Positions 1 through 64,000 of a stretch of 64,000 bases of DNA are shown here, in pieces (positions within the stretch are counted from its first letter, which is position 1; the number at the start of each line of letters is the position of its first letter). Where the stretch lies: IMG/VR virus record IMGVR_UViG_3300032317_000216, positions 32,001 through 96,000 of that record. One strand, written 5' to 3'. The stretch is from a virus. Lineage: Duplodnaviria; Caudoviricetes. The position numbers were made by a program, and so were the translations under genes. The notes under the pieces were generated by a model, which saw nothing but the letters and a program-made list of their open reading frames with translations, was not told where the DNA came from and did not search any database.

Positions 1-190
1 ACCAACCACAATTATGACAACATATTACATTGTCGCTAACAATATAGTAACAACGTTTCTTTTTTCCCCAGGATTGACCTTCACGGCATATAGGGCAACA
101 TCCTTGGTGTGTGCGTGTTAGCCGATTGTACTTTGGTAGGCCAGCGTATTGATAGAATTTCTGTACTGTATAGTCTTCTGGTAACAACAT
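1..190 (-). CDS. DNA primase (T4 gp61-like), N-terminal zinc-binding part, runs off the left window edge
   Basis: Not in the ORF track. Manual translation from ATG at 190 gives MLLPEDYTVQKFYQYAG...GCCPICREGQSWGKKKRCYY...CCHNCGW, a CPxC...CHNCG zinc ribbon typical of gp61. Confidence 0.8.
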   Translation of the reverse strand, partial: MLLPEDYTVQKFYQYAGLPKYNRLTRTHQGCCPICREGQSWGKKKRCYYIVSDNVICCHNCGW

Positions 191-228
191 TACATATCTA
201 TTATACAATAATAAAACAGGAAATAAAC

Positions 229-423
229 TTACTTGTTGTTCTGCTCTTTGCTTGGAATGTCTTTAACAGACACAAGCCCTTTGCGGATAAAAGTTCCACA
301 CGCAGGATCAATATAATGTGCTTCAACGATTTCTTTGTTGCCTCGAATAAAAGTCTTTAGCACAGGTTTAACAGGTTGACCGCTAATAGGAGAAGCAATG
401 ATTCTTGGTTCAATAAAATCCAT
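229..423 (-). CDS. hypothetical protein
   Basis: 64-aa ORF with a TAAATA late box 5 nt before the ATG. Confidence 0.6.
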   Translation of the reverse strand: MDFIEPRIIASPISGQPVKPVLKTFIRGNKEIVEAHYIDPACGTFIRKGLVSVKDIPSKEQNNK

Positions 424-427
424 ATAG

Positions 428-694
428 TTATTTATTCACAGTTGAGTTTTTTCTATACTGTTTAATGCATGTAGAGTAAACATTGCTCGGCAGTCTTTCT
501 ACGATATCAATAATTTTATTCTTCAACCCAAAACTAAACTTGTCTTCAGGTACATCTCTTATATTCATAGTGGGTAAAGAAAGGAACTTAAAATTATTTT
601 CTTTTTTTTCTATAAAGACAAATAATTCACCAAGGTACTTACCTGTTGTTATGGCATACACACAGCCTTTTTTAGGATGTTTATTGAATAGCAT
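428..694 (-). CDS. hypothetical protein
   Basis: 88-aa ORF packed against its neighbours on the same strand. Confidence 0.6.
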   Translation of the reverse strand: MLFNKHPKKGCVYAITTGKYLGELFVFIEKKENNFKFLSLPTMNIRDVPEDKFSFGLKNKIIDIVERLPSNVYSTCIKQYRKNSTVNK

Positions 695-1556
695 TTTTAT
701 AATTTTTTACAAATTTTGTCACTGCTTCTTTGAGGGATGCAGCCAAAGGAGGAAGCTGCAGTTTATACTTCTTGGCCTTTTTATCTGAAAGAACACAATT
801 GGATCGTTGTGCAACAATATCAAGTTCAGATATATCAACTATCTTCCAATTGTCATTAACAAGCCCACTGTATGCAAGATATTCAGATATTAACTTACCG
901 GTAATAACACCTGGGTTGATGACGTTAAATATGCCGGTAATGCTAGAAAGATCAGAACGAGATATGAGCTTCTCAATAAAAATATTCAAATCATCTGTAT
1001 TAGTACCACTATTCTTGAAATCTATAATGTTGTTGTACTTTAAAATTTTATAAATCAAATTCTTTGAAGTAACATCTGAATTGAATGGCATTCTTATTCT
1101 TAGAGTAATTGCGCTAGTGTTTCTTAACAGCACTTCACACATGTGTTTTGTAAAAGAATAATAACTGCTATTATTATCTGTTATTCCAAAATTTGGTTCA
1201 TCTTTTTCTGTATACTCTTTCTCATAGCCAGTGTATATACATCCAGATGATACGTTAATGAATTTTATATTTAATTGCTCACAGATATTGTTGATCTGTA
1301 CTGGGACAGAAACATTATAGAACAGACATTTCTCCTTTTCTTTTTCACATCCATCTACATTTGGTGACCCTGTATACCCTGAACAATTTATAATTATAGT
1401 AAAATCAGAACTTTTTAAATAATTAGAAAATACTTTACGGTCAGTATAATCTATACCAGTTCTTTTATCAATAAGAGTAGCATCGATTTTTTGACTTAAA
1501 AAATGAGCAAAAAGGCGAGTACCTATAAACCCTCTGCCTAAAATGAGAACTTTCAC
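681..1556 (-). CDS. NDP-4-keto-6-deoxyglucose 3,5-epimerase/4-reductase (RmlD/NRS-ER-like SDR, rhamnose synthesis)
   Basis: GxGxxG (LGRGFIG), TGSPNVDGCE, SSGCIY, YSFTK (YxxxK) and LRIRMP motifs as in NRS/ER-type enzymes. Confidence 0.8.
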   Translation of the reverse strand: MKVLILGRGFIGTRLFAHFLSQKIDATLIDKRTGIDYTDRKVFSNYLKSSDFTIIINCSGYTGSPNVDGCEKEKEKCLFYNVSVPVQINNICEQLNIKFINVSSGCIYTGYEKEYTEKDEPNFGITDNNSSYYSFTKHMCEVLLRNTSAITLRIRMPFNSDVTSKNLIYKILKYNNIIDFKNSGTNTDDLNIFIEKLISRSDLSSITGIFNVINPGVITGKLISEYLAYSGLVNDNWKIVDISELDIVAQRSNCVLSDKKAKKYKLQLPPLAASLKEAVTKFVKNYKNAIQ

Positions 1557-1589
1557 TATATTAAAATAATAAATTAATTGTAAAAAATA

Positions 1590-1925
1590 TCAACTATTAT
1601 CTCTGTCAGTATGCTGCTGATGTATGAATAGTTTGTTGACCAGAGTTGCAAGAGAATCGGCTTCCTGTTGATTGTGTGCAGAAATAAAATGAACCGGTTC
1701 ACCGTTAAAGTTATAACCAAGAACTATGAAGCTATTTAAAAACTCTTGAATGGTATTCACAAGTGCATCTACATCTCTCTTTTTATCAACTTTTTCATTG
1801 AGTTGTTTGTGGAGAAATGCTTCTATAGCTTTATTAGTGAGAGTGGTTTCAGTTTTAAATTTTGACGGATCAAAATTTTCTGATTTCTTATCACTGTTCT
1901 TGCGGTTGTTCGAGTCTTTTTTCAT
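1590..1925 (-). CDS. hypothetical protein
   Basis: 111-aa ORF in the minus-strand run. Confidence 0.6.
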   Translation of the reverse strand: MKKDSNNRKNSDKKSENFDPSKFKTETTLTNKAIEAFLHKQLNEKVDKKRDVDALVNTIQEFLNSFIVLGYNFNGEPVHFISAHNQQEADSLATLVNKLFIHQQHTDRDNS

Positions 1926-2298
1926 CTACAATATTATTTAGTCTATTCATCATATATCTCGACTTGCCTGGGTAATCACTATTGGTAATACCGTTTTTCT
2001 GTAGAAAATCTACAACAACTTCAATACTCTCTGTCTTTAAGAAGAAGTTTTTAGGTATTTTTACACCACCATCATCCAGTTCAAATAACATTTCACCAAC
2101 TTCATTCTTATTAATATAGCATGTACAAAGTACAGAGTTACCGGTTGGATTGATAATAACTGTCCAGCGTCTAGGATCATGCTTACCAAACACAGAAAAA
2201 AGACGAATAACAATATACCCATTATCTCTCAGTCTCTTAATAAAATAACCAGGTGTACGAAGTTTATTTTTAGAGGATTTATTCATATTTTTATTCAT
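1891..2298 (-). CDS. hypothetical protein
   Basis: 135-aa ORF directly after the sliding clamp gene. Confidence 0.6.
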   Translation of the reverse strand: MNKNMNKSSKNKLRTPGYFIKRLRDNGYIVIRLFSVFGKHDPRRWTVIINPTGNSVLCTCYINKNEVGEMLFELDDGGVKIPKNFFLKTESIEVVVDFLQKNGITNSDYPGKSRYMMNRLNNIVDEKRLEQPQEQ

Positions 2299-2299
2299 A

Positions 2300-3031
2300 T
2301 TAATTGGCTAAAGCAGACACAATAAATTTCATTGTTACATTACCTAAATTAGCATCAAATACATAAACACCAGTTTTACTTGAAAATGAACAGTTTAGCT
2401 CTTTGAACTTCATAGAAGAAATTATTCTAAATACTTCAAAATTCAAGGGTATAGATGAATTAAGTTGGATACCAGTATAATCTTCAGAAATAACTAACCC
2501 ATATGAATCAACGTTTGGCCTTGCTTTATCTGTTAATTCGCCTGTAACAACATTGTCTTTATACGAAAGATAGATTTTATTTGAGTCTGTTGCAATTGTG
2601 CTACCTTTAATCAGGTTTTGAAGATTATTATAAATCAGAGTGTACTTGCCATTGAATTCAAGTGAAAGCAATTTGTCAACATTGAGTCTTGGAGAGACAA
2701 TAATACCATCTTCAAAAAGATGATACTTAAATCTTATATTTTTTGAAGAATAAGAAATGTTATTCTTATCAAGATTTAGTTCAATGGCAGTTGCATCTAT
2801 AACTGAAAGAATGCGTATTAATTTGCTTATGTCAGGAATGTTAAGCAAAAATTCGTCGGTATTGTTTTGATTACTGTAAATAGCACTCAATATAATTGAG
2901 TTGTCATTTGTTGCTATCAGCGAACTAAAGGTGTCTTTTCCAACTTTAATTACTGCGCTATTAGTTACTTTACCTATGGGTGTTAAGAAGCTATTAACAA
3001 ATGCATTTTTATCATGAATAGAAATATTCAT
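2300..3031 (-). CDS. DNA polymerase sliding clamp (T4 gp45-like)
   Basis: 243 aa, beta-rich, IPDISKLIRILS and IRFKYHLFEDGII resemble gp45 segments; replication context. Confidence 0.65.
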   Translation of the reverse strand: MNISIHDKNAFVNSFLTPIGKVTNSAVIKVGKDTFSSLIATNDNSIILSAIYSNQNNTDEFLLNIPDISKLIRILSVIDATAIELNLDKNNISYSSKNIRFKYHLFEDGIIVSPRLNVDKLLSLEFNGKYTLIYNNLQNLIKGSTIATDSNKIYLSYKDNVVTGELTDKARPNVDSYGLVISEDYTGIQLNSSIPLNFEVFRIISSMKFKELNCSFSSKTGVYVFDANLGNVTMKFIVSALAN

Positions 3032-3039
3032 CTATCTCT

Positions 3040-3067
3040 ATTATATGTGATATGAATTATTTATCAA
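3040..3067 (-). promoter_or_regulatory. sigma70-like promoter TTGATA-N16-TATAAT, 8 nt before the clamp ATG
   Basis: Read directly from the sequence. Confidence 0.7.
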
Positions 3068-3404
3068 GCAACTTAACAATAACTTCTATATTAGAACTAA
3101 TCTTAGTTAAGATGTCAACCAGTTGATTAGGTTGCACACTTACCTGTGATTGAGAGGGAGCAGCATACTGCATGGGTGCTTGAGGTTGTGATGCTGTATG
3201 TTGTGGTTGTAGTACTGGTGGTTGTTGATTTTGACCAGGCAGTGACCCCACTATCTCTTTAATGTTGAGAGTATTGCCCCTTAGAGTATTTGTTTTACCA
3301 ATAATGTGGCTATCAAGCTCTTTAACAAACCCTTGAGTTTGTCCCAAGAACTGAAGAGCAATCATTTTTGCTTCTTCAGGAGTAGGTTCTCTAAAGGCAT
3401 CCAT
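3057..3404 (-). CDS. hypothetical protein, Gln/Pro-rich middle
   Basis: 115-aa ORF coupled to gp32 by a TAATG overlap. Confidence 0.6.
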   Translation of the reverse strand: MDAFREPTPEEAKMIALQFLGQTQGFVKELDSHIIGKTNTLRGNTLNIKEIVGSLPGQNQQPPVLQPQHTASQPQAPMQYAAPSQSQVSVQPNQLVDILTKISSNIEVIVKLLDK

Positions 3405-4264
3405 TATAGATCCTCGAGAAGTTTCTCTAGACTCTCATCGCTAGGTGATGGTACTGATTGCTTTGGGGAAGGCGCTGCAGCAACCTTTGCTACAACAGGC
3501 GCTTCAACTTTGCTTTTCTCTTTGACTGCAACTTCAGGCTCTGCATCAACATCTGATTTGCAGTAGTAGTGCTTGTCAAGCATGTCTTTGAGCTCATCAT
3601 AAGATTTAACAGTTATATATGATTCAAGATCATAAACACTCTTGTAAGTCTTTTCAAAGGAATCTTCATCAAGACCTTCAACTTCTTTTGGAGTTGTGAA
3701 TTTGGATGATACATATGTTGGGTAATCACCTTGTTTCTCTACTTTGATTTTTAAGTTTACACCTTTTGGTGACAGATCAAAAATACGAGGTCCAAGCTCT
3801 TCAGCATCTTCACCTTGAATAGCATCCATAATGATCTTGTTCAACTGACGACCAAAGCGAAGAATCTTCACCTTATTATTATTCTCTTCATTAACAGGAT
3901 CATTAATCACATAGCAATTAACCAGCCAACGCTCTGTCCTAACAATGCTCTTAATCTTCTCTTTATCCTGTTCAGAACCATTCCTAAATACACGGTAGCG
4001 CTCTTCTGCAATAGGGTCACGCTCATTCCATGTAGTAGGGCTAACAAGAGTGATCAATTGACCTGTTGAAAGACTGTTCCAACCATGAGAGTAATAATGA
4101 AGGAAGGTTTTGGTAGGATCCTTCATATTGGGAAGAAGACGCACTGTATATGTGTTGCCTACTTCAGTGCGCAAAAAGTCTTTTTGCTTGTTTGAAGTAC
4201 TGGCTGTTTCTTTAGTTAGAGCACTTTTAATGCTTTCGAACATTGAGGAAGTTAATGAATTCAT
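3404..4264 (-). CDS. single-stranded DNA-binding protein (T4 gp32-like)
   Basis: VRLLP, YSHGW, NCYVINDP..NNNKVKILRFG, IFDLS..GVNLKIK, YPTYVSSKF and an acidic tail. Confidence 0.9.
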   Translation of the reverse strand: MNSLTSSMFESIKSALTKETASTSNKQKDFLRTEVGNTYTVRLLPNMKDPTKTFLHYYSHGWNSLSTGQLITLVSPTTWNERDPIAEERYRVFRNGSEQDKEKIKSIVRTERWLVNCYVINDPVNEENNNKVKILRFGRQLNKIIMDAIQGEDAEELGPRIFDLSPKGVNLKIKVEKQGDYPTYVSSKFTTPKEVEGLDEDSFEKTYKSVYDLESYITVKSYDELKDMLDKHYYCKSDVDAEPEVAVKEKSKVEAPVVAKVAAAPSPKQSVPSPSDESLEKLLEDL

Positions 4265-4272
4265 ATAGTCTT

Positions 4273-4300
4273 ATGATATATGAGTCTAGAGCATATTCAA
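4273..4300 (-). promoter_or_regulatory. promoter TTGAAT-N16-TATCAT, 8 nt before the gp32 ATG
   Basis: Read directly from the sequence. Confidence 0.65.
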
Positions 4301-4948
4301 CTCATTTTTTAATCTTTTTTTAAATCTGTCTAAACCTGTGACTACTAACACCTTACATTTTGAAGAGTTTAAGAATTTAATTTTCTTTGTATTTATTTTG
4401 TCGAGAAACTTGTCTTCAAACATGAATGACAGAATGTTAAGATCAGATTTAGTGAAGAAAGTATTTAAATCTTCAAAGCCTAAGAGTGAGTATATGTTGA
4501 TATCTCTGTTTTTTAAATGAAGTAAAAATGAATATATATCATTAGTTTTATGAGAGAGATACAATGACATGTCAATTTTATTGTCTTTGCAAAAGTTGTA
4601 GATAAACACAAGAGACTTCTTTGTAAAGGTTAGCTGATCATCTGAGTCAGGATCAAGATTATTAACATTATTACAAAAAACAGTATATGCTTTAATGGCT
4701 TTAAGACTAATAAAGTGGCTAAGCTCAAAAAATTTTTCATCTTTGTGTATACTGTAAGATGCTAAAAAGAAAGCTAATGGCTCTATCTCTTTGTGTTTGT
4801 TGAAAAAATTACTAAGTTTTTTAAGATGAGCTATACTCTTGTCATCCAAATCGTCAAAGTTTTTCCTCAAATTAAACGGTTTATTATTTTGCTGCCGGGA
4901 AGTTCTTAAATGCAGGTTGTAAATGTATTTCTCAAAATCAGATATCAT
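4286..4948 (-). CDS. hypothetical protein, possibly helicase loader (gp59-like)
   Basis: 220-aa basic helical protein immediately upstream of gp32, matching gp59 in size and position; sequence similarity is weak. Confidence 0.4.
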   Translation of the reverse strand: MISDFEKYIYNLHLRTSRQQNNKPFNLRKNFDDLDDKSIAHLKKLSNFFNKHKEIEPLAFFLASYSIHKDEKFFELSHFISLKAIKAYTVFCNNVNNLDPDSDDQLTFTKKSLVFIYNFCKDNKIDMSLYLSHKTNDIYSFLLHLKNRDINIYSLLGFEDLNTFFTKSDLNILSFMFEDKFLDKINTKKIKFLNSSKCKVLVVTGLDRFKKRLKNELNML

Positions 4949-5151
4949 TTATAGTTACGCCATTTTAACCTGTTAAAATCCTTTTTCAATCTTTTTAACC
5001 GGCTAGGCTTGTGATGATATCTTCTGAATCGTGATTCTTCAATAATAAGGGATTTCTGTACTTCTCTACTAAACTTAATATACATTTTATCAAAATACGG
5101 TTTTTCAATGCTCATATTTTTGTTGAGTTTGACTTCCGAATGTATAATCAT
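4945..5151 (-). CDS. rpsU: ribosomal protein bS21-like
   Basis: 68 aa, highly basic; FDKMYIKFSREVQKSLIIEESRFRRYHHKPSRLKRLKK fits the bS21 pattern (F/I)d.al.rFk+.v...gi..E.r.r..y.KPs..r+.k. Confidence 0.7.
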   Translation of the reverse strand: MIIHSEVKLNKNMSIEKPYFDKMYIKFSREVQKSLIIEESRFRRYHHKPSRLKRLKKDFNRLKWRNYK

Positions 5152-5429
5152 AGTTTATTAAAGTTCTTTGAGTTTAAAAATTTCATTATATATTTACTTT
5201 TATAGAGTGTAGAATCAAAGAATAAAAAATATTTTAATGCATCATACTTGTTTTTAAAGTCACAATAATCTACTAGAAGATCACGGAATCTTTGTTCCTT
5301 CAGTACCAAAAGAAATATATTGGCAAGATTTATCTTTTTGGGCTCAAGCAAGGCACAGAATGAGCAAAAAGAAAGAAATAAATGGTTTACTTCTATTTCT
5401 GATATTTTTTCTGTAGGTGTATAGCTCAT
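5148..5429 (-). CDS. hypothetical protein
   Basis: 93-aa ORF with ATGA overlaps on both sides. Confidence 0.6.
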   Translation of the reverse strand: MSYTPTEKISEIEVNHLFLSFCSFCALLEPKKINLANIFLLVLKEQRFRDLLVDYCDFKNKYDALKYFLFFDSTLYKSKYIMKFLNSKNFNKL

Positions 5430-6325
5430 TTGATAGGATGTAGAAGTTTTGTAAGCTCAAGAAACATTTTTGTTATTTTACCACCTGCAACACAACCATC
5501 ACCACCGCCTTCAAAGACTTTCTTTGCAAACTTGCCAAGGTTAATATTGCAGTTTTTATTTTTTCTTATGCTGACACTAGAACTATTGAGATTGACACTT
5601 ATGGCAATATCACATTCGTAAGCACGTATAATCATATCACAAATCTCAGAAGGAAAAATATTGTTAAATGCGCTGCAAATAATTGCATCAACGCCACCAA
5701 TTCTAATGCTGCCTTTGAATACTTTTAAAGAGGAGAATGTGTTGTTTATTTTATTAATAATGTTGTTAATTGTGTTTTCTTGCAATGGGTTGAATCCTGT
5801 GAACCCATTTGCGAATGTATTATAAAATTTTAAAAGTTTATCCCCTTCAAAAGTATTAAACAAATAGTGAAGTTTCTTTGATTCAGGTAACTTTAGTTCA
5901 TAGCTATCATAATCATTAACTAGAGCTATCAAGGTTTTTTCTTCTTTTGTAAAAGGGGTTTTTAGTTTTTCCTTTAACTTTTTATACAACAGTAATGTGC
6001 AGCTGGGTGAATCAATAGACTCTTGGCGCAGATTTTTAATTGGCAGTTCTGAATAACTTTGAGAATTACGGTGATTGATATACACTACATTAGGCAAGTC
6101 GATAATATCTAGATTATTTTCAATAACGGCTAAATCACAGATGTATATTTTTTTATATTTTTCTTTATTCTCAAGATTAATAAAATCAGTTCTAAACTTT
6201 TTTTCTGTAGTTTGTGTATGTCTAAATTCACTTCCTATTACTTTTCTCAAAGTATAGTAGCAACCAGCACCATCGAGATCACAATCAGTGAATAAATAGA
6301 GGTCATCTCTTGTTTCCTGGTTCAC
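5426..6325 (-). CDS. DHH/DHHA1-family phosphoesterase-like protein with degenerate motifs
   Basis: TDCDLDG motif I, ICDL motif II, INHR in place of DHH, SVSIR and GGGDGCVAGG in place of GGGHxxAAG. Confidence 0.75.
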   Translation of the reverse strand: MNQETRDDLYLFTDCDLDGAGCYYTLRKVIGSEFRHTQTTEKKFRTDFINLENKEKYKKIYICDLAVIENNLDIIDLPNVVYINHRNSQSYSELPIKNLRQESIDSPSCTLLLYKKLKEKLKTPFTKEEKTLIALVNDYDSYELKLPESKKLHYLFNTFEGDKLLKFYNTFANGFTGFNPLQENTINNIINKINNTFSSLKVFKGSIRIGGVDAIICSAFNNIFPSEICDMIIRAYECDIAISVNLNSSSVSIRKNKNCNINLGKFAKKVFEGGGDGCVAGGKITKMFLELTKLLHPIK

Positions 6326-6330
6326 TTACT

Positions 6331-6358
6331 ATTTTACTAAAAAAAGTTGCTAAATCAA
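6331..6358 (-). promoter_or_regulatory. promoter TTGATT-N16-TAAAAT, 5 nt before the GTG of the DHH-bS21 operon
   Basis: Read directly from the sequence. Confidence 0.65.
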
Positions 6359-7680
6359 CTAAGCGTTAAACTGTTAAGTGTAGCAATGGATGATGCTGAA
6401 GCTTCCGTATCGTTATTTATCTCATCTTCTGTAAGAGTTAAAGTTGAATAGTCAATTTTCATGTTACACACACCAAAGTTTTCACCAAATCTATTTTTCA
6501 TAAGTCCCATCTTTATAACCCCCAGTTCTTTGTCTGTATCTTCTTGCCAAATACTAAGAATAACATCAGCAGTGTGACCAAGTCCCATGGATTCAGAGAG
6601 TGTATTTAATCCTGGATTGCTTATGTCGTAACCAGCGCGATTTAACTGGGTTGCAGATATAATGGGGAAATCAAACACATAGCTAAGAGCTCGCAGTTGC
6701 TCAGTCACATGTTTGACCCTTTCATAAGTATTATTGCCTAATGTTGAATGTATTAAGTTAATATAATCGACAACCAGTGCATCAATCTTAATGCCTTGAT
6801 TGGTGGTCTTCTTGATAAAGGCGTTGAGGTGGTTGCAAGTTATAGTCGATGGTGGAAACTCTTTAACTAACAGCTTGGCTTTAGAGTTTTCATTCTTATA
6901 TTCCTGCAGTTGTTGAAAGAGTGTAGATGACTCAGATTTTAAATGATGAAAAGGTATTTTAGTAATACTGGAACAAAGCCTCTTGGCATATATTAATTCA
7001 GGCATTTCCAGTGATATTAATAAAACGGTTTTACCTTGAGCAGCCATATTAACTGCAACGTTACCGAGAAATATACTTTTACCTATATTTGTTTCACCAG
7101 CAAAAACATAAAGCGCTCTGCCATTCTCAAGAAAACCACCACCTGTCTTTTTATCAAGCCATTTCCACTTTGAGGATATATATTTTTCTTCCGTATTTAA
7201 ATTGTCAACAATTGCTGCAGCATTTTCAAAGATATCTAAACCAATATTAGTAGCAAGAGATATATTACATGCTGTTTGAAACTTCTCTAGAACAGCTGCC
7301 GTACTTACTTTGCCTTTGGTAATATCATCAACTGTTTCAAGCATTGTGGTGTACACAGCTTTCTGTTGTAAGAAAGCTTCAGTATTAGCAGTGAGTTCAT
7401 CGACGTTATATGTTTTATCAAAATCCTTGATGTTACTAACTGCAATTTTAAAACTGTTCTTCAATTCATCAGTAGTAAGGTGTGCCTTGATCTCAGTAAC
7501 GTTTGGTCTTGTGCCACGGGAAGAATAAAAGTCTTTTATGACGGAGAATATATTTTTAATATCTTTACTTTTAAAATATTCAGGCTTTATGTAGTCAATA
7601 ATAGAAGCCAGATATGTATCATCTGTAAGGGACTTGTACAGAATAATATTCTCAAAGAAATCTAAATCTAACTTCTCCAT
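6355..7680 (-). CDS. replicative DnaB-like helicase (T4 gp41)
   Basis: Walker A AGETNIGKS, SLEM, VKEFPP, VVDYIN, SATQLNR, SESMG, MKNRFG. Start moved to ATG 7680 (MEKLDL) to avoid overlap with the upstream gene. Confidence 0.92.
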   Translation of the reverse strand: MEKLDLDFFENIILYKSLTDDTYLASIIDYIKPEYFKSKDIKNIFSVIKDFYSSRGTRPNVTEIKAHLTTDELKNSFKIAVSNIKDFDKTYNVDELTANTEAFLQQKAVYTTMLETVDDITKGKVSTAAVLEKFQTACNISLATNIGLDIFENAAAIVDNLNTEEKYISSKWKWLDKKTGGGFLENGRALYVFAGETNIGKSIFLGNVAVNMAAQGKTVLLISLEMPELIYAKRLCSSITKIPFHHLKSESSTLFQQLQEYKNENSKAKLLVKEFPPSTITCNHLNAFIKKTTNQGIKIDALVVDYINLIHSTLGNNTYERVKHVTEQLRALSYVFDFPIISATQLNRAGYDISNPGLNTLSESMGLGHTADVILSIWQEDTDKELGVIKMGLMKNRFGENFGVCNMKIDYSTLTLTEDEINNDTEASASSIATLNSLTLS

Positions 7681-7687
7681 ACCTCTA

Positions 7688-8362
7688 TTATACCGACGTT
7701 CTTGAGTATTCTCTAATAAATTTTTCTTGACTGTCAGCAAAGAGCTTATTATTAATGTCAAGTAGGCCTGGAGACCTGTGAATAACCCATATAGGAGCAA
7801 CACCAAGTTTTAATTTCTCGACATTAGCATCAAGCGAGCTTGCAATATCGTAGTGATGAAAGGTATAATTTTCATTAAACTTCCAGTTTATACTTTTTAT
7901 GCTTGAAGTTTTAACACTGAGAAAAAGACCATCTAGAACAGCCACTCTGCAAGGGGTAACACCAAAGCTTGTCATGGCGATTTCCTTTGGACCTGCAGGG
8001 TGTGCAACAGCACCTCTTAGATTACCGCTGTTAAACCCACCACACATTAAATGCCATAAAGCTGGTTTTTGAATTTTAGGATTAATGCCACCTGCAAGTC
8101 CAACGATATCAAATTCTTTGTGAGCAGTTTCAAGTTTTTCACAAACAGCGAGATCATCAACATATACATCATCATGAACAAAAACAATGTATTCGTATCT
8201 ATCTTTATTTTTTTCTAAGAAATCATTATAACGCTTACTTAAGCCTTCTGTGTTAAATTTATTAAATGCTATATCGGCTTTGTCTTTGAGTCTTGTTACA
8301 GAATCATAGAACGATGTATTTTTAATGTCACCTCTCGTGACGCTATAGAATACTATTTTCAT
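7688..8362 (-). CDS. GT-A fold glycosyltransferase (GT2-like)
   Basis: FVHDDV (DxD-like), DIVGLAG, LDGLFL, FHHYD, VIHRSPG. Confidence 0.75.
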   Translation of the reverse strand: MKIVFYSVTRGDIKNTSFYDSVTRLKDKADIAFNKFNTEGLSKRYNDFLEKNKDRYEYIVFVHDDVYVDDLAVCEKLETAHKEFDIVGLAGGINPKIQKPALWHLMCGGFNSGNLRGAVAHPAGPKEIAMTSFGVTPCRVAVLDGLFLSVKTSSIKSINWKFNENYTFHHYDIASSLDANVEKLKLGVAPIWVIHRSPGLLDINNKLFADSQEKFIREYSRTSV

Positions 8363-9048
8363 GAAGTAAAGAATGGAGAGTTAGGCGAAAATGTACCTAC
8401 AGCTGTTAGTCCTTCTACTGTTTGTAGATATAAAACACCTTCCTCTACTGTTTTATAGTTGTTGTATTTTGTTGATGAAAAGTCGTTTGATAGAAAATCT
8501 GCAAACAGGGTACTACCAGATCTTGCTAGGTAGGTATTGTTGTTCTTTGAATTAAGAATCCACAAACCAAATGTACCTTCCAGCATTGAAAGAGCATTGC
8601 ATATTGCTTTTGCTTCAATCTTTTCTTTCTTACAGCAGAGATCGATCATAGCAGGTATAAGAGATGAGTCAACTGTATTGATGCTTTTTTTATAATTTTT
8701 AAGTATTGATCGTAATTCTTTCTCATTACTCAAAACACCATTATGTGCTACATACCATTTACCAGTATTAAACGGATGTGAAGTATCGTGTGTATATTTT
8801 CTTTCGGATGATGTAGGTGCTTGCGAGTGGCCGAGATAATTTTTAAAATCGTTAAAAAATTTCTTCTTATTGTTTTTTAAGCCTATATAGAGTTTATCAT
8901 TGAGTTTGAAGATACCTGCAGATTTAACAGAAGCATGTAATTTAGAGTCAACCATTAATGAACCATATGCAAAATCACCTCGAACTCTATTTTTAGCATA
9001 TAACTTAATATAAGTCTTGTAGTTATTTGATCCAAATATACCGCACAT
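8359..9048 (-). CDS. class II (Ntn) glutamine amidotransferase, stand-alone
   Basis: True start MCGIFG at 9048 (Cys nucleophile), RG, GHSQAPT, HPF, HNGVL, VDS, EGTFG. Confidence 0.85.
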   Translation of the reverse strand: MCGIFGSNNYKTYIKLYAKNRVRGDFAYGSLMVDSKLHASVKSAGIFKLNDKLYIGLKNNKKKFFNDFKNYLGHSQAPTSSERKYTHDTSHPFNTGKWYVAHNGVLSNEKELRSILKNYKKSINTVDSSLIPAMIDLCCKKEKIEAKAICNALSMLEGTFGLWILNSKNNNTYLARSGSTLFADFLSNDFSSTKYNNYKTVEEGVLYLQTVEGLTAVGTFSPNSPFFTS

Positions 9049-9055
9049 TTGTAAT

Positions 9056-9084
9056 ATTATAGTATAGAATAATAAATAATTCAA
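9056..9084 (-). promoter_or_regulatory. promoter TTGAAT-N17-TATAAT, 7 nt before the amidotransferase ATG; overlaps a divergent late TAAATA box (9073-9078, +)
   Basis: Read directly from the sequence. Confidence 0.7.
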
Positions 9085-9086
9085 GG

Positions 9087-10034
9087 ATGAATACTGATAA
9101 TAAGCTTATATTTGAGGCATACTATAAGAAACTTTTAAATGAATTAGACTATGGAGCCTCGGATTTTGGTGGATCATTTGGTCCAGTTGTGCGCAAAGCT
9201 AAAGCAGGAGAGCTTCCAGGCAAAGGTTATCTCATAGGTAGCATAGCAGATAGTTTGAATATTTCTGCAGAAGAAGCAGCTAACAAATTGACTAGTGCCG
9301 TCTTTGCTCATCTTTTTAAACAACAGAAAGCAACTGTTGCAGGCAAGGAAGTTGAATTTTACAACCCAGCGAAAAACAAAGACCAATTCATGGTTGCAAT
9401 GAAAACTGCAGTGGGCAAAGCCATTGAGTCTCTAAAGAAAGAATATCCTAATATGAGAGTACCTGGAAGTGAAGCAATTAGAGGATATACAGCCCGAGTG
9501 CTTGCTAATGCAGGTGAATTTATTACAGATGTTGTGCAAACTAAAGTGGGCATGATAGCACCTGTGACATCATCCAAAGATCTCAAGGTTGCAATAGTCA
9601 AAGCTGAGACACCAAGAGTAGATAATGTTGTTAAGAGCAGTACAGAAGATGTCTATATAAGAGGCAATGCTCGTTTTATTTCTGAGTTTCAAAAAGTTTT
9701 TTCTGAGATGCCTGATGAAATAACAGTTAAAAATGGAGAAGATTTCTACAAGTCAGATGCGTTTAAGGATGCAGTCAAAGATGCAATAATGCAGGCATAT
9801 GATGTAAAGAAAGCGGGTGATAAAGATTTTTATGATGATTTAGTTAGCTCTCTAGAGGCAAAAAGCGCTTACGGGATTTCAACTGCTAAAAAAGAGCAGG
9901 AAGGTGAAGGCACAGGTGAAATGCCTACAATAGAAGGTGAAGTTGAGCAAACACCTGTGGAGATTCTTCAAGATCTAGGAACATGGAGCAGAGATTCAGG
10001 GTTTGATCAATACGATAAATATAGCTCCTACTAA
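9087..10034 (+). CDS. hypothetical late protein, possible internal head protein
   Basis: 315 aa; TAAATA upstream; N-terminus MNTDNKLIFEAY..LLNE has (I/L)xE prohead-protease-type sites. Confidence 0.6.
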   Translation: MNTDNKLIFEAYYKKLLNELDYGASDFGGSFGPVVRKAKAGELPGKGYLIGSIADSLNISAEEAANKLTSAVFAHLFKQQKATVAGKEVEFYNPAKNKDQFMVAMKTAVGKAIESLKKEYPNMRVPGSEAIRGYTARVLANAGEFITDVVQTKVGMIAPVTSSKDLKVAIVKAETPRVDNVVKSSTEDVYIRGNARFISEFQKVFSEMPDEITVKNGEDFYKSDAFKDAVKDAIMQAYDVKKAGDKDFYDDLVSSLEAKSAYGISTAKKEQEGEGTGEMPTIEGEVEQTPVEILQDLGTWSRDSGFDQYDKYSSY

Positions 10035-10080
10035 ATAACACCATCTAGTTTTTATTATATACTTGTAATAAGTAGTTTGA

Positions 10081-11067
10081 GTGAAAGTTAAAATTGTAGG
10101 CTGCGGGCTTTCAGGTGTAACGGCAGCAATCTTATTAAGCAAAAAAGGCCATTGTGTAGAAATATTTGAATCCAGAAACCACATTGGTGGTAACTGTTAC
10201 GATAGCAATGTTGCAGGGACTTTAGTTCATAATTATGGGCCACATTGTTTTCATACAAATGATGATGATGTTTATAACTTTTTATGTGACTACACTGATT
10301 GGCTAGATTTTGAATTAAGACCAAAAGGTAATACTGAGTTAGGGCTTATCTCATTACCTTACAGTAAGACAACAATACAAGAGCTGGGAAGAGAATTGTC
10401 ACAAGAAGAAATTACAGAGTATATTTTTAAGGGATATTCTGAAAAACAATGGGGAATCCCGTTTGATGAAATTCCTAAGAGTATAACTAATAGAATACCA
10501 AAAACAGCAGATAAAGTGAACCCTACTTGGGCAGAAGGTGAAAAATATCAATGCATACCTCTTAAAGGTTATACGGAAATGTTTAAGAATATGTTAGAAA
10601 ATATTACAGTTAATTTAAGTGTAAAGAATGAAGATTGGAGAAAGTATGAAGCAGACCTAACAATTTATACAGGTAAGATAGATGAGTATTTTAACTATTG
10701 TTATGGAAGATTGCCTTATAGGTCGCTAACTTTTGAGCACACTATGAGTTATAATAGAATGAAGACATTTATAATAAATCAAAATAAAAAAGATGTCCCT
10801 TATACAAGAATGTATGATCATAGCTATTTTACTTTTAACCATAAGGGCCCAACTATAATAACTAAAGAATATTCAATAAAACATACAGAAGATAATATAC
10901 CGTTTTATCCAATGCCATTTGGTGATGGTATTGAACTATATAACAAATATAACGAGCTTGCTAAGAAAGAGAAAAATGTTGTATTTGTTGGTCGACTAGC
11001 TACTTACAAATATCTTGATATGTGGATGGCCATAAAACAAGCAATGCAAAAAGTAGCGTTAATTTAA
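10081..11067 (+). CDS. glf: UDP-galactopyranose mutase
   Basis: VGCGLSG FAD motif, HIGGNCYD, HNYGPHCFHT, YSEKQWG, LPYRSL, PFYP, GRLATYKYLDM. Confidence 0.92.
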   Translation: MKVKIVGCGLSGVTAAILLSKKGHCVEIFESRNHIGGNCYDSNVAGTLVHNYGPHCFHTNDDDVYNFLCDYTDWLDFELRPKGNTELGLISLPYSKTTIQELGRELSQEEITEYIFKGYSEKQWGIPFDEIPKSITNRIPKTADKVNPTWAEGEKYQCIPLKGYTEMFKNMLENITVNLSVKNEDWRKYEADLTIYTGKIDEYFNYCYGRLPYRSLTFEHTMSYNRMKTFIINQNKKDVPYTRMYDHSYFTFNHKGPTIITKEYSIKHTEDNIPFYPMPFGDGIELYNKYNELAKKEKNVVFVGRLATYKYLDMWMAIKQAMQKVALI

Positions 11068-11799
11068 TTTTTTACAGTTATATTTCTTCCAGGGTATTGT
11101 AATTTTATAATTGACAGGGTCTATATAACCTGCATCGAGAAACCCTTTGATTCTGAGTGAACACGCTGTGCATTCACCACAAGCTTCTTCAGCGCCTTCA
11201 TAGCAAGTCCATGTGTTATTAAAATTTACTCCAAGCTTAACACCAAGCTTAATAATTTCTGCTTTTGATTTGTCAATTAATGGTGCTAATACTTTAATTC
11301 TATTTCTACGATTCAAGTCACTGACTTTGTTAATTTGATCTAAAAACTCAATACTACCATCCCAAAAGCCTGCAACACTATCAGCTTGAGCAGCTCCGTG
11401 AAAAACTACTGAAGCTCCAGTACTCTCTGCTATGCCTAAAGAAATGCTCAAAAGCATTAAATTCCTGAATGGTACATAATTAACTGTCTGTGGATCGCCC
11501 ATAACATCCTTGGCTTTTGCAACTGCAATATTATTGTTAGTTAACGCAGATGTTTGACAAATATCCTTAAAGAAAGGTATTTTTATGAATCTGTAATCAA
11601 CTTGTTGCTTGAGACTCTCAACTTGGAATGAAGCGCAATTTAGTTCTTTTTCACGGTGCTTTTGACCATAATCAAAGCTTACAGCCACAATATCATCATA
11701 CTTGTCAGCTGCATAATGTAGCAGGACAGTGCTGTCCATGCCACCTGAGATAGGAACGACTGCTTTACTCGACTGGTGTTTCTTCAGTTGGCGCTTCAT
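11059..11799 (-). CDS. queC: 7-cyano-7-deazaguanine (preQ0) synthase
   Basis: SGGMDST, FDYGQKH, YVPFRN, TWTCY..G...CGECTACSLR zinc site. Confidence 0.93.
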   Translation of the reverse strand: MKRQLKKHQSSKAVVPISGGMDSTVLLHYAADKYDDIVAVSFDYGQKHREKELNCASFQVESLKQQVDYRFIKIPFFKDICQTSALTNNNIAVAKAKDVMGDPQTVNYVPFRNLMLLSISLGIAESTGASVVFHGAAQADSVAGFWDGSIEFLDQINKVSDLNRRNRIKVLAPLIDKSKAEIIKLGVKLGVNFNNTWTCYEGAEEACGECTACSLRIKGFLDAGYIDPVNYKITIPWKKYNCKKLN

Positions 11800-12883
11800 T
11801 AGTATTGTATTTGTATTCTTGTTCTAAGCGCTTGTCGAGTTCTGGAATAATAAACTCCTCGTAGAAAGCGGGGTCCTTAGCAAATGTCTTTGCGTAACCT
11901 AGTTTATCACCTTTTTTATACTTACCACTGGTAATACCAACTGTATATGTGGCACCGTTTTGTTCGATGATACCTCTTGCAACTGCCATGCCTAGCAAAC
12001 CACTATATTTGTTAAGTCCAGTTTTAAAAGAAAGATACATCTCTGTCTCTAAAAAAGGTGGAAGAAAGCGATTCTTAACAGTCAGGGCTCTCAAAGTTGT
12101 ACCTGAGTATTTGTTAGCTTCTGCAAGCTTCTTGTCATCGGCATCCATGGAATCACCTTCACCCTCTTTCTCATGTCGTTTAGCCAGCTGCACAAGAATA
12201 CTGGCCATGTATACAGGTCCCGAGCCGCCTGCTTGGTTTTTCACTAAGCTAGGGAACATTGAAGCTGGGTCTTCATATGTATGATTAGTAAACAAAATAG
12301 TAACGCCTGCTTTGGCTGCTTTAAAGGTTAAAGTACGGAACATACTTTTCAGAGACTTTGCACGGAGACCCATATCTGATGCAGATTTATCCTTTGCAAC
12401 GTCATCCAATTCTTTCTGAGAAGCAAGGTTGCCTAAGCTATCAATACTAATAATGAACTTGCCTCTAGCGTTGTTCTCAATTACGCTATCAAGAAAAGCA
12501 CTAATCTGATTACGGCACTGATCAATAGTGTCTACTGGTACATATTTTGTGCCTTCTGGATCTAGCCCAACTCCCTTTGTACTATTCTCATCGATCGCGA
12601 TTTCAGTATCAAATATTACGGGTGTGAGGCCTTTCTTCTGAGCAGTAGCAAGGATCTTATTAACAATAAATGTCTTGCCAGTCTGACTAGGACCAGAGAA
12701 ACCAGTTATTCTGCCCTTAGGTACACCACCACTGCGACAACTGCCACCGAGAATAGCGTTAAGAGCATAGCATCCTGTATCAAACCACTCATCAACTTTA
12801 CTAAGTGCATTTTCATTTAACATTGATGCTTCGCTGTTTAGCTTATCAAGCGAGGCAAATATTTTACTAAGGTCTTTGCTCAT
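11765..12883 (-). CDS. uvsX: RecA-like recombinase
   Basis: DTGCYALN, GPSQTGKT, FDTE, IDSLGNL, DMGLRAK, TNHTY, GGSG, KNRF. Confidence 0.92.
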   Translation of the reverse strand: MSKDLSKIFASLDKLNSEASMLNENALSKVDEWFDTGCYALNAILGGSCRSGGVPKGRITGFSGPSQTGKTFIVNKILATAQKKGLTPVIFDTEIAIDENSTKGVGLDPEGTKYVPVDTIDQCRNQISAFLDSVIENNARGKFIISIDSLGNLASQKELDDVAKDKSASDMGLRAKSLKSMFRTLTFKAAKAGVTILFTNHTYEDPASMFPSLVKNQAGGSGPVYMASILVQLAKRHEKEGEGDSMDADDKKLAEANKYSGTTLRALTVKNRFLPPFLETEMYLSFKTGLNKYSGLLGMAVARGIIEQNGATYTVGITSGKYKKGDKLGYAKTFAKDPAFYEEFIIPELDKRLEQEYKYNTNEAPTEETPVE

Positions 12884-12889
12884 AGGTCT

Positions 12890-12918
12890 AGTATATTAGA
12901 CACAATTGATAATATCAA
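12890..12918 (-). promoter_or_regulatory. promoter TTGATA-N17-TATACT, 6 nt before the uvsX ATG
   Basis: Read directly from the sequence. Confidence 0.7.
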
Positions 12919-12921
12919 CTA

Positions 12922-13269
12922 TTATTCGTCAAAAAGCTTAATTACTTTTTGATCATCGCCGCCTGCTGCAGCAACAGTAGAGAATAGCTTGTTGTACTGT
13001 TCAAGAAGCCGGGCATCGTTTTCAACATCTAAACCCACAACAATAGTAGCTTTATTAAACTTCCAAGTTGTACCAGCATTCTTGTTGCGTTCAGAAACAA
13101 ACTCTCTAAAATAAAGAGGAATGGTCTGTACATTTAGTTGTCCTTGCTGTGTAGGCTGTACATGAATAATAGCAGGGTTCTTAACAGTGAGAGTCTTGTC
13201 ATTGCTCTCGACTTCCTCTGCAATAATTGTTCTACCAATGTGATCAATAAAAGTTGTAATTTTGTTCAT
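12922..13269 (-). CDS. hypothetical protein (small, beta-rich) between gp43 and uvsX
   Basis: 115-aa ORF with its own TTGATT-N16-TAATAT promoter. Confidence 0.65.
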   Translation of the reverse strand: MNKITTFIDHIGRTIIAEEVESNDKTLTVKNPAIIHVQPTQQGQLNVQTIPLYFREFVSERNKNAGTTWKFNKATIVVGLDVENDARLLEQYNKLFSTVAAAGGDDQKVIKLFDE

Positions 13270-13299
13270 ATCGATATATTATAATATCTTTTTTAAAAA

Positions 13300-15885
13300 T
13301 CAAGCACCTAAAAGTTCAAAAAGATCAGTTTGTACTTGTGAGCCAGGAGATGTCAGCTTCCAATTAACAGCTTCATAAAATCTCTCCATTACAGAAAAGA
13401 TAATCTTTTCAAACATCTTTTCTCTATCAGGCTCAAAGCTTTCAATAAATTCTTTTGGAAAATAGTATTTATACCCTAAGATTGATAAGCCGTATCTGTT
13501 GGGCTGCCGCACATAAAAAAACCTCACCTTATCTCCTGAACTAATTTTTTCGTACTTTTTATCCAGCTTAAACTTATCTAGAAGTAGGTTATGGTAATAT
13601 GCAGCTTTAACGTGAATAGGCATATGTTTTGCAGTAGAAAAATTATCGCACTGAGCGGCATATTTTTCATACCCCTTGCACCCCATAACAAACGCAATTT
13701 CATCAATTGATAATCCTTTGAAAAGATCATATGTTTCTGTAAATGCTTTGTTTGTTTCCGTGAGGCTCTTTGTCATTAACATTGTTTCAATAATACGCTT
13801 GACATGGGGTTTGATGGCCTTAGGCATGGTAGTACGCACAACTTCAACACCAGTGTATTTGAATTTATCACACGGAATACCTTCTTCATCTAGAATATGA
13901 AGAACATATCTTTTCTTCTGTAGAAACAGGCCAACATCAGCTATTACTTCACGCTTGAACATTAACCGGCAATCAGTTGAATTGAGAGCAGTAGCTCCCC
14001 ATTTCTTAATCTCGGTATTTAAATAATCTTCAATATCTTGCACAGTCTTGTAATACTCATCTGTTATCTTACCATTTTTATTGAGCATCTTGATGTTGAG
14101 CTGTTTTACAAGAGCTTTAATTGAAATATAGCTTGAATCTGTGTCGTTATAAATGATCGGGGTATCATTTGTAATATCTTGATCAGTTAGGTTAGCCTTA
14201 CTTTTGATATAGTCTATGAGTAACTTGTTGGAGTGTTTGATTACAGCTTGACCGGTGAGTGTGATCGATTCTGCGAGTTCATCATCACCTAACGGACTGT
14301 GCTTGTTGCCAAAGTATCCGTAGATTGTATTAATCAGAATCTTAATAGTGTGTTGTTGAATATTTAGGTTGTCTGACTGGTTCTTTGTTTGTATATATTC
14401 AGGGTCATCTTTCTTGAGAATAGAAAGCTTCTTCTTTACAACTTTGAATTGTTTTTTAAGAGCAACCCGCTTTTCATAGTAATGATCAACGGTTTCAGGT
14501 ATGATACCTTTTTGTTTCTGTGAAAACAAAACTTTAGCTTTAGAGATTGCTATCTCTTCTTTCTTTATGAATTTAACAAAATTATCTTTAGACAGAGTAA
14601 ATGTCTGACCATTAACATGTTTGATAGTAACATCATTGTCGGTTTTATCAATGATAACTCCAACCTTTGTCTCCGGGGAGAGGTTTAGTGTAATCATCAC
14701 ATTAGGGTATAGACTGTTTGCATCAAATGAGACAACATTCTCTTGAAACCCTTTCTTGGGTTCACCTACATATGCACCAGCATTCTGTTCATCACTGTCT
14801 CTTCCTTTGTTAAAAGTTGGGATGCGTAAGTTGCGATGTCGGGCTCGAATTGCTGCTAATCCTGTAATTACTGAAAGTGACCCAAGAGCACCTTCAAATG
14901 TGGTAAGCCCTGCATATGCTATCATTCTAAGTAGCTGAAGATATTGCAGTTTTTCTTCTAAGCGAATAAGAAGATTAACGTCTTGAATATTGTAGTCAAC
15001 AAATAATTCCCAGTTTTCATCTGCAAGACTAGCCAGATTAGTATCACCATAATCAATCTTATTTTCGCCCAGTTCTGTCTCACCAATTGAATCTAGTTTG
15101 TAAGATTCTCGCAATACGGGGCAGAATCGCTTGTAGATATCTAGATAATCTACACATGATACACCTTCAATGTGCCAATGCACCTGCTCTCTACCAAACT
15201 TGCCAGTAAATGTAATGGGTCTTATGATGCCCACAGGGGATAATCTTTTTGAAGCATCTTCACCAAGGATGCGCGCAATTCTATTTACAATATAAGGAAT
15301 GTCAAAGAATTCAGAATTCCATCCAGATAAAATATCTGGATAATCAGATTGAAAGTATTTTAAGAATTTCTCCAATAATTCCTTTTCTGTTGTGCACTTA
15401 AAATAAAGCCCATTGTCATTTTTCTTTGAATAAGATTTGATACCCCATGTTATAAACTGCTTTTTAAGAGAATCATAGACTGTAATAACATTGATAGGAT
15501 GCTGAGGGTCGCTTGGTATCGGGAATTCATCAGGACTATATGTCTCAATGTCTATGAAGAGCACTCTGATTGGAAATTTATTGAATTCTTCTTTCTCATT
15601 ATTCTGCCAATAGGTATCAATAAGAAACTGCTGCTGCACATTAAGGTTCTCAAATACTCTCTCAATTTTGTTGTCCTTGAGAAACCGGTATCGTTCAGCC
15701 TGGTTTTTAAATCTTTTCTTTTTTAACTTGGTGTTAAAAATACTATAAACATCTTCTTTGTTGTTGGTTTCTAAATAGATGTATGGTTCAAAGGTGGTGT
15801 CGTATGATACACGATTACCGTTTTCATCCCAAGTAAAAAGACGTATTGCCTGCTCCCGTGGTATATATGCTACATTTCTAAACAC
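13300..15885 (-). CDS. family B DNA polymerase (T4 gp43)
   Basis: Exonuclease DIET, GWNSEFFD and YNIQD; polymerase SFDANSLYP, KILINTIYG, YNDTDS, KKRY. Confidence 0.96.
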   Translation of the reverse strand: MFRNVAYIPREQAIRLFTWDENGNRVSYDTTFEPYIYLETNNKEDVYSIFNTKLKKKRFKNQAERYRFLKDNKIERVFENLNVQQQFLIDTYWQNNEKEEFNKFPIRVLFIDIETYSPDEFPIPSDPQHPINVITVYDSLKKQFITWGIKSYSKKNDNGLYFKCTTEKELLEKFLKYFQSDYPDILSGWNSEFFDIPYIVNRIARILGEDASKRLSPVGIIRPITFTGKFGREQVHWHIEGVSCVDYLDIYKRFCPVLRESYKLDSIGETELGENKIDYGDTNLASLADENWELFVDYNIQDVNLLIRLEEKLQYLQLLRMIAYAGLTTFEGALGSLSVITGLAAIRARHRNLRIPTFNKGRDSDEQNAGAYVGEPKKGFQENVVSFDANSLYPNVMITLNLSPETKVGVIIDKTDNDVTIKHVNGQTFTLSKDNFVKFIKKEEIAISKAKVLFSQKQKGIIPETVDHYYEKRVALKKQFKVVKKKLSILKKDDPEYIQTKNQSDNLNIQQHTIKILINTIYGYFGNKHSPLGDDELAESITLTGQAVIKHSNKLLIDYIKSKANLTDQDITNDTPIIYNDTDSSYISIKALVKQLNIKMLNKNGKITDEYYKTVQDIEDYLNTEIKKWGATALNSTDCRLMFKREVIADVGLFLQKKRYVLHILDEEGIPCDKFKYTGVEVVRTTMPKAIKPHVKRIIETMLMTKSLTETNKAFTETYDLFKGLSIDEIAFVMGCKGYEKYAAQCDNFSTAKHMPIHVKAAYYHNLLLDKFKLDKKYEKISSGDKVRFFYVRQPNRYGLSILGYKYYFPKEFIESFEPDREKMFEKIIFSVMERFYEAVNWKLTSPGSQVQTDLFELLGA

Positions 15886-15891
15886 TAAAAG

Positions 15892-15919
15892 ATTATATTA
15901 GGAAAAAAAATATTATCAA
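15892..15919 (-). promoter_or_regulatory. promoter TTGATA-N16-TATAAT, 6 nt before the gp43 GTG
   Basis: Read directly from the sequence. Confidence 0.7.
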
Positions 15920-17136
15920 GGATTAACTGTATTCAGATTGACACGTTCGGCAGCTTTGTATCCAAAATTGTATAGTTCATAGTATTTGTTTATGTTTTCT
16001 TCATTCTCCAAGAATCGTGTTTCTGCAATTTTTCTAGCCTTGGAACAAATATTCATATATTTGCCTTTCTTAGAGAGGGTCTCTTCAACCTGTGCAATCA
16101 TTTCATCGCCAGTTTTAAATTTAATTGGTGCCTCTTCATATGTGCAAAGATCTTGACATGCAATTGGAATACCGTAGCATGATGCCTCTATATACTTGAG
16201 ATCGCTTTTTGCTTTGTTAAACGTGCTATCTTGAAGAGGAGCAACCATCATATTGCATTTAAGGTTGTATATCTTTTCCGGATAGTTGTAGAGGTGTGAC
16301 CATGGATGAAATTCAATTTTGCCTGCCCTTATGAGTGGATTGAGTCTGAGAGGGAATGCACCAAGAAACACCCACTGAAACTTATCTGATGTCTTAGCTA
16401 TAACATCAAACACATGAGCAAAATCATCATTCTGGTTTACACGGTTATCAACGTCAAAATGTGCACCTGATCCAGCGTACAAAATACGGGGTTTCTTTTC
16501 ATATAAATCATAGTTTTCAGATATTTTTTTCTCACTATAAAAATTACCCATCCACCACTTGGGCGGGTAATTCGGTATTACAGTAACATTCTTATTATTT
16601 GTTTTTGATTTGTAATAGTCACGCATAAAGTTACAAGTGACTGTAACTTCATCACACATTTCCATTATCTCTTGGCAGTTTTTTCTAATAGAAGGATCCG
16701 TAAATGCTGGTTTGAACTTATTATACTCAGGAATATCCTCGCTAAAGACAAGATCATCAATCTCATATATAATTCTAAACCCCATTTGTTGAGAAATCTT
16801 TCTAAGATGTCTTACAAATTCAAGCTGGTGACTTGTAGCTTGTCTCTGTATTCTTACAGCTTTCACGCCTCTGTAATAGTTGGGATCAAGAACCATGACA
16901 GTACTGCCATGCATAACCATCTTCTGGTGCGCATTTAGCAGATGTTCTGGCCAAATCATTCTCCAGAACCCACATCCACTATAATCAGCATAATAGTTTA
17001 ATGCTCTACTAAGATTCATTTCCGGTGGAACAGGCAATTCACGGTTCACTGGAATAACGCCACCAGGAGTAGTTCCGAAGGGAGAAACAAACGGTGAAGC
17101 AAATGGAGAGGCAAAAGGACCTGGATGCATGTTCAT
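15916..17136 (-). CDS. GT-B fold glycosyltransferase
   Basis: GCGFWRM.WP, IQRQ, YEIDD, VIPN, YAGSGAH, APLQDSTFNKAKSDLKYIE (GT4-like C-terminal motif). Confidence 0.8.
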   Translation of the reverse strand: MNMHPGPFASPFASPFVSPFGTTPGGVIPVNRELPVPPEMNLSRALNYYADYSGCGFWRMIWPEHLLNAHQKMVMHGSTVMVLDPNYYRGVKAVRIQRQATSHQLEFVRHLRKISQQMGFRIIYEIDDLVFSEDIPEYNKFKPAFTDPSIRKNCQEIMEMCDEVTVTCNFMRDYYKSKTNNKNVTVIPNYPPKWWMGNFYSEKKISENYDLYEKKPRILYAGSGAHFDVDNRVNQNDDFAHVFDVIAKTSDKFQWVFLGAFPLRLNPLIRAGKIEFHPWSHLYNYPEKIYNLKCNMMVAPLQDSTFNKAKSDLKYIEASCYGIPIACQDLCTYEEAPIKFKTGDEMIAQVEETLSKKGKYMNICSKARKIAETRFLENEENINKYYELYNFGYKAAERVNLNTVNP

Positions 17137-17139
17137 ATA

Positions 17140-18951
17140 TTAATTACTGTATTCAATATAATCAACTTTACGAGTTATACCGTTACTCTTCTCAAGGAAG
17201 ATAATATCTCCTGTTGCGGCTTTGATGCTCTCTTTTCTATGACTAATAACCATGGCACACTCATCAAACTTTTCTACCCGTTCTTTGAGAATGTTAATAA
17301 CAAGCTCAACACCCTTTTCATCTAGAGAAGAGTCAAACAATTCATCATAAATAGAAAAATTAAATGATACATTGCCTTGTAGACGTCTAATGTCCATAAA
17401 AGCAAATAAACAAGCCAAGTCAACATTTTTACGCTCTGCGCCACTGAAATTGAAGTAAGAACATTCCTTACCTTTATCATCAACAACTGTTTCTTCAAAA
17501 TATTCGTTAAATGTGCATACACAATTTGCATCCATCTTCTTAAGGTAGTATGCAAGTTTTGTATTAAACAATTGCAGTATCTTTTTAACAATAAAGGATT
17601 TTACACCTTCTTCAGACATTATAAATTTAACTGTATCTAACTTATTTAAATTAGCTTTTATCTCATCAATTTGAAGTTTAGCAGCATCTTGCTTAGATAC
17701 ATTTTCATTAATTATATTATCAAAATTAGTAAAGTTTGATTCAATCTCTTTCAAGTCAACATCCAGCTCTTGCTGCCATTGATTGAGCTGCTTGAGGCGA
17801 TTAAGAAGAGAGTCTTTTTCTTGGTTCTGGAGCTCAATCTCATGTATTTTGGATTTAAAGTTGTCTATTTTTTCTAGTAATAAGCTTTTGGCAGATTTGT
17901 ATTTTTTTTCTTCGGTTTTAAGAGTTTCATTATCTACAAGAAAACCATCTATTTGTGTTTGTATTTTTTTCTTCTCTTCTTTGATATGGGTTTTATCTTT
18001 ATCTTCGATGCATCTCAAGCAAGTAGGACAAAGGTCAGCATCCGTACCAACATTTTTAATCTTTTTCTCAAATTCAGAAATAAGCGTTATATTGGTAGTA
18101 ATATCTGCTCTAATCTCATTAATTTTTTTATCTGCTTTTTCTATTTTAGAATCATTTTCATCAATATTTTTTTCTATATCAGTTTTACTTTTAGTAGAAA
18201 AAGTTTCAATACGTGTTTGTATTTCTTTAATTTCTTTTTCGTTATTGAGCTTACGTGCTTTGTACTTTTCTTGTTTCTTATCTCTTTCTTCAATAAATTT
18301 GTTTTTTTGTTTTTCAAGAGAGCTAAGATTCACACAAATTTCATCATATTTAGCAGAGAGAACATCAAACGTTTTGCGCTTATCATTAAGCTCATTCTTT
18401 GCTTCAGCAAGCATAGAGCCAAATATAGATAGATTAAAGATATCTTCAATAAATTTACGCTTCTCTTGCTTCTTTTTTGCCATGAAAGGAATAGTATTAT
18501 TCAGTGTCATGATAACACAGTTCTGAAAAATTTCTGTTGTACAATCAAATTTCTCCATTATAAAGCTGTTAGTATTTGCAATACTGTCTCTTGTTTTATC
18601 TTCACCATTAACAAAAATAAAGCACTTGGAAGGATCGAGAGTGCGTACAATTTGTATTTGTTCAGTGTTTGTTGGGGTTACAACTTCTGCTTCAAGAACA
18701 ACTTCACAGGTTTTTTTATTAATATTGTTAATAATAAATTCTTTCTTGAGATCGCGAAGAGTTTCACCAAAAACAGCAAAATAAATACTGTCAGCCACTG
18801 TAGACTTGCCAACGCCATTTCTTCTGTCTTCTTTATCCTTATTAATACCAGTTATAATATGAAGACCGGTTCTAAAGTCTATAACTACAGGCACATTACC
18901 TACCGATAGAAAATTCTTAATAGTGATTTTTTTAAAATTAATTTTTTTCAT
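17140..18951 (-). CDS. Rad50/SbcC-like recombination ATPase (T4 gp46)
   Basis: KNFLSVGN, NGVGKST, coiled coil with CPTC hook, FSGAE, DELFDSSLD, ISH. Confidence 0.95.
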   Translation of the reverse strand: MKKINFKKITIKNFLSVGNVPVVIDFRTGLHIITGINKDKEDRRNGVGKSTVADSIYFAVFGETLRDLKKEFIINNINKKTCEVVLEAEVVTPTNTEQIQIVRTLDPSKCFIFVNGEDKTRDSIANTNSFIMEKFDCTTEIFQNCVIMTLNNTIPFMAKKKQEKRKFIEDIFNLSIFGSMLAEAKNELNDKRKTFDVLSAKYDEICVNLSSLEKQKNKFIEERDKKQEKYKARKLNNEKEIKEIQTRIETFSTKSKTDIEKNIDENDSKIEKADKKINEIRADITTNITLISEFEKKIKNVGTDADLCPTCLRCIEDKDKTHIKEEKKKIQTQIDGFLVDNETLKTEEKKYKSAKSLLLEKIDNFKSKIHEIELQNQEKDSLLNRLKQLNQWQQELDVDLKEIESNFTNFDNIINENVSKQDAAKLQIDEIKANLNKLDTVKFIMSEEGVKSFIVKKILQLFNTKLAYYLKKMDANCVCTFNEYFEETVVDDKGKECSYFNFSGAERKNVDLACLFAFMDIRRLQGNVSFNFSIYDELFDSSLDEKGVELVINILKERVEKFDECAMVISHRKESIKAATGDIIFLEKSNGITRKVDYIEYSN

Positions 18952-20012
18952 TTACATTTCTTAAATAACTCTTGGCAATATTGAATTATATTTTCTTTGT
19001 CTTGAATATCTAGCATATTAACAAATTCCTCTATTGCTTTTTCAATATCTATACCTGACATGTCTACTTGAGCATCATCAGTTACTGTCAGATTATTGTT
19101 TACAGTATATTCAACAGATACAGAGAAAGGATTGAATGCAGCTATCTTTTTTAGTAGAGCATCAATATTATCAGATGCAACTTGCTTATCAATAATGAGC
19201 TTAATGATATTATTTTTAATTTCATCCTTGAGAGCAGCTTTGTCAGTTAAATTTAATATATCAGATAAGAGTATTTTCTTGTGCTTGGGTGATTTTTTAT
19301 TCTCAAAGAAATTAAGTTCAAGATTATTAAAGTCTAATATGTAATAGCCTTTTGTTGATCCTGTATCTCCAAAATCCATTTCAAAAGGATTACCAACATA
19401 AACAATTTTTTTTCCTTCATAGTTACGCTCATCTCTGAGATGAAAGTGCCCTGTGAGTACAAGATTGGCTTTATTGAGCAATTCTGATGTCTTGGTGCCT
19501 TTATCGCAGAGCTTGTAGCTATTCATCTTGAAGCTCTCTATTTCAAAGTGACCAAATATAATATCTTTTTGAGATACGTTCTGTATTGAATCACCCCAAG
19601 GTACAAACAGACATTCTTTACCAAATAAGGTAACACTAGAAAGAGAAGACACGACTGTTACATTCTTTCTCTCTTCAAATATGGCAATAGAATTAACATC
19701 AGGTCTGTCTTTATAATAAGCATCATGATTACCAACAAGGAGTATAATATTAAATTTTCTCCACAATTTAAAAATTTCATTAACTGTATGCAGAGTGTTA
19801 ACTGCAATTTCATCTCTGTAGTGGAAGATATCTCCTAGAATAAAGATGTCTTTAATCTTCTTCTCTGTTAACTCATGCGCCAGCCATTTAGCCCAAGACA
19901 GAGCTGTATCATGCCAGTATATACTATTCTGGTGTATACCAATATGTAAATCTGCAATACAACATACTTGGCTGTTATGTGTTGTTATTTCGTGCTTATG
20001 TTCCTGTAGCAT
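18948..20012 (-). CDS. Mre11/SbcD-like nuclease (T4 gp47)
   Basis: ADLHIG, LGDIF, GNHD, GHFE, GHFH, YVGNP. Start taken as ATG 20012. Confidence 0.92.
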   Translation of the reverse strand: MLQEHKHEITTHNSQVCCIADLHIGIHQNSIYWHDTALSWAKWLAHELTEKKIKDIFILGDIFHYRDEIAVNTLHTVNEIFKLWRKFNIILLVGNHDAYYKDRPDVNSIAIFEERKNVTVVSSLSSVTLFGKECLFVPWGDSIQNVSQKDIIFGHFEIESFKMNSYKLCDKGTKTSELLNKANLVLTGHFHLRDERNYEGKKIVYVGNPFEMDFGDTGSTKGYYILDFNNLELNFFENKKSPKHKKILLSDILNLTDKAALKDEIKNNIIKLIIDKQVASDNIDALLKKIAAFNPFSVSVEYTVNNNLTVTDDAQVDMSGIDIEKAIEEFVNMLDIQDKENIIQYCQELFKKCK

Positions 20013-20568
20013 TATAATTGTCGCTGTCATCATTACTTGAAGGGTCGACATAGATATTATAAGGATTATATCCAGTATCACCTTCATTAGATGTCATTAA
20101 ATCGGTATAAACTTTATCGCGATAGTTAGTCACGGTTTCATGGTGCTTTTTTTCTTTCTTAATACGGTTAATAAAAGCATGAAAAGCTATAGTTGTAAAA
20201 TAAGAAAAGGGACTGAATCCACTGTTTAGTCTAAATTTTTTATTCTTTAAGGCTGATACCATCTTAACAATGGCATCACCAATCATATCATCTTTGTACG
20301 AATAATTAATAAAGTTAGGGGCAAATGAAAGACCGTGAGCAATTTTATTTATAGAGTCACCAAGTTTAATAGAAATAAACTCAGTATTATAGAATTTCTG
20401 GATTTCTTCTTCAAACTCCTTACTATTAACATAATGTACCTTCTCTTTTCCTCTAGGTTTCTTAGGTTCAACTAAAGAGAGCGGAATAATACTATTAGCT
20501 TCTGCAGAAGTAAGCTGTTTCTTATTCTTGGATTTCTTTAATTTGGTAGGTGATGTTTTCTTTTTCAT
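19996..20568 (-). CDS. late transcription sigma factor (T4 gp55)
   Basis: HYVNSKEF, IAHGLS..PNFINYSYKDDMIGDA, PFSYFTTIAFHAFINRIKKEKK. Confidence 0.92.
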   Translation of the reverse strand: MKKKTSPTKLKKSKNKKQLTSAEANSIIPLSLVEPKKPRGKEKVHYVNSKEFEEEIQKFYNTEFISIKLGDSINKIAHGLSFAPNFINYSYKDDMIGDAIVKMVSALKNKKFRLNSGFSPFSYFTTIAFHAFINRIKKEKKHHETVTNYRDKVYTDLMTSNEGDTGYNPYNIYVDPSSNDDSDNYNATGT

Positions 20569-21979
20569 AAAGTGATTTGCGTTTTAAAAAATGTTGGTTT
20601 CCATACATGAGATTATCGGCGATGTCGACTATTATAAGCTTATCCTTATCCTTATGCAAGCGCAAACCTCTTCCGATTGACTGTAATATCTTTATTTTGG
20701 ATTTGCCTCCACCAGCGAAAACTATGTAATGCAAGTTCCTAATGTTAATGCCTGTGGAAAATATCTTGGATATGGCAACTACAACTACATTAGAGGATTC
20801 TTCCATTATTTTTTTAATTTTCTCTCTTTCCTCAATCTCTACTTCACCTCTTATAAAGTATATCTGCTTATCTATTGTTTTGGCTTTCAAGAGCTCTTCA
20901 AGAAGTGTTCCGTGTTCAATAAAATCAACAAGAATGAGTGTATTTTTTTGCGCCTTGTTAACAAACTTTAATATTACATTATTTCTAAAATCGCTCTTTA
21001 TAAGAAAATCTGTCTCTACGCGATACTTATCTGTAGCATTATAATTCTGCTCAGGGTAAGCAGGCTTGGTTTTATAGTTAAGTAGGAGTGCTACTACTGT
21101 AGCAGATGCAACAAAGCTCTCTAATCGCAGCTGATAGCTCGATTTCTCATAAATTATTGGCCCTATTTTGCCAATAATATTCCATTGATCGAGATTATCT
21201 TCTGGCAGAGTACCTGTAAATCCAAACCTAAACGGTGTTTTTATTTTCTTAATAATTTTGTTAATTTCATTACCGCGTCTAAGCTTATGCACCTCATCAA
21301 TAATGAGAATATCAACATCCTCTGTCCAGGTAACGTCGCTATTCTTGCTCTGTAGAATGCCCAAGTTAGCTACAACTATATTGGCGCTAAGATTTAATTC
21401 ATCGTCACCTGTCCATTTGCTTATTGTAAATGGTACTTTATAAGTATTAAAATCATTTATTGTTTGTTCAACTAACCCTCTATCGGGCACCAAATAAAGA
21501 CATCTGAGCTTTGCCCCGTAAAAAGAAAAAATGTTTGAAAGTAGTGTAGCAGCAGTAAGTGTTTTGCCACCAGCTGTAGCGAGTACGATTGTTCCGCGGC
21601 CAAGAGTAAGAGCCTTGATCACAATTTCACTCTGATAGTCGCGAAGAGGTAAAGAGAGTGTGTATGGTTTGAGTGTAAAATTAGGGTCTTTATGCCATAC
21701 ACAATTAGCTGGTACAACTTCACAGAAGAAAGTAGGGTCAACATCCAGGGTCTGCGGATATTGATTGTTAGCAAGAAATCGCTTTATTTCAAAAAACATG
21801 CAAGGCTCAAACCTACCAGTTGGTGTAATAGCATATGTGCGTTGAGGAATAAATCTTGAAAATCTTCTAGCAAACCGAGCAGCTTCATTTTTAACAGAAA
21901 AATTCTCTCTTATTTCATCAAACAAATCGCCAGATAATATCCCTAGCTTCTTTTTTTCATCCAGCTTAATGTTGATCAT
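20522..21979 (-). CDS. uvsW: SF2 DNA helicase
   Basis: LRDYQ, ATAGGKT, DEVH, GFTGT, FSTGINI, QSIGRGLR. Confidence 0.92.
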   Translation of the reverse strand: MINIKLDEKKKLGILSGDLFDEIRENFSVKNEAARFARRFSRFIPQRTYAITPTGRFEPCMFFEIKRFLANNQYPQTLDVDPTFFCEVVPANCVWHKDPNFTLKPYTLSLPLRDYQSEIVIKALTLGRGTIVLATAGGKTLTAATLLSNIFSFYGAKLRCLYLVPDRGLVEQTINDFNTYKVPFTISKWTGDDELNLSANIVVANLGILQSKNSDVTWTEDVDILIIDEVHKLRRGNEINKIIKKIKTPFRFGFTGTLPEDNLDQWNIIGKIGPIIYEKSSYQLRLESFVASATVVALLLNYKTKPAYPEQNYNATDKYRVETDFLIKSDFRNNVILKFVNKAQKNTLILVDFIEHGTLLEELLKAKTIDKQIYFIRGEVEIEEREKIKKIMEESSNVVVVAISKIFSTGINIRNLHYIVFAGGGKSKIKILQSIGRGLRLHKDKDKLIIVDIADNLMYGNQHFLKRKSLYEKENITYQIKEIQE

Positions 21980-22365
21980 GTTGTTTCTAGCTTTATAATA
22001 TCAATTAAATTTTTAAGGTCAAAAGAAGCACTTGAGAGTGTTTTTTCTGTTTTTTCAAGCAATTCAACAACAAGAGCTAGTTCATTTAGTCTCCTATCAA
22101 ACTCTTTTAATTCATCAGCGTTTTCAACTAGCTTATCTAAAACAGGTAAAGATGGTTTAACAGCAGAGTTTTCTAATATTTTTTCTTTAAGAGCTTTCTT
22201 GAGCTTATCTTTTTGATTTTTTATATCAAACAGCTCAGACTTGTGTCTAATGCATCTGCCTGCCCATTTATGTTTAATACCTGGTAATTTGAGTGTATAG
22301 TCTTTGAGATATAGCTCATCTATCTTCAGATCATTTTCTAATTCTTTTATATATTCGTTAAGCAC
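21976..22365 (-). CDS. uvsY: recombination mediator UvsY-like
   Basis: 129-aa helical protein, DLKID...LP..KHKW...FDLKNLID, adjacent to uvsW. Confidence 0.75.
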   Translation of the reverse strand: MLNEYIKELENDLKIDELYLKDYTLKLPGIKHKWAGRCIRHKSELFDIKNQKDKLKKALKEKILENSAVKPSLPVLDKLVENADELKEFDRRLNELALVVELLEKTEKTLSSASFDLKNLIDIIKLETT

Positions 22366-22371
22366 ATATAA

Positions 22372-22399
22372 ATAATAGTATAAAGGTATTGATTATCAA
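22372..22399 (-). promoter_or_regulatory. promoter TTGATA-N16-TATTAT, 6 nt before the uvsY GTG; overlaps TATAAATA (22367-22374) on +
   Basis: Read directly from the sequence. Confidence 0.65.
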
Positions 22400-22647
22400 T
22401 GATAACATTTCAACAATTCTATAAAGAACAAAATATGGCAGGGCCTGGTGGTGCACTAGGAACGTGGACAGATACAGGCGGCCAGTTTCCAGCATCAGGA
22501 GATGCAGGGTATGCTCCAGGAGATGCAAGGCAGCTAAGTCCTTATGGACCTGTAGGCGCTGTGCTGGGCGCCAAAATAAAAGGTAAAAAGAAGAAAAAAA
22601 TCAAATTCAATGTGCAGCGTCGACCTTTGCCAGGTGTGGGTCTTTAA
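22399..22647 (+). CDS. small Gly-rich/basic protein with capsid-targeting-like N-terminus
   Basis: MITFQQFYKE resembles the T4 IPIII targeting sequence MKTYQEFIAE; Lys-rich tail. Confidence 0.55.
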   Translation: MITFQQFYKEQNMAGPGGALGTWTDTGGQFPASGDAGYAPGDARQLSPYGPVGAVLGAKIKGKKKKKIKFNVQRRPLPGVGL

Positions 22648-22659
22648 TTAAGTATAAGC

Positions 22660-23079
22660 ATGGAATTAGGACATTGGGTATTGACTGAAGGTGTTATACT
22701 AACAGAAGACACGTTTGGTTTTATATATGAAATAACCAATACAATTAATCAGAAGAAATATATTGGTAAAAAGCAATGCAAATCAAAGCTCAAAAGAAAA
22801 CCACTTAAGGGCAAGAAAAATAAAAGAATAGAGATTAAGGAATCAGATTGGAGAGAGTATACAAGTTCATCTAATTACTTGAATGAGGATATAAAAACCT
22901 ACGGTAAGGATAAATTTATTTTTAAAATACTTAAAGTGTGTGGCTCGAAATGGGAGCTAGCATATTTTGAAATAAAAGAACAGCTGGATCGTGAGGTTTT
23001 GCTAAAAGACGACTATTATAATGGTATAATAAACGTTAGAATAGGTCGACCACCAAGAAATATGATAGATGCTATTTAA
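22660..23079 (+). CDS. GIY-YIG endonuclease (single domain)
   Basis: GFIYEITN...KKYIGKK, WREYTSS, conserved E, YYN. Confidence 0.85.
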   Translation: MELGHWVLTEGVILTEDTFGFIYEITNTINQKKYIGKKQCKSKLKRKPLKGKKNKRIEIKESDWREYTSSSNYLNEDIKTYGKDKFIFKILKVCGSKWELAYFEIKEQLDREVLLKDDYYNGIINVRIGRPPRNMIDAI

Positions 23080-24564
23080 TTACGGTTTCTTGAGAATTTC
23101 ATTACCGATAACAAGATAATCTAGTGGCGTTGAATAAAGGAATTTTTTCGCATCATCTACTGTTCCTGTAAGAGGTTTGCCAGCAAGATTTAAGCTCGTA
23201 TTAAGCAAAACAGGGCATTTGGTTAGCTTATAAAATTCCTCGAGCAGCTGTCTGAAAATCTTGTTAGGGGTATTTGCATCTACTGTCTGCACTCTGCATG
23301 TACCGTCTACATGAGTTATTGACTGTAGCGTATCGGTTTTAACTTTTGCAACAAAAAGCATAAAATTGTCATCGTTAATATCGAAAAAACTATCTTTGTA
23401 TTCATATAAAACAGATGCACCAAAAGGTCGGTAGTTCTCTCGTTTCTTAATATTATTAATAAGCGTTCTTCCGTTGCTAATTCTTGGGTCAAGTAAAACA
23501 GAGCGGTTTCCTAAAGCTCGCGGACCTATTTCACCATGACCTTGATACCATCCAACTGAATGTCCTAGTGATAATAAATAAGCAGTGCGCTTAATTGTAT
23601 CTGGTGTAGGTTCTTCCAAAGGTGATTCATCATGTTGGATGAAAGGGAAGCTATTGAGCTCGAAGGGTGGTAGGTTGTTGTGTATTCTGAGCCATTCAAT
23701 AATACCTAGTGTAAGACCATCATCAGTTGAGTGGGGTGGTATAATGATATTTTTGAAATGTTTTCTTAGCTCTGTATTCCACAGTACATTTTGTGCAACA
23801 CCACCTGTAAAGGATATGCTTTGATCTGATGAAGCATACTGCTTAAAAAAGTCGACTAAAAGTTCTCCGGTTTTATGATGTAGAGATCTCATCCAATCTA
23901 ATGGTAGCAAACGCGCAACTGTTTCATCGCCTATATGTTGAACCCAATTTGAAAACGAAAACAATTTGCGAATATCGTGGATGCTGTGTTTATTGAGACT
24001 TTGCATGAAATCATTAGAAATTGTACCATATGACTGAAGACCCATGAGCTTGCCAGGAATATCTATATAGTGTTGTGCACCTATGCCAAGATATCTGCCT
24101 GCTTGCGCTGTCTCCATGCCAAGCGACCCATTTACTTCCACTGTGCCGCGATCTATAACTGTGTCTCCCTTAAACACTGTCCAACAGTGATCAAGGTCTC
24201 CAAATCCATCCATAACAATGCTTATATCAGGCTGCTTGTCCGCTAGCATCCAGACACTCAAAGCATGAGCATAATGATGATTAATTCTCCATGTTTGACA
24301 AGGCAATTCAAGCTCATTATATGGTACTGCATTGGAAGATACTATAGATGTACAGGGTGAATCAACAACTATGCCGATTTGATCTATTTTGTTTATATCT
24401 TCGTTAAACAGTTTTGTAAAATCGTGTCTCCAATCTATAAGATTGTTGTAAGCATGGTGCTTTATTCCTTTTGTTCTTTCAGTTTTGAGATATTTTAATT
24501 TATGTCCATCAAAATAACAGAAACTACTATCATGTGCACATAGGCGAAGAGCGAGAAGCTTCAT
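23080..24564 (-). CDS. NodU/CmcH-family carbamoyltransferase
   Basis: HDSS, HHYAHA, DGFGD, GKLMGL, GGVAQN, EIGPRALGNRS, KKRENYRPFG, HVDGTCRVQT, LLNTSLN. Confidence 0.92.
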   Translation of the reverse strand: MKLLALRLCAHDSSFCYFDGHKLKYLKTERTKGIKHHAYNNLIDWRHDFTKLFNEDINKIDQIGIVVDSPCTSIVSSNAVPYNELELPCQTWRINHHYAHALSVWMLADKQPDISIVMDGFGDLDHCWTVFKGDTVIDRGTVEVNGSLGMETAQAGRYLGIGAQHYIDIPGKLMGLQSYGTISNDFMQSLNKHSIHDIRKLFSFSNWVQHIGDETVARLLPLDWMRSLHHKTGELLVDFFKQYASSDQSISFTGGVAQNVLWNTELRKHFKNIIIPPHSTDDGLTLGIIEWLRIHNNLPPFELNSFPFIQHDESPLEEPTPDTIKRTAYLLSLGHSVGWYQGHGEIGPRALGNRSVLLDPRISNGRTLINNIKKRENYRPFGASVLYEYKDSFFDINDDNFMLFVAKVKTDTLQSITHVDGTCRVQTVDANTPNKIFRQLLEEFYKLTKCPVLLNTSLNLAGKPLTGTVDDAKKFLYSTPLDYLVIGNEILKKP

Positions 24565-24575
24565 GAGTAGTGAGT

Positions 24576-25208
24576 CTATTCTACGTCTACATTAAAAGTA
24601 ATAGTAATACGCTGTTTTTCGGATATATTAGGCTTAACGTAATGATTAAGAAAAGAAGGGAAGATAATTAAATCGCCTTGTTTAATTTGAGGTGGTGTGT
24701 AGAAATTCATGTAAAAAGAATGCGCTGGGCAGCCACCATCAAGTCTGTTCATTAATCGAGGGCGGAAGGCCTTAGTAGATTGACTTATTATTGGATTGGG
24801 ATGTACAAAAGTAGTAGCAAGATGTTGAGATTCGTCAAATGTAATATAGTGCACAACAGAAAAATCAGAAGGAAGATGTGTATGAGGTTCTTGATATTGA
24901 CTCTTCGAGAAGACATTGTACCAAGGAGAATGTATATTAAATTTACCAGGCTTGATATTATATTCATATAGAAAATTAGTTATATATTTTGAGTAAACGG
25001 AAAGCAGATACTGGTCATCAAGCTTCATGCTAGGGTCATTGCTGCGAAAACTACTGTGTATAGTACACTCCCAACCAGTTGGGATAGCGACTGGTGCCTT
25101 CCGGACATTATCTTCTATTTTACCCATGCAGCTGTTTATAATGTCTGCTGTCTCTTCAACATGCGCCTTCCAGTAAAATGGAGCAAAAATTAAATTAAAC
25201 TCGCCCAT
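24576..25208 (-). CDS. 2OG-Fe(II) oxygenase
   Basis: WYN..YQEPHTH..FSVVHY, GDLIIFPSFLNHYV, RITITFN. Start taken as ATG 25208. Confidence 0.85.
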   Translation of the reverse strand: MGEFNLIFAPFYWKAHVEETADIINSCMGKIEDNVRKAPVAIPTGWECTIHSSFRSNDPSMKLDDQYLLSVYSKYITNFLYEYNIKPGKFNIHSPWYNVFSKSQYQEPHTHLPSDFSVVHYITFDESQHLATTFVHPNPIISQSTKAFRPRLMNRLDGGCPAHSFYMNFYTPPQIKQGDLIIFPSFLNHYVKPNISEKQRITITFNVDVE

Positions 25209-25293
25209 AGGATAATTGTATCTTATATTATATAAAAGGCCACGTACAACAAAATAAGCTTGATGTATTGTATTAACTGTGCATAATACATGT

Positions 25294-25857
25294 ATGCTCA
25301 AAGAACTTGTGCTGAATCAGTATAATCTGCAGATCTTAAATTATTCTTATGTTTTTAAGAACTTTATAGAAAAAGAATTTATAAATGATTTACATAGCTA
25401 CGGTCTTTTAGAAAAAAAGAAAGACTCGATGTCAAGACGACTCTTTGTACATCACAACATACATTCAGTTTGTGAGTTTATTTTAAAAAGTAAAAAGAAA
25501 GGTAGACAGATCATATTTTTTGACTATAACAATCTTCTTGAAGGTGAGATACTGGATTATATAGATGAGAGCAGACTGAAGAGCTATTTAAACTACACCT
25601 ACTTGAAGATAAGAACAATGCTGCCTGTGCGTATTTTTTATTCAACCTTCTCTCTTGACTATCTAAATAACAAGCATCAGCAAAACACAGGAATATCCAA
25701 AGAAACTATACTAAAAATAAAGAGTTTAGCAGAAAATCGAGACTTTGAATCTTTTACTTTTGAGAAAATAAAGAAGTTTGTGAAGAAAGAGCAGCTTACT
25801 TTCTTAGATAAAACATACTTTAATAGCTTAAAATCTAAACAATTACTTATTAATTGA
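25294..25857 (+). CDS. hypothetical protein
   Basis: Start taken as ATG 25294, 6 nt after TTGATG-N16-CATAAT (25260-25287). Confidence 0.6.
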   Translation: MLKELVLNQYNLQILNYSYVFKNFIEKEFINDLHSYGLLEKKKDSMSRRLFVHHNIHSVCEFILKSKKKGRQIIFFDYNNLLEGEILDYIDESRLKSYLNYTYLKIRTMLPVRIFYSTFSLDYLNNKHQQNTGISKETILKIKSLAENRDFESFTFEKIKKFVKKEQLTFLDKTYFNSLKSKQLLIN

Positions 25858-25869
25858 TAAATATTAATA

Positions 25870-26304
25870 ATGAGATTTCTTGAAAAGCTTAATGAATATG
25901 TTGTTTCCTTAGAGCAAGATGAACAGGCTGTAGTTACAGAACCTGAAGCTACACCAGCTCCTGAAGCTCCTACTAAACCAGAGAGAGTAGAAATTGCTCC
26001 TGAAGGTTATACAGAAATGGTGCGATTACTTGCAAAAGCATTAGTAATAAATGTACCTCCAGATGCAATTGATAATCTCTTCTCTACTAAAATCACTGGT
26101 GAGAATGTTGAAGCAATACGTGAAGGGCTCGAGGACTTGATCAACACATCAGGCAATTACTCTGATAATCCTGAAAGAATGGAAAATCCGCGTGTTAAAG
26201 AATTTGTTAACTCTATTAATGAAAATAATTTTATGTCAAAGTACAAGCAAGTAATTGACATGATGAAAAAGTATAGTAATGATATAGACATTAATACAAA
26301 ATGA
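25870..26304 (+). CDS. hypothetical late protein
   Basis: TAAATA (25858-25863) 6 nt before the ATG; MRFLEKLNE N-terminus. Confidence 0.65.
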   Translation: MRFLEKLNEYVVSLEQDEQAVVTEPEATPAPEAPTKPERVEIAPEGYTEMVRLLAKALVINVPPDAIDNLFSTKITGENVEAIREGLEDLINTSGNYSDNPERMENPRVKEFVNSINENNFMSKYKQVIDMMKKYSNDIDINTK

Positions 26305-27353
26305 AGAAGTATAGGAGTTTGCAGTCAAAAGTTGAAGAAGTACTTAAGACAACACATACAAATATATTATTTGTAAGAGAAGATGCTACAGTTTTAATTC
26401 AAAAAGATCAAGAGTCAAATGTTGATCAGTACAAAGTACCTAATGCTACTGCTGATAAGATTAAAAAAGAAATTCGTGATTCTTCCTATGAGGGTCAAAT
26501 ACAGGCTTTTCTTGCAAGTAAGAATTATACAGCAAAAGCATTTCAAGGTAGAGGGTTTAGCTTGCTACTATCGGCAATCTTTGAAAGCAGTGATGAAGAT
26601 CTTGAGAAATTTGTTGAATTTATTGAATTTAATAATAATCTAAAACTTGCAGATCATTTTGCAGATAATGTCGCGACACTAGCACGTAGCAAGGGGTTAC
26701 CCGATGCAGTAATAAACAATTTATCAGGATTAAATGAACTGAGAGATGCAGGAGGAAATAGTATTGGTCCAGGAGAAATTCTTTTTGCAATTGTGTTTAG
26801 TGATATAACAAACAGCACTACAGGTGGTGATTTGCAATACGGTAACAAGAAAATAGAAGTAAAGAAGAATGAGGGACATTTTGGACAGCAGGCGGGACGA
26901 GGAGGAATGAAGCCACTTAAAACTATTTTTGTAAAATCTTTCATACGCAACCCTGATAAACTAAAAGAAATTGATAAAACTTTAAGCATTAGACTGGGGG
27001 ATATTTTGTTAGCTAGCTATAAAGCTGTTGATAGTAAGCAAGAATTTGTTGATGAGGTGATAAAAACACTCAACAGCATTTATGCAAATAATGCTCCATT
27101 AGCAGAGAAATACTTTAACGAAGAGTTATTTCGCTCTGGTGATATAAAGCGTATTAACAATGCGCTATTAAAGTTAAATACAGATGGTTATTTGAAGAAT
27201 GATTTTGTAATGTTTATAGATAAAAAATATAATTATGTTGTATCAACAAAAGAAGATTTGATTAAGACAGGTGGTCATATTGATACAGGTAAAGTGAGAA
27301 CATTAAGTAATTTTACAATTAATGACTTGTATCCAAAGATTGGTATAAAATGA
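26301..27353 (+). CDS. PD-(D/E)xK-type nuclease-like protein
   Basis: IGPGE...GGDL....KIEVK catalytic pattern (E...D...ExK). Confidence 0.6.
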   Translation: MKKYRSLQSKVEEVLKTTHTNILFVREDATVLIQKDQESNVDQYKVPNATADKIKKEIRDSSYEGQIQAFLASKNYTAKAFQGRGFSLLLSAIFESSDEDLEKFVEFIEFNNNLKLADHFADNVATLARSKGLPDAVINNLSGLNELRDAGGNSIGPGEILFAIVFSDITNSTTGGDLQYGNKKIEVKKNEGHFGQQAGRGGMKPLKTIFVKSFIRNPDKLKEIDKTLSIRLGDILLASYKAVDSKQEFVDEVIKTLNSIYANNAPLAEKYFNEELFRSGDIKRINNALLKLNTDGYLKNDFVMFIDKKYNYVVSTKEDLIKTGGHIDTGKVRTLSNFTINDLYPKIGIK

Positions 27354-28585
27354 TAGCATTTAAAGAATTTTTACTGCTAGAGGGTGGAGCTGCAGGTCAT
27401 ATGGCACATCCCTTTGATTTGCAAAATGTAAAAACTGGTACAGATTTAATTAATTTTTTTAAAGCAGCAGCTAATAGTGTTAAGAATAAAAAAACTGCAG
27501 TGAAGTTTGATGGCTTGAATGCAAGTGTTAAGCTTATTACTAATGAGGAAGGTAAGATAGAGTATGCATTGGATCGCGGGAGTGCAAAAGAAATAGATAT
27601 AAAAGGCATTACACTTGTAAACTTAGATCAACGCTTCGACAAGGGCCATGGCATGATACAGGTAACTAATTTTTTATTACCGATTTTAAATAGTACAATA
27701 GATACAACGCTACCTGAGTTGAAGAAACTGGGGCTCTTTAAGAAAAATCGATTTTTAAATATTGAATATATTACAAGACAGACCAATGTTACTCAGTATG
27801 ACAGAAATATGATTGTAATACATGGTATAAACGAGTTTGTACCCAGGGTGGGTAAGAATGGGAGAATATTGAGTCGTACATCAGTAGAAGTAGCATACAG
27901 TAGGCCAGTCTTGAATGAATTAGTAAAAAAAATAAAGCCAGTTTTTGCACAACATGACTTCGAAGTTTTTGGTCCTACAGCAACAGAAATATCTAAAGAC
28001 CCAGATTATACAAAAACACTAAATACACCATTTGGCATTGCTTATACAGAAGCAGATACTGAAACACGTACATTAGGCAATTGGCTTAAAACAGCAAAAA
28101 ATCCAAGACAAGCTGTAGTAAGAAACTTGCAGGGTAAGAAAATTTTAGCAATGTCAAAAGCTAACTACCAGTACGTATTGAGCGGCAATTCTCTTGATAA
28201 GCTTGTTGGTGAAGACAAGGTAGCTGCAAAACTAGTGGCAGATGGAGCTATATTTTATCAGGCAACGCGTTTACTGGGTAATGCGCTTCTTAATTCTCTT
28301 AGCTCTGAAGCAGGTGAGCTTACAAATCATGAAGGCATAGTAATACGTGATAGCAGGGTAGCTTCAGTGCCTGTAAAGGTTACAGGTGAATTTATTCTCA
28401 AGGGTATTGCTAGTCCTTTCAAGAAATCTGAAAATGATGAGAGTTTGGAGATGGCACCAGGGGTTGCAGGGCTAATAGGAGCTTTAAATTATGCAAATAC
28501 AACAGGTGAGTATATGAGCAATAAAAGCAAATACAGACAGCCTCCATATGATTCACCACCCAACCCTGGAGCATATGTAGGGTGA
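27350..28585 (+). CDS. ATP-dependent ligase-fold nucleotidyltransferase (DUF6267-like)
   Basis: GHMAHPFD, motif I VKFDG, NIEY, motif IV HEGIVIR, motif V VKVTG; capsid-targeting-like start MIAFKEFLLLE. Confidence 0.6.
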   Translation: MIAFKEFLLLEGGAAGHMAHPFDLQNVKTGTDLINFFKAAANSVKNKKTAVKFDGLNASVKLITNEEGKIEYALDRGSAKEIDIKGITLVNLDQRFDKGHGMIQVTNFLLPILNSTIDTTLPELKKLGLFKKNRFLNIEYITRQTNVTQYDRNMIVIHGINEFVPRVGKNGRILSRTSVEVAYSRPVLNELVKKIKPVFAQHDFEVFGPTATEISKDPDYTKTLNTPFGIAYTEADTETRTLGNWLKTAKNPRQAVVRNLQGKKILAMSKANYQYVLSGNSLDKLVGEDKVAAKLVADGAIFYQATRLLGNALLNSLSSEAGELTNHEGIVIRDSRVASVPVKVTGEFILKGIASPFKKSENDESLEMAPGVAGLIGALNYANTTGEYMSNKSKYRQPPYDSPPNPGAYVG

Positions 28586-29142
28586 ACTTTAAAACATTTT
28601 TTCTTCTGGAGCAAGGACAGGAGGCAGTAGTTGTACTGCCTGGTGGATTTAAACCACCGCACAAAGGTCATTTTGAAGCATTAAAATATTTGCTCAAGTC
28701 AGGTGCAAAACAGGCAAAAGTTTTTATAGGTAAGAAAGAACGAGACGGTATCACACAAGAACAATCACTCAAGATATGGAATATTTATAAAAAATATATA
28801 CCTGCCAATGTAGAGGTTGTGGCAGTAACAGGTGTAGATAAAGCAGGAAGAGAAGCAACACCTCTGAGCATGACATATGATTTTATAGAAGATAACAAAA
28901 GCAATTTCTCAAAATTTATAGTTGGAGCAGGAGAGGAAGATTTGAAGAGATTCAAAGGACTAGAAGCAAACAAAGAGAAATATCCTAATACTACAGTAGT
29001 CTCCATACCGCCACAATTTGATCGTATATCAGGAACTGCAACACGCAAATCTATTCAAGACAAAGAAGAGAGTGCGCTTAATTTTGTACCAAATGAAGCA
29101 GAAAAGGATATTGATGCGATAAGAATGATATTAGGGCTCTAA
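28582..29142 (+). CDS. HxGH cytidylyltransferase-family nucleotidyltransferase (NMNAT/PPAT-like)
   Basis: PGGFKPPHKGH, GAGEED, ISGTATR; capsid-targeting-like start MNFKTFFLLE. Confidence 0.8.
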   Translation: MNFKTFFLLEQGQEAVVVLPGGFKPPHKGHFEALKYLLKSGAKQAKVFIGKKERDGITQEQSLKIWNIYKKYIPANVEVVAVTGVDKAGREATPLSMTYDFIEDNKSNFSKFIVGAGEEDLKRFKGLEANKEKYPNTTVVSIPPQFDRISGTATRKSIQDKEESALNFVPNEAEKDIDAIRMILGL

Positions 29143-29805
29143 TAGCTTAATTACTTCTGCGAAAACCTGTTGTTTTGTTTCTTTTGATTCTTTGCTCAGA
29201 ATGCCTTTGAGTGCGTTAATTAAATCATTTCCACCTTTGTTAAAAGCATTATAAAGATCCATCTCTGTCTCTTCATATAGGCCACCCATGCTCTGTACAC
29301 TTTTCTTAAAATCTTCAAAATCTTTGTATCCAAATACAGAGTTCAGATTATCATGTGCTTTGCTTATCTTATCTAAAACCCAGGCTTCAACTTTTTGATC
29401 ACAACCGCCTTTTACCATGAGACTGTAGATCATAGTAGAGAGCTTGAAGATGCGATATACAAGCTGTTTGGCCATATAGACCTCACTATCAGTATCTTCT
29501 ACTTCAGTTCCACAAGCACCACCACACTCTTCACAGTCTTCTGCATTTTCTTGATTGTCATTATGAGGATCCTCGTTACCTATAGGAGTAATTGTCGGGC
29601 CTTTGGGTGCTTGTGTACCAGGCTTGTTAATAGGTGTAGTAACTAAAACTTTTTGACCTTTCATAGGTAGTTTAACGCCTTGGATTTTATCGGGGCTCAA
29701 GCCAACACCAGGGGAATTATCGCCCTGAATGCCCATGGAGCCAGTAAATTCGTTTATCTTATTATTGTATGCTTCATTAAGCTGCTCAAAATCGCGTCTA
29801 AACAT
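29131..29805 (-). CDS. hypothetical late protein
   Basis: TAAATA 5 nt before the ATG; FEQLNEAY start; EVYMAK...EAWVLDKISKA helical domain. Confidence 0.6.
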   Translation of the reverse strand: MFRRDFEQLNEAYNNKINEFTGSMGIQGDNSPGVGLSPDKIQGVKLPMKGQKVLVTTPINKPGTQAPKGPTITPIGNEDPHNDNQENAEDCEECGGACGTEVEDTDSEVYMAKQLVYRIFKLSTMIYSLMVKGGCDQKVEAWVLDKISKAHDNLNSVFGYKDFEDFKKSVQSMGGLYEETEMDLYNAFNKGGNDLINALKGILSKESKETKQQVFAEVIKLLEP

Positions 29806-29810
29806 ATAAA

Positions 29811-29833
29811 TATTTATTAATTCTTACTAAATA
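29811..29833. promoter_or_regulatory. back-to-back late promoters (TAAATA on both strands), each 5 nt from its start codon
   Basis: TATTTA at 29811-29816 (minus) and TAAATA at 29828-29833 (plus). Confidence 0.7.
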
Positions 29834-29838
29834 ATATT

Positions 29839-30129
29839 ATGACATTATTTGAAAAAGCCTTTATGTCCGCCCTTGAAACAGATATAATACTAGAGAAAAA
29901 AGGGGCAAGATGCACAAAGGTTACGGGGCAGACGTCCTCTACAAGATCGGACAAGAAATACATGAGATGCACTCGAGTTGGAGGTAAGCTAAAAAGAGTG
30001 CATTATGGTGACCCTAACTTGCGCATAAAGAAGTCAAACCCTGCAAAAAGAAAAAGTTTTAGAGCAAGGCATAAGTGTTCAACTGCAAAGCCTGGCACAC
30101 CAAAATATTATTCCTGTAAAAACTGGTAA
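29839..30129 (+). CDS. small basic Cys-containing protein
   Basis: KKY...VHYGDP..IKK.NPAKRKSFRARHKC...YYSCKNW. Confidence 0.65.
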   Translation: MTLFEKAFMSALETDIILEKKGARCTKVTGQTSSTRSDKKYMRCTRVGGKLKRVHYGDPNLRIKKSNPAKRKSFRARHKCSTAKPGTPKYYSCKNW

Positions 30130-30536
30130 TGAAGACATTTAAAGATTATTACGATAAAAATATTCTGGGTGTGAGGGAAGTAGTAACTTTTATCGATTTT
30201 CCAGATCTGGGTGATGTAATGGCAAAAATTGATACAGGCAATGAAGCTTACAATGTACTGCATGGTGTAAAAATTAAAGATGATGGTGAGACTGTATCAT
30301 TCAGTACAGTTAATAATAGCAGGCTTACACTCAACAAGGCAGACAGCATTACAATACACATAGGAAGTGGTGTGAAGGAGGAGAGACCAGTAGTAAAGTT
30401 AAGCTTTAAATTGGGTGATGAGGTGTATCGTGATGTTCTTTTTAGCATAGCAGACAGAACAGAAAATGAAGAGCCTGTCTTAATTGGTGAACCCTTTCTG
30501 AAGCAAGCCAAATCAATTGTTGATTCAAATAAATAA
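30129..30536 (+). CDS. retropepsin-like aspartic protease (RimK-associated type)
   Basis: AKIDTG catalytic motif, EERPVV, DR, VLIG..FL. Confidence 0.8.
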   Translation: MKTFKDYYDKNILGVREVVTFIDFPDLGDVMAKIDTGNEAYNVLHGVKIKDDGETVSFSTVNNSRLTLNKADSITIHIGSGVKEERPVVKLSFKLGDEVYRDVLFSIADRTENEEPVLIGEPFLKQAKSIVDSNK

Positions 30537-30554
30537 ACCGCTGTTTTAAATATC

Positions 30555-31205
30555 TTATCTCTTCATGTTAGCAATAAAGTTATAAAATTCTGCTCTTACA
30601 GCAGCATCATCCATAAAATCACCGCCAAGCTTACTGGTCTTCATTTCACAACCATCATGCTTCACACCACGATGGCAAGCACATGTATGTGTTGCACTCA
30701 CAACAACAGCAACACCTCTATTCTTCTCACACACATCATTAATTGCACCATGAATCTGCATTGTGAGACCTTCTTGTATTTGTGGTCTGCGAGCATAAAA
30801 CTCAACAATCCTGTTGAGCTTGCTCAAGCCTATAACACGACCTTCAAGAGAAGGTATATAGGCAACATGCGCTACACCAGTGAAAGCAAGATGATGATGA
30901 CTGCACATGCTCTTGACAGGTATACCGCCCTGAAACACCATGCCATCATAACCGTTGCTAGGGAATGATGTAATCTTGGGTGGTTCTGTGTAACAACCAG
31001 CAGCTAGATCATTCACAAAAGCTTTTGCAACACGTCTAGGTGTGTTGGTACTGTTCGGATCATTGCGCCAATCAAAGCCAAGAGCATCCAGATACGCTTC
31101 ATAGGCTTTAGCAGCCTTTTCAATAATATCTTGTTTCTCCTCCTCTGTGTGTGGGTGGTTTCCGTTAGCAAATCTTAGTTTATATTCTTTGGAGTACTCT
31201 GACAT
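30555..31205 (-). CDS. folE: GTP cyclohydrolase I
   Basis: TPRRVAK, SMCSHHH, IGLSKLNR, RRPQIQE, HTCACHRG. Confidence 0.95.
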   Translation of the reverse strand: MSEYSKEYKLRFANGNHPHTEEEKQDIIEKAAKAYEAYLDALGFDWRNDPNSTNTPRRVAKAFVNDLAAGCYTEPPKITSFPSNGYDGMVFQGGIPVKSMCSHHHLAFTGVAHVAYIPSLEGRVIGLSKLNRIVEFYARRPQIQEGLTMQIHGAINDVCEKNRGVAVVVSATHTCACHRGVKHDGCEMKTSKLGGDFMDDAAVRAEFYNFIANMKR

Positions 31206-31212
31206 AGTGTTT

Positions 31213-31248
31213 ATTATATGTTAAGTATTACAGCGTTCAACATAAATA
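31213..31248. promoter_or_regulatory. folE promoter TTGAAC-N16-TATAAT (minus, 7 nt before ATG) and a divergent late TAAATA (31243-31248, plus, 5 nt before ATG 31254)
   Basis: Read directly from the sequence. Confidence 0.7.
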
Positions 31249-31253
31249 TTATT

Positions 31254-31688
31254 ATGGGTTTTCATAAGTTATTAAGTGAATCATTGAGGGTAACAAATCT
31301 CAAAAGAATAAGAATTAAAACAGATCCTTCTTGTGTAGCAAATACAGAAGATTTTACGAATGTGAAAGGATATGAAGGATATATTCTAAGAGAATGCATG
31401 GGTAAGTTGAGAGTTCTCGTGTTAGCACCTGACATGCCTATAATGGATATTCCACCAGAAATGCTTGAACATATAAATGATGAAAACAATACAGATATGC
31501 TTGTAGAATTTAAAGAGTATGCTAAAAAATACATGACAGCTGTAAAAAAGAAACAACTTGATGATCCTGTTTATAAAAACATAGACAACTCATCAGAATA
31601 TAAAGATGTGGAAGTGTTCTTGAGACAGAATGGATTAACAGAGCAGGAGCTTAATGATCTCTACAGAGGGTTTATTGAGCATGAATAA
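31254..31688 (+). CDS. hypothetical late protein
   Basis: Start taken as ATG 31254 (MGFHKLLSE), 5 nt after TAAATA. Confidence 0.6.
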   Translation: MGFHKLLSESLRVTNLKRIRIKTDPSCVANTEDFTNVKGYEGYILRECMGKLRVLVLAPDMPIMDIPPEMLEHINDENNTDMLVEFKEYAKKYMTAVKKKQLDDPVYKNIDNSSEYKDVEVFLRQNGLTEQELNDLYRGFIEHE

Positions 31689-32502
31689 TTTTGATCAATT
31701 GTACGAAATGTTAATGTCTGAGGCACCTATAAGTAGCTATATAGCAGCAGCAAAAGACTCTACAGGTTATGGTGCACCAGGATTTAAAACCAGTATGGCA
31801 AGCAAGCTTGTAAAAGGAGCAGGATCACTGGTAAGTAAAGCGGTAGGTGCAGTGGGTCAGGGTTTTGGTGTAAAAGGTAGAGCCATTCCTGGAACTGGTG
31901 CCTTACAGTCAGGCATTCAGAGTGCTGCAGGAGCAGCTGCTGGCGGTTTGCAGCAATTAGCTAATCTTAGTAAAGCAGCTGCAGCGCATGCACAAGACAT
32001 AGAGAAACAGAGAATGTATAGAGATAGAGATCCCAAGGCAGGTGAAAACATAGATGTAAATTTAGTAAAAAATGGCCAGCCTGTCTTTCCACGCGGAAAC
32101 TATAAGATAACAAATACACCAAAGCTGGGTCAAGAGCAATATGTGGATGTTGCAATGCCAAACAATAATTCTTTGAGAATGACTCTGCCCAAGCAAGGTG
32201 AATATTCAAATGTATATGTCTTTCAAGATGGTAAGCCTCTAAGGGATCCACAATATCTACAGCTTGGTGGTAACCTGTATTATTCCAATAATGAGAAAAA
32301 ATGGAAGTTCAGCTCAGAAGAGCGTTTACCTGCATATATGACAGTGCCTAAATCGCAGCTACCAGGTGCAAAGTATAGTCAAAATCAACCAGTCTCAATA
32401 AAGAATAAAGCAGGAAGAGTCATAAAAGGTATATATGGTGGTGAAACATCAGATCCCAAAGGCAATGTTATTGTTACAATACTAGATCCTGAATATAACT
32501 AA
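31681..32502 (+). CDS. hypothetical protein, Gly/Ala-rich N-half, possible internal head protein
   Basis: Start taken as ATG 31681 (MNNFDQLYEMLMSEAP). Confidence 0.6.
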   Translation: MNNFDQLYEMLMSEAPISSYIAAAKDSTGYGAPGFKTSMASKLVKGAGSLVSKAVGAVGQGFGVKGRAIPGTGALQSGIQSAAGAAAGGLQQLANLSKAAAAHAQDIEKQRMYRDRDPKAGENIDVNLVKNGQPVFPRGNYKITNTPKLGQEQYVDVAMPNNNSLRMTLPKQGEYSNVYVFQDGKPLRDPQYLQLGGNLYYSNNEKKWKFSSEERLPAYMTVPKSQLPGAKYSQNQPVSIKNKAGRVIKGIYGGETSDPKGNVIVTILDPEYN

Positions 32503-32541
32503 AACAACAACCGCCTATATTTTAAAGTTCAAAAATAACAG

Positions 32542-32641
32542 TTGATTTCTGAATTTTTTTGGTTATAATATCAATAGGTATAGAAAAGAATATCTATGCA
32601 ATTAAAAAGAGTGTTGATTTCTGCATTAGTTAGTTTATTAT
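32542..32641 (+). promoter_or_regulatory. tandem queD promoters TTGATT-N16-TATAAT (32542-32569) and TTGATT-N16-TATTAT (32614-32641)
   Basis: Both begin with the 11-nt repeat GTTGATTTCTG; the proximal one lies 6 nt before the ATG. Confidence 0.7.
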
Positions 32642-32647
32642 AATTTT

Positions 32648-33298
32648 ATGATATACGAGAGTACAAAAATTATTGAATTAGGTTCATGTGCATTTAGACA
32701 GTGGAGAGCTGATAGTCATTGCAAATTTATACATGGTTATAGATTAGTAGCTAAGTTCTGGTTTGCATGTGATAGATTGGATGATAAAAATTGGGTTGTA
32801 GATTTTGGTGGTCTTAAGAATTTAAAAGAAATACTTGAGAAGCAGTTTGATCATACACTATGCATTGCAGGTGACGACCCTCTGTTGGCGTCTTTTAAGG
32901 AATTACATAGAACAGGAGCAGCTGATTTGCGCATCATGGAGAAAGGCGTAGGCATTGAGCGTACAGCAGAGTATTGCTTTGATGTAGCTGATGCATATGT
33001 GAGGGGCATTACAAACAACAGATGTTGGGTTGAAAGGGTTGAAGTGTGGGAGCATGATAAAAATTCTGCCATAGTGTCATTTGCAAGTGAATTAATTGCA
33101 CCTGAAGCACCTGTTGCTGTGCCAAACATAGAGCAAATTACAGTTACAGGAGCAGGCATTAATATTGAAGTACCTACATCTGCAGGTGGTCAAGTTCAAG
33201 CAGTGCCCCTTAAGAGAGAGCTAAGAGCAGCTCCTGTGGGTAACAAAGTTACTTCAGGTCTGAGCAATCCTTTTGCTGGTACAAGCTGGGGCAACTAG
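32648..33298 (+). CDS. queD: 6-carboxytetrahydropterin synthase with C-terminal extension
   Basis: SHCKFIHGY, WVVDFG.LK, FDH, E..AE, VEVWEHDKNSA. Confidence 0.88.
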   Translation: MIYESTKIIELGSCAFRQWRADSHCKFIHGYRLVAKFWFACDRLDDKNWVVDFGGLKNLKEILEKQFDHTLCIAGDDPLLASFKELHRTGAADLRIMEKGVGIERTAEYCFDVADAYVRGITNNRCWVERVEVWEHDKNSAIVSFASELIAPEAPVAVPNIEQITVTGAGINIEVPTSAGGQVQAVPLKRELRAAPVGNKVTSGLSNPFAGTSWGN

Positions 33299-33501
33299 TG
33301 GATGTAAATAATCCTGAAGTAAGACAGCAGCTTTATGGTGGTGAAATAGCTGATTATTACCCCTCAAAAGATAAACAAGCATCACCTGAAAAAGACATGA
33401 AACAAATGGGTGATATATATCAACAAATTCTCAACAAGAACAATCCACTCAATCTGCCTGCAACCCTAAAGAACAAAATCTCAATACTCAAATCACTTTG
33501 A
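33298..33501 (+). CDS. hypothetical protein
   Basis: 67-aa ORF coupled to the queD stop (TAGTG). Confidence 0.5.
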   Translation: MDVNNPEVRQQLYGGEIADYYPSKDKQASPEKDMKQMGDIYQQILNKNNPLNLPATLKNKISILKSL

Positions 33502-34233
33502 TTTCATACCTGCTATAACCTTAACAATAAACTTTAGCAGCTTGCTTCTTGTAATATCTTCTTCTGTAAAATGAAAGGTATGTATGCCATTACTATTACT
33601 ATCTTCTGTATCAAATGCGCTCATTATTTTTTCAAATCCTGACTTCTGAATATCAGATTGCAGAGAATCACCTATAATAAATAACTTACAATTCTTACCA
33701 AATCGTGTTAATATGGTAACCAATTCACTGTGCTCTAAATTCTGTGCCTCATCAACTATTACTACATTGTTTGTAAATGTCGCACCTCTCAGGAAATTTA
33801 CAGGTATGCTTTTGAGATAATCACTTTGAAATAACATCTCTGTAATGTGTTTACCCACAAGTTCATCGCATTTCTCTATAAGCGGAATACTCCATGGTTT
33901 GAACTTGTCATCTACTTCACCTGGTAGGCTTCCTAACTTTCTTGTTGCCGACTCAACAATACTTCTAATATAAACTATTTCATCTATCTTCTTTTCTCTA
34001 AGCATAGACAAGGCAACATATACAGCCAGATATGTTTTTGATGAACCTGCAGGACCGTCACAGAACATGATTTGTGACTCATCATTCATAGCTTTCTCAA
34101 CAAAAGCTTTGTGATGCTCATTTAAATGAAACTTCTGATCAATCTTAAAATTAAGAAATATATCATTTCTTATAATACCATTCTCATCTTTAGCCTTGGC
34201 AGCTTTTTTAAGCTGTCTGTCTTTTTTTGACAT
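33493..34233 (-). CDS. phoH: PhoH-family ATPase
   Basis: GPAGSSKTYLA, LGSLPG, FLRGATF, IVDEAQN, LTRFG, GD..QSD; late TAAATA box upstream. Confidence 0.92.
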   Translation of the reverse strand: MSKKDRQLKKAAKAKDENGIIRNDIFLNFKIDQKFHLNEHHKAFVEKAMNDESQIMFCDGPAGSSKTYLAVYVALSMLREKKIDEIVYIRSIVESATRKLGSLPGEVDDKFKPWSIPLIEKCDELVGKHITEMLFQSDYLKSIPVNFLRGATFTNNVVIVDEAQNLEHSELVTILTRFGKNCKLFIIGDSLQSDIQKSGFEKIMSAFDTEDSNSNGIHTFHFTEEDITRSKLLKFIVKVIAGMKSK

Positions 34234-34246
34234 CTAATAATATTTA

Positions 34247-34274
34247 TTGATTTTTGCTATCTTTATAGCATAAT
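34247..34274 (+). promoter_or_regulatory. promoter TTGATT-N16-CATAAT, 6 nt before the queE ATG
   Basis: Read directly; abuts the divergent phoH late box (34241-34246). Confidence 0.65.
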
Positions 34275-34280
34275 AGTGCT

Positions 34281-35018
34281 ATGGAAAAGAGTATATTTCT
34301 ATCAGACGACAAGGTTTTTCACACTATTGAAGGTGAAGGAGAACACATTGGTAAGCCTTCACTGTTTATGCGTGTTGCAATGTGTAATCTCACATGCAAG
34401 GGGTTTGCTAGCAAAGATTCTCCACATGGGTGTGATAGTTTTGTCAGCTGGTCAGTGAAAAACAGGTTTACCTTTGACCAGTTATTTCAATACCTAGAAG
34501 ATCATAATTATATTACTCTGCTGCGCAGAGGTGATATATTTAAGATCACCGGCGGTGAGCCGCTCATACAGCAAAAAAATCTTCTGGAATTTATTGCAGC
34601 TTTTGCACTCAAGTACCGCTTCATACCAAGAATAGACTTTGAGACTAATGCAACCATTATACCCGACCCATCTTGGCAGCTTGACTACTTAGCTACATTC
34701 ACAACATCACCCAAGCTTGCAAGTAATGGTGACCCTGAGAACAAGCGATACATACCTGATGCATTAATGTGGCATGCACGCAATGGCTCAGGGTTTAAGT
34801 TCGTCATTACAAAAGAAGAAGACCTTAAGGAGATTGAAGAGCGTTACAGAGAGAAGTTTGATTTCAGGAGAAATAAAGTGTGGTTAATGCCTTGTTGTGG
34901 AAGCAGAGAGGAACATATTGTTATTGCTCCTCTTGTGGCTGAATTATGCAAGAAACATGGCTTTAACTTCAGTCCAAGATTGCAGCTTGTTATCTGGGAT
35001 AAAGCCTTGAAGGTTTAG
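34281..35018 (+). CDS. queE: 7-carboxy-7-deazaguanine synthase (radical SAM)
   Basis: TIEGEG..IG.PS.F.R, CNLTC-x11-CD, ITGGEPL, ETN, SPKL, KFV, PRLQ..IW. Confidence 0.92.
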   Translation: MEKSIFLSDDKVFHTIEGEGEHIGKPSLFMRVAMCNLTCKGFASKDSPHGCDSFVSWSVKNRFTFDQLFQYLEDHNYITLLRRGDIFKITGGEPLIQQKNLLEFIAAFALKYRFIPRIDFETNATIIPDPSWQLDYLATFTTSPKLASNGDPENKRYIPDALMWHARNGSGFKFVITKEEDLKEIEERYREKFDFRRNKVWLMPCCGSREEHIVIAPLVAELCKKHGFNFSPRLQLVIWDKALKV

Positions 35019-35039
35019 TATTACTTATTAATTAATGAT

Positions 35040-35774
35040 ATGAGAATTGCCATAGTAGGATCTGCTTGTCAGGGTAAGACAACTCTTGCAAATGATTTTA
35101 TCAAAAACTGGCCTGCTTACAAACGGTCCAAAGAAAGCTATAGACAATTAATTAAAAAAGACAAAATTAAGATTAACAAAAATGTAGATAGTGATGGTCA
35201 GTGGAAAATTCTTAATAGCTTGATTGATGATCTTCAGAACACAGAAAAAACTGATAAGCTTATTTTCGATAGATGCCCACTTGACAATTTAATATACTCC
35301 ATGTGGAGTTTTGATAAACAGAAATCTGATATAGATAAGGAATTCATCGACAAATGCATACCTCTTGTGTGTGAGAGTATGCGTCATTTGGATATTATAT
35401 TTTTTATTCCTATTACTAAGGTGGCTACCGTAAAGATAGAAGAAAGAGAATTAAGAGAAGTGGACAAATCATTCATTGAGGAGATTGATAACATATTCAA
35501 AGCAGTGCAGCGTTCCTATTATACAGGAAAATCACCCTTCTTTCCCAAGGATGATTCTCCTGCAATAATTGAAGTGTTTGGTTCACCAGAAGAGAGAATT
35601 AAAATGATAGAGCTGTATCTTAATAAAGATGGAGAACTACATGGCGAAGAAGAGAGTGTATTAAATCCTGAGAATCTGGATTACATGGAAACATTGCTTA
35701 AAGCACAGAAGCAAGCAAAAGAACAAGAAGAAGAAGAAGTAAGATTGAGAAAAAAATACCTTTTTAATAAATAA
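35040..35774 (+). CDS. P-loop nucleotide kinase-like protein (AAA_28/NadR-type)
   Basis: GSACQGKTT, FDRCPLD, then the IFFIP...R lid region. Confidence 0.7.
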   Translation: MRIAIVGSACQGKTTLANDFIKNWPAYKRSKESYRQLIKKDKIKINKNVDSDGQWKILNSLIDDLQNTEKTDKLIFDRCPLDNLIYSMWSFDKQKSDIDKEFIDKCIPLVCESMRHLDIIFFIPITKVATVKIEERELREVDKSFIEEIDNIFKAVQRSYYTGKSPFFPKDDSPAIIEVFGSPEERIKMIELYLNKDGELHGEEESVLNPENLDYMETLLKAQKQAKEQEEEEVRLRKKYLFNK

Positions 35775-35778
35775 TTAA

Positions 35779-35991
35779 GTGAACAAATTTAATGAGAAGT
35801 TTGAATCTCTTGCTGAGAGCTTCAAATCTATTAAACATGTAAAACGTGAGTTTTATCCTAAAAACTTTAACTTATCTGAAGACTTTGTCAATGCTTTTAG
35901 GAGAGAGTACAAGAGACTGATTGATGAAGGCATTGAGCCTAAAAAAGCATTAATAAAGCTTAATAAAGCTTTATTGTTTCATACTAGTTAA
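35779..35991 (+). CDS. small late hypothetical protein
   Basis: TAAATA 5 nt before the GTG; MNKFNEKFESLAE. Confidence 0.6.
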   Translation: MNKFNEKFESLAESFKSIKHVKREFYPKNFNLSEDFVNAFRREYKRLIDEGIEPKKALIKLNKALLFHTS

Positions 35992-36734
35992 TTATAAAAA
36001 AAGAGCAACCTTACTCCTACAAATGTACTTACAGTTCTTGAATTTACATCTGCAAGACGTACATTCACTAATATAAAATCATCACCATTGCCTGAACCAG
36101 GATTATAGGAAAAATTGCCCAAGGCAGGTGCAACACTTGAAGTTGCAAATCCATTCCGTGCAAAAGGTGTTAGTGTGAAGAAAGAGGCATAATTTACATT
36201 ATTTCCTATCAAGCTTCCTACGCTAAGTCCATTTGAAGCACGAGGAAATTGACCTATGTTAATAACCGAGGAATCTATTTGATCAGCTGTAATTTCTGCA
36301 ATACCATTATATTCATAAACTTTTTTATAATCCTGAGAGGAATTACCAGAAAGACTGTTGTATAAATTGCGCAATTCTATATATTCTGGTGAACCTATAA
36401 CATAATCAGATGATACAATAATACCATTTGTTGTTTGAAGTATGTTTTGATATGCATTACTTTTTGTAACACCTTGTTGATTATTTGAATATATCACACC
36501 AGCTCTAAGTACTCCTGTGCGCACATTACCATAAATTGCATTATTACCTGATATATCCCCCACTACCGTTGCATTGCCAGCTACATCTGTACGCACCACA
36601 TTAAAATTGTTAAACTGTATGGTTTGTGTGCCATTCTGTGTTTCAAGTATTAATAGATCTAAGTCTGAAGCTAGCTGTGCTTGTGGGAGATCCGCTATAT
36701 TCAAACCATTACTATTTGTAGGTGTTGTGGCCAT
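35988..36734 (-). CDS. putative virion structural / fibre-like protein
   Basis: TATAAATA late promoter; N-terminal IADLP..... DLLIL..T segment of the kind seen in tail-associated proteins; N/G/S/T-rich beta composition. Confidence 0.55.
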   Translation of the reverse strand: MATTPTNSNGLNIADLPQAQLASDLDLLILETQNGTQTIQFNNFNVVRTDVAGNATVVGDISGNNAIYGNVRTGVLRAGVIYSNNQQGVTKSNAYQNILQTTNGIIVSSDYVIGSPEYIELRNLYNSLSGNSSQDYKKVYEYNGIAEITADQIDSSVINIGQFPRASNGLSVGSLIGNNVNYASFFTLTPFARNGFATSSVAPALGNFSYNPGSGNGDDFILVNVRLADVNSRTVSTFVGVRLLFFYN

Positions 36735-36740
36735 CGATAT

Positions 36741-36778
36741 TATTTATACTTGAATATTGGAAATAATATGTATAAATA
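36741..36778. promoter_or_regulatory. divergent perfect TATAAATA late promoters driving the fibre-like gene (-) and the first gene of the glycosylation island (+)
   Basis: TATTTATA at 36741-36748 and TATAAATA at 36771-36778. Confidence 0.75.
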
Positions 36779-36783
36779 AAAAC

Positions 36784-37296
36784 ATGAAACATTTTTTAAT
36801 AGAAGAAGAAACACCTATCATACATTGGCCTGATATTAATATACAGTCTAAGCGAGTGCTTGATTTAGGCTGTGGCCGCTGGACAGCAAGTACTCTTGAA
36901 GGTACAACACCATATTATTTCTTAAATCGAGGTGCTGAATTTGTTGTAGGTATTGATGCATGTGATAAAGAGATACAATTTTATAAAGATTTGAATCTTC
37001 CTAATACTCTCTTCAAAGTATTGAAACTTGAAGACAAAAATACATTTCTTGAATTAATTAATACTCATAATATTAATGTAATAAAAAGTGACATAGAGGG
37101 CAATGAGTCTTTATTTCTCGACCTAAAAAAAGAAGATATGGTCAATATCGAGAGCTTTTATATTGAATATCACGGAGATCACATGAGAGACCTGTTAGTA
37201 GCTAAATTACCAGAACTTGGATTTAATGTTACGAGAGTGGGTAAAATGTGGATTGATGGATTTGGTGTTGTTTTTGCAGAAAAAAATCTATCGTAA
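36784..37296 (+). CDS. class I SAM methyltransferase (FkbM-like C-terminus)
   Basis: VLDLGCG, VGID, IKSDIEGNE, IEYH. Start ATG 36784. Confidence 0.75.
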   Translation: MKHFLIEEETPIIHWPDINIQSKRVLDLGCGRWTASTLEGTTPYYFLNRGAEFVVGIDACDKEIQFYKDLNLPNTLFKVLKLEDKNTFLELINTHNINVIKSDIEGNESLFLDLKKEDMVNIESFYIEYHGDHMRDLLVAKLPELGFNVTRVGKMWIDGFGVVFAEKNLS

Positions 37297-37315
37297 CTAC
37301 TTCTTTTTTAATTAA

Positions 37316-37343
37316 TTGCTATTAATATTTCATATGCTATAAT
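37316..37343 (+). promoter_or_regulatory. promoter TTGCTA-N16-TATAAT, 8 nt before the first glycosyltransferase
   Basis: Read directly from the sequence. Confidence 0.6.
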
Positions 37344-37351
37344 AAGCATAT

Positions 37352-38206
37352 ATGCCTAAAATAGGAGTTGGTATAGTTACATGTGATAGGTTTAACTATC
37401 TCGAGAAATGTCTTTTATCTCTTCCAGACTTCGACGGGCCCATAGTTATTGTTAATGATGGTAAACAGAATATAGAGGCAGAAATTAAAAAACTACACTC
37501 TAGAGAAAAAATTCACTTAATACAGCATGCTGTAAATAAAGGTGTAGGTATAAGCAAAAATGATGCTCTTACATATCTCTTGAGTCAAGATGTTGAACAT
37601 CTCTTTCTCCTTGAAGACGATATAATTATTCTCGACAAAACAATTTTTCAGAAGTATATTGATGCATCAGTAGTATCAGGTATAAAGCATTTTAACTACG
37701 GTCCTGGTAGCCCTTTTAATAGAAAGCAAGATCCTAGCACATTTTACGATCTGCATAATAGGCATCTTTGCAATCAACACTCTGAACCTAATCCAAAAAA
37801 AATCATTGACTATGGTAATGATATCAAGATATCTCTCTTTGAACACACAGTGGCAATGTTCTCATATTTTCATCGCAAGGTATTAGAGGATGTTGGTCTC
37901 CATGATGAACAGTTTTACAATGCATGGGAACACGTTGATCTTACATATAGAATTATTAAAGCAGGGTATCATCCACCGTTTTGGTGGTTTGCAGATATAT
38001 TTGATTCTCATAAATTTCTTACAGAAGCACCTGATGCTATCAATAATAGTAGCATTGCAGATAAAAAAGAACAATGGAGTAAAAATGTTTATGGTGGTAG
38101 AGAAAAATATAAAGTAAAGCATGGTCATTACCCCAATCAACCCCCCTTCACCTCAGAACAACAAGTCATTGATACACTTAAAAAACTTAAGAAACAATCA
38201 AAATGA
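37352..38206 (+). CDS. GT2 glycosyltransferase
   Basis: IVTCDR, IVNDG, NKGVGISKN, LLEDD, VGLHDE, EHVDL. Confidence 0.88.
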   Translation: MPKIGVGIVTCDRFNYLEKCLLSLPDFDGPIVIVNDGKQNIEAEIKKLHSREKIHLIQHAVNKGVGISKNDALTYLLSQDVEHLFLLEDDIIILDKTIFQKYIDASVVSGIKHFNYGPGSPFNRKQDPSTFYDLHNRHLCNQHSEPNPKKIIDYGNDIKISLFEHTVAMFSYFHRKVLEDVGLHDEQFYNAWEHVDLTYRIIKAGYHPPFWWFADIFDSHKFLTEAPDAINNSSIADKKEQWSKNVYGGREKYKVKHGHYPNQPPFTSEQQVIDTLKKLKKQSK

Positions 38207-38802
38207 ACACAATTTCAGTTTTTCTCACAACTATCGGCAAGCCAACACTAGCCAACATGCTCAAGAGTTTAATTAATGAACTTGAAGCTAACGACTTTCT
38301 TTATATAGCTATAGATGGTAAAGAATACTACGATCAAGCCAATAAGCAAATTACCCAGTACATTAATGACTTTAAGTGTAATATAACAGTTTTTTATATA
38401 GAAAAAAATCTTGGTTATTGGGGCCATGGTTGCAGAAATTTCTACCAAAAAAATCTTAAGGGAGATTTTATTCTGCATGGTGATGATGATGATGTATATA
38501 TAAGAGGTTCTTTTAAAAAGATAAGAGAGGCTATAGATGTTTCTGATAAACAATCAATTATATTTTTCAGAATTATTGGTGATTATAGACATGATGACTT
38601 TGTATGGAAAGACCCTTCTCTTAGACACGGAAACATCGGTACACCCTGTGGTTTAATTCCTAATATTCCCGACAAGATGGGCAATTGGGAATGCAGATAT
38701 GGTGGTGATTTTTCTTTTTATACATCTTGCAAATTCAATCATATATTCTGTGAAGAAAAAATATATGTCGTTAATCCATTAGGGACAAACTATCCACTAT
38801 GA
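38203..38802 (+). CDS. GT2-like glycosyltransferase
   Basis: IAIDG, WGHGCRN, GDFILHGDDDD, YGGD. Confidence 0.8.
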   Translation: MNTISVFLTTIGKPTLANMLKSLINELEANDFLYIAIDGKEYYDQANKQITQYINDFKCNITVFYIEKNLGYWGHGCRNFYQKNLKGDFILHGDDDDVYIRGSFKKIREAIDVSDKQSIIFFRIIGDYRHDDFVWKDPSLRHGNIGTPCGLIPNIPDKMGNWECRYGGDFSFYTSCKFNHIFCEEKIYVVNPLGTNYPL

Positions 38803-39434
38803 CTGTAATAATTTTATCAAATACAAAAAATCCTTCATACTACTACATGCTTAAAGAATGTATTGATTCTATTCGTCTTTCAAAATGTATTAAAAAGATA
38901 ATTGTAGTGGAAACAAATTGTAAATTGAAGAACAAGCATATTGATTTGAATGCTGAATTTTTATTTCCTTGTATTGACTTTAATTATAACAAGTTTTTAA
39001 ATGTCGCGTTTGAACATATTGATAATAAAGAGGACAAACTAGCTATCTCCAATAATGACGTTATTTATGAACCTGGATGTTTTGATGAACTTGATAGAGC
39101 ACTTTTAACCTATGATTCTGTTAGCCCCACAACAAGACAGATTATAGCAAAGGACAAGTTTACAGAAGGATATGATATAGAGAAAATAGTCATGGGCTGG
39201 TGCATAGCTATGAATAGATTTGTTCAAAAGAAAATTGGCTTATTTGATGAAAAATTTTCTTTTTGGTATCAGGATAATGACTATGCCAATACTTTAAAAA
39301 AATTAAACCTTAAACATGCAAGAGTTAACAGTGCTTACGCTCTTCATAAATACCAACAGAGCCATAAACTTTTAGAAAATAGTTACGCATATACGCATGG
39401 ATTGTCTGAGTTGTTTAATGAAAAATGGGGGTAA
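38799..39434 (+). CDS. GT2-like glycosyltransferase
   Basis: IVVET, FNYNKFLN, SNNDV, GLFDE.F.FWYQDND. Confidence 0.82.
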   Translation: MTVIILSNTKNPSYYYMLKECIDSIRLSKCIKKIIVVETNCKLKNKHIDLNAEFLFPCIDFNYNKFLNVAFEHIDNKEDKLAISNNDVIYEPGCFDELDRALLTYDSVSPTTRQIIAKDKFTEGYDIEKIVMGWCIAMNRFVQKKIGLFDEKFSFWYQDNDYANTLKKLNLKHARVNSAYALHKYQQSHKLLENSYAYTHGLSELFNEKWG

Positions 39435-40030
39435 ATAATTTTATGATAGATAATAATAGAGAAGTGCAAGAATGTAATATTAATAAATGGAATGGTTATT
39501 ATGTGAATTTACCTGATGGTCCATCTGCATTTCTCTACGGTGACACTGTAACATATGAAAAAGCTGCCTCTTTTTTACACGATTGTAAGACAGTTGAAGA
39601 CTGGGGATGTGGCGGTGGCGGGTTTTTGAGATTTAGGAAAGACGCTATAGGGGTAGATGGCAGTGATACTAAGTTTGCTATTAAAAAATTTATTGATCTT
39701 AAAACTTATAGTTCAGATTGTGATGGTATACACATGAGACATGTTCTTGAACATAATTATGCGTGGAAAAACATTCTTAAAAATGCATTAAATAGTGCTA
39801 AAGAAAAACTTGTTATAACATTCTTTATACCTGTTAATGATAAAGGGGTGACTGTGGAAATCTCACATAACAAGCCATTAGGCGTAGATGTACCTGACTT
39901 ATCTATATCTGAAGAAGAGTTTCTTAATGTCCTAAGAGAACATAGACCTAAAATATCAAAAGTTGAAACATTAACACTCTCCTCTAACACACAATACGGG
40001 AAAGAACAAATATTCTATATAACAAAATAA
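39425..40030 (+). CDS. class I SAM methyltransferase
   Basis: VEDWGCGGG, IGVDGS, RHVLEH. Confidence 0.78.
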   Translation: MGVNNFMIDNNREVQECNINKWNGYYVNLPDGPSAFLYGDTVTYEKAASFLHDCKTVEDWGCGGGGFLRFRKDAIGVDGSDTKFAIKKFIDLKTYSSDCDGIHMRHVLEHNYAWKNILKNALNSAKEKLVITFFIPVNDKGVTVEISHNKPLGVDVPDLSISEEEFLNVLREHRPKISKVETLTLSSNTQYGKEQIFYITK

Positions 40031-40045
40031 CTATTTGTTTTAATT

Positions 40046-40696
40046 ATGACTCGTACAGAAAAATATAATTTTAAAATACAAAAAAATCAACACAAAGTTG
40101 ATGTGCCGCTAACATGGGAAGATTCAAGTGAAAAAAATACACTTGATCTATTTGAAGCTTGTTGCTTAAACTTAAAAAACCGCAACTATAATCAATACTC
40201 CATGATTGAGCTTGGTTCTAACTGGTGTTACTATTCGCTTCTCTTTAAGCATATTCTCGGAAAAGAAAAAACACTTAACATCATGGTTGAACCCATAGAA
40301 GATAGTCTTCAACTCGGCAGAGATCATTTTGCGCTCAATAATTGTGAAGGTATTTTCTATCAAAAAGGCATTACTGATACAATGGAGTATTACGGCAAAC
40401 AAATAAAATTAGACTCTATATCTCTTGATAAAATTTTAAAGCAAAATACGATAACATGTACTGATATTTTGCATGCAGATATAGATAGTTGCGAGGTTAC
40501 TTTAATAGAAAAAAATATAGAGTTTTTTCAAGAAGGAAAAGCAAAAAATATCTTTATTCTCACTCACGGTGATTATTATGCAAATACATGTAAAGAATAT
40601 TTCAAACAATTCCCATATAATCTTGTTGCAGAATATCCCTACGGTACACAATGTGGTGATGGGCTGTTAGTATATAAGCTGTCAACAAATAATTAA
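40046..40696 (+). CDS. FkbM-like methyltransferase
   Basis: MIELGS, MVEP, ISLD.I, DILHADID..E, ILTH. Confidence 0.72.
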   Translation: MTRTEKYNFKIQKNQHKVDVPLTWEDSSEKNTLDLFEACCLNLKNRNYNQYSMIELGSNWCYYSLLFKHILGKEKTLNIMVEPIEDSLQLGRDHFALNNCEGIFYQKGITDTMEYYGKQIKLDSISLDKILKQNTITCTDILHADIDSCEVTLIEKNIEFFQEGKAKNIFILTHGDYYANTCKEYFKQFPYNLVAEYPYGTQCGDGLLVYKLSTNN

Positions 40697-40697
40697 A

Positions 40698-41432
40698 ATG
40701 AAAATTGCATTAATGTGCCCTACTAGAAATAGACTTAATAAGTTGCTCACACTTATTTCTAGTCTTGTTACTACTATAAAGAGCAAAGATGTTTTTCTTG
40801 TTTTGGGTGTTGATGAAGATGATCCTGCGAAGAATTACTATTCCTACTTGAGTAACAATATTCCATTTATCAAGACAATTGTCTTTAAAAATGAAGGCAA
40901 ATTTCTCGGGTTATCAACTATGTGGAATAGTATGGTTAAGCAAATAGATTCAGATATTTACGCTATGATAGGTGATGATATGATGTTTATGACGCCTGAC
41001 TGGGATGAACAAATTATTAAAGAATTTAAAAATGGACCAAAAGATAAAATTATGATGCTTCATTGCAATGACGGCATGAGAGGACCAGGTAACAAATATG
41101 CCAATGTACCACCTCTTTGTGTTAATTTTTTCATTCATAAAAACTATATAAACACAGCTGGCTACTTTGTTGAGCCTTACATGGAAAATACACATCATGA
41201 TACATGGCCTCAGATTATCTTTGATAAATTACAGAGAACAGTCTACCGACATGATGTCTTGATAAAACACTTACACTATAGTGAAACAACAGGTAAAATG
41301 GATAATATAAGTAATAACCTTGAAACACTAAGAACTAATATTTGGAATAATGATAGTTGGATTCAAAAATATAAAAATGAAATGGATGAAGAATATATAA
41401 AATTAAAAACTTATATTGAAAACTTTAAATGA
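40698..41432 (+). CDS. GT-A fold glycosyltransferase
   Basis: CPTRNR, GVDEDD, MIGDDM, WD, HHDTW, IKHLHY. Confidence 0.8.
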   Translation: MKIALMCPTRNRLNKLLTLISSLVTTIKSKDVFLVLGVDEDDPAKNYYSYLSNNIPFIKTIVFKNEGKFLGLSTMWNSMVKQIDSDIYAMIGDDMMFMTPDWDEQIIKEFKNGPKDKIMMLHCNDGMRGPGNKYANVPPLCVNFFIHKNYINTAGYFVEPYMENTHHDTWPQIIFDKLQRTVYRHDVLIKHLHYSETTGKMDNISNNLETLRTNIWNNDSWIQKYKNEMDEEYIKLKTYIENFK

Positions 41433-42088
41433 AAATTTATACACATTATAGTGACAGTCACAAGAGTGTGTATGATAACTTCAAACACACTTTAAGAAAT
41501 ATATATTCTGTAGAACAAGCAGCAATTAGAGTATTATATCATCCTCAGACAACAAAGAACGGGGCTTTTATGACCCAAGGATGGCTCGATTCAATGGAAT
41601 ATAAGCTTAATTTAATAATAGATGCAATAAATGAAAACAAAGATAGTTGGTTTGTTTTTGCAGATTGTGATATACAATTCTTTAACCCATTCCTAAATGA
41701 TCTTGAGAACAATCTTCAAAATGCAGATATTGCCTGTCAAGAAGACAGAGGAAGCTTATGCGCAGGTTTTTTTGCTTGTCAGGGTAATTTAAAAGCTGCT
41801 AATCTTTTTGAAACAATAAAAAAGAATTTTAGACGCTTAGTAAACGATCAAGTAGCACTCAACGATCTCAAACATCTCGCTACCTGTAAGATGTTAGATA
41901 ATAAAAAATATTATACTATTGGAAATTTTTTTAATAATAATGATGGTACATATAATTGGGACAATAATACCAATATAATACCCCCAAAAGAAATGCTTGT
42001 TCATCATGCCAACTATGTGGTTGGTGTAGAGAATAAGCAAAAACTTCTTAAGATGATTAAGCATAACTATGAAAATTTGGTTCGATAA
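41429..42088 (+). CDS. nucleotide-diphospho-sugar transferase (GT77-like)
   Basis: FADCDIQF, CAGFF, NDQVALN, HHANY..G...K. Confidence 0.78.
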   Translation: MKIYTHYSDSHKSVYDNFKHTLRNIYSVEQAAIRVLYHPQTTKNGAFMTQGWLDSMEYKLNLIIDAINENKDSWFVFADCDIQFFNPFLNDLENNLQNADIACQEDRGSLCAGFFACQGNLKAANLFETIKKNFRRLVNDQVALNDLKHLATCKMLDNKKYYTIGNFFNNNDGTYNWDNNTNIIPPKEMLVHHANYVVGVENKQKLLKMIKHNYENLVR

Positions 42089-42977
42089 AGATAAAACTAA
42101 TTTTAAAAAATTTACTTCAGAGCAATTTTTGCTTCTACCTCTGTTTAGAGATGAAGTAATTAACAAAGATAATGATTTTAAGTATAACAATCAATGGAAA
42201 GAGTCTATTGGCAAGCTTGTAAGCCTTACATCAAAAGAAGATTGCGATGTTTTTTTATTTCCTGAAAAATTAAATGAAAAAATAAATGAATATATAATTG
42301 AATCAAAAAAATATAATAAAAAAATAATAGCTTTTTTTAATGATGATTATGACAAGCCCTCTTGCTTAGATAATAATGTAATTTTATATAGAACATCTCT
42401 TTTTAAATCAAAACAAAAAAACAATGAATATGCAATGCCAGCCTGGAGTCAAGATTTTACTGACGTAATACCGTTTAAACCAAGAGTAAAAAAAGATATA
42501 CCCACAGTTAGTTTTTGTGGTTTTTTTTCAGACCCTATAAGAAGCAAGAGTATTGAGATTTTAAATAAAAATAAAAATATAGAAACTAATTTTATAATTA
42601 GAGAAGCTTTCTGGGGTGGTAATCCCCATAATACTTCTATAAGAAATGAGTATATTAATAACATAATAAATTCAGATCTCGTCCTATGTACAAGAGGTGC
42701 TGGTAATTTTTCTTATAGGCTCTATGAAGCATTATCATGCGGAAGAATTCCTATTTTTATAGATACTGACTGTGCTTTGCCTTGCGAAGATAAAATAAAT
42801 TGGAAAGATCTCTGTATTTTTATTGAGGATATTAACAATCTTAACACACATATTAATAACTTTTGGCAAAACATTACACCAAGCGAGTATACAGACAGAC
42901 AAATACATGCAAGACAAGCATATGAAGAATTCCTGTCTCCTAATGGATTTGCCAAATATGTAAGCTATAATATCTAA
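42069..42977 (+). CDS. exostosin-like (GT47) glycosyltransferase
   Basis: SFCG...R, SDLVLCTRGAGNFSYRLYEALSCGRIPIFI, LP. Confidence 0.82.
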   Translation: MKIWFDKDKTNFKKFTSEQFLLLPLFRDEVINKDNDFKYNNQWKESIGKLVSLTSKEDCDVFLFPEKLNEKINEYIIESKKYNKKIIAFFNDDYDKPSCLDNNVILYRTSLFKSKQKNNEYAMPAWSQDFTDVIPFKPRVKKDIPTVSFCGFFSDPIRSKSIEILNKNKNIETNFIIREAFWGGNPHNTSIRNEYINNIINSDLVLCTRGAGNFSYRLYEALSCGRIPIFIDTDCALPCEDKINWKDLCIFIEDINNLNTHINNFWQNITPSEYTDRQIHARQAYEEFLSPNGFAKYVSYNI

Positions 42978-43847
42978 ATGGTTGTATCGTTTTTTGAAGA
43001 CATTTTTCAGTATGAAAAATTTCCTGTTGAATATGAATGCTTTAATCAATTAAAAGGTTTTAATAACTTAAACTATGTAGCGGTACCATGGACACAGATA
43101 TTAAATGGACATTGGCTGGATTATCCAAATAAACAGCCAGCAGAATATTACTATAGAACATTAAGCAAATATAAAATACAACAAGAGAATAACTTCACTA
43201 TATGTCAACATGATAGCTACATGATGCTTAAGCTTTATTTTAAACACCTCAAAATAACAAAAGTTTTTTCACCACTACATGACTGCAGTAATAACATGCC
43301 AGAAATAACTATTTTGCCTATACCCTTTACAAGTTCTTTTAACTTTAAGCAAGTTAATAAAGATATACACTTCTCTTTTATTGGGACACACACCTCTCAC
43401 CCCATCCGGATAGATATGAAATCTCGGATTTTTGGTCCTAATATTATTTACAGAGATAGCTACCATGTTGATTCAAATGTTATTATTGGTAATAAAAATA
43501 CAAAACTCGCAGAAGAGAGGGAATACCAAGATGTTTTGCAGAGAAGTCGCTTTTCTCTTTGCCCGCGTGGAAGTTCTGTATCTTCGGTTAGATTTTGGGA
43601 AAGTATGCATGCACAAGCTATACCCATCTTAATTTCAGATAACTGGGTGTTACCTGAATGGGATTGGGAGAATACTGTTGTGCATATAAAAGAAAGTGAT
43701 TTTAATAAAATGAAATATAATGATATAGAAGCTCTTCTTAGTAGCATACCTAGTGAAAGAGAAGATAAAATGAGACAGAATTGTTTGGAAGCGCATAAAA
43801 AGTTTAACACAACTAATTTCGGTAACTACGTAAAAGCACATCTATAA
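42978..43847 (+). CDS. exostosin-like (GT47) glycosyltransferase
   Basis: FSFIG..SHPIR, SRFSLCPRG....RFWESM..AIPILISD.W.LP. Confidence 0.85.
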   Translation: MVVSFFEDIFQYEKFPVEYECFNQLKGFNNLNYVAVPWTQILNGHWLDYPNKQPAEYYYRTLSKYKIQQENNFTICQHDSYMMLKLYFKHLKITKVFSPLHDCSNNMPEITILPIPFTSSFNFKQVNKDIHFSFIGTHTSHPIRIDMKSRIFGPNIIYRDSYHVDSNVIIGNKNTKLAEEREYQDVLQRSRFSLCPRGSSVSSVRFWESMHAQAIPILISDNWVLPEWDWENTVVHIKESDFNKMKYNDIEALLSSIPSEREDKMRQNCLEAHKKFNTTNFGNYVKAHL

Positions 43848-43850
43848 AAT

Positions 43851-44741
43851 ATGAATGTTTACTATGAAGATACTTTCTTAAGAGGATCAGATATAACAGA
43901 ATGCTTCAAGAAAGCATATAAATTTGCATCGCCTGAAACTTGCGACTATTTTTTATGTACGTCTATAGATAACGACATTTGTAATGTAAAAGATGCGCTA
44001 AAATCATTTATTCTCAAAGCAAAAACAAATAATAAAAAAGTTATTTTTCTCGGTCAAGGTGATATCGAAGAAGGGTATATACCTGAAACAATAGGCTATA
44101 ACTTCAAAAATAACTTGCTTAAAACTAAAAAATTTAAAAATGAATTCTCTCTTACATCTTTATCAGAAGAAAGAGTACCTGACAAAAAATTTATACCATA
44201 TGTTGGTGAGTGTTCTGTAGGTTTTTGTGGTGCAAGCGACAGATTTGATAGAGAAAAATATTTAATGAATCTTAGAAATTCTCACTTAAAAACAAACTTT
44301 ATTATTAAAAATGGCCCTAAGTGGGGAACCTCCTCTCATGCAGAGTGCGCAAATGAAGAAACTACAAGAAGAATTCAAGAAGAATCAATAGATATTTTTT
44401 ATAAAAATATGACTGAAAATCTGTTTACTCTTTGTGTAAGAGGCTGGGGCAACTACAGCTACCGTTTTTGCCAAACTATTTGCATGGGCAGAATACCTGT
44501 TCTTATAGATACAGACTGCGTTCTTCCTTTTGAAGAAATTTTTAATTATAATGATTATATAGTTAGAGTTGCCCCTGATCAAAATATTGCACAAGCTATA
44601 GATAATTTCTATGCTATTAATAAAGAAAAACTAATTAATATACAAGAACAACTTTACCAATTTGGCAATGAATATCTTACACCCGTAGGTTTTATGCAAA
44701 ATCTTCATAAATTAATAGAGAAATATGAGTGTAGTAATTAA
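43851..44741 (+). CDS. exostosin-like (GT47) glycosyltransferase
   Basis: GFCG, FTLCVRGWGNYSYRF...MGRIPVLIDTDCVLPF; paralogous to 42069..42977. Confidence 0.8.
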   Translation: MNVYYEDTFLRGSDITECFKKAYKFASPETCDYFLCTSIDNDICNVKDALKSFILKAKTNNKKVIFLGQGDIEEGYIPETIGYNFKNNLLKTKKFKNEFSLTSLSEERVPDKKFIPYVGECSVGFCGASDRFDREKYLMNLRNSHLKTNFIIKNGPKWGTSSHAECANEETTRRIQEESIDIFYKNMTENLFTLCVRGWGNYSYRFCQTICMGRIPVLIDTDCVLPFEEIFNYNDYIVRVAPDQNIAQAIDNFYAINKEKLINIQEQLYQFGNEYLTPVGFMQNLHKLIEKYECSN

Positions 44742-45537
44742 AAAAAGCATGGGAAGATTTGGAAACCAATTGTTTCCTTATTTTACTGGCAGAATAATTT
44801 CTGAAAATTTAAAATTTAAACTTTATGGCCCCACTGAGTCTGATAGAGAATTTATGCTTCATGGCTTAGATTTGAATTACAATAAAAAAGAATATGCTCA
44901 ATATGAAGAGCCTGTACAGCTTTTAGGGGACCATAGTAATTCTGATCATTTCTATCACAGCGATATAAACCATTTTAATAAACTCTGCCATCCTAATTTC
45001 AATATTCTTGATATTATAAATGATAACACACCAAGAAAAATAATACTAGATGGATATTTTCAGCGCAAAGGCTTTTTTTTACCTTTTAGAGAAAATATTA
45101 TTGAATGGTTCAATCCAACAATCTATTCAGTAAATGATACAGATACAGCTATTCACATACGTTTAGGAGATCTGCTTTTTCCTAACTTGAGAAAACACTT
45201 ACTTCCACCGGATTACTATGAAGAAGCTATCAAACTTTGCCCAACAGGCAAGCTGACCATATGCACAGACTCTCCTGAAAATATATTCATACAATACCTA
45301 GTAAAAAAATATAACGCTACTGTATTTAAAGACACAGAAAAAAATACAATTTCTTTTCTAGCAGCTCATAATAATTTAATTTTAAGTCAAGGATCATTTA
45401 GCTTTTGGGCAGGATTTATGTGTAATGGTTCTAATATTATTAATGCGCTGCCAAAGACTGGATGGAATAGTAGCGTGGATGATGTTGATGTTGATGTGCT
45501 TTTAACAGGTGAAAAATACAAATATATTAAATTATGA
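44725..45537 (+). CDS. GT11 alpha-1,2-fucosyltransferase-like protein
   Basis: GRFGNQLF, GYFQ, IHIRLGD, YYEEA, SFSFWAG. Confidence 0.85.
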   Translation: MSVVIKKSMGRFGNQLFPYFTGRIISENLKFKLYGPTESDREFMLHGLDLNYNKKEYAQYEEPVQLLGDHSNSDHFYHSDINHFNKLCHPNFNILDIINDNTPRKIILDGYFQRKGFFLPFRENIIEWFNPTIYSVNDTDTAIHIRLGDLLFPNLRKHLLPPDYYEEAIKLCPTGKLTICTDSPENIFIQYLVKKYNATVFKDTEKNTISFLAAHNNLILSQGSFSFWAGFMCNGSNIINALPKTGWNSSVDDVDVDVLLTGEKYKYIKL

Positions 45538-46343
45538 ACAATTTTCTACTTGTACATATTGGTGACTCTTTACCAAATTTTTTAAAAACATGCATTCGAC
45601 AAATTCAATTAACAAACAAAAATGCTGATATTATTCTAGCAACAAATTTAAATGTACAAGCACCTGGTATTAACTGTGTTAATATAAACAAGCTACAGCT
45701 TAAAGACACAGGGAGCTATTTTCAATATAATCCAGATCCACTATGGATTACTTCATTAAAAAGAATTTTTATAATAGACCATATAATGCAAAAATTTAAT
45801 TTGAAGAATACTGTTCACATTGATAATGATGTGCTTGTATACAATAATATTGATGAAATAAAAGACAAATTAATTGAACCACTCTATATTACACCTCATA
45901 AAAAAACAGAGTTTACTTTTGGTTTTTCTTTTGCCAGAGAATCTAATGCTTTCTCTCTTTTATCAGAAAATATTTATAGATTAATCATGCTTGGTGAAAA
46001 CGAAGTTAAAAAGCTTACTGGAGATGAAACACATGAAATGAGATTGCTTGGCTACACAAATAATAGAAATATTACCCCTTTACCAATTCATCCTAAAATA
46101 GGGCAGCCTATTAACAACTTTATTTTTGACCCCTCTTCTTATGGACAATATTTAGATGGTACACCTAGTGGTCATTTGCCTGGGTTTATTGATCCACTGC
46201 AGATAGCGGGTAGTATATTTAAAGATGAAAATCCAGAAATATTGTTTATTAATAAAAAACCAATTCTTAAACACAACAATAATATTTATAATATCTTTAA
46301 TCTGCATATACACAGCAAACAACTTTCAAAATATGAAATTTGA
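45534..46343 (+). CDS. putative GT-A glycosyltransferase
   Basis: HIDNDV, EM..L, IFDPSSYGQYL.G, NLHIHSK. Confidence 0.6.
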   Translation: MNNFLLVHIGDSLPNFLKTCIRQIQLTNKNADIILATNLNVQAPGINCVNINKLQLKDTGSYFQYNPDPLWITSLKRIFIIDHIMQKFNLKNTVHIDNDVLVYNNIDEIKDKLIEPLYITPHKKTEFTFGFSFARESNAFSLLSENIYRLIMLGENEVKKLTGDETHEMRLLGYTNNRNITPLPIHPKIGQPINNFIFDPSSYGQYLDGTPSGHLPGFIDPLQIAGSIFKDENPEILFINKKPILKHNNNIYNIFNLHIHSKQLSKYEI

Positions 46344-47055
46344 TATAGTTATACCCTATCATAGTAAAGATGAATATACAATTAAAAATTGCGTTAATTC
46401 ATGCTCACATATTAAAGAAAAACAAAATATTTTTATTGTATCTAAAAAAGAACTCAATGTTCCTGGTACTATTTGGATTAATGAAAATATATTTCCATTT
46501 AATACAGAAAAAATAATAAAGCTTAATTCCAGCATTCCAGAGCATAGGGCTGGTTGGTACTTGCAGCAATTAATAAAATTATATTCTTTTATTATACCAA
46601 ATATAACGGATAATTTTTTAGTATTAGATTCTGATGTAATTTTTCAAAAAGATATAACTTTTTTTAGAGATAATATACCCTTGTATTCATTTTCAAATGA
46701 ATATACTCATGAATATTTTGAATGTATGAATTTGCTTAATTCTTTCTTTGAAAGAAGTGTTAATGTATCAGGCATATGTCATCACATGATGTTTGAGAAA
46801 GAAATTTTGTTGGAGATTTTTAAGCTTATTGAGAAGCCTAATAAAGAAATTTGGGAATCAATTATAGAAAATATTAAAAACTGGCACCATGGTTTTTCAG
46901 AATATGAATTATATTTTCATTACATAAATAAAAAATACCCTAAAAAATATTCCATTAGAAAGCTATACTATGAAGATGTTGATGATTTTATGACACATAC
47001 GCCAAGTAATAATTTAGATTATATAGCAAATCATGCATGGAGACGTCAAAAATAA
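46333..47055 (+). CDS. putative GT-A glycosyltransferase (DUF6492-like)
   Basis: DIVIP, GWYLQQLIKL, VLDSD, HHM, FSEYELY. Start ATG 46333. Confidence 0.65.
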   Translation: MKFDIVIPYHSKDEYTIKNCVNSCSHIKEKQNIFIVSKKELNVPGTIWINENIFPFNTEKIIKLNSSIPEHRAGWYLQQLIKLYSFIIPNITDNFLVLDSDVIFQKDITFFRDNIPLYSFSNEYTHEYFECMNLLNSFFERSVNVSGICHHMMFEKEILLEIFKLIEKPNKEIWESIIENIKNWHHGFSEYELYFHYINKKYPKKYSIRKLYYEDVDDFMTHTPSNNLDYIANHAWRRQK

Positions 47056-47056
47056 A

Positions 47057-47929
47057 ATGAATTTTATTACTGGAGAAAAACTTCAAGAATTTGCACATGT
47101 AACAGTGGCTCTTAATACTGAAAATAATTACAACTCAGAGTTAGTTCAGACTCAAATAAGAAATACTAAAACACGGTGCTTTGTTTTTAGTCCCTATAAA
47201 ACAGATGTTGTAATACCCTCAGAGCTAAGAACAGCTAAAATTGTTTTTACTTACCCTCATATTCTAGATTATTTTTTTAATTATGTTTTTCCTCAAATAG
47301 ATGGACCTATTACTCTTATCACTCACAATAGCGATGTAGGCGTTGATTCAAGGTATATACCTTTCTTAAATTCAAATAAAATAAATAGATGGTTTTGTCA
47401 GAATAAATCCACCATACACTCAAAACTTTCTTCTCTTCCTATAGGAATTGCAAATAGACAATGGCCTCACGGCAATATACAAAATATTGAAGAAATTATA
47501 AAATTAAATTTACCGAAAAATAATCTCGCTTTAAAAACTTTTGATTTGTCCACAAATACCCAACACAGGCAACAAATAAACATTCAAACAGAGCAAAATG
47601 GGTTTGTAATGTCGCCGCCTATGCCTCATATTGAATATCTCAAACAACTCAAGCAATCTTATTTCTGTTTTTCCCCATTTGGAGGAGGTGCTGATTGTCA
47701 TAGAATATGGGAGTGTCTTTATTTAGGCTGTGTTCCTATTGTACCAAAACATGAATATGTTTTTAGAGACTTTGAAGAACTTCCAATTCTTTTTGTAGAT
47801 AATTTTGCCACCATTACAAAAGATTATTTAAAATTAAGAATACCCGAATTCTTTCCTTTTGACAATTTCAATTTAAACAAATTAGATTTAAATTACTGGA
47901 AAAAAGAGATATGTGGGCATATAATATAA
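47057..47929 (+). CDS. exostosin/GT47-related glycosyltransferase
   Basis: LITHNSD, PIGIAN, FCFSPFGGGADCHRIWECLYLGCVPIV, LPILFV. Confidence 0.72.
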   Translation: MNFITGEKLQEFAHVTVALNTENNYNSELVQTQIRNTKTRCFVFSPYKTDVVIPSELRTAKIVFTYPHILDYFFNYVFPQIDGPITLITHNSDVGVDSRYIPFLNSNKINRWFCQNKSTIHSKLSSLPIGIANRQWPHGNIQNIEEIIKLNLPKNNLALKTFDLSTNTQHRQQINIQTEQNGFVMSPPMPHIEYLKQLKQSYFCFSPFGGGADCHRIWECLYLGCVPIVPKHEYVFRDFEELPILFVDNFATITKDYLKLRIPEFFPFDNFNLNKLDLNYWKKEICGHII

Positions 47930-47932
47930 ATT

Positions 47933-48613
47933 ATGACTGTAGGGTTATTTCAAGGACAACTGAGAGGGTTTAAGCATGCATTTAACTACATCCAAAACAA
48001 CCTCTTACAGCCACTTGAATGTAAAGAGCTAATTTTTTATTTACCAGAAGATGATAAAGATAAAGAAATTGAAAAGTTTATTCCTAGCTCATATAATGCT
48101 CATATAGTGTATGAAAAAGAAATATATCATGATGAAGAAGGGCTTCTAAATACAGATAACTTGACTTACAATGACAAGGGAATTGAATATAATAAATACC
48201 CACTAAGAGGCAGACTTCAGCATTATCTCATTCAGCTTTACAATAAAAAAAGAGTATTTGAGATTTATAAAAATTCTTTCCCTGACTGCAGTAATCATAG
48301 GATATTGTTTATGCGGCCTGATCTTGCTCCGCATATACCTCTTAACCCAAATGAATTAAACTTTAATTGTTTAAATGTACCCAATTGTCCTCAATGGTTT
48401 GGCGTTTACGATAGGATGTGTATTGGTAATTTTAAAAACGTTGAAACGTACTCTCTATTGTACGACAATATAAAAAACAAACCATCGTTTAGCCATAATA
48501 ACCCTGAATCAAGACTTAAGTTCTGGTTAGATTATAACAATATTTGTACTAATATTTTTCAATTAGGTGAAGTATTGCGCGTAAGCATGGATGGTACATG
48601 CAGAGACTCCTAA
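47933..48613 (+). CDS. putative glycosyltransferase-like protein
   Basis: GQLR, MRPDL, DRMCIG, PE..L pattern seen in glycan-cluster proteins. Confidence 0.5.
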   Translation: MTVGLFQGQLRGFKHAFNYIQNNLLQPLECKELIFYLPEDDKDKEIEKFIPSSYNAHIVYEKEIYHDEEGLLNTDNLTYNDKGIEYNKYPLRGRLQHYLIQLYNKKRVFEIYKNSFPDCSNHRILFMRPDLAPHIPLNPNELNFNCLNVPNCPQWFGVYDRMCIGNFKNVETYSLLYDNIKNKPSFSHNNPESRLKFWLDYNNICTNIFQLGEVLRVSMDGTCRDS

Positions 48614-48629
48614 ATTTATAAAAAATATT

Positions 48630-49406
48630 ATGAAAAAGGGGCTTGTAGGTTTTACTAACGAGAAATATATTGCGTTAACAGAAGTTTTTGTTGATTCTGT
48701 TTTAAAATTTTCTTCCTTGCCTGTAACTATAATTACTATGGGATTTGATCACGACTTTAAAAATAGTCGCGTAAATAACAAGCGGGTAGATCTTGAATTA
48801 AATCAAAATTCGTGGGTAGAATCAACCCTCAGTAAGTATATAGCTTGCGCTCAAACACCATATGATGTTACTTTTTATGCAGATATCGACATGGTTATAA
48901 CAAAAAAATTTGACCCATGGTTCAATAGTATTGAGCCCACTGTTGCTTCTCTTGAAAAAATATTTAGCTGCAAACACCCTCATTTTCCTTGCAATGAAAC
49001 TAATCATTCTTTATTACAATTTTTTAAAAAATTTGGTCTCGGTATAACTCCAGATTATATTTTAACTGCAGGGTTTGCTTATAACCACAAATTCATACCT
49101 CGCTTTTTAGACGCTCATAAGAGAGCAATTAGTCTCCTTAAAGACGGTGTTGAATTTCCAACAGGTGAGGAATGCTTTTTGAACGCATTTCTAATGCAAA
49201 ACAACCTCATACAAGACAGCGGGTATGATTATCTGCCAAACGCTGAGCTTTTTGAGTCATACATCAACAAATCCTTAGATGCTAAAAAGTACATACACCC
49301 TATATACCTGGAACAAGGCAGATACATAAATCCCGTTCTTTTTCATGGAAATAAAGATATTAACCGAGCTCGGTATATGATAGAAGAAATTGAAAAACAC
49401 ACTTGA
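48630..49406 (+). CDS. putative GT-A (GT8-like) glycosyltransferase
   Basis: YADIDM (DxD), GEE..LN, LFHGNK. Start ATG 48630. Confidence 0.6.
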   Translation: MKKGLVGFTNEKYIALTEVFVDSVLKFSSLPVTIITMGFDHDFKNSRVNNKRVDLELNQNSWVESTLSKYIACAQTPYDVTFYADIDMVITKKFDPWFNSIEPTVASLEKIFSCKHPHFPCNETNHSLLQFFKKFGLGITPDYILTAGFAYNHKFIPRFLDAHKRAISLLKDGVEFPTGEECFLNAFLMQNNLIQDSGYDYLPNAELFESYINKSLDAKKYIHPIYLEQGRYINPVLFHGNKDINRARYMIEEIEKHT

Positions 49407-49430
49407 ATATTATTTTTTATACACTATCAT
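49403..49430 (+). promoter_or_regulatory. promoter TTGAAT-N16-TATCAT, 8 nt before the DUF366 ATG
   Basis: Same -35/-10 pair and spacing as the gp32 promoter. Confidence 0.65.
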
Positions 49431-49438
49431 AAGCCAAT

Positions 49439-50023
49439 ATGATTATCAATCAAAAAATATACGACGGTAAACTTCTCCACTCACGTTTTGCTTACACTTT
49501 TTTTCGCGATAAAACATTGCCAATTGGTAATATTATTGCTTTCCGCGCTCCAATGAAAGTTGAAGCTGAAGGCATGATTGACAGCGAGGATGTTCTTAAT
49601 AATGACTACATCTATAGCGATGATGCAATAAACTTTCTCTGGGAGATACCTAACCTTGATGCTTTTGGTGCTGTTGCATATCAAAGACTTCTAAATACAC
49701 AAATTGCAAACATTCTAAGCACTCAATACTTGAAGGCACCAATTGAGGTAGATGGTGATGATTTAATTGTTCATAAAGAGCACCAGCAGGGTGGCATTGC
49801 ACAGACAAAAGGTAAATGCAGCGTTAGTATAACATATACAAAGAATAATGTTGCTCTTGGTCATACAGGAATTAATATCACTGCAGGTAAGAAGGCTCCT
49901 GCATTTGCGTATTCTACGAATCTCGCTGATGATCAAGTCACACAGTTTATGAAGACAGTTATTGAACTATTTTACACAATAAACGACGATATCTTTATTG
50001 CTACTACTAAAGTTATTAGTTAA
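49439..50023 (+). CDS. DUF366 family protein (biotin/lipoate-ligase-like fold)
   Basis: YDG..L...FAY, I.AFRAPM.V..MID.ED...I.SDD..FL.E.P...AV.YQRL, DGDDL, K.SVSI, HTGINI. Confidence 0.75.
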   Translation: MIINQKIYDGKLLHSRFAYTFFRDKTLPIGNIIAFRAPMKVEAEGMIDSEDVLNNDYIYSDDAINFLWEIPNLDAFGAVAYQRLLNTQIANILSTQYLKAPIEVDGDDLIVHKEHQQGGIAQTKGKCSVSITYTKNNVALGHTGINITAGKKAPAFAYSTNLADDQVTQFMKTVIELFYTINDDIFIATTKVIS

Positions 50024-50388
50024 TGAGTATATTCGATATTATTGCAGATATTCTTTTTACAAAAAAGAAATCATCTTTAACTAATATTGATAACGAATCA
50101 TCATTTTCACCTTTCATGCTCAATAGATGGATTAGCATGTATTCAAATAGCCTGGCTATTAAGTGCAATTTTTTAAATAAATTTATTGCATGCAACAAGC
50201 AAACTGCTTACACATTATTCTTCAATGTTTTTGATAAAATGCCGCAGAAGAAAATAACATATTATAAAAAAAATAAAGAGAATACTGAAAGTGATGAGAG
50301 AGAACCGATGATAGCCAAGTCACTTGAGCTGTCATATCGTGAAATTAAACTATACCAAGACGTATTGACTTCTCTAAAAAGCGCATAA
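50023..50388 (+). CDS. clamp loader small subunit (T4 gp62-like)
   Basis: IFD.I..I...K, FSPFMLNRWISM, IAK...LS.RE...Y. Confidence 0.65.
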   Translation: MSIFDIIADILFTKKKSSLTNIDNESSFSPFMLNRWISMYSNSLAIKCNFLNKFIACNKQTAYTLFFNVFDKMPQKKITYYKKNKENTESDEREPMIAKSLELSYREIKLYQDVLTSLKSA

Positions 50389-50397
50389 TATATTAAT

Positions 50398-50850
50398 ATG
50401 CCTGCTAATATTGATCTTCTGCCTACACAAAAAAGTTTAATTGATTTATCTGAATTGCCAAAGAATTCATTTAATTCTATTTTCTACGGCTTTAGTCTCA
50501 AGCAATTGCTTGATGATGTCATGCTTGTAAAGTTTGTGGATGAGACAGAGGATGGAACCAATATTATACGAAACGGTATTGTTGTACCTGTTAATGTTGA
50601 TACAAAGGCTTGGCGTATTGGTGAGGTTATTTTAGCCGGACCAAATACCAAACACGCAAAAGTAAGAGATTATGTTTGTTTTCCAAACAACCTTGGGGTT
50701 CCTGTTGCTAATATTTCTGTTGATGGTTATGGCACTTTGAAAAAAGGTATCTTTCTTAATGAACAGCGTATATTTGGTATTTGTTCTGTTATTAATGATA
50801 ATAATTCAGTAGCGGCACATACAACTAAAAAACGAAAAAGCGGTGAATGA
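50398..50850 (+). CDS. GroES-like co-chaperonin
   Basis: LDDVMLV...RNGIVVP...GEVILAGP...VRDYVCF. Confidence 0.65.
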   Translation: MPANIDLLPTQKSLIDLSELPKNSFNSIFYGFSLKQLLDDVMLVKFVDETEDGTNIIRNGIVVPVNVDTKAWRIGEVILAGPNTKHAKVRDYVCFPNNLGVPVANISVDGYGTLKKGIFLNEQRIFGICSVINDNNSVAAHTTKKRKSGE

Positions 50851-51224
50851 AAGTAACTGTATCTACTCTGCGTACTATAGTACAGAGCAATGTTGCTGAA
50901 ATAAAGTTCTTTAGAAGACGCCCTAAGCCTGGATTCCCTGCTACAAGAAGAATGCTCTGTACTACTAGTTTTCCGCTACTGAACAGTACAGAGGGTAGAC
51001 TTGTTTTAAACTATAGACCTACTAACAGACCACCTCGCTTTAACCCAACGCAGAAAGATCTTCTTATAGTATGGGATATTTTCATGCAAAATTACCGTTG
51101 TGTAAATACAGCTGCATGCAATCTTATAACCACCATACCTGCAAATAAAGAATTTTGGAAATATTTTACTCAAAAATTAGCACGCCTAACCTCGCAACAA
51201 AAAATGGCGTTTATGAACAAATGA
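50847..51224 (+). CDS. SH3-like beta-barrel protein (DUF2693/WYL_2-like)
   Basis: EIKF.R...RRMLCT...IVWD....YR. Confidence 0.5.
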   Translation: MKVTVSTLRTIVQSNVAEIKFFRRRPKPGFPATRRMLCTTSFPLLNSTEGRLVLNYRPTNRPPRFNPTQKDLLIVWDIFMQNYRCVNTAACNLITTIPANKEFWKYFTQKLARLTSQQKMAFMNK

Positions 51225-51568
51225 CAACCACTGCCTACATAACAAGCACTGTTAACAAGCATTTACAAAAACATGCTGAGTTTGTCATCGACAGCAAGAC
51301 TATTAAATCGGGTAAAATTCTACTTTTTAGTATAAAAGACTTTTTTTGCGCATTTCTCCTTTATAACGAAACAAAGAAAAAAAGATTTTTGTATGAAATC
51401 CCTTACCCATTCAGCTTTACTGAGAATAAAGATGAACTTATTTTTGATTATACTCTTGCTACATTTACACAAAATAATCCTGCAGTAAAAGATGATTTCT
51501 TAAAATTTAGAAATAAAAAGTCATCTAAACTGTTTAATAAAAAAGTAAAACTCAAGATTTTCATTTAA
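51221..51568 (+). CDS. hypothetical protein
   Basis: ATGA overlap with the upstream gene; start taken as 51221. Confidence 0.55.
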   Translation: MTTTAYITSTVNKHLQKHAEFVIDSKTIKSGKILLFSIKDFFCAFLLYNETKKKRFLYEIPYPFSFTENKDELIFDYTLATFTQNNPAVKDDFLKFRNKKSSKLFNKKVKLKIFI

Positions 51569-51599
51569 CTTCATAAAAAGTATACTATAATATAGTACT

Positions 51600-53231
51600 G
51601 TGCTTAGTCGATATTTAAATCATTTTCCAAAAGAATATAACCCCTCACCTCAGCAAGTAAAACTCATTAAACATGTTGAAAAGGCTTTTAACAAAGGTAA
51701 GAAGTTTGTCATAGCATGCGCACCAACTGGATCGGGAAAAAGTTTTCTTGCCAAGACACTTGCAGGGCTAAGTAACTCGCCTGATCCTGATTTTGTTGAG
51801 TTAGTCAAAACATACAAAGCATACAAACAAGACTTCACAGGTAATTATATTCATGAAGCTGAATGTCTTAATACACCAGCTGCAGGCGCATTTGCTTTAA
51901 CCATAACAAAATCACTACAGGATCAATACTTAAAACTATTTGCAGATACAAATCTTCTCAAAGGAAAAACAAACTACATATGCGATGTGGATCAAAATTT
52001 TGACGTTGAGACTGCCCCTTGTCTGCTAGTAAGCAAACTAAAAGATGATTGTTGGGAAAAAAATAGATGTCCATATTATAATGCGCGTAATAGCGCCTTA
52101 ATATCTCAATTCGCTGCTTTAAATTATAAGATGTTTTTATCACTGCCTAAACACTTGAAGCGCAAAAACTTTCTTATTTGTGATGAAGCATCAGAGCTTG
52201 AAGATGAACTAGTAAAACAGTTTTCAGCTGAAGTAAACTATGAAAGACTCAAAAATTATGGAGTAGAATATCAACCACTTACATCTGAATCATATGAAAA
52301 AGCGCGCAACTGGGTTAATATCTTATCTCTTAATATTAATGAAAAGATTGACACTCTCATTAGTAAAGCAAGTAAAAAGCAAAACTCTCTCTCTCAGCCT
52401 GAGCGTATAAAACTTTTATATCTAAAGAATGTTTCAAATTCTTTATCTTCAATTGACTTGCTCTGGAATGACTGTGAATTTGTAGTTGATAGAGATTCAA
52501 AGAAAGCTACATTCACACCACTAAAGATTGACAAGCTGTCAAAAAATGTCTTTGATTATGGTGACAATGTTCTTCTCATGTCAGCAACAATCATTGATCA
52601 TAAAAACTTTGCAAAAACTCTTGGCATAACAGATTATGAATATGTAGAAGTGGATAGTGACTTCGAAGCCTCAAAATCACCTATACACGTTTCTTCTAAA
52701 CACAAATTAAACTATAAAAACTTAAAAGTTGTTCTGCCTGATATCATTGATCAAATAAAGCAGATTGTAGAGTTCCATAAAAACGATAAAGGCATCATAC
52801 ACACCCACACACAAGAGATAACAAATCTTCTTAGAGATAAATTACAGACAAACAGAAGATATCTTTTTAGAGATGCTACATCTAAGAATGAAGATATATT
52901 AAGCGAGCATTTTAAAGCAGATTTTCCTACAATACTTGTGTCCCCTTCGCTTTCATATGGTATTGATCTAAAAGATGATTTAGCTAGATTTCAGATAATA
53001 GTTAAACTGCCTTTCCCGCCACTCTCTAGCAAAAGAATTAAACGTTTATTTGATATTGATAAGAACTGGTATGAGAACAAAATGCTTAACTCTATAGTGC
53101 AAGCATGTGGTAGAGCCACCAGAAGTAAGCACGACTATTCAACAACATACATACTTGATGGAAACATTGTAAATACATTGAAAAGAACAAAAGACAAGCT
53201 TCCCCGTTATTTTATTGACAGGGTTTGTTAA
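51600..53231 (+). CDS. DinG/XPD-family helicase
   Basis: APTGSGKS, LQDQY, KGKTNYIC...C...C...CPY Fe-S cysteines, DEA, MSAT, GIDL, QACGR..R, ILD. Confidence 0.88.
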   Translation: MLSRYLNHFPKEYNPSPQQVKLIKHVEKAFNKGKKFVIACAPTGSGKSFLAKTLAGLSNSPDPDFVELVKTYKAYKQDFTGNYIHEAECLNTPAAGAFALTITKSLQDQYLKLFADTNLLKGKTNYICDVDQNFDVETAPCLLVSKLKDDCWEKNRCPYYNARNSALISQFAALNYKMFLSLPKHLKRKNFLICDEASELEDELVKQFSAEVNYERLKNYGVEYQPLTSESYEKARNWVNILSLNINEKIDTLISKASKKQNSLSQPERIKLLYLKNVSNSLSSIDLLWNDCEFVVDRDSKKATFTPLKIDKLSKNVFDYGDNVLLMSATIIDHKNFAKTLGITDYEYVEVDSDFEASKSPIHVSSKHKLNYKNLKVVLPDIIDQIKQIVEFHKNDKGIIHTHTQEITNLLRDKLQTNRRYLFRDATSKNEDILSEHFKADFPTILVSPSLSYGIDLKDDLARFQIIVKLPFPPLSSKRIKRLFDIDKNWYENKMLNSIVQACGRATRSKHDYSTTYILDGNIVNTLKRTKDKLPRYFIDRVC

Positions 53232-53242
53232 TAAATAATATA

Positions 53243-54061
53243 GTGAAGAATTACACTTATCACTTTGAGATAAAAGATCTCATCACTCAATTTGTTAATG
53301 CATTTGATAATATTGTTATTAAGCGATTTGATATGAACAGATCAGCAAAAAGTAGTATTCAAGTGAGATATGTATATTCACCAAAACAAAGAGTGATGTA
53401 TGATTTGGTTAATAGAGCTCAAAATTTAACTGTGCCTGTTGTTGCAATTAGCATTGCAAATGTATCACGTGATGAAAACCGTGTGTTTAATAAAATAGGT
53501 GGTTTTTATTATTCTCAAGGCAACACCCTGGCTACTGAAACAGCTAAAAGCGATTTCTATAAAAGCCCCGTTCCAGTTAATATTACTATTAACATGTCAA
53601 TACTGACAAAGTTTCAAACTGATATGGATCAAATTATGTCAAATTTCATCCCCTACAATAACCCCTATATTATAATATCATGGAAAGTACCTGAAGCTAT
53701 GGTTGAAGACGGGTTTTCAGTGCCACAGGAAATACGCAGCGAGGTATTGTGGAACGGATCAATAGCGCTCTCGTACCCCACAGATATAGCTGCTTCTGAA
53801 AAGTATAGAATTGTAGGTGATACATCCTTCACCATCAAGGGATGGTTGTTTGGTGATCCTATATTCCCTGCAAATAATATATTTTATATTGACAGTAATT
53901 TTTATAATGTATCAAGCTTGCTTGATACAACATACGATCAGCTCACTTCTACTTCTTTTACCTACCCTGCTTCTGCAAATCTTACTAACGACCTAGAGAC
54001 AGTATCGATATCTGCATTCCCTCAAACAACTAATTTTGATTATACATTTCAAAACATATGA
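53243..54061 (+). CDS. tail terminator / sheath stabiliser (T4 gp15-like)
   Basis: YH.EIKD.I..F..AFDNI, V..VYSPKQ, PVPVNI...I.TK.Q.DMDQI, FTIKGWLF; TAAATA 5 nt before GTG 53243. Confidence 0.75.
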   Translation: MKNYTYHFEIKDLITQFVNAFDNIVIKRFDMNRSAKSSIQVRYVYSPKQRVMYDLVNRAQNLTVPVVAISIANVSRDENRVFNKIGGFYYSQGNTLATETAKSDFYKSPVPVNITINMSILTKFQTDMDQIMSNFIPYNNPYIIISWKVPEAMVEDGFSVPQEIRSEVLWNGSIALSYPTDIAASEKYRIVGDTSFTIKGWLFGDPIFPANNIFYIDSNFYNVSSLLDTTYDQLTSTSFTYPASANLTNDLETVSISAFPQTTNFDYTFQNI

Positions 54062-54393
54062 ACTATGTAACATTTACTTCACCTAGCACTGCATACCTTT
54101 CTTTTGGTGGTTACTTTTACGACAGACTCGCATTTGTCCTTTTAAGCTCTACAAACAATACAATGTTTCCTTATATTTGTTCTATAGCATATTTCACTGA
54201 CAATAAAACTCTTTCCGCTTCTATACCGCCCATATCTGGGTATCCCTATAATAACTACTTTATACAGGGGGAGAATAAGCTTGTTATATATTTATCCAAC
54301 CTGCCCGGACCTGGTGTATACGATGTTATTGTAGGTAATGCTGCAGGTTACTCTAAATTATCCACTAAAAACTATCTTATATCAACATATTAG
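54058..54393 (+). CDS. hypothetical structural protein (Ig-like beta composition)
   Basis: PG.YDVIVGNAAG motif; coupled to the gp15-like gene. Confidence 0.5.
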   Translation: MNYVTFTSPSTAYLSFGGYFYDRLAFVLLSSTNNTMFPYICSIAYFTDNKTLSASIPPISGYPYNNYFIQGENKLVIYLSNLPGPGVYDVIVGNAAGYSKLSTKNYLISTY

Positions 54394-54434
54394 ATAGATA
54401 TTTAAAAGATTTAGTATATCATAAATAATACTAT

Positions 54435-56213
54435 ATGGCGGACTCTAATCGCGAATCTACGTTCGGCAGAGACTTAATGAAGTTTGTCTCTTCAAAACTT
54501 CCATATCAACAAGTTGATGTTAACGATAAAATAAACACTCTCAACCCCAAGTACGAGGTTTTTTATGATCAAGGTACAAAAAGAGCTGATGCCCTGGCTA
54601 GACAGTCAATATCTAATACAACCTTTTATACTGATGATCTGTTTGGTAATGTCTTACGTGATAAGAACTATCACGAATTCATGTATGCAAACGTACAGCC
54701 TGATAAAATACGCCGACTCATGGATTACAGAGTCATGGCTGCTTTTGCAGAAGTTGCAGATGCACTAGATGAAATTTGCGATGAGTTTATTAATAAAGAT
54801 GAGAATGGTGATATCGTCAAACTTATCTTTAAAGATTCAGATTTATCTGAGACACAAAAAACAAAATTAAGAAAAGAATTTCAAAAGTATGTAGGTTTTT
54901 TTGATCTTGAGACCAGAGGGTGGGAATATGTTCGTAACATGCTTGTAGATGCAGAAATTTATTTTGAGCATATTATTCATAAAAAATATCCTAAAGAAGG
55001 CATTCTCGGTGTACTTACCATTCCTTCTGATACTATTGATCCTGTTTATGCAAATGTTCAAAATATGAACATCAAAGGATATCTTCTCCGCAAACCAGTT
55101 TATGATTTAAAGAACCCTTCTAAAGTTGCCAAGACTGAATTAGTACCAATGGATGTAAATCAAGTAACATATATTAATTCAGGAATTTGGAATGAAAACA
55201 AAACAGTAAGACTGCCATTCATCGAGAATGCGCGCCGTGCTTATAGACAGCTATCACTTATAGAAGATGCTATTGTAATTTATCGTTTAGTTAGAGCACC
55301 AGAGCGCTTAGTATTCAATGTTGATGTAGGTAACATGGCTCCACCTAAAGCTGAAGCATATTTGCGCAAGCTTATGACCAATTACTGGTCCAAGAGAACC
55401 TTTGATGCAGATCAAGGCGCATCTGTACAAAAGTTTAACCCACAATCAATGTTAGATAGTTTTTGGTTTGCTAAGAGAGCCGGAAGTGAAGGTACGACTG
55501 TACAGTCTTTGCCTGCAGGTCAAAATTTAGGTGAACTTGCTGATCTACTTTATTTTGTTAAGAAATTATATAAAGCTCTTAAAGTACCTACAAGCAGAGT
55601 TAATCCTGATGATGTATTTAATGATGGCGCAAACATACTGAGAGAAGAGCTTAAGTTTGCAAGATTTGTTATTAGATTGCAGCAAAGATTTGCTGCAGGC
55701 TTGAAGAGCGGGTTTATTACACAACTAAAACTCAAAGGCATTTGGGATGAGATGTCTCTTAGGGATGATTATCTTATCCTTGATTTTAATGTGCCAACTA
55801 ATTTTTATGAATTGCGCGAAAATCAGAAATTTGAATTAAAAGCTAATAGCTTTAATACTATCACGCAAAGCGATCTTGTATCCAAGACATATGCACAAAA
55901 GAAGTATTTAGGATGGAGCGATTCTGATATCATGGCCAATAGAGAGTTCCTTAGAAAAGATAAGGAATTAATGTGGGAATTAGCACAGATAGAAAACGCA
56001 GGACCAAATTGGCGCAATGAAGGGGCTACAGTAGCAGCACCAGGAGAAATGGGTGGGGGTGCAGGTGCTAGTGCTGCACCTGCAGGTACACCACCAGCTT
56101 TTGGACCCACACCAGAAACACCTGGTGAAGCAGAGACTGCAGCTGGAGGAACTGCTCCAGAAACAGCACCAGAAACAGCTCCTGAAGCTGGCGGATCTGC
56201 GCTGCCTACTTAA
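54435..56213 (+). CDS. portal protein (T4 gp20)
   Basis: YR.MA...EV.DA.DEI, QLSLIEDAIVIYRLVRAPER.VF.VDVGN.PPKAE.Y, LKVP.SR, REELKF. Confidence 0.96.
   Translation: MADSNRESTFGRDLMKFVSSKLPYQQVDVNDKINTLNPKYEVFYDQGTKRADALARQSISNTTFYTDDLFGNVLRDKNYHEFMYANVQPDKIRRLMDYRVMAAFAEVADALDEICDEFINKDENGDIVKLIFKDSDLSETQKTKLRKEFQKYVGFFDLETRGWEYVRNMLVDAEIYFEHIIHKKYPKEGILGVLTIPSDTIDPVYANVQNMNIKGYLLRKPVYDLKNPSKVAKTELVPMDVNQVTYINSGIWNENKTVRLPFIENARRAYRQLSLIEDAIVIYRLVRAPERLVFNVDVGNMAPPKAEAYLRKLMTNYWSKRTFDADQGASVQKFNPQSMLDSFWFAKRAGSEGTTVQSLPAGQNLGELADLLYFVKKLYKALKVPTSRVNPDDVFNDGANILREELKFARFVIRLQQRFAAGLKSGFITQLKLKGIWDEMSLRDDYLILDFNVPTNFYELRENQKFELKANSFNTITQSDLVSKTYAQKKYLGWSDSDIMANREFLRKDKELMWELAQIENAGPNWRNEGATVAAPGEMGGGAGASAAPAGTPPAFGPTPETPGEAETAAGGTAPETAPETAPEAGGSALPT
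56151..56186 (+). repeat. 3x 12-bp imperfect repeat encoding TAPE-TAPE-TAPE in the portal tail
   Basis: actgctccagaa acagcaccagaa acagctcctgaa. Confidence 0.75.
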
Positions 56214-56224
56214 TAAATAATTAA

Positions 56225-57313
56225 ATGCCTTGTACAGACATCACCCCAATTACAGCTTTTCAAAGCACAAATCTAAACAGTAAGATTTGCTCTTTTAACA
56301 GGCTAGGCGAGAGAATTATGAGAGCTCTAGGAGCTCCATTGATAACAGTTGAAATACATCACGATCAATTGTATGAAAACATAAGTTTAGCGTGTGAGAT
56401 GTTTTCTAAATTTGCAGGCTATACAGAAGAATATCTTGTATTTGATTCTGATCTCTATAAAGATAATAAAGGTCTAAAACTTGACGAGCTCTTTAGTATC
56501 ACACCGTCCTTTAACAAAGTCATAGATCCTGCAGTACCCACTGTCTATGTTGCAAGAGTCTCTATACCTGGAACTACGTTTTCAGCTTCATCGTCTCTTT
56601 CTGCAACATATGAAAGTGGTATTTTTAAAAACCAAATATTTCAATCCACAGCTTATGCCTCAATAACAAGCTTCAGCTCTGCCTTGAGCTCATCATTTGA
56701 TGCATCAGGTTCAAGAGATTGCAATACTGAAAAATTTGTGAATAGTTTTGACTATGATACAATGGATTATAGAAAAGTTCTTGAGATTGTAGATTTTGAA
56801 GAAGGTTCTTCCAGTGGTGTAAATACTCTGTTTACTATTGAACAAACTTTGGCCCAGCAAACATATTTCAGCTACGCAATGGGTAATTATGGTTTCGATC
56901 TAATCAGCTGGTATGTTCTCAAAAACTGGCTAAAAGATCGCGAAAAACTACTAGCACAGAAAAGATATTTCACATTTGATCAGAGAACACAATATCTTAC
57001 ATTTTACCCACCACCTCGCACACCTGGCTCAGGGTCACGCTTCTATGGCATTATTTCCTGTTATGTGGAACGTCCCTTGAGAGACATAATTAAAGAACAA
57101 TGGGTATATCAATATGCACTGGCATTATCCAAGATAACAGTTGGCACCATAAGAGGTAAATATCAGGGAACAAATCTATTCGGCGGTGGCACAATAAATG
57201 CAGCCATAGCAGAAGATGGCAAAGCTGAAAAAGCACAACTTGAAGCTACTCTCATGCAACAAGGAGCTGCAGGATTTGGTGATGCTGCACCGCCCATGTT
57301 CTTTGTTGGTTAA
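56225..57313 (+). CDS. neck protein (T4 gp13-like)
   Basis: RALGAP.I.VE..DQL, W..QYALAL.K..G..RGKY...GG.TIN. Confidence 0.85.
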   Translation: MPCTDITPITAFQSTNLNSKICSFNRLGERIMRALGAPLITVEIHHDQLYENISLACEMFSKFAGYTEEYLVFDSDLYKDNKGLKLDELFSITPSFNKVIDPAVPTVYVARVSIPGTTFSASSSLSATYESGIFKNQIFQSTAYASITSFSSALSSSFDASGSRDCNTEKFVNSFDYDTMDYRKVLEIVDFEEGSSSGVNTLFTIEQTLAQQTYFSYAMGNYGFDLISWYVLKNWLKDREKLLAQKRYFTFDQRTQYLTFYPPPRTPGSGSRFYGIISCYVERPLRDIIKEQWVYQYALALSKITVGTIRGKYQGTNLFGGGTINAAIAEDGKAEKAQLEATLMQQGAAGFGDAAPPMFFVG

Positions 57314-57315
57314 TT

Positions 57316-57774
57316 ATGTTACCTCTTAAAAGAGATGAAAAGTATCGCCAAGGTATTTTCACACCTGTAAATAAATCTAAATACATTGGCAAAGATTTAC
57401 CTGTGTTTCGATCTGGTTGGGAATTAAAGTTTTTTAGATGGTGCGATAACAATCCAAATGTGCTTGAATGGGCAAGCGAATCAGTTATTATACCCTACGT
57501 GAGCAAGGCGGATGGTAAGGTGCACAGATACTATACAGATGGTATTGTTGCAATAAGAGAGGGAAATAATGTAGCAAAGTATATTATTGAAATAAAACCA
57601 TCATCGCAACTCAGTGTTCCCACTAGTGGTAACAAGAGAAAAAGCACAATAAACTATGAAAATTATAGGTATTTACAGAATATCTCCAAGTGGGAAGCGG
57701 CAAAAAAATGGTGTGATAAGAGAAACATGAAATTCTTAATATTAACAGAAAAAGAGCTAGGTCTTAGAAAATAA
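57316..57774 (+). CDS. head completion nuclease (T4 gp4, TnsA-like)
   Basis: QG.F.P.N..KYIG, RSGWE..F..WCD.NP.V..W.SE..IPY, HRYY.D, IEIKP, KW.AA, F.ILTE. Confidence 0.92.
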   Translation: MLPLKRDEKYRQGIFTPVNKSKYIGKDLPVFRSGWELKFFRWCDNNPNVLEWASESVIIPYVSKADGKVHRYYTDGIVAIREGNNVAKYIIEIKPSSQLSVPTSGNKRKSTINYENYRYLQNISKWEAAKKWCDKRNMKFLILTEKELGLRK

Positions 57775-57798
57775 TGCATTCTTTTAATAAATAATCAT

Positions 57799-58458
57799 AT
57801 GGCGCTTCGTCTTATAGTGGAGACACCACAAGATAACACAGACTTCGAATATATCTACGAAGAGAAGAATAATAAAGACCAGCCAAAACTTTTTATTTCT
57901 GGCCCTTACATGATGTGTGAAACAGTGAACAAAAATAAACGCATGTATTCAAAAGAAGACATGTTTAAAGAAGTTGCAAGATATACAAAAGAGATGGTTG
58001 AATCAAAAAGGGCCATGGGGGAGTTGAATCACCCAGAATCTGCTGATGTGAACCTCGCTAACGCTTGCCATCTTGTTACAAACCTTAAAATGGAAGGCAA
58101 TTTTGTATATGGAAAATCACAAGTACTATCAACACCGTCAGGCAAGATAGTTGAATGTCTCATTAAAGACGGTGTGAGTGTTGGCATGTCTTCTAGAGCG
58201 CTTGGTGAATTATCAGAGGACAATGGTGTTAATAAAGTAACAAACATGAGGCTTATTGCTGTAGATTGTGTTGCCGATCCAAGCTGTCCAAAAGCTTTTG
58301 TTAATGGAATTTTAGAGAGTAGACAATATGTATTAAAGACAAACGGTGAATTAGAAGAGATGTATGATAGCTTTGCAAAAAGCATTGCAACTCTTCCTAA
58401 GCACGATGTTAATACATTTTTAAAGGAACAACTACTCAAATTTATAAAAGGATTATAA
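57799..58458 (+). CDS. prohead protease (T4 gp21)
   Basis: NKNKRMY, AMGELNHP, TPSG, VGMSSRALG, D.VADPS.P.AFV.GI.E. Confidence 0.95.
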   Translation: MALRLIVETPQDNTDFEYIYEEKNNKDQPKLFISGPYMMCETVNKNKRMYSKEDMFKEVARYTKEMVESKRAMGELNHPESADVNLANACHLVTNLKMEGNFVYGKSQVLSTPSGKIVECLIKDGVSVGMSSRALGELSEDNGVNKVTNMRLIAVDCVADPSCPKAFVNGILESRQYVLKTNGELEEMYDSFAKSIATLPKHDVNTFLKEQLLKFIKGL

Positions 58459-58461
58459 TAT

Positions 58462-58638
58462 ATGAATCAAGAAGACAATAGCATTCAACCATCATCTCAA
58501 GAAAAGGCTTCCCTTTCTAACTTTATTAGCAATATTTCTCAAGAAAAGTATGCTGCAGCTAATAAATATTTACAGGAACTACTTGATGCCAAGCTAAAAG
58601 CTAGAATTCAAGCAGCTTCTAAAAAAGAAATTTTTTAA
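58462..58638 (+). CDS. small prohead core protein (gp67-like), missing from the ORF track
   Basis: 58-aa ORF MNQEDNSIQPSSQEKASLSNFISNISQEKYAAANKYLQELLDAKLKARIQAASKKEIF filling the gp21-gp22 gap. Confidence 0.55.
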   Translation: MNQEDNSIQPSSQEKASLSNFISNISQEKYAAANKYLQELLDAKLKARIQAASKKEIF

Positions 58639-58639
58639 T

Positions 58640-59515
58640 ATGGAAAAAACAGTAACAGATACTCTTAAAGAAGCAACAAAAGATATCCTAACAGAGGATG
58701 TTCTAAAAGAAATCGAAACAGCTTTTAATGCTTCAGTAGATCAAAAAGTTAAAATTCACGTAGAAAAAGCTCTTATGGAGCAAGATGAAGATTATAGCAA
58801 GAAGCTCGAAAAACTTGTTGAAGCTATTGACACTGATCATACAGCTAAGCTCGACAAAGTTGTAGAAGCTCTTGATGCTGATAGAGCTGAAAAATTAAAA
58901 CAGGTTGTTAAGAAATACGAAACAGCTCTTCATACTGAAGCTACTTCTTTTAAGGAAACACTTGTTAATACAATTTCTAGATATCTTGAAAAGTATTTAG
59001 ATGAAAAACTTCCTCTTGCTGATATTGAGCAAGCTGTTAAGAACAAAAAAGCTCTTAATATGCTCACTAACTTGAGAGAAGCTCTTGCCGTAGATATGGC
59101 TCTCTCTAATGATAGCATTAAAGAAGCTGTAGTGGATGGTAAGAATAAAATCGATGAAGCTGTACAACAGCTTGAAGCCTCAAATAAGAAGGTAAATGAG
59201 CTAACAAATGAGCTCAATAAAATGAGAGCAGATCTCGCTCTGGAGAAGGTCGTTCAAGATCTTGATTCAGACAAGAAAGTATACATGAAAAAAATGCTTA
59301 AAGGTAAATCTGCTGATTTTATTACAGAAAACTTCAAATATACATTGGGGCTTTACGAGAAAACCGAAGAAGAGAGACTAACAGGTCTTAAAGAAGAAGC
59401 AGTTAAACAAACTGTTTCTGAAAAAGTAGACAGACCTGTTATCGCCGAGTCAGTAGAAGAGAATACAGATGAACCTGGATTTAAGAACTACATGACAGAG
59501 CTTAGCAAGTACTAA
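58640..59515 (+). CDS. prohead scaffold (T4 gp22-like)
   Basis: Acidic coiled-coil protein between the protease and capsid genes. Confidence 0.85.
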   Translation: MEKTVTDTLKEATKDILTEDVLKEIETAFNASVDQKVKIHVEKALMEQDEDYSKKLEKLVEAIDTDHTAKLDKVVEALDADRAEKLKQVVKKYETALHTEATSFKETLVNTISRYLEKYLDEKLPLADIEQAVKNKKALNMLTNLREALAVDMALSNDSIKEAVVDGKNKIDEAVQQLEASNKKVNELTNELNKMRADLALEKVVQDLDSDKKVYMKKMLKGKSADFITENFKYTLGLYEKTEEERLTGLKEEAVKQTVSEKVDRPVIAESVEENTDEPGFKNYMTELSKY

Positions 59516-59591
59516 TTTCCTTTTCTTGAGGGTAATCCTGAACAGAAAAAAATAAAGGTCGACATTATCTCTTTGGAGATTTATAATAATT

Positions 59592-61082
59592 ATGGCAAAC
59601 ATACGTCCTTCACAGTCTTACATCAGTGAAGATCGCGCCAAACTATTGATTGAGAAGTGGGGTCCAGTATTGGATTACACCTCAAACAATGTTAGAGCGA
59701 TTGAAGATGATCACACTCGTTTGAACACCGCCATCCTCTTGGAAAACCAAGAGAAGTGGTGTTTCGAAGCTAGCAACGTCGCTGGTGGAACCCCCGGAGT
59801 ATTCAGCAACAACACAATTGATGCTGGTGGCCGCGGTAATCAGTTCCCTTCCCAGAATGACAGCGCTTATGCTCCTAACGATTCGCGTCTTCCTAAGATC
59901 CTCATTCCGATGATTAGACGTACCTTCCCTGAGTTGATTACTAACGAAATCGTTGGTGTACAGCCCATGAGTGGCCCAGTTGGTCTAGCCTTCGCCCTCC
60001 GCTACAAGTATGAGAGCGATGCACTAGGTTTCAACACAACAGGCAACCTCGACGGCTCAGCAACAACAAATCTTAATAATCCTCAGCTACAGTCAGACAG
60101 TGACGAGTTGGGATATCAGTATCTAGATACTAGATTCACTGGTACCTCTTCTGGTTCGCTCTCTGGTAATGCTACTTACTTCCCAATGGTTGATCAGGAT
60201 CAGGGTGTTGCTCAGTTGCTCGCTAACTTCGAGCTAACAAGCAAGATTCCTCAGATCGTTGTCAGCTTTGAGAAGACAGCAGTAGAAGCCGGTACACGTA
60301 GATTAGCTGCTCGTTGGTCTGTTGAACTCGAGCAGGACTTGAAGAACATGAACGGTATTGATATCGACACTGAGCTCACAAACGCAATGTCTTATGAGCT
60401 ACAGGCCGAAATCGATCGTGAAATGATCATCAGAATGATCCAGACAGCTCTAAACGGTGGCTTCGGCCGCGGTTTCTCTGTTTGGTCTCCTGCTTCCGCA
60501 GACGGCCGCTGGCTAGTTGAACGTAACCGTGACTTCTATCAGAGACTCATCGTTGAGGCTAATCGTATTGCAGTACGCAATCGCCGTGGTTCCGCTAACT
60601 TTATCGTTGCGACACCTCGCGTTTGCGCTATCTTGGAAATGCTCCCTGAATTTCAGTGGGTACCAGTCCAGGGTAACGTCAATACACAGCCCGTCGGTGT
60701 AGCAAAGGTTGGTTCACTTGGTGGTAGGTTCAATGTTTATCGTGACACACGTACAGAAGCTCAGTTTGAGCTTGGACAAGGTGGCAATTACAGTGGATCC
60801 GGCACATACGGATCCTCTCAGTATCGCACACAGCGTCTAGAATACGCTCTCTTGGGTTACAAGGGACCAGAGTTCTACGACACTGGTATCATCTACTGTC
60901 CGTACATTCCCGTCATGGTACAGAGAACAATTGGACCCAATGATTTCGCTCCCCGTGTTGGTCTATTGACCCGCTACGGAGTAGTCGATAACATCTTTGG
61001 TGCTAACCTCTACTATCACGTCATCATCCTACAGGGTCTTGGTGTTGCGTTCCAGCCTGGAACACAATCAGTCTACTTCTAA
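59592..61082 (+). CDS. major capsid protein (T4 gp23)
   Basis: KW..VL, AILLENQ, LIPMIRR..P.LI...IVGVQPMSGP.GL.FALR, R.L.ARWS.EL.QDL, EIDRE, YCPYIP, TRYG. Confidence 0.97.
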   Translation: MANIRPSQSYISEDRAKLLIEKWGPVLDYTSNNVRAIEDDHTRLNTAILLENQEKWCFEASNVAGGTPGVFSNNTIDAGGRGNQFPSQNDSAYAPNDSRLPKILIPMIRRTFPELITNEIVGVQPMSGPVGLAFALRYKYESDALGFNTTGNLDGSATTNLNNPQLQSDSDELGYQYLDTRFTGTSSGSLSGNATYFPMVDQDQGVAQLLANFELTSKIPQIVVSFEKTAVEAGTRRLAARWSVELEQDLKNMNGIDIDTELTNAMSYELQAEIDREMIIRMIQTALNGGFGRGFSVWSPASADGRWLVERNRDFYQRLIVEANRIAVRNRRGSANFIVATPRVCAILEMLPEFQWVPVQGNVNTQPVGVAKVGSLGGRFNVYRDTRTEAQFELGQGGNYSGSGTYGSSQYRTQRLEYALLGYKGPEFYDTGIIYCPYIPVMVQRTIGPNDFAPRVGLLTRYGVVDNIFGANLYYHVIILQGLGVAFQPGTQSVYF

Positions 61083-61141
61083 AAAAAGTAGTCGGGATTC
61101 AACAAAGAAAACACTTTCACCTGGTAAGTCCCAGGAAATTT

Positions 61142-61175
61142 AAAAAAGGGCCTCTTGCGGGGCCCTTTTTTTTTT
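61142..61175 (+). terminator. rho-independent terminator after gp23 (potentially bidirectional)
   Basis: A6-GGGCCTC-TTGC-GGGGCCC-T10. Confidence 0.9.
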
Positions 61176-61209
61176 GCAAAAAAACCTCATGTATTGAATA
61201 AATATTTGT

Positions 61210-61602
61210 ATGCCTCAAATACGTTTTACTAATACTCTAGCAAATCCAGCTTCAACAACACCTGAAACATTGAATGTTTCTCTCACTTCAAAAGGTGTAG
61301 TTCTTGAAGAACTTGGTGCCAATGTGAAGTTTCTCGTTTTTCAAGACACCCCTCTTGCATTAACTACAAATTTTCAAACACTTTCAACACCTGAAGGTAC
61401 AAAGTTTAGAGCTGATACAGCGTACAGTGGTGCTCAGTTTGGTGTTATATTTAAAGACAATTCTTCCACAATCTTCACATTACTGACAGGTGGAACAAAT
61501 GGAGCCAACAGAGTTACATATATACTACAGACTGTTGCTTCTAATGGATATAATTCACAGAGTCTTGCTGATTTCCAGAGACTCTGGAACCTTAACGGTT
61601 AA
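61210..61602 (+). CDS. late hypothetical protein, possibly a capsid decoration protein
   Basis: TAAATA 5 nt before the ATG; T/S/N-rich; follows gp23. Confidence 0.55.
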   Translation: MPQIRFTNTLANPASTTPETLNVSLTSKGVVLEELGANVKFLVFQDTPLALTTNFQTLSTPEGTKFRADTAYSGAQFGVIFKDNSSTIFTLLTGGTNGANRVTYILQTVASNGYNSQSLADFQRLWNLNG

Positions 61603-62523
61603 TTACTGTCTAACAGTCTTAGTAAAGTATTTCCACTTGTCCCACATGGCACCATTCTGCTTCAAGAGCTCCTGACTGCTGGCCCTAATGGGATTGATAT
61701 CAATACCACCACGTCTCACATACAAGCAAGACACCATTAATTCCTCTGGCTTAACCAAATCATACAAGCGCTTGTAAATGGTCTCACAAATCTCTTCATG
61801 AAAATGACATTCATCTCTGAATGAGACAATGTATTGCAACAAAGAAGTCTGATTGAGTTGATAAGGACCTTTGTAATGAATATAAACATCCCCCCAGTCC
61901 GGTTGAGATGTGACCCTGCAATTACTCTTTAATAACGCTGAATGAAAGCGCTGCACTTTACTAGAATCACCATCAGTCCAGCCAATCAAAGAAGGATCTT
62001 CTTTATACCCTCTTACTTTGATGGAGGTGACATCAATGCTGTTTTCTAATGTGGGGTAGTTAGCAGTAGAGAATAAAGGTGGATAATAAATTGCATCATC
62101 AATAGCTTTTGTGAGCCTGACGCAAACTTTAACTTCTGTTTCTAGTAATTTGGATAAATCTGCTTCCATTACAGCTTCCAATTGTTGTAATACATTAATA
62201 ATATTGCCTTGATATGTCTCCATATTGAACGAATTCATGTAGAGCTTAATAGACTTTGATTCTACAATATATTTGTTAGTAGCAGGGTAAACTACTTTAG
62301 CAATAGCGGCAATGGGCATGCCTTCATTAGTCAAGCAAGATACTTCATAAGCATTCCAAATATCATAGCCACAGAAAGGGGGACTATCATCAGAAATATC
62401 TAAATGCTTTCTGTTATTCTGTCTTGGCTCGCGAACTAAGAGTGAGGGATCATAGGTACACTTGTACCCAGTTATTTTACCCAGATGTTTTGATATGTTA
62501 CTGTTATCTAATTCCGTATTCAT
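61603..62523 (-). CDS. queF: NADPH-dependent preQ0 reductase, bimodular type
   Basis: YDPSLL, DIWNAYEVS, VESKSIKLYMNSFN, LLKSNC(catalytic)..TSQPDWG, FHEEICE, RRGGIDINP. Confidence 0.93.
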   Translation of the reverse strand: MNTELDNSNISKHLGKITGYKCTYDPSLLVREPRQNNRKHLDISDDSPPFCGYDIWNAYEVSCLTNEGMPIAAIAKVVYPATNKYIVESKSIKLYMNSFNMETYQGNIINVLQQLEAVMEADLSKLLETEVKVCVRLTKAIDDAIYYPPLFSTANYPTLENSIDVTSIKVRGYKEDPSLIGWTDGDSSKVQRFHSALLKSNCRVTSQPDWGDVYIHYKGPYQLNQTSLLQYIVSFRDECHFHEEICETIYKRLYDLVKPEELMVSCLYVRRGGIDINPIRASSQELLKQNGAMWDKWKYFTKTVRQ

Positions 62524-63091
62524 TAAGTTTTATTTTAATTGCATGCATGCGTTCTTCCACTGTTCCTTTTAAAATAGTTACCTTGCCCTTCAACCTCTCA
62601 TCCTTAAGCCAACAATTTTCATACGAATCAATAATTGCATCTCTAAATTCTTTATTTGTACTTCTCTCACCATCATCCACAAGCGACACATCATGCGGAC
62701 TTGGATAAAAAATATGATCATATTTCTTAATATAATTTGTATAATACATTAGACCTAAGCTATTGGACACAGGAAAATCTTTTAACCTATTATAGGCAAA
62801 ATAACTTGTGAACACCATGCCATCCATTATGCAACGATCATGCAATATGCCTTGAAATCCAAATCCTTTGTAATTATAAAACAAATTCTCAAATTCTTTG
62901 TTAAGAATCAAAGTCTGAGTCACATCATTTGCACCAGTTTCATTAATGTCTACCCCATACTCGCGTTTAATCAGTCTTGTAACTTCATCAATATAACACA
63001 ATTTCGAACCATAATGCTCTTTACATTTCTTTAACAGAGTAGTCTTACCTGAACATTGCGGACCAGTAAAAGTAAATATCATTTGCCCCAC
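62504..63091 (-). CDS. P-loop nucleotide kinase-like protein (AAA_28 type)
   Basis: TGPQCSGKTT, E.TR, HDRCIMD, YDHIFY, DDGER, GTVEER. Confidence 0.75.
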   Translation of the reverse strand: MGQMIFTFTGPQCSGKTTLLKKCKEHYGSKLCYIDEVTRLIKREYGVDINETGANDVTQTLILNKEFENLFYNYKGFGFQGILHDRCIMDGMVFTSYFAYNRLKDFPVSNSLGLMYYTNYIKKYDHIFYPSPHDVSLVDDGERSTNKEFRDAIIDSYENCWLKDERLKGKVTILKGTVEERMHAIKIKLNEYGIR

Positions 63092-63426
63092 TTACCATTA
63101 TATACTATCTCTGCAATAATGCCATACACTGCTGAATCTCTAAATGCGTCCATAACTGGTTCATTTGCAGAGTTCATAGCTTTTTTCTTCAGCACCAAAT
63201 TAATCAAACGCTGAATTTTATCATTGAGCCGCACTACTATGGCAGATATAGCAGCAAATCTATCTTCTTGCTTTACTAAATCAGAACCAAGAGAAATATT
63301 GCCTGGACCATAATCAAACTGTTTCTTGCAAAACGTTTCATATAGTTCCGTTTGTATTTTTTGAAACTCCTTGCATGTTTCGGGGAAGTTCTTTTCTACA
63401 TATTTTACAACATCATCTTTATTCAT
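63079..63426 (-). CDS. DUF1599 / nucleotide-modification-associated domain 1-like protein
   Basis: F.KKQ.DYG..N, R.NDK.QRL, E...D...D...Y.II all-alpha pattern. Confidence 0.72.
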   Translation of the reverse strand: MNKDDVVKYVEKNFPETCKEFQKIQTELYETFCKKQFDYGPGNISLGSDLVKQEDRFAAISAIVVRLNDKIQRLINLVLKKKAMNSANEPVMDAFRDSAVYGIIAEIVYNGKWGK

Positions 63427-64000
63427 AATCTTACTCCGTAATTCACTTTATTTAAATTCAACGAACCAAGATTGCAACCACCTGCATAACTAATTGCGCT
63501 TTGCAGATCTTGTTTTATTTCTTGAAGTTTTTCTTGATACGTAAAGGTGTCGGTATCCATGAGCTTCATTGTACCTTCAATATTTTTCTTTTCAATTTTA
63601 TTGTGCATACTAGCAGATCCAAAGTATTGCTTGAACCGTCTTCCGCTTGCATCCTTAACAAGAGGTGCAGGGCTATCAGAACATGCAGCAAATATGGACC
63701 CACACATTACCATACTGGCTCCTGCGACAAGTGCTTTGGCGATATCACCATTACTGCGCACACCCCCATCTGCAATAATAGGAATATTTTTATCTTTTGC
63801 ACACTCCATCACACAACTAAACATGGGATAAGTAAACCCTGTTTTGTCTTTTGTGGTGCAAGCATACCCACCACCAATACCAACCTTTATAGCATCAGCT
63901 CCAGCATCATGCAAATATTCTACACCTTGAAACGATGCAACATTACCAGCAATAATTTTAGCAGACGGCAGTACATGTTTAATATGCTTAATCTGTTCTG
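63423..64000 (-). CDS. guaC: GMP reductase (GuaC), 5' part lies beyond the right window edge
   Basis: The frame stays open to 64000 (IIAGNVA...GADAIKVGIG.G.ACTT..KTG, IADGG, YFGSAS...KKNIEG, QDLQSAISYAG). The FGSAS/DLQS.ISYAG pattern is GuaC-type rather than IMPDH. Confidence 0.82.
   Translation of the reverse strand, partial: EQIKHIKHVLPSAKIIAGNVASFQGVEYLHDAGADAIKVGIGGGYACTTKDKTGFTYPMFSCVMECAKDKNIPIIADGGVRSNGDIAKALVAGASMVMCGSIFAACSDSPAPLVKDASGRRFKQYFGSASMHNKIEKKNIEGTMKLMDTDTFTYQEKLQEIKQDLQSAISYAGGCNLGSLNLNKVNYGVRL

Follow-up and report, generated by a model that had tools for sequence, protein, structure and literature searches.

Transcription units of the phage described here are likely to consist of a promoter followed directly by a start codon, with no 5′ untranslated region, and of coupled downstream cistrons that lack a Shine-Dalgarno (SD) sequence. 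Messages very probably begin on the AUG or GUG itself and carry no ribosome-binding leader, a 5′ end that we infer from promoter geometry only. By sequence, the phage is an uncultured, deeply branching T4-like virus from freshwater; its gp20 and gp23 are ~30-34% identical to their T4, cyanophage and HTVC008M counterparts. Coordinates refer to a window of 64,000 nucleotides (positions 32,001 to 96,000 of IMG/VR record IMGVR_UViG_3300032317_000216) and motif statistics to the 128,640-bp contig.

The spacing between the hexamer TAAATA and start codons was compared with shuffled controls, and the predicted peak at five nucleotides was found. On both strands of the contig TAAATA-N5-ATG/GTG occurred 30 times, compared with 7.2±2.7 (maximum 17) in 200 dinucleotide-preserving shuffles. 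ATG followed at this distance at 24 of 215 TAAATA sites, against ~3 at each other gap from 0 to 30; the peak was single and sharp, with no enrichment of other TAAATA-to-start spacings in the contig. Among longest-ORF starts, a set picked blind to the motif, TAAATA lay at gap 5 before 18 of 161 genes, at gap 6 before six and at gap 7 before four. It was also the top enriched hexamer/position pair 5′ of starts (27 at gap 5 compared with 0.13 expected, an upper bound because these starts had been refined using the motif). A logo of the 27 gap-5 sites, with the A of ATG taken as +1, showed T-11 A A A T A-6 to be invariant and -13/-12 to be mostly A; these sites had no conserved positions 5′ of the box and no -35 element. 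The extended form of the box is (a/t)aTAAATAAT, with its core at -11 to -6 relative to the start codon.

These coordinates can be set against the T4 late promoter, whose box TATAAATA spans -13 to -6 and which employs the gp55 sigma factor, the gp33 co-activator and the gp45 clamp (PMC2988020); the late box of T4-like cyanophages is NATAAATA (PMC2984593). TAAATA is the T4-type late promoter core, as had been proposed, and the phage encodes a gp55-type late sigma (19996..20568, minus strand; phrog_234 'late sigma transcription factor', E 2e-25; weak Sigma70_r2 match), the presumed reader of the box. A TATAAATA-like box, centred at -10 without a -35 element, is present here if +1 is the A of ATG. 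With the core at -11 to -6, inside the T4 interval, geometry would make the first base of the start codon +1, in agreement with the original prediction. The clamp loader gp44 is encoded at record positions 8983-9939(-). Searches with P-HM1 gp45 and Pfam PF02916 gave no match in the contig, which is 61% complete, or among 2-4 relatives, although the Pfam control also matched nowhere. In analyses not aimed at it specifically, gp33 likewise did not turn up in the contig or in three relatives.

All 18 sites listed in the original prediction were present as described, ten with a gap of five nucleotides, five with gaps of six to eight and three with variant boxes (TAAGTA before 10081 and 22660, TAATTA before 35040). 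On the minus strand, boxes lie at 429..434 (5 nt before ATG 423, a 64-aa ORF) and at 34241..34246 (7 nt before ATG 34233, PhoH-like). Small ORFs such as 423(-) are not backed by homologues. On the plus strand, boxes are found at 9073..9078 (8 nt before ATG 9087; 315 aa, no family match), 25858..25863 (6 nt before ATG 25870), 31243..31248 (5 nt before ATG 31254), 35768..35773 (5 nt before GTG 35779) and 61199..61204 (5 nt before ATG 61210). The morphogenesis genes follow the same arrangement, with boxes at 53232..53237 (5 nt before GTG 53243; gp3 tail sheath stabilizer), 54422..54427 (7 nt before ATG 54435; gp20 portal), 56214..56219 (5 nt before ATG 56225; neck/head-tail adaptor; directly 3′ of the portal stop codon) and 57788..57793 (5 nt before ATG 57799; gp21 prohead protease). 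The claim that portal, neck and protease share this layout thus stands for all three genes, and clade-wide for the neck and protease; the portal gap of 7 nt would allow a leader of at most 2 nt.

Several of these sites leave little space for a leader. Only 33-49 bp separate the genes of divergent pairs. In the 33-bp spacer at 29806..29838, late boxes at 29811-29816 (-) and 29828-29833 (+) stand back-to-back, each 5 nt from its ATG (29805-, 29839+), so leaders have no room. The spacer at 36735..36783 likewise holds boxes at 36741-36746 (-, 6 nt before 36734) and 36773-36778 (+, 5 nt before 36784). Strong intrinsic terminators end 17, 21 and 38 nt upstream of three late-box starts, the last being a bidirectional hairpin upstream of ATG 61210, and again leave no room for a leader.

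A stronger argument than the late class is the same abutting layout in a second, early class of sigma70-type promoters. Two-box elements (-35 with at least four of six matches, -10 with at least five of six, spacer 16-18) occurred 5-8 nt before 27 of 161 starts, compared with ~0.8 expected and ~0.5 per gap at other gaps. Since a -35 box plays no part in translation, these elements must be promoters. Their consensus is TTGAnn-N16/17-TATAAT (logo TTGAat ... TATAAT), which we take to be distinct from the Bacteroidota TTTG/TAnnTTTG type, and their -10 hexamer occupies positions -12 to -7 when the A or G of the start codon is counted as +1. Examples on the minus strand are TTGATA-N16-TATAAT at 3040..3067 (-10 hexamer 8 nt before ATG 3031), TTGAAT-N16-TATCAT at 4273..4300 (8 nt before ATG 4264; gp32 SSB), TTGATA-N17-TATACT at 12890..12918 (6 nt before ATG 12883; UvsX), TTGATA-N16-TATAAT at 15892..15919 (6 nt before GTG 15885; gp43 DNA polymerase) and TTGAAC-N16-TATAAT at 31213..31240 (7 nt before ATG 31205; GTP cyclohydrolase). 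Those on the plus strand include TTGATT-N16-CATAAT at 34247..34274 (6 nt before ATG 34281; QueE-like), TTGCTA-N16-TATAAT at 37316..37343 (8 nt before ATG 37352, the first glycosyltransferase of a long coupled operon) and TTGAAT-N16-TATCAT at 49403..49430 (8 nt before ATG 49439), together with a -10 hexamer TATAAT at 51586..51591 (8 nt before GTG 51600; UvsW helicase).

The two classes differ in modal gap (late 5, 27/39; early 6, 14/34) and in the genes that they precede. Virion genes made up 10 of 11 annotated late-box genes (gp3, portal, neck, gp21, two baseplate wedge, hub, two tube and sheath genes), compared with 2 of 12 early-promoter genes (Fisher p=6e-4), which include gp32, UvsX, gp43, FolE, QueE, a glycosyltransferase and a DHH phosphoesterase. 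The late box stands 5-8 nt before ~29-39 of 161 genes and an early promoter abuts ~27-34, so that ~35-45% of genes have an abutting promoter; motif-guided start choice entered some of these assignments, and without that bias there are 29 late and 27 early genes. Describing leaderless transcription as near genome-wide was therefore too strong: the remaining genes are mostly internal cistrons, and most promoter-less genes have overlapping stop and start codons (ATGA, TAATG) and no SD.

The proposal that SD sequences are not used was borne out by anti-SD duplex energies upstream of starts, which were no better than at random positions. Mean values were -0.08 kcal/mol for late genes, -0.75 for early genes and -1.85 for random genome positions, and promoter-less genes had the same energy as the latter. 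GGAG, GAGG and AGGA were essentially absent, with one GGAG, at the capsid gene, among 73 promoter-abutted genes. These genes start with ATG (58), GTG (12) or TTG (3); in mycobacteria, leaderless translation works only with a 5′ AUG or GUG (PMC4633059). The 5′ coding regions of promoter-abutted genes were not less structured than controls, a metagenome scan yielded eight long DNA contigs, and contig ends showed no pile-up at ATGs. SD-like tracts do occur before the capsid gene and a few genes at the right end, and in some relatives before gp3, which suggests that the host ribosome probably still has an anti-SD and that leaderless starts are preferred but not obligatory.

Absence of SD sequences calls for some other initiation signal, and TAAATA could in principle be an AU-rich, SD-independent ribosome-loading or enhancer element (S1-binding, for example) within longer, leadered polycistronic mRNAs, rather than a promoter. 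The 13 late boxes that sit at tight junctions, <20 nt from the upstream gene, would suit this reading. Nevertheless we give it only a slim probability: the motif is the late-promoter core of T4 and cyanophages in a phage that encodes gp55, it occurs in the short divergent spacers and right after terminators, internal promoter-less genes do not have it, and the parallel early class carries a -35 box at 16-17 bp. Relatives (a large clade with 365 IMG/VR portal matches, 80 of them fetched) also speak against it. The portal box was retained with a gap of 5-7 nt in near relatives and 10-24 nt in others, a drift that fits a promoter and not a ribosome site at fixed distance.

At other genes the gap itself is conserved. 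Comparison of 38-55 distinct relative contexts (58-99% amino acid identity) showed the box with gap 5 in nearly all of them at gp21 and in most of them at gp3 and the neck gene, while the five spacer bases and the flanks vary. At gp3 the box, gap and GTG were kept in most of ~50 distinct relatives, and the neck box in most; the gp21 box was present in 38/38 contexts, mostly with gap 5 and in a few cases with a gap of 7-8. UvsW retained TATAAT-N5-7-GTG in ~45 relatives. Across 886 kb of relatives, N5-ATG followed 147 of 1510 TAAATA sites, compared with ~20 per other gap.

This conservation bears on a second alternative, in which the boxes are promoters but the true starts lie further downstream, so that ATG/GTG at +1 is an initiating purine context and the leaders are ordinary. 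Three starts (31254, 36784 and 53243) are not longest-ORF starts, 31254 and 36784 being supported by the motif only, and the small ORFs without homologues would also be compatible with it. However, the start codons are conserved in relatives at exact spacing and followed by conserved N-terminal codons, and profile alignments begin at protein residues 1-13 (gp3 1->2, UvsX 1->16, sheath 2->20, gp21 4->14, gp43 12->19); for gp3, the alignment from residue 1 and the relatives both support GTG 53243. Moreover, none of the downstream ATGs is preceded by an SD. We consider this alternative improbable, somewhat more so than ribosome loading.

Leaderless mRNAs may also be made post-transcriptionally, as they are with MazF in E. 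coli, and the motif could be an endoribonuclease processing site at which longer transcripts are trimmed to the start codon. A fixed distance to the start codon is expected here too, and the major capsid gene indicates that conserved RNA elements exist in the clade. By its sequence this gene is a clade-conserved exception with a leader: the region 59527..59591 (+), which precedes ATG 59592, lacks TAAATA and contains, in order, a small covarying hairpin, CTGAAYAG, an invariant GGTCGACA and, ~13 nt from the ATG, a GGAG purine tract. Processing is nonetheless superfluous when two independent classes both show canonical promoter geometry, and where a box follows a terminator or lies in a divergent spacer there is no transcript from upstream to be trimmed; we regard it as a shade less probable again. 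Chance, or a side effect of AT-rich composition and of gene junctions rich in stop codons, has a negligible probability despite 34% GC and 215 copies of TAAATA, being ruled out by the shuffle statistics (z ~8.6 for TAAATA-N5-RTG), by a reversed-pattern control with one match compared with 24 in the contig, by the lack of a spacing peak for other AT hexamers in the contig and by clade-wide conservation of the layout.

We therefore favour promoters that abut start codons. Because the promoter coordinates are canonical in both classes, RNA polymerase should start at the first base of the AUG or GUG. Early units would use host sigma70-type promoters with the -10 at -12 to -7, and late units the gp55-type box at -11 to -6, each initiating on the start codon. 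The 5′-terminal start codon would presumably be bound directly by ribosomes (70S or 30S-IF2-fMet-tRNA) without SD pairing, and downstream cistrons would probably be read through termination-reinitiation coupling.

Like T4 and its cyanophage relatives, the phage combines a TAAATA core, an AT-rich stretch downstream of the box, a gp55 homologue and boxes before virion genes; positions -13/-12 are relaxed as in the cyanophage NATAAATA, whereas T4 has TA there. In T4 and cyanophage P-HM1, however, the box lies 20-50 nt before ATG, compared with 5 (to 8) nt before ATG/GTG here. The gap-5 peak was absent from both of those phages, whose late-gene leaders are 20-50 nt and mostly contain an SD, and the contrast drawn originally with the 20-30-nt SD-bearing leaders of T4 late genes holds. 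We found no literature description of a start-abutting promoter layout for T4-like phages, nor for the cultured Pelagibacter (SAR11) myophage HTVC008M, in which TAAATA-N5-ATG was enriched (14 compared with 4 for the reversed control). All seven hits in the 15 kb examined were annotated CDS starts, including gp2, gp4, gp48 and the tape measure. HTVC008M differs in its portal (~33% identical) and extended box (TAAATAGT...), and the comparison covered its late boxes. It is conceivable, if rather doubtful, that an entire T4-like branch, one that includes this large freshwater clade and the SAR11 myophages, runs a full T4-type temporal programme on leaderless first cistrons and coupled SD-less cistrons. 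If so, abundant, uncultured, streamlined hosts would initiate efficiently on 5′-terminal AUG/GUG, and both the divergent bS21-like protein of the phage and its special leadered capsid mRNA would reflect adaptation to such a ribosome.

The closest published parallel is provided by the Thermus phages phiYS40 (YS40) and Lalka27a, in which most mapped transcripts lack a leader (bioRxiv 10.64898/2026.04.20.719267); a '-10 adjacent to ORF' pattern is known from Deinococcus-Thermus (PMC12340547). They share with the present phage a phage-wide layout, several temporal promoter classes and a 5′ end at an initiator A/G, placed here by geometry. Their 5′ ends were mapped experimentally, whereas the present T4-type system is known from DNA; they are also unrelated phages with a late -10 such as TAGGGT, from a host phylum known for leaderless genes. 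Leaderless mRNAs are also found in mycobacteria (PMC4633059) and for lambda cI from PRM (PMC10491246), where, similarly, a 5′-terminal AUG/GUG is sufficient for initiation and TTG is avoided. There, leaderless starts concern individual genes or a minority of the host's genes, and do not organise the programme of a T4-type phage.

The hexamer TAAATA, the T4-type late box presumably read by gp55, is found at a strongly preferred distance from start codons. The original prediction held that late transcription is leaderless nearly genome-wide, with TAAATA placed 5 nt before ATG or GTG, and the coordinates that it listed for boxes and starts were all correct on re-examination. Comparison of TAAATA-to-start distances with shuffled sequence, performed on the whole contig, confirmed a peak at a gap of 5 nt (the distance between box and start codon) far beyond chance. 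Considering both strands, 24 of the 215 TAAATA sites are followed by N5-ATG, compared to approximately 3 for every other gap between 0 and 30 nt, and TAAATA-N5-ATG/GTG occurs 30 times versus 7.2 ± 2.7 in 200 dinucleotide shuffles; the reversed TAAATA-N5-ATG pattern occurs once. When longest-ORF starts were picked blind to the motif, a gap of 5 nt was found for 18 genes, 6 nt for six and 7 nt for four. The extended late consensus reads (a/t)aTAAATAATnnn-ATG. With the A or G of the start codon as +1, the box core occupies -11 to -6, in agreement with the 8-bp late box of T4, which spans -13 to -6 (PMC2988020). In approximately eight genes the box lies 9-11 nt from the start, which would leave a leader of 4-6 nt. 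A variant box, TAAGTA(AT), was observed 5-9 nt before starts at window positions 10081 and 22660 and at positions 16548(-), 115728, 120528 and 124399 of the whole contig. Some of the genes that it precedes open with a common N-terminus, and in some relatives the TAAGTAAT of this variant recurs where the portal leader is longer; the variant may represent a second late or a middle box.

The stronger line of evidence is provided by the early promoters. A survey of the upstream regions of all 161 ORFs revealed numerous complete sigma70-type promoters (TTGAnn-N16/17-TATAAT) that end immediately 5′ of start codons. Simple expressions applied genome-wide (TATAAT-N5-8-RTG; TTGA-N19-TANNNT) gave a weak signal, which became decisive only after restriction to gene starts and scoring of both boxes (-35 with at least 4/6 matches, -10 with at least 5/6, spacer of 16-18 nt). 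Such promoters lie 5-8 nt before 27 gene starts, versus approximately 0.8 expected from all other genomic ATG/GTG, and occur at approximately 0.5 per gap from 9 to 30 nt. Because a -35 box is meaningless to ribosomes, these abutting elements are promoters. With the start codon at +1 the early -10 hexamer spans -12 to -7 and the -35 lies close to -34, the canonical coordinates. The modal gap differs between classes as each promoter type requires, being 5 nt for late boxes (27/39) and 6 nt for early promoters (14/34). Taken together, this arrangement makes it likely that the promoter-abutted genes are transcribed as leaderless mRNAs. The description "near genome-wide" was overstated, since a late box at 5-8 nt (29 genes) or an early promoter (27 genes) accounts for 35% of ORFs when no start is guided by the motif. 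Start refinement raises these numbers to 39 late and 34 early genes, 45% of ORFs, including some doubtful internal starts.

Promoter class matches gene function (Fisher p = 6e-4). The annotated genes with a late box encode gp3, portal, neck, gp21, two wedge proteins, hub, two tube-like proteins, sheath and PhoH, and those with an early promoter encode gp32, UvsX, gp43, GTP cyclohydrolase, QueE, a glycosyltransferase, a DHH phosphoesterase, an epimerase-like protein and UvsW. A homologue of the late sigma factor gp55 was identified by PHROG match at window positions 19996-20568(-). Within this 61%-complete contig gp33 was not found, and the gp45 clamp gave no match to either a P-HM1 query or Pfam PF02916, the control for the latter having also failed.

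At several of these starts the surroundings leave no space for a leader. Three late-box starts, at contig positions 27921 and 7859(-) and window position 61210, are preceded by strong intrinsic terminators whose ends lie 17, 21 and 38 nt away, respectively. Two divergent spacers in the window, of 33 bp (29806-29838) and 49 bp (36735-36783), each hold two opposed boxes 5-6 nt from their own ATG. Overall, an abutting promoter was found for 53 of the 86 genes that have a divergent neighbour or an upstream spacer of at least 20 nt. Terminators at window positions 61150-61195 and contig positions 27880-27905 are bidirectional (A-run, GC hairpin, T-run), and the T-run leads directly into the late box, creating a terminator-promoter-ATG unit within approximately 40 nt. 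The ends of 80 related viral contigs did not coincide with start codons, and when metagenome contigs were scanned for a degenerate 27-mer taken at +7 in the gp21 gene, eight long DNA contigs were recovered, none beginning at the ATG.

Anti-SD duplex energies calculated over the 20 nt upstream of starts revealed no Shine-Dalgarno (SD) signal, in line with the original prediction: values were near zero for both the late and early classes, and promoter-less genes were equal to random genome positions. The promoter-less genes are mostly coupled, with 45 of 75 same-strand junctions at 3 nt or less and 19 ATGA overlaps. The lack of SD sequences combined with such tight junctions suggests a transcription unit in which a leaderless first cistron would be followed by coupled downstream cistrons. 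Promoter-abutted genes showed no weakening of folding over their first 40 nt relative to internal segments, a comparison that is uninformative either way. No phage-encoded IF1 or IF3 was found in the contig. A 68-aa bS21-like ORF (window 4945-5151(-); Pfam Ribosomal_S21 at 25.5 bits, cut-off 27) sits in an ATGA-coupled early operon; speculatively, it may be relevant to SD-independent or leaderless initiation.

One conserved exception, the major capsid gene, lacks TAAATA. Its leader element (window 59527-59591(+)) is confined to this gene and is also found in 31 distinct relatives (e.g. L010:15101-15179 and L018:15301-15377, two of the IMG/VR loci). All 31 share a 4-5-bp hairpin with compensatory changes, the motif CTGAAYAG, an invariant GGTCGACA 23-27 nt upstream of the ATG and, approximately 13 nt upstream of it, a purine tract (GGAG, AAGG or GAAAGAAA). 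Rfam returned no family above threshold in the window, this leader included. The element may serve as a site of processing or stabilisation, or else as a special signal for translating the most abundant protein.

The window derives from a deeply branching T4-like phage. The IMG/VR contig, of which the window covers bases 32001-96000, is 128,640 bp with 34% GC and an estimated completeness of 61%. PHROG matches in the window include gp32, UvsX, gp43, a gp41-like helicase, gp46/47, UvsW, gp55 and gp3, along with the structural proteins gp20 (portal), neck, gp21 (protease) and gp23 (capsid); gp44, primase, terminase, sheath, tube, hub and wedge proteins were matched outside it. No cultured phage is closely related: gp23 and gp20 are 30-34% identical to those of cultured phages, T4, cyanophages and HTVC008M among them, gp23 does not exceed 34% identity to any record, and the 9.5-kb head module gave no megablast match among phage records. 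The window also carries a 7-deazaguanine DNA-modification set (QueC-like, 11059-11799(-); GTP cyclohydrolase, 30555-31205(-); QueE-like, 34281-35018(+); carbamoyltransferase, 23080-24564(-)), every gene of which is early-type or coupled in expression. Past its right end, contig positions 125.4-128.6 kb are unlike the remaining contig, with GGAG-type SD sequences before genes (e.g. 126885-, 127081-) and a tRNA-like sequence at approximately 125.6 kb; this module may be of different origin.

An IMG/VR portal search identified 365 related stretches, from which 80 loci (886 kb) were fetched. Relatives with 58-99% protein identity retain ATAAATA-N5-start at gp3 (GTG) and neck in most distinct contexts and at gp21 in nearly all, the exceptions being a few neck genes without a box and a few gp3 genes preceded by a leader. 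Sequence is free to vary in the five spacer bases and in the flanks. UvsW likewise keeps TATAAT-N5-7-GTG. Across the 886 kb, N5-ATG follows 147 of 1510 TAAATA sites versus approximately 20 for each other gap, although these counts come from related loci and are not independent. The portal box is also retained, but its distance from the start is 5-7 nt in near relatives and 10-24 nt in others; such behaviour is that of a promoter and not of a ribosome site held at a fixed distance. In one subclade (L018, L026, L034 and L023) gp3 has TAAATA followed by an AGGAGG leader in place of the fused layout; thus SD-led and leaderless versions of this gene would coexist within the clade. Because the gp3 leaders of L018, L026 and L034 carry AGGAGG, the host ribosome can probably still use SD sequences. 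A Bacteroidota host, an idea raised by the bS21-like gene and the lack of SD sequences, is unlikely: promoters of that phylum are of the TTTG/TAnnTTTG type, and the early promoters here are TTGAnn/TATAAT.

If the leaderless reading is correct, host-type and gp55-type promoters alike are fused to start codons in a large environmental branch of T4-like phages, which would show that the T4 programme is able to run without 5′ UTRs, and the hosts of this branch are predicted to translate leaderless mRNAs well. Gene-start calling in such genomes would also improve, as several correct starts here are not those of the longest ORF. Taken separately, leaderless mRNAs and T4 late transcription are both well established, and a literature search found no report of start-codon-fused promoters in T4-like phages. 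In the Thermus phages phiYS40 and Lalka27a, mapped transcripts show a phage-wide leaderless pattern (bioRxiv 10.64898/2026.04.20.719267), and a "-10 adjacent to ORF" pattern is known from Deinococcus-Thermus (PMC12340547). T4 late transcription is the classic model and, as the original prediction stated, its mRNAs are SD-led: in the T4 late region TATAAATA lies approximately 24-28 nt before ATGs with GGAG/AGGA between, and there is no gap-5 peak. The T4-like cyanophage P-HM1 has late leaders of 25-50 nt. Over whole records, TAAATA-N5-ATG matches versus the reversed pattern numbered 24 versus 1 in this contig, 14 versus 4 in the cultured SAR11 myophage HTVC008M, 10 versus 5 in T4 and 3 versus 2 in P-HM1. 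All seven matches within an inspected 15 kb of HTVC008M coincide with the start of an annotated CDS, among them those of gp2, gp4, gp48 and the tape measure. The late layout therefore exists in a cultivable system, and can be tested now in the cultured pair HTVC008M/Pelagibacter HTCC1062.

Follow-up and report, generated by a model that had tools for sequence, protein, structure and literature searches.

The ribosomal protein most commonly encoded by viruses is bS21, which is mostly aquatic in its viral occurrence and is under purifying selection; pN/pS values of about 0.1 have been reported for viral ribosomal-protein genes (PMC6375957). The bS21 of pelagimyophage HTVC008M enters E. coli 70S ribosomes, and with a GFP template in vitro E. 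coli ribosomes carrying it gave ~5% of wild-type translation (PMC6375957). S21 has been reported as core to the pelagimyophages (PMC7029224). For Bacteroidetes, Chen et al. (2022) put forward a substitution of phage bS21 into the host ribosomes that would favour phage transcripts late in infection; their paper makes no mention of leaderless mRNAs (PMC9723584). In E. coli, ribosomes without uS2 and bS21 perform better on the leaderless lambda cI mRNA, since their anti-SD tail is not kept in the exit path (PMC10491246), and Mycobacterium smegmatis, which is rich in leaderless mRNAs, is without bS21 (PMC5876184). The bS21 of Bacteroidia, which sequesters the anti-SD, has a signature consisting of a Tyr twelve residues after the Ser of the KPS motif (S+12) and a weakly basic C-terminal domain (PMC7797042, Jha 2021).

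Here we describe a bS21-like gene in a phage genome from freshwater. The stretch of DNA analysed, which we call the window, has 64,000 nucleotides and corresponds to bases 32001-96000 of a 128,640-bp IMG/VR viral contig with 35% GC, estimated by CheckV to be 61% complete. The contig carries markers of a T4-like myophage, namely gp32 (PF08804), a DnaB-type helicase, a gp45-like gene and the gp23 major capsid protein. The best identities of gp32, DnaB and gp23 to any cultured phage are 29-35%, with cyanomyophages and pelagimyophages tied, and relatives come from lake metagenomes, the phage itself being uncultured. A search for gp32 relatives across 185,579 species genomes returned none, and none of the genes for psbA, peptide deformylase and S1 is found on the contig. 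Read by eye, the promoters look to be of the sigma70 type and not of the Bacteroidetes type, with the form TTGA-N16/17-TATAAT, and no Bacteroidetes-type promoter was noticed in the upstream regions of the contig. The sole tRNA of the contig is a tRNA-Met(CAT), located outside the window (G000:C1:125602-125674, minus strand); since it has a paired 1-72 end and lacks the three G-C pairs of the anticodon stem, it is of the elongator or Ile2 type rather than an initiator.

The bS21 gene and its product

A preliminary description made from the sequence of the window had reported a 68-aa bS21-like ORF, and this ORF is present (Table 1) and is, on the strength of the sequence comparisons below, a genuine, strongly diverged bS21 homologue. 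The check with the Ribosomal_S21 HMM proposed there gave a match to PF01165 (E 1.1e-5), which at 25.5 bits nevertheless falls short of the 27-bit gathering cut-off; PHROG 21469 (ribosomal protein S21) was matched with an E-value of 0.007. All PDB matches are bS21, both with phmmer and the single sequence (23 of 23) and with a profile (32 of 32), the best one being 28nt_u, whose chain name is bS21B. Comparison of the near family with canonical bS21 by hhalign gave 98.8% probability and an E-value of 1.2e-16. When 1.84 billion representative proteins were scanned in full, only 19 clusters had E <= 0.001, and these form a gradient from the subfamily of the ORF to canonical proteins of the KSGIxxExRxRxYxKPS type. 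An alignment (A2) was built from 18 of these clusters and the query ORF, and each of its 19 members matches PF01165 individually. Searches of cultured phages by tblastn, with the ORF and with canonical bS21 as queries, gave nothing useful.

Canonical bS21 has the core motifs (R/K)F, KSG(I/V)xxE and RxR..(Y/F)xKPS/T. The residues of this core that are kept in the 68-aa ORF are F27, E38/E39, R41/R43, Y45 and K48-P49-S50. The two unusual motifs pointed out in the preliminary description are both found, SLIIEE (residues 34-39) and YHHKPS (residues 45-50), and the alteration of conserved positions is genuine: Leu35, invariant in the near family, stands where canonical bS21 has its conserved Gly, and His takes the place of the acidic residue that precedes KPS. 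In more distant members of the clade the Gly position is occupied by F, D, L or G. There is an N-terminal extension, estimated at ~8 residues relative to the E. coli sequence. The tail of the subfamily is short and very basic, with 9 K/R and 1 D among the 18 residues after S50, and ends in a conserved KW(R/K)xY motif; counting from KPS, the residue at S50+12 is Leu62, and aromatic residues are located at +9, +14 and +17.

The AF2 model of the protein (pLDDT 86) has helices at residues 17-34, 36-44 and 49-63 and a loop at 45-48, which is the small, basic, helix / KPS loop / helix layout expected of bS21. Foldseek found no relevant match to this model in the PDB, and a VIA-wide comparison gave only Z-scores of 4.3 or less, with helical proteins of many kinds tied. 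Fold searches are uninformative for a protein of this size (68 aa) with an extended conformation on the rRNA.

The score below the Pfam threshold, together with the absence of the gene from some lineages of the clade, could indicate that the gene is what is left of a captured rpsU, in decay or without function. However, every carrier has an intact frame and a gene of conserved length, an alignment of 12 sequences shows 29 invariant columns, and dN/dS is 0.09-0.13 where dS is computable (dS being saturated between subclades). This signal of selection effectively refutes decay, which we regard as scarcely credible.

Operon context and distribution among relatives

Table 1. Features of the bS21 region, in window coordinates and in the order of transcription
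Feature	Position	Strand	Remarks
DnaB-type replicative helicase	6355-7680	minus	PF03796 E 3e-29, phrog_19 E 2e-77; upstream of operon
sigma70-like promoter TTGATT-N16-TAAAAT	6331-6358	minus	5 nt before GTG of DHH-like gene; kept in near relatives
DHH-phosphoesterase-like gene	5426-6325	minus	299 aa, GTG start; phrog_4771 E 1.1e-12; first in operon
hyp93, conserved hypothetical	5148-5429	minus	93 aa; ATGA overlap with bS21
conserved TAAATATATAAT in hyp93 3' end	5185-5196	minus	33 nt before bS21 ATG
divergent phage bS21 gene	4945-5151	minus	68 aa, ATG start; PF01165, PDB and hhalign matches
gp59-like helicase-loader candidate	4286-4948	minus	220 aa; ATGA overlap with bS21; fold match
gp32 ssDNA-binding protein	3404-4264	minus	PF08804 E 2e-19

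The bS21 gene is the third of four genes coupled by overlaps in the replication block, as had been described, and the ATGA overlaps between them are real (5426-5429, 5148-5151 and 4945-4948). The early/middle-type promoter assigned to this operon corresponds to the sigma70-like element found before the DHH-like gene. The names given to two of the neighbours stand in part. The DHH-like gene matches PHROG 4771, but Pfam DHHA1 is reached with an E-value of just 0.11; in relatives this gene is likewise called as 299 aa, and the 441-aa form of DnaB is also the one called there. The 93-aa product of hyp93 matches no Pfam or PHROG family.

The designation of the 220-aa gene as gp59-like draws support from its predicted fold and its position, but not from its sequence, since no Pfam, PDB or pairwise sequence match to gp59 was obtained. 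Its AF2 model (pLDDT 88.5) has T4 gp59 (1c1k) as top Foldseek match (E 0.1, probability 0.93), and in VIA the comparison with 1c1k gave a Z-score of 7.2 over 178 residues with an rmsd of 14 Å, the next row having a Z-score of 4.7; a search of the ESM Atlas with this protein gave no usable match. In T4 the gp59 gene is located directly upstream of gp32, the same position as that of the 220-aa gene. The name is a reasonable but not proven one for the modelled protein. A separate abutting promoter, TTGAAT-N16-TATCAT, serves gp32 at a distance of 8 nt from the ATG.

Among relatives the site of bS21 is constant, between hyp93 and the gp59-like gene with an ATGA overlap at either junction, and upstream of gp32, also where bS21 identity falls to 38-40%, and loci collected by their gp32 share the order DnaB-DHH-hyp93-(bS21)-gp59-like-gp32 throughout. 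hyp93 directly precedes the site in relatives with and without bS21 alike. The site is empty, with hyp93 abutting the gp59-like gene, in two groups of sister phages (L016/17/19/26/30 and L020/22/23/25/28), and searches with the A2 profile and with PF01165 found no bS21 elsewhere in the records of the L020 group (92 kb and 127 kb), the records of the bS21-less sisters being only 44-61% complete. In the DnaB tree, the L016/L019 group falls inside a clade of bS21 carriers comprising L072, L073 and the group of the window. Branching inside this clade is poorly resolved, so that loss of bS21 is possible, as is a single gain. Judged by the empty sites, bS21 is most likely an accessory module, optional in the clade.

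The location among conserved replication genes, the strong divergence from cellular bS21 and the family-specific C-terminal KW(R/K)xY would also suit a small basic nucleic-acid-binding protein that acts outside the ribosome, in the replication/recombination module, for instance together with the gp59-like protein, gp32 or the DHH nuclease. Associations of bS21 outside the ribosome have been reported, for example with the OLE RNP (PMC12054373). We nevertheless regard such a role as very unlikely: the rRNA-binding core is kept (the F27 position, the basic helices and the KPS motif), and the neighbouring genes are unchanged in phages without bS21, which indicates that no partner depends on it.

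In L016, L073, L025 and L022, a late-type TAAATA box is found 5-6 nt before the GTG or ATG of the DHH operon instead of the sigma70-like element, and in L072, L020 and L028 a TAAATA box precedes the operon at other spacings. Among relatives, the operon may be driven by promoters of different classes, and bS21 accordingly be timed differently. Within the operon, TAAATATATAAT is kept, or nearly so, by relatives at bS21 identities as low as 38%; it may act as a promoter inside hyp93 from which a leadered bS21 mRNA is made, or may reflect mere coding constraint on hyp93.

Among public RNA data, a share of 5-6% of the words of this sequence was found in just three lake metatranscriptomes, and there in assembled contigs only. 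In all three, contigs of relatives with 90-99% identity cover the bS21 ORF, while other parts of the 20 kb are bare; the ends of these contigs carry no information on start sites, and there are no relevant joints. This is weak evidence that the bS21 ORF is transcribed in lakes. In the first 20 kb, the gp32 and uvsX (11765-12883) genes of relatives are the best covered, and contig depths are 15-85.

Start signals and their relation to bS21 carriage

The phage had been described as leaderless and free of SD sequences, which holds at the level of the sequence. When genes were called with the same simple program in every genome compared, SD-like motifs were found for 10% of the genes here, which is background, versus 62% in T4, 51-53% in HTVC008M and Mosig and 23% in cyanophage S-RIM8. 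For about 35% of the contig genes, the ATG is preceded at 4-9 nt by a -10 or late box. TAAATA and ATG are separated by exactly 5 nt in 16 contig genes and by 6-7 nt in 9 more; TATAAT-type boxes precede the ATG at a distance of 6-8 nt, and TTGA is found 16-17 nt upstream of 17 of these 26. Among the 156 called genes, an abutting box is present before 55 and an SD-like tetramer before only 7, and 48 are coupled, meaning that they overlap the preceding gene or follow it with a gap of 3 nt or less, so that abutting boxes and coupling together account for at least two thirds of the genes. The late boxes of T4 are found at the -10 position, roughly one turn of the helix upstream of the start site (PMC2988020). 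Taken together with the spacings observed here, this geometry places the predicted start of transcription at, or next to, the start codon. The phage appears to use two SD-independent modes of initiation, one from an abutting promoter box and the other at start codons that overlap the preceding stop or follow it within 3 nt, and the case that it is SD-free and largely leaderless is strong as far as sequence can tell.

The same arrangement of TAAATA, exactly 5 nt and ATG was also observed for 11 genes in HTVC008M and 6 in Mosig, despite the 51-53% SD of these phages. Prediction of late promoters in pelagimyophages had failed (PMC7029224); from these spacings, a subset of pelagimyophage late genes may be leaderless.

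The preliminary description had joined the variant bS21 and the promoter architecture into one translation-takeover system, in which the phage protein would occupy the bS21 site, alter the handling of the anti-SD and so disfavour SD-led host mRNAs, while sparing or favouring the mRNAs of the phage, whether leaderless or coupled by overlap. The SD-free, largely leaderless layout of the phage and the position of bS21 behind a sigma70-type, early/middle-looking promoter are as such a system would have them. Moreover, the anti-SD is supported by bS21, whose state has an effect on leaderless as against SD-led translation (PMC10491246, PMC7797042), and the low yield of E. coli ribosomes with HTVC008M bS21 on the GFP template (PMC6375957) is in keeping with interference of this kind.

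The distribution of bS21, however, is not that of a component of such a system. The correlation between bS21 presence and leaderless fraction across related phages, put forward as a check, was looked for and no association emerged. The sister phages with an empty bS21 site have the same architecture, with 32-34% abutting boxes and 10% SD in whole records, and 0-9% SD in loci of 10-20 kb. Conversely, other carriers are rich in SD: in 64 further viral loci that carry bS21 and span 10 kb or more, which were drawn with the pattern of alignment A4 and are therefore biased to canonical, Gly-containing bS21, the median SD is 55% and the median of boxes 5%, and none of the 64 has SD at or below 15% or boxes at or above 25%. 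The bS21 carriers HTVC008M, Mosig and L074 are likewise SD-rich. With leaderless sisters lacking bS21 and SD-rich phages carrying it, bS21 carriage and leaderless design are unassociated in either direction, and bS21 is most likely not a built-in part of the SD-free, leaderless expression design.

Two further points bear on the takeover system. The signature of the anti-SD-sequestering bS21 of Bacteroidia is absent here by residue counting, as the residue at S+12 is not aromatic and the tail is strongly basic. In addition, leaderless translation has been linked to the absence of bS21, not to its addition (PMC10491246, PMC5876184), and these data imply that a takeover would require dominant-negative action. 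Taken as originally proposed, with bS21 and the promoters as one system, we consider the takeover unlikely. A narrower version, which we hold to be distinctly unlikely, is that an early, dominant-negative bS21 displaces that of the host and disables SD-dependent host initiation, sparing phage mRNAs that start at the AUG or are reinitiated at ATGA, and that this function is optional in the clade. If true, it would amount to a phage-encoded switch of ribosome specificity that some members of the clade do without.

Proposed role and comparison with known systems

In our view, the locus probably encodes a long-resident, strongly diverged accessory phage bS21 that enters host 30S subunits, a reading that we favour with some reserve. 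Four features run counter to a ribosomal role, namely the Pfam score below threshold, the replaced Gly, the site among replication genes and the fold searches, in which the 68-aa model retrieved no bS21. According to the ribosomal reading, bS21 would be transcribed together with the DHH-like gene, hyp93 and the gp59-like gene from the sigma70-type promoter and translated through overlap coupling. By homology to cellular and phage bS21, we infer that the protein would bind the host 30S platform beside the 3' tail of 16S rRNA, where from early or middle infection it could replace or supplement the loosely bound, late-assembling bS21 of the host. The outcome would be that translation initiation is tuned or sustained. 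To our knowledge, the function of a phage bS21 has never been shown in an infection. The clade described here provides a natural comparison, as it consists of close T4-like phages that have the same SD-free design and differ in the precise presence or absence of bS21, and with a host in hand, a pair of phages with and without the gene could be used to test the effect of viral bS21 on the choice of mRNA by the ribosome.

The alternative bS21 paralogues of Francisella have also been proposed to alter mRNA choice (PMC9578407, PMC13374519), but they are encoded by the host and their incorporation into ribosomes has been demonstrated, whereas for the phage protein such incorporation is a prediction. 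The Bacteroidetes phages of Chen et al. (PMC9723584) resemble the present case in that bS21 is carried by a freshwater phage, and the hypothesis of substitution into the host ribosome is applicable here as well. In those phages, however, bS21 is located among structural genes, is expressed late and keeps an aromatic residue matching Tyr54 of F. johnsoniae, whereas here it is found between DnaB and gp32, with a sigma70-type promoter, and has Leu at S+12.

With the pelagimyophages HTVC008M and Mosig (PMC6375957, PMC7029224) the phage shares a bS21 that is carried by a lytic, aquatic T4-like myophage, is under purifying selection and is encoded outside a translation cluster. Their bS21 is canonical, with scores of 65.7 and 58.6 bits on PF01165 against 24-25 bits here, and that of HTVC008M is 54% identical to the bS21 of its host, in contrast to the protein described here, which is without a close cellular relative. 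The pelagimyophages also differ in their SD content (51-53% versus 10%) and in peptide deformylase, which has been reported as core in that group and is absent from this contig, and gp32 and gp23 are just 32-35% identical to those of any cultured phage. Phage-encoded bS21 is itself already known, and the comparative data argue against a role for it in the leaderless design; what this locus adds to the known phenomenon is a diverged bS21 subfamily and a replication-operon context with a sigma70-type promoter.

Follow-up and report, generated by a model that had tools for sequence, protein, structure and literature searches.

A variant DpdA3/DpdN-type cassette, predicted to replace guanine, with a conserved kinase-type partner of DpdA3, in a T4-like phage

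The operon that runs out of the right end of the phage DNA analysed here—a window of 64,000 nucleotides—is very probably a cassette that depends on DpdA3. Three phage groups have been reported to swap all of their guanine for a 7-deazaguanine, and DpdA3 is held responsible. The operon lies on the minus strand and comprises six genes in the order dpdA3-dpdN-guaC-DUF1599-kinase-queF (Table 1). The first two are outside the window; the last four are at its right end, which cuts guaC. Because the operon starts with DpdA3 and a formyltransferase, we regard it as a variant of a known guanine-replacement system, and not as a DpdA-free route. That it is a DpdA3/DpdN cassette of the Flavobacterium phage immuto_2-6A type, with roles in purine salvage for some of its companions, is on balance the account we prefer, without pressing it hard. 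The DpdA3/DpdN cassette as such is known. Less familiar is the association of DpdA3 with the kinase, which is a conserved partner across several phage lineages; the paper in which DpdA3 was defined (PMC10516641) brings up neither a kinase nor this association in its main text, and a literature search returned no paper that ties a GMP reductase or a kinase to 7-deazaguanine in phage DNA.

Table 1. Genes of the operon and related genes. Positions are those of the window unless marked 'genome'.
Feature	Position	Strand	Basis
DpdA3 (276 aa)	genome 96953-97783	-	similarity to DpdA3 of immuto_2-6A and CP220; predicted TGT fold
DpdN formyltransferase	genome 96384-96956	-	PF00551; similarity to immuto DpdN
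GuaC, full gene (319 aa)	to window-equivalent 64382; genome 95423-96382	-	
GuaC-like GMP reductase, part in window (C-terminal 191 aa)	63423..64000	-	PF00478, NF003966
Divergent DUF1599/Nmad1 protein (115 aa)	63079..63426	-	profile comparison
Kinase 1, P-loop AAA_28, NMP/nucleoside-kinase-type	62504..63091	-	PF13521, phrog_2107
Bimodular QueF (306 aa), preQ0 to preQ1 reductase	61603..62523	-	PF14819 + PF14489
Kinase 2 (kinase 1 paralog), next gene behind queE	35040..35774	+	PF13521
QueE-like radical SAM enzyme	34281..35018	+	PF13353, E 7.3e-5; position and size as in phage QueE
QueD (PTPS family)	32648..33298	+	PF01242, E 4.3e-16
FolE (GTP cyclohydrolase I)	30555..31205	-	PF01227, E 2.6e-48
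QueC	11059..11799	-	PF06508, E 2.3e-57

The locus comes from a 128.6-kb contig whose completeness CheckV puts at ~61%, and the gene inventory is therefore partial. Four overlapping, co-oriented genes had been recognized at the right end of the window in a first-pass annotation; their positions, their minus-strand orientation and their order of transcription, from guaC to queF, all hold. They match known families strongly enough to exclude chance open reading frames. guaC and the DUF1599 gene overlap by 4 nt, the DUF1599 and kinase genes likewise by 4 nt (ATGA), and the kinase gene and queF by 20 nt. The probable start of kinase 1 is an ATG at 63082, which gives a protein of 192 aa. A promoter-like sequence, TTGAAT-N16-TATAAT, occupies the 35-nt gap before dpdA3 and ends 6 nt ahead of the DpdA3 ATG. 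In the explanation that we prefer, this is an early/middle operon of a T4-like phage. The region found no match by blastn in a phage collection.

The window on its own suggests that DpdA is absent, and the first-pass annotation proposed that this may be an undescribed system that does without it, in which a phosphoribosyltransferase (PRTase) or kinase path alone would make a deaza-dNTP. The Pfam TGT model, PF01702, is blank over the whole contig, too. The annotation's own advice, to look for DpdA to the right of the window, proves decisive: DpdA3 is encoded two genes upstream of guaC, ~1 kb past the window end and in the same operon, with a DpdN-type formyltransferase beside it. A DpdA-independent route is thus the least credible of the readings we have considered, and barely credible at all. 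The 276-aa protein is 47% identical to gp056 of Campylobacter phage CP220, its closest DpdA3, 42% identical to the DpdA of immuto_2-6A (E 6e-69) and 24% identical to CGPG_00065, the DpdA3 of phiST; a profile of its family recovers all three. DpdA3 is simply too divergent for PF01702 to reach, and the blank is a false negative, a tempting one to misread as absence of DpdA when it is plainly present.

The fold of this DpdA3 is predicted to be a TGT-type TIM barrel. Its AF2 model has a pLDDT of 94.7, and the top 50 Foldseek matches to it in the PDB are all tRNA-guanine transglycosylases (E ~1e-7, TMq 0.6-0.7). Three aspartates, D60, D91 and D219, are invariant among 58 sequences. D219 falls in an HLLG...SxD motif that profile alignment places on the nucleophile motif of Salmonella DpdA (7ui4); D60 and D91 would be the general acid and base-recognition aspartates, by motif resemblance only. 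The neighboring dpdN product matches the PF00551 formyltransferase family (E 2.1e-16) and shares 45% identity with immuto DpdN. The two enzymes also occur naturally as DpdA3-DpdN fusions. Among the long DpdA3 representatives we found no fusions with the kinase; the long forms are DpdA3-DpdN or carry unrelated extensions.

The likeness to immuto_2-6A, whose DNA is reported to be fully substituted with fdPreQ1 (PMC10516641), is close. DpdA3, DpdN, the AAA_28 kinase and the bimodular QueF have the same order and orientation in both phages, the immuto cassette running DpdA-x-DpdN-kinase-QueF, and both phages encode all of FolE, QueD, QueE and QueC, along with a small PRTase of Gpt-like type. The differences are that GuaC and the DUF1599 protein stand between DpdN and the kinase in our phage; that a PRA-PH-type hydrolase adjoins the immuto DpdA, whereas none is found in the present contig; that immuto has an A-family polymerase and our phage a T4-like B-family one; and that the Q genes, all four of those for preQ0 within the window, are dispersed here over ~51 kb. 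QueF itself carries both domains, PF14819 (QueF_N, E 7.9e-34) and PF14489 (QueF, E 2.5e-23), is 46% identical to immuto QueF, and retains in alignment ESKSIKLY, the QueF motif, as well as the catalytic Cys, in NCRVT(S/N)QPDWG; it scores 262.9 bits against NCBIfam TIGR03138, under the equivalog cut-off of 293. In our preferred account, FolE, QueD, QueE and QueC would convert GTP to preQ0, QueF would reduce this to preQ1, and DpdN would formylate it. DpdA3 would then exchange guanine for the deazaguanine in DNA, as in the published view, in which it is the proposed transglycosylase behind complete guanine replacement (PMC10516641). This pathway predicts virion DNA in which a preQ1-derived base, probably formyl-preQ1, replaces most or all of the guanine.

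Exchange on this scale would release a great deal of free guanine, and here, on the likeliest reading, the companions would find their use. The Gpt-like PRTase, which is encoded elsewhere in the genome, together with the two kinases, would return free guanine by way of GMP and GDP to GTP, and so to FolE. GuaC would convert surplus GMP to IMP, as would suit an AT-rich genome. Homologs of the PRTase are found in immuto and the phiST group, to which 9 of the 16 matching phage records belong. Two points speak against this scheme. GuaC drains GMP, which is hard to square with the recycling of guanine to GTP, and CP220, which has both kinases, has no Gpt-like PRTase that tblastn can detect.

GuaC appears from its sequence to be a near-canonical homolog of GMP reductase. 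It matches PF00478 (E 6.9e-55) and, over residues 6-309, the GMP reductase 1ypf (E 6e-77); it conserves the Cys loop, GIGxGxxCxTK; and it scores 341.6 bits against the NCBIfam GMP reductase model NF003966, whose cut-off is 344, and 301.6 against TIGR01306, whose cut-off is 465.7. In toyocamycin and tubercidin biosynthesis, the GMP-reductase homologs ToyE and TubD deaminate a 7-deazaguanine ribonucleotide made by a PRTase. With a GuaC homolog inside a 7-deazapurine cluster here, and a Gpt-like PRTase in the genome, one might imagine the same reaction in this phage, yielding a 7-deaza-hypoxanthine or 7-deaza-adenine nucleotide. We think this very improbable: the score lies essentially at the threshold for canonical GMP reductases, most related cassettes have no GuaC, such a base is not known from phage DNA, and the contig contains no PurA or PurZ homolog, a weak absence at ~61% completeness. 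The most economical view of GuaC, and one that the first-pass annotation had entered as its own caveat, is that it would merely rebalance purines.

How much each gene matters can be gauged from 55 informative related viral loci in IMG/VR. The arrangement DpdA3…kinase-QueF is kept in 54 of them, DpdN in 45, the DUF1599 protein in 35 and GuaC in 17. By these counts GuaC and DUF1599 are accessory, and dispensable, whereas the kinase belongs to the core. The two are lineage-specific additions, inserted into a cassette of the immuto type.

Another explanation would make generic nucleotide auxiliaries of GuaC, DUF1599 and both kinases, comparable to the gp1 dNMP kinase of T4; they would do no more than share an early operon with the cassette, and would have no particular tie to deazaguanine. 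For GuaC and DUF1599, their dispensability speaks in favor of this, as does the company they keep elsewhere. GuaC occurs sporadically in unrelated phages, inside general nucleotide-metabolism modules: homologs are found in Bacillus phage G, Staphylococcus phage 42E, Caulobacter phage Cr30, jumbo phages of Xanthomonas and Stenotrophomonas, and the crAss-like phage cr108_1. In cr108_1 and Mel-JY01, DUF1599- or GuaC-like genes lie amid genes for thymidylate synthase, thioredoxin, RNR and polymerase. The argument is weak for the kinase, however, which keeps its order and orientation beside DpdA3 in Campylobacter phages, Flavobacterium phages and the present lineage at identities of 28-35%, and does so even where QueF is missing, as in CP220. 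Taken as a whole, we judge it an unlikely explanation.

Kinase 1 matches PF13521 (E 6.8e-11; 43.1 bits, where the cut-off is 27) and phrog_2107 (E 1.6e-20), and shares 33% identity with gp057 of CP220 and 28% with its immuto counterpart. A P-loop, a DR motif and a lid Arg are conserved across its family: in 24 sequences, GxxxxGK(T/S), DRC and DDGxRS vary little or not at all. The family profile finds its best matches in small-molecule kinases: thymidylate kinases, over their full length, dNK and NadR RNK. The second kinase that the first-pass annotation had noticed behind queE, 22 nt after it as it turns out, is indeed of the same type; it matches PF13521 (E 1.1e-9), belongs to phrog_2107, resembles dNK weakly and is 22% identical to kinase 1. 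In the phage database, relatives of kinase 1 come from DpdA3 phages only, and those of kinase 2 are solely the second kinase paralog of the Campylobacter CP220 group. In phiST, Chryseobacterium phage MA9V-3 and Bacillus phage BSTP12, kinase-type P-loop genes of other kinds lie next to DpdA3-like genes. In all, a small P-loop kinase-type protein adjoins DpdA3, or something like it, in six phage lineages. Among four informative distant representatives of DpdA3, three have the kinase alongside; in one distant locus, none was detected within 7 kb.

The CP220 group (Firehammervirus) is instructive in this regard. Its DNA contains dADG in complete replacement, according to Crippen et al. 2019 as relayed in PMC10516641, and synthesis there ends at CDG/ADG in the account that the latter gives of CP220. 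As in our phage, a kinase of the kinase 1 family lies immediately downstream of DpdA3, and a second paralog is encoded elsewhere. Unlike our phage, CP220 has neither QueF nor DpdN beside DpdA3 in the stretch examined, no GuaC or DUF1599 by tblastn, and, upstream of DpdA3, a fusion of an HD-phosphohydrolase with a P-loop domain. Such neighbors recur. A (pyro)phosphohydrolase-type gene is found near DpdA3 in three lineages—of HD type in CP220, PRA-PH type in immuto, MazG type in phiST—and in one metagenomic relative DpdA3 adjoins a DCD-family gene, which, it is only suggested, could act on dNTPs.

When DpdA3, a kinase-type protein and (pyro)phosphohydrolases keep such steady company, one has to ask whether the substrate of DpdA3 might be nucleotides rather than DNA. 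Phages that substitute a base before replication carry comparable sets of genes: dCTPase, dCMP hydroxymethylase and a dNMP kinase for the hmC of T4, and MazZ, PurZ and DatZ in the Z-genome phages. The DpdA3 phages share with them a base-changing enzyme, a kinase, a phosphohydrolase in the sister lineages, and replacement that is complete, a resemblance that counts against our preferred account. In a pathway of this sort, DpdA3 would swap guanine for deazaguanine on free dGMP or dG. The (pyro)phosphohydrolase would supply dGMP and clear away dGTP, GuaC would deplete guanine nucleotides further, and the two kinases would phosphorylate the modified nucleotide further, in the direction of a triphosphate that the B-family polymerase would incorporate, with 100% substitution as the result. 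This would be a pre-replicative pathway analogous to those of T4 and the Z-genome phages, and it would explain why replacement is total in DpdA3 phages alone and not in those with DpdA1, DpdA2 or DpdA4; in the DpdA1 phage CAjan, modified partially and at specific motifs, the cluster is devoid of P-loop genes. We know of no demonstration that DpdA3 acts on DNA, whether in vitro or in a foreign host. Attempts to reconstitute it in Escherichia coli failed, according to their authors (PMC10516641); this, too, tells against our preferred account and would be understandable if DpdA3 alone were not enough. Free ADG nucleoside, moreover, is reported from CP220-infected cells where that paper discusses this phage (PMC10516641).

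Even so, we rate action on nucleotides as a possibility to be entertained, and doubtful. The published proposal is post-replicative (PMC10516641), and every DpdA or TGT enzyme so far characterised acts on polynucleotides, this being the family to which DpdA3 belongs. One distant DpdA3 locus, as noted, lacks a detectable kinase nearby, and the conservation of neighborhoods among related cassettes, the 54 of 55 included, is not independent evidence. No dGTPase has been identified in the present genome, and no HD, MazG or PRA-PH protein was found in the 128.6 kb, again a weak absence in a contig ~61% complete. The sole candidate for a phosphohydrolase here is the DUF1599 protein, for which no likeness to a pyrophosphatase could be shown: hhalign connects its family neither with the MazG-like protein of phiST nor with the PRA-PH-like protein of immuto (Prob ~0.1%), and Foldseek and VIA brought up no similarity to MazG, PRA-PH or dimeric dUTPase.

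This 115-aa protein resembles what the first-pass annotation took it for, an all-alpha protein of the DUF1599 kind. It has no direct Pfam match of its own. In hhalign, a profile of its family aligns with an established member of DUF1599 at Prob 96.9% (E 2e-10), and a relative 63% identical to it approaches PF07659 (8.6e-5; 23.2 bits, where the cut-off is 25), making it, by profile comparison, a divergent member of DUF1599/Nmad1. More than 1500 homologs are found at 60-94% identity. The AF2 model (pLDDT 90.7) is all-helical; in searches with Foldseek (pdb) and VIA (wide) it retrieves only generic helical hairpins, which neither back nor exclude a MazG-like fold.

Part of what was first suggested for this locus, a route through the nucleotide pool, thus keeps its interest. 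DpdA3 is nearly always accompanied by a small nucleotide-kinase-type protein, at this locus and in metagenomic relatives, and often by purine-salvage or nucleotide-hydrolysing enzymes, so that a step at the level of the pool remains plausible in complete guanine replacement. If there is one, it passes through DpdA3 and not around it, and GuaC and DUF1599, on which the suggestion had leaned, can be dispensed with.

The bacterial DpdA/DpdB system offers a last comparison. Its DpdA has the same TGT-type TIM barrel and nucleophile Asp motif, and its exchange reaction requires a second, NTP-using protein (PMC10164549), a further likeness if the kinase assists DpdA3. We give little weight to the kinase as an ATPase partner of the DpdB sort; its profile fits small-molecule NMP and nucleoside kinases and not ParB-like proteins. 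The bacterial enzyme differs in size, at 436 aa, and in the insertion that follows the nucleophile, Ins8, which spans 128 aa where DpdA3 has ~57 residues; its partner, DpdB, is a ParB-like ATPase, whereas that of DpdA3 is a P-loop protein of the NMP-kinase type; and the modification affects <0.1% of G (PMC10164549).

The four minus-strand ORFs at the right end of the window overlap head to tail and, as ORF coordinates and domain matches bear out, run in the transcription order that the first-pass annotation listed: guaC, DUF1599, kinase, queF. The second kinase of the same type that it placed directly after queE is likewise there. The source is a single, linear IMG/VR viral contig of 128,640 bp (GC 35%), 61% complete according to CheckV, of which the window is bases 32001–96000; the gene absences reported here apply to that contig. 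The phage is a T4-like myovirus, with genes for gp23 major capsid protein, prohead protease, scaffold, gp5-like hub, B-family polymerase and UvsX. Directly upstream of guaC, beyond the window end, lie two more co-oriented genes with overlapping junctions, dpdN and dpdA3, and a promoter-like TTGAAT-N16-TATAAT occupies the 35-nt gap between dpdA3 and a divergent hub gene, ending 6 nt before the ATG. The operon is thus dpdA3–dpdN–guaC–DUF1599–kinase–queF.

Genes of the operon and the second kinase (window coordinates unless marked 'genome', meaning the whole contig)
Feature	Coordinates	Strand	Remarks
GuaC-like	63423–window end; full gene to window-equivalent 64382	−	319 aa; PF00478, E 6.9e-55
115-aa ORF	63079–63426	−	DUF1599-like by family profile
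Kinase 1, AAA_28 P-loop protein	62504–63091	−	overlapping ORF of operon
Bimodular QueF	61603–62523	−	overlapping ORF of operon
Kinase 2, AAA_28 paralog	35040–35774		starts 22 nt after queE
DpdN, PF00551 formyltransferase	genome 96384–96956	as guaC	190 aa; upstream of guaC
DpdA3 (by sequence and model)	genome 96953–97783	as guaC	276 aa; upstream of guaC; matches no Pfam family

By sequence comparison and predicted fold, the 276-aa protein is a DpdA3, a base-exchange enzyme of the TGT/DpdA type. It is 42% identical to the annotated DpdA of Flavobacterium phage immuto_2-6A (E 6e-69), 47% to a protein of the Campylobacter CP220 phage group and 24% to phiST CGPG_00065, the latter two both named DpdA3 (PMC10516641). 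Its AlphaFold model (pLDDT 94.7) brings only tRNA-guanine transglycosylases to the top of a PDB search, and the HLLG...SxD nucleophile motif of its family profile aligns with Salmonella DpdA. The Pfam TGT model matches nothing on the whole contig, missing this protein too, and so a DpdA seemed to be absent. The first-pass annotation had proposed a DpdA-independent guanine substitution, and had advised a search for DpdA to the right of the window; a homolog is found there, in the same operon, and contradicts the proposal. We now give that DpdA-free route little credence. With DpdA3 accompanied by FolE, QueD, QueE and QueC, all four encoded within the window, the simplest reading is that the phage makes a preQ1-derived replacement for guanine by the DpdA3 route, and that this base is probably formylated. 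In two metagenomic proteins of 447 aa each, P0248 and P0307, DpdA3 (N-terminal) and DpdN (C-terminal) are naturally joined in one chain, which suggests that the two enzymes act jointly.

The immuto cassette runs DpdA, small ORF, DpdN, 'thymidylate kinase', QueF, and its last three named products are 45%, 28% and 46% identical to those here. In immuto DNA, dG is reportedly undetectable and formyl-preQ1 (fdPreQ1) takes its place; complete replacement is proposed to be the work of DpdA3, as transglycosylase, and formylation that of DpdN (Hutinet et al. 2023, PMC10516641). That our locus is a DpdA3-dependent cassette is well supported, and we have little doubt of it; it is a new variant of the known DpdA3/DpdN arrangement, into which GuaC and DUF1599 have been inserted.

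We compared sixty IMG/VR loci that encode DpdA3 relatives (47–95% identity). Among the 55 informative ones, DpdA3 is followed by kinase and QueF in 54, DpdN is present in 45, DUF1599 in 35 and GuaC, within the cassette, in 17, although these loci are related by descent and the counts are not of independent events. By these counts GuaC and DUF1599 are accessory and the kinase is core; some relatives have a minimal DpdA3–kinase–QueF cassette, and further contigs agree. The L011–L014 cassettes (DUF1599 71% identical) hold two extra genes, at 6350–9307 in L011: an FMN-reductase on the opposite strand, and a 438-aa radical SAM/SPASM protein between kinase and QueF. This insertion could represent another, different deazaguanine modification.

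The kinase family profile matches thymidylate kinases best, at full length, then deoxynucleoside kinase and NadR ribosylnicotinamide kinase, and hence points to a small-molecule kinase; a ParB-like DpdB is less likely on the same grounds. In tblastn searches of 50,697 phage records, which detect fairly close relatives only, kinase 1 matches just 17 CP220-group and 4 immuto records, and kinase 2 just CP220-group phages, through their second kinase paralog. Nucleotide enzymes recur around DpdA3. In CP220 it is directly followed by an AAA_28 protein (33% identity with kinase 1) and preceded by an HD-phosphohydrolase/P-loop fusion; in phiST, an AAA_18 P-loop gene adjoins it, with a MazG gene two genes off; in immuto, a PRA-PH-type pyrophosphohydrolase is a neighbor; and in Chryseobacterium phage MA9V-3 and Bacillus phage BSTP12 a P-loop kinase-type gene lies immediately upstream of the DpdA3-like gene. 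Three of four informative distant representatives (33–37% identity) have an AAA_28 gene no more than two genes downstream, one of them with a DCD-family gene upstream as well; no kinase lies within 7 kb of the fourth. The order on metagenomic contigs L090/L091, an independent pairing of DpdA3 with nucleotide enzymes, is DCD-family gene, DpdA3 (36% identical), 161-aa protein, AAA_28 kinase and QueC, with a Vut_1 (YhhQ-type queuosine-precursor transporter) gene further along. The control, DpdA1 phage CAjan, whose modification is partial and motif-specific, has a cluster without a P-loop gene. The DpdA3–kinase linkage, consistent across lineages, is the part that merits experimental follow-up; PMC10516641, which defined DpdA3, nowhere uses the word 'kinase' in its main text.

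The 115-aa protein has no direct Pfam match, but is DUF1599-like, as first annotated: the profile of its family (more than 1500 metagenomic homologs, 60–94% identity) aligns in hhalign with a genuine member of DUF1599 (probability 96.9%, E 2e-10), and a relative 63% identical matches PF07659 (E 8.6e-5). Its suggested role as a dGTP-clearing pyrophosphatase is unsupported, since similarity to the MazG-like and PRA-PH-like proteins of sister phages was not found, and its confident, all-helical AlphaFold model (pLDDT 90.7) drew only generic helical matches in Foldseek and VIA searches. GuaC looks canonical from its sequence, with a conserved Cys loop and E 6e-77 against 1ypf GMP reductase; its score for the NCBIfam GMP reductase model NF003966, 341.6 bits, falls just short of the cut-off of 344. 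A ToyE-like role for it is improbable; PurA/PurZ was not found in the contig. GuaC homologs are sporadic among unrelated phages, and crAss-like cr108_1 and Microcystis phage Mel-JY01 carry GuaC-like and DUF1599 genes within general nucleotide-metabolism modules. That GuaC, DUF1599 and the kinases here are all generic metabolic genes co-located with DpdA3, we rate as unlikely.

On balance we lean, slightly, toward DNA-level exchange with salvage roles, which we infer, for the extra genes. Following the published model, each G exchanged would release one free guanine; a phosphoribosyltransferase, together with both kinases, would regenerate GTP from it to feed FolE, and any surplus GMP would go to IMP through GuaC. 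The phosphoribosyltransferase in question, a small Gpt-like protein of the xanthine/guanine type (144 aa), is encoded outside the window at genome 112397–112831 (−; 16397–16831 of locus L003). It has counterparts in immuto and in phages of the phiST group, and its phage homologs are concentrated in these DpdA3 phages (9 of 16 matching phage records are immuto or phiST-type). GuaC opposes a recycling loop, however, tblastn did not find the phosphoribosyltransferase in CP220, and DpdA3 action on DNA has never been demonstrated, the authors' E. coli tests having failed (PMC10516641). Instead, the substrate of DpdA3 might be a deoxynucleotide or deoxynucleoside in free form, on which it would exchange the base, with kinases and phosphohydrolase completing a pre-replicative pathway. 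Substitution of 100% would then follow naturally and the conserved gene set would be accounted for, but such chemistry runs contrary to all characterised TGT and DpdA enzymes, and we consider it a tentative second choice. Only in modified form, with the step running through DpdA3, does the earlier nucleotide-pool idea survive; its DpdA-independent form is refuted. Bacterial DpdA requires an NTP-hydrolysing partner (PMC10164549), and its nucleophile Asp is followed by an insertion of 128 aa, against ~57 residues at that place in DpdA3; size alone is undiagnostic, because the DNA-active DpdA1 of CAjan is also short (306 aa).

Several other genes deserve mention. At ~2 kb from queC, window 8359–9084 (−) holds a stand-alone gene resembling class-II glutamine amidotransferases (GATase_6/7), which might supply ammonia to QueC or may be reminiscent of the Gat-QueC fusions in archaeosine phages. 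Amid head-morphogenesis genes, window 57316–57774 (+) encodes a protein of 152 aa whose N-terminal domain is TnsA-like (E 8.9e-21); it is perhaps a mobile endonuclease or one of the homing type. A UDP-galactopyranose mutase gene occupies window 10081–11067 (+), and a lengthy array of glycosyltransferase- and methyltransferase-like genes window 37352–49406 (+); a comparable array directly follows a GuaB-like gene in Mel-JY01. Outside the window, at genome 108839–109471 (−), lies a gene of the 2OG-Fe(II) oxygenase family (PF13759, E 6.4e-23).
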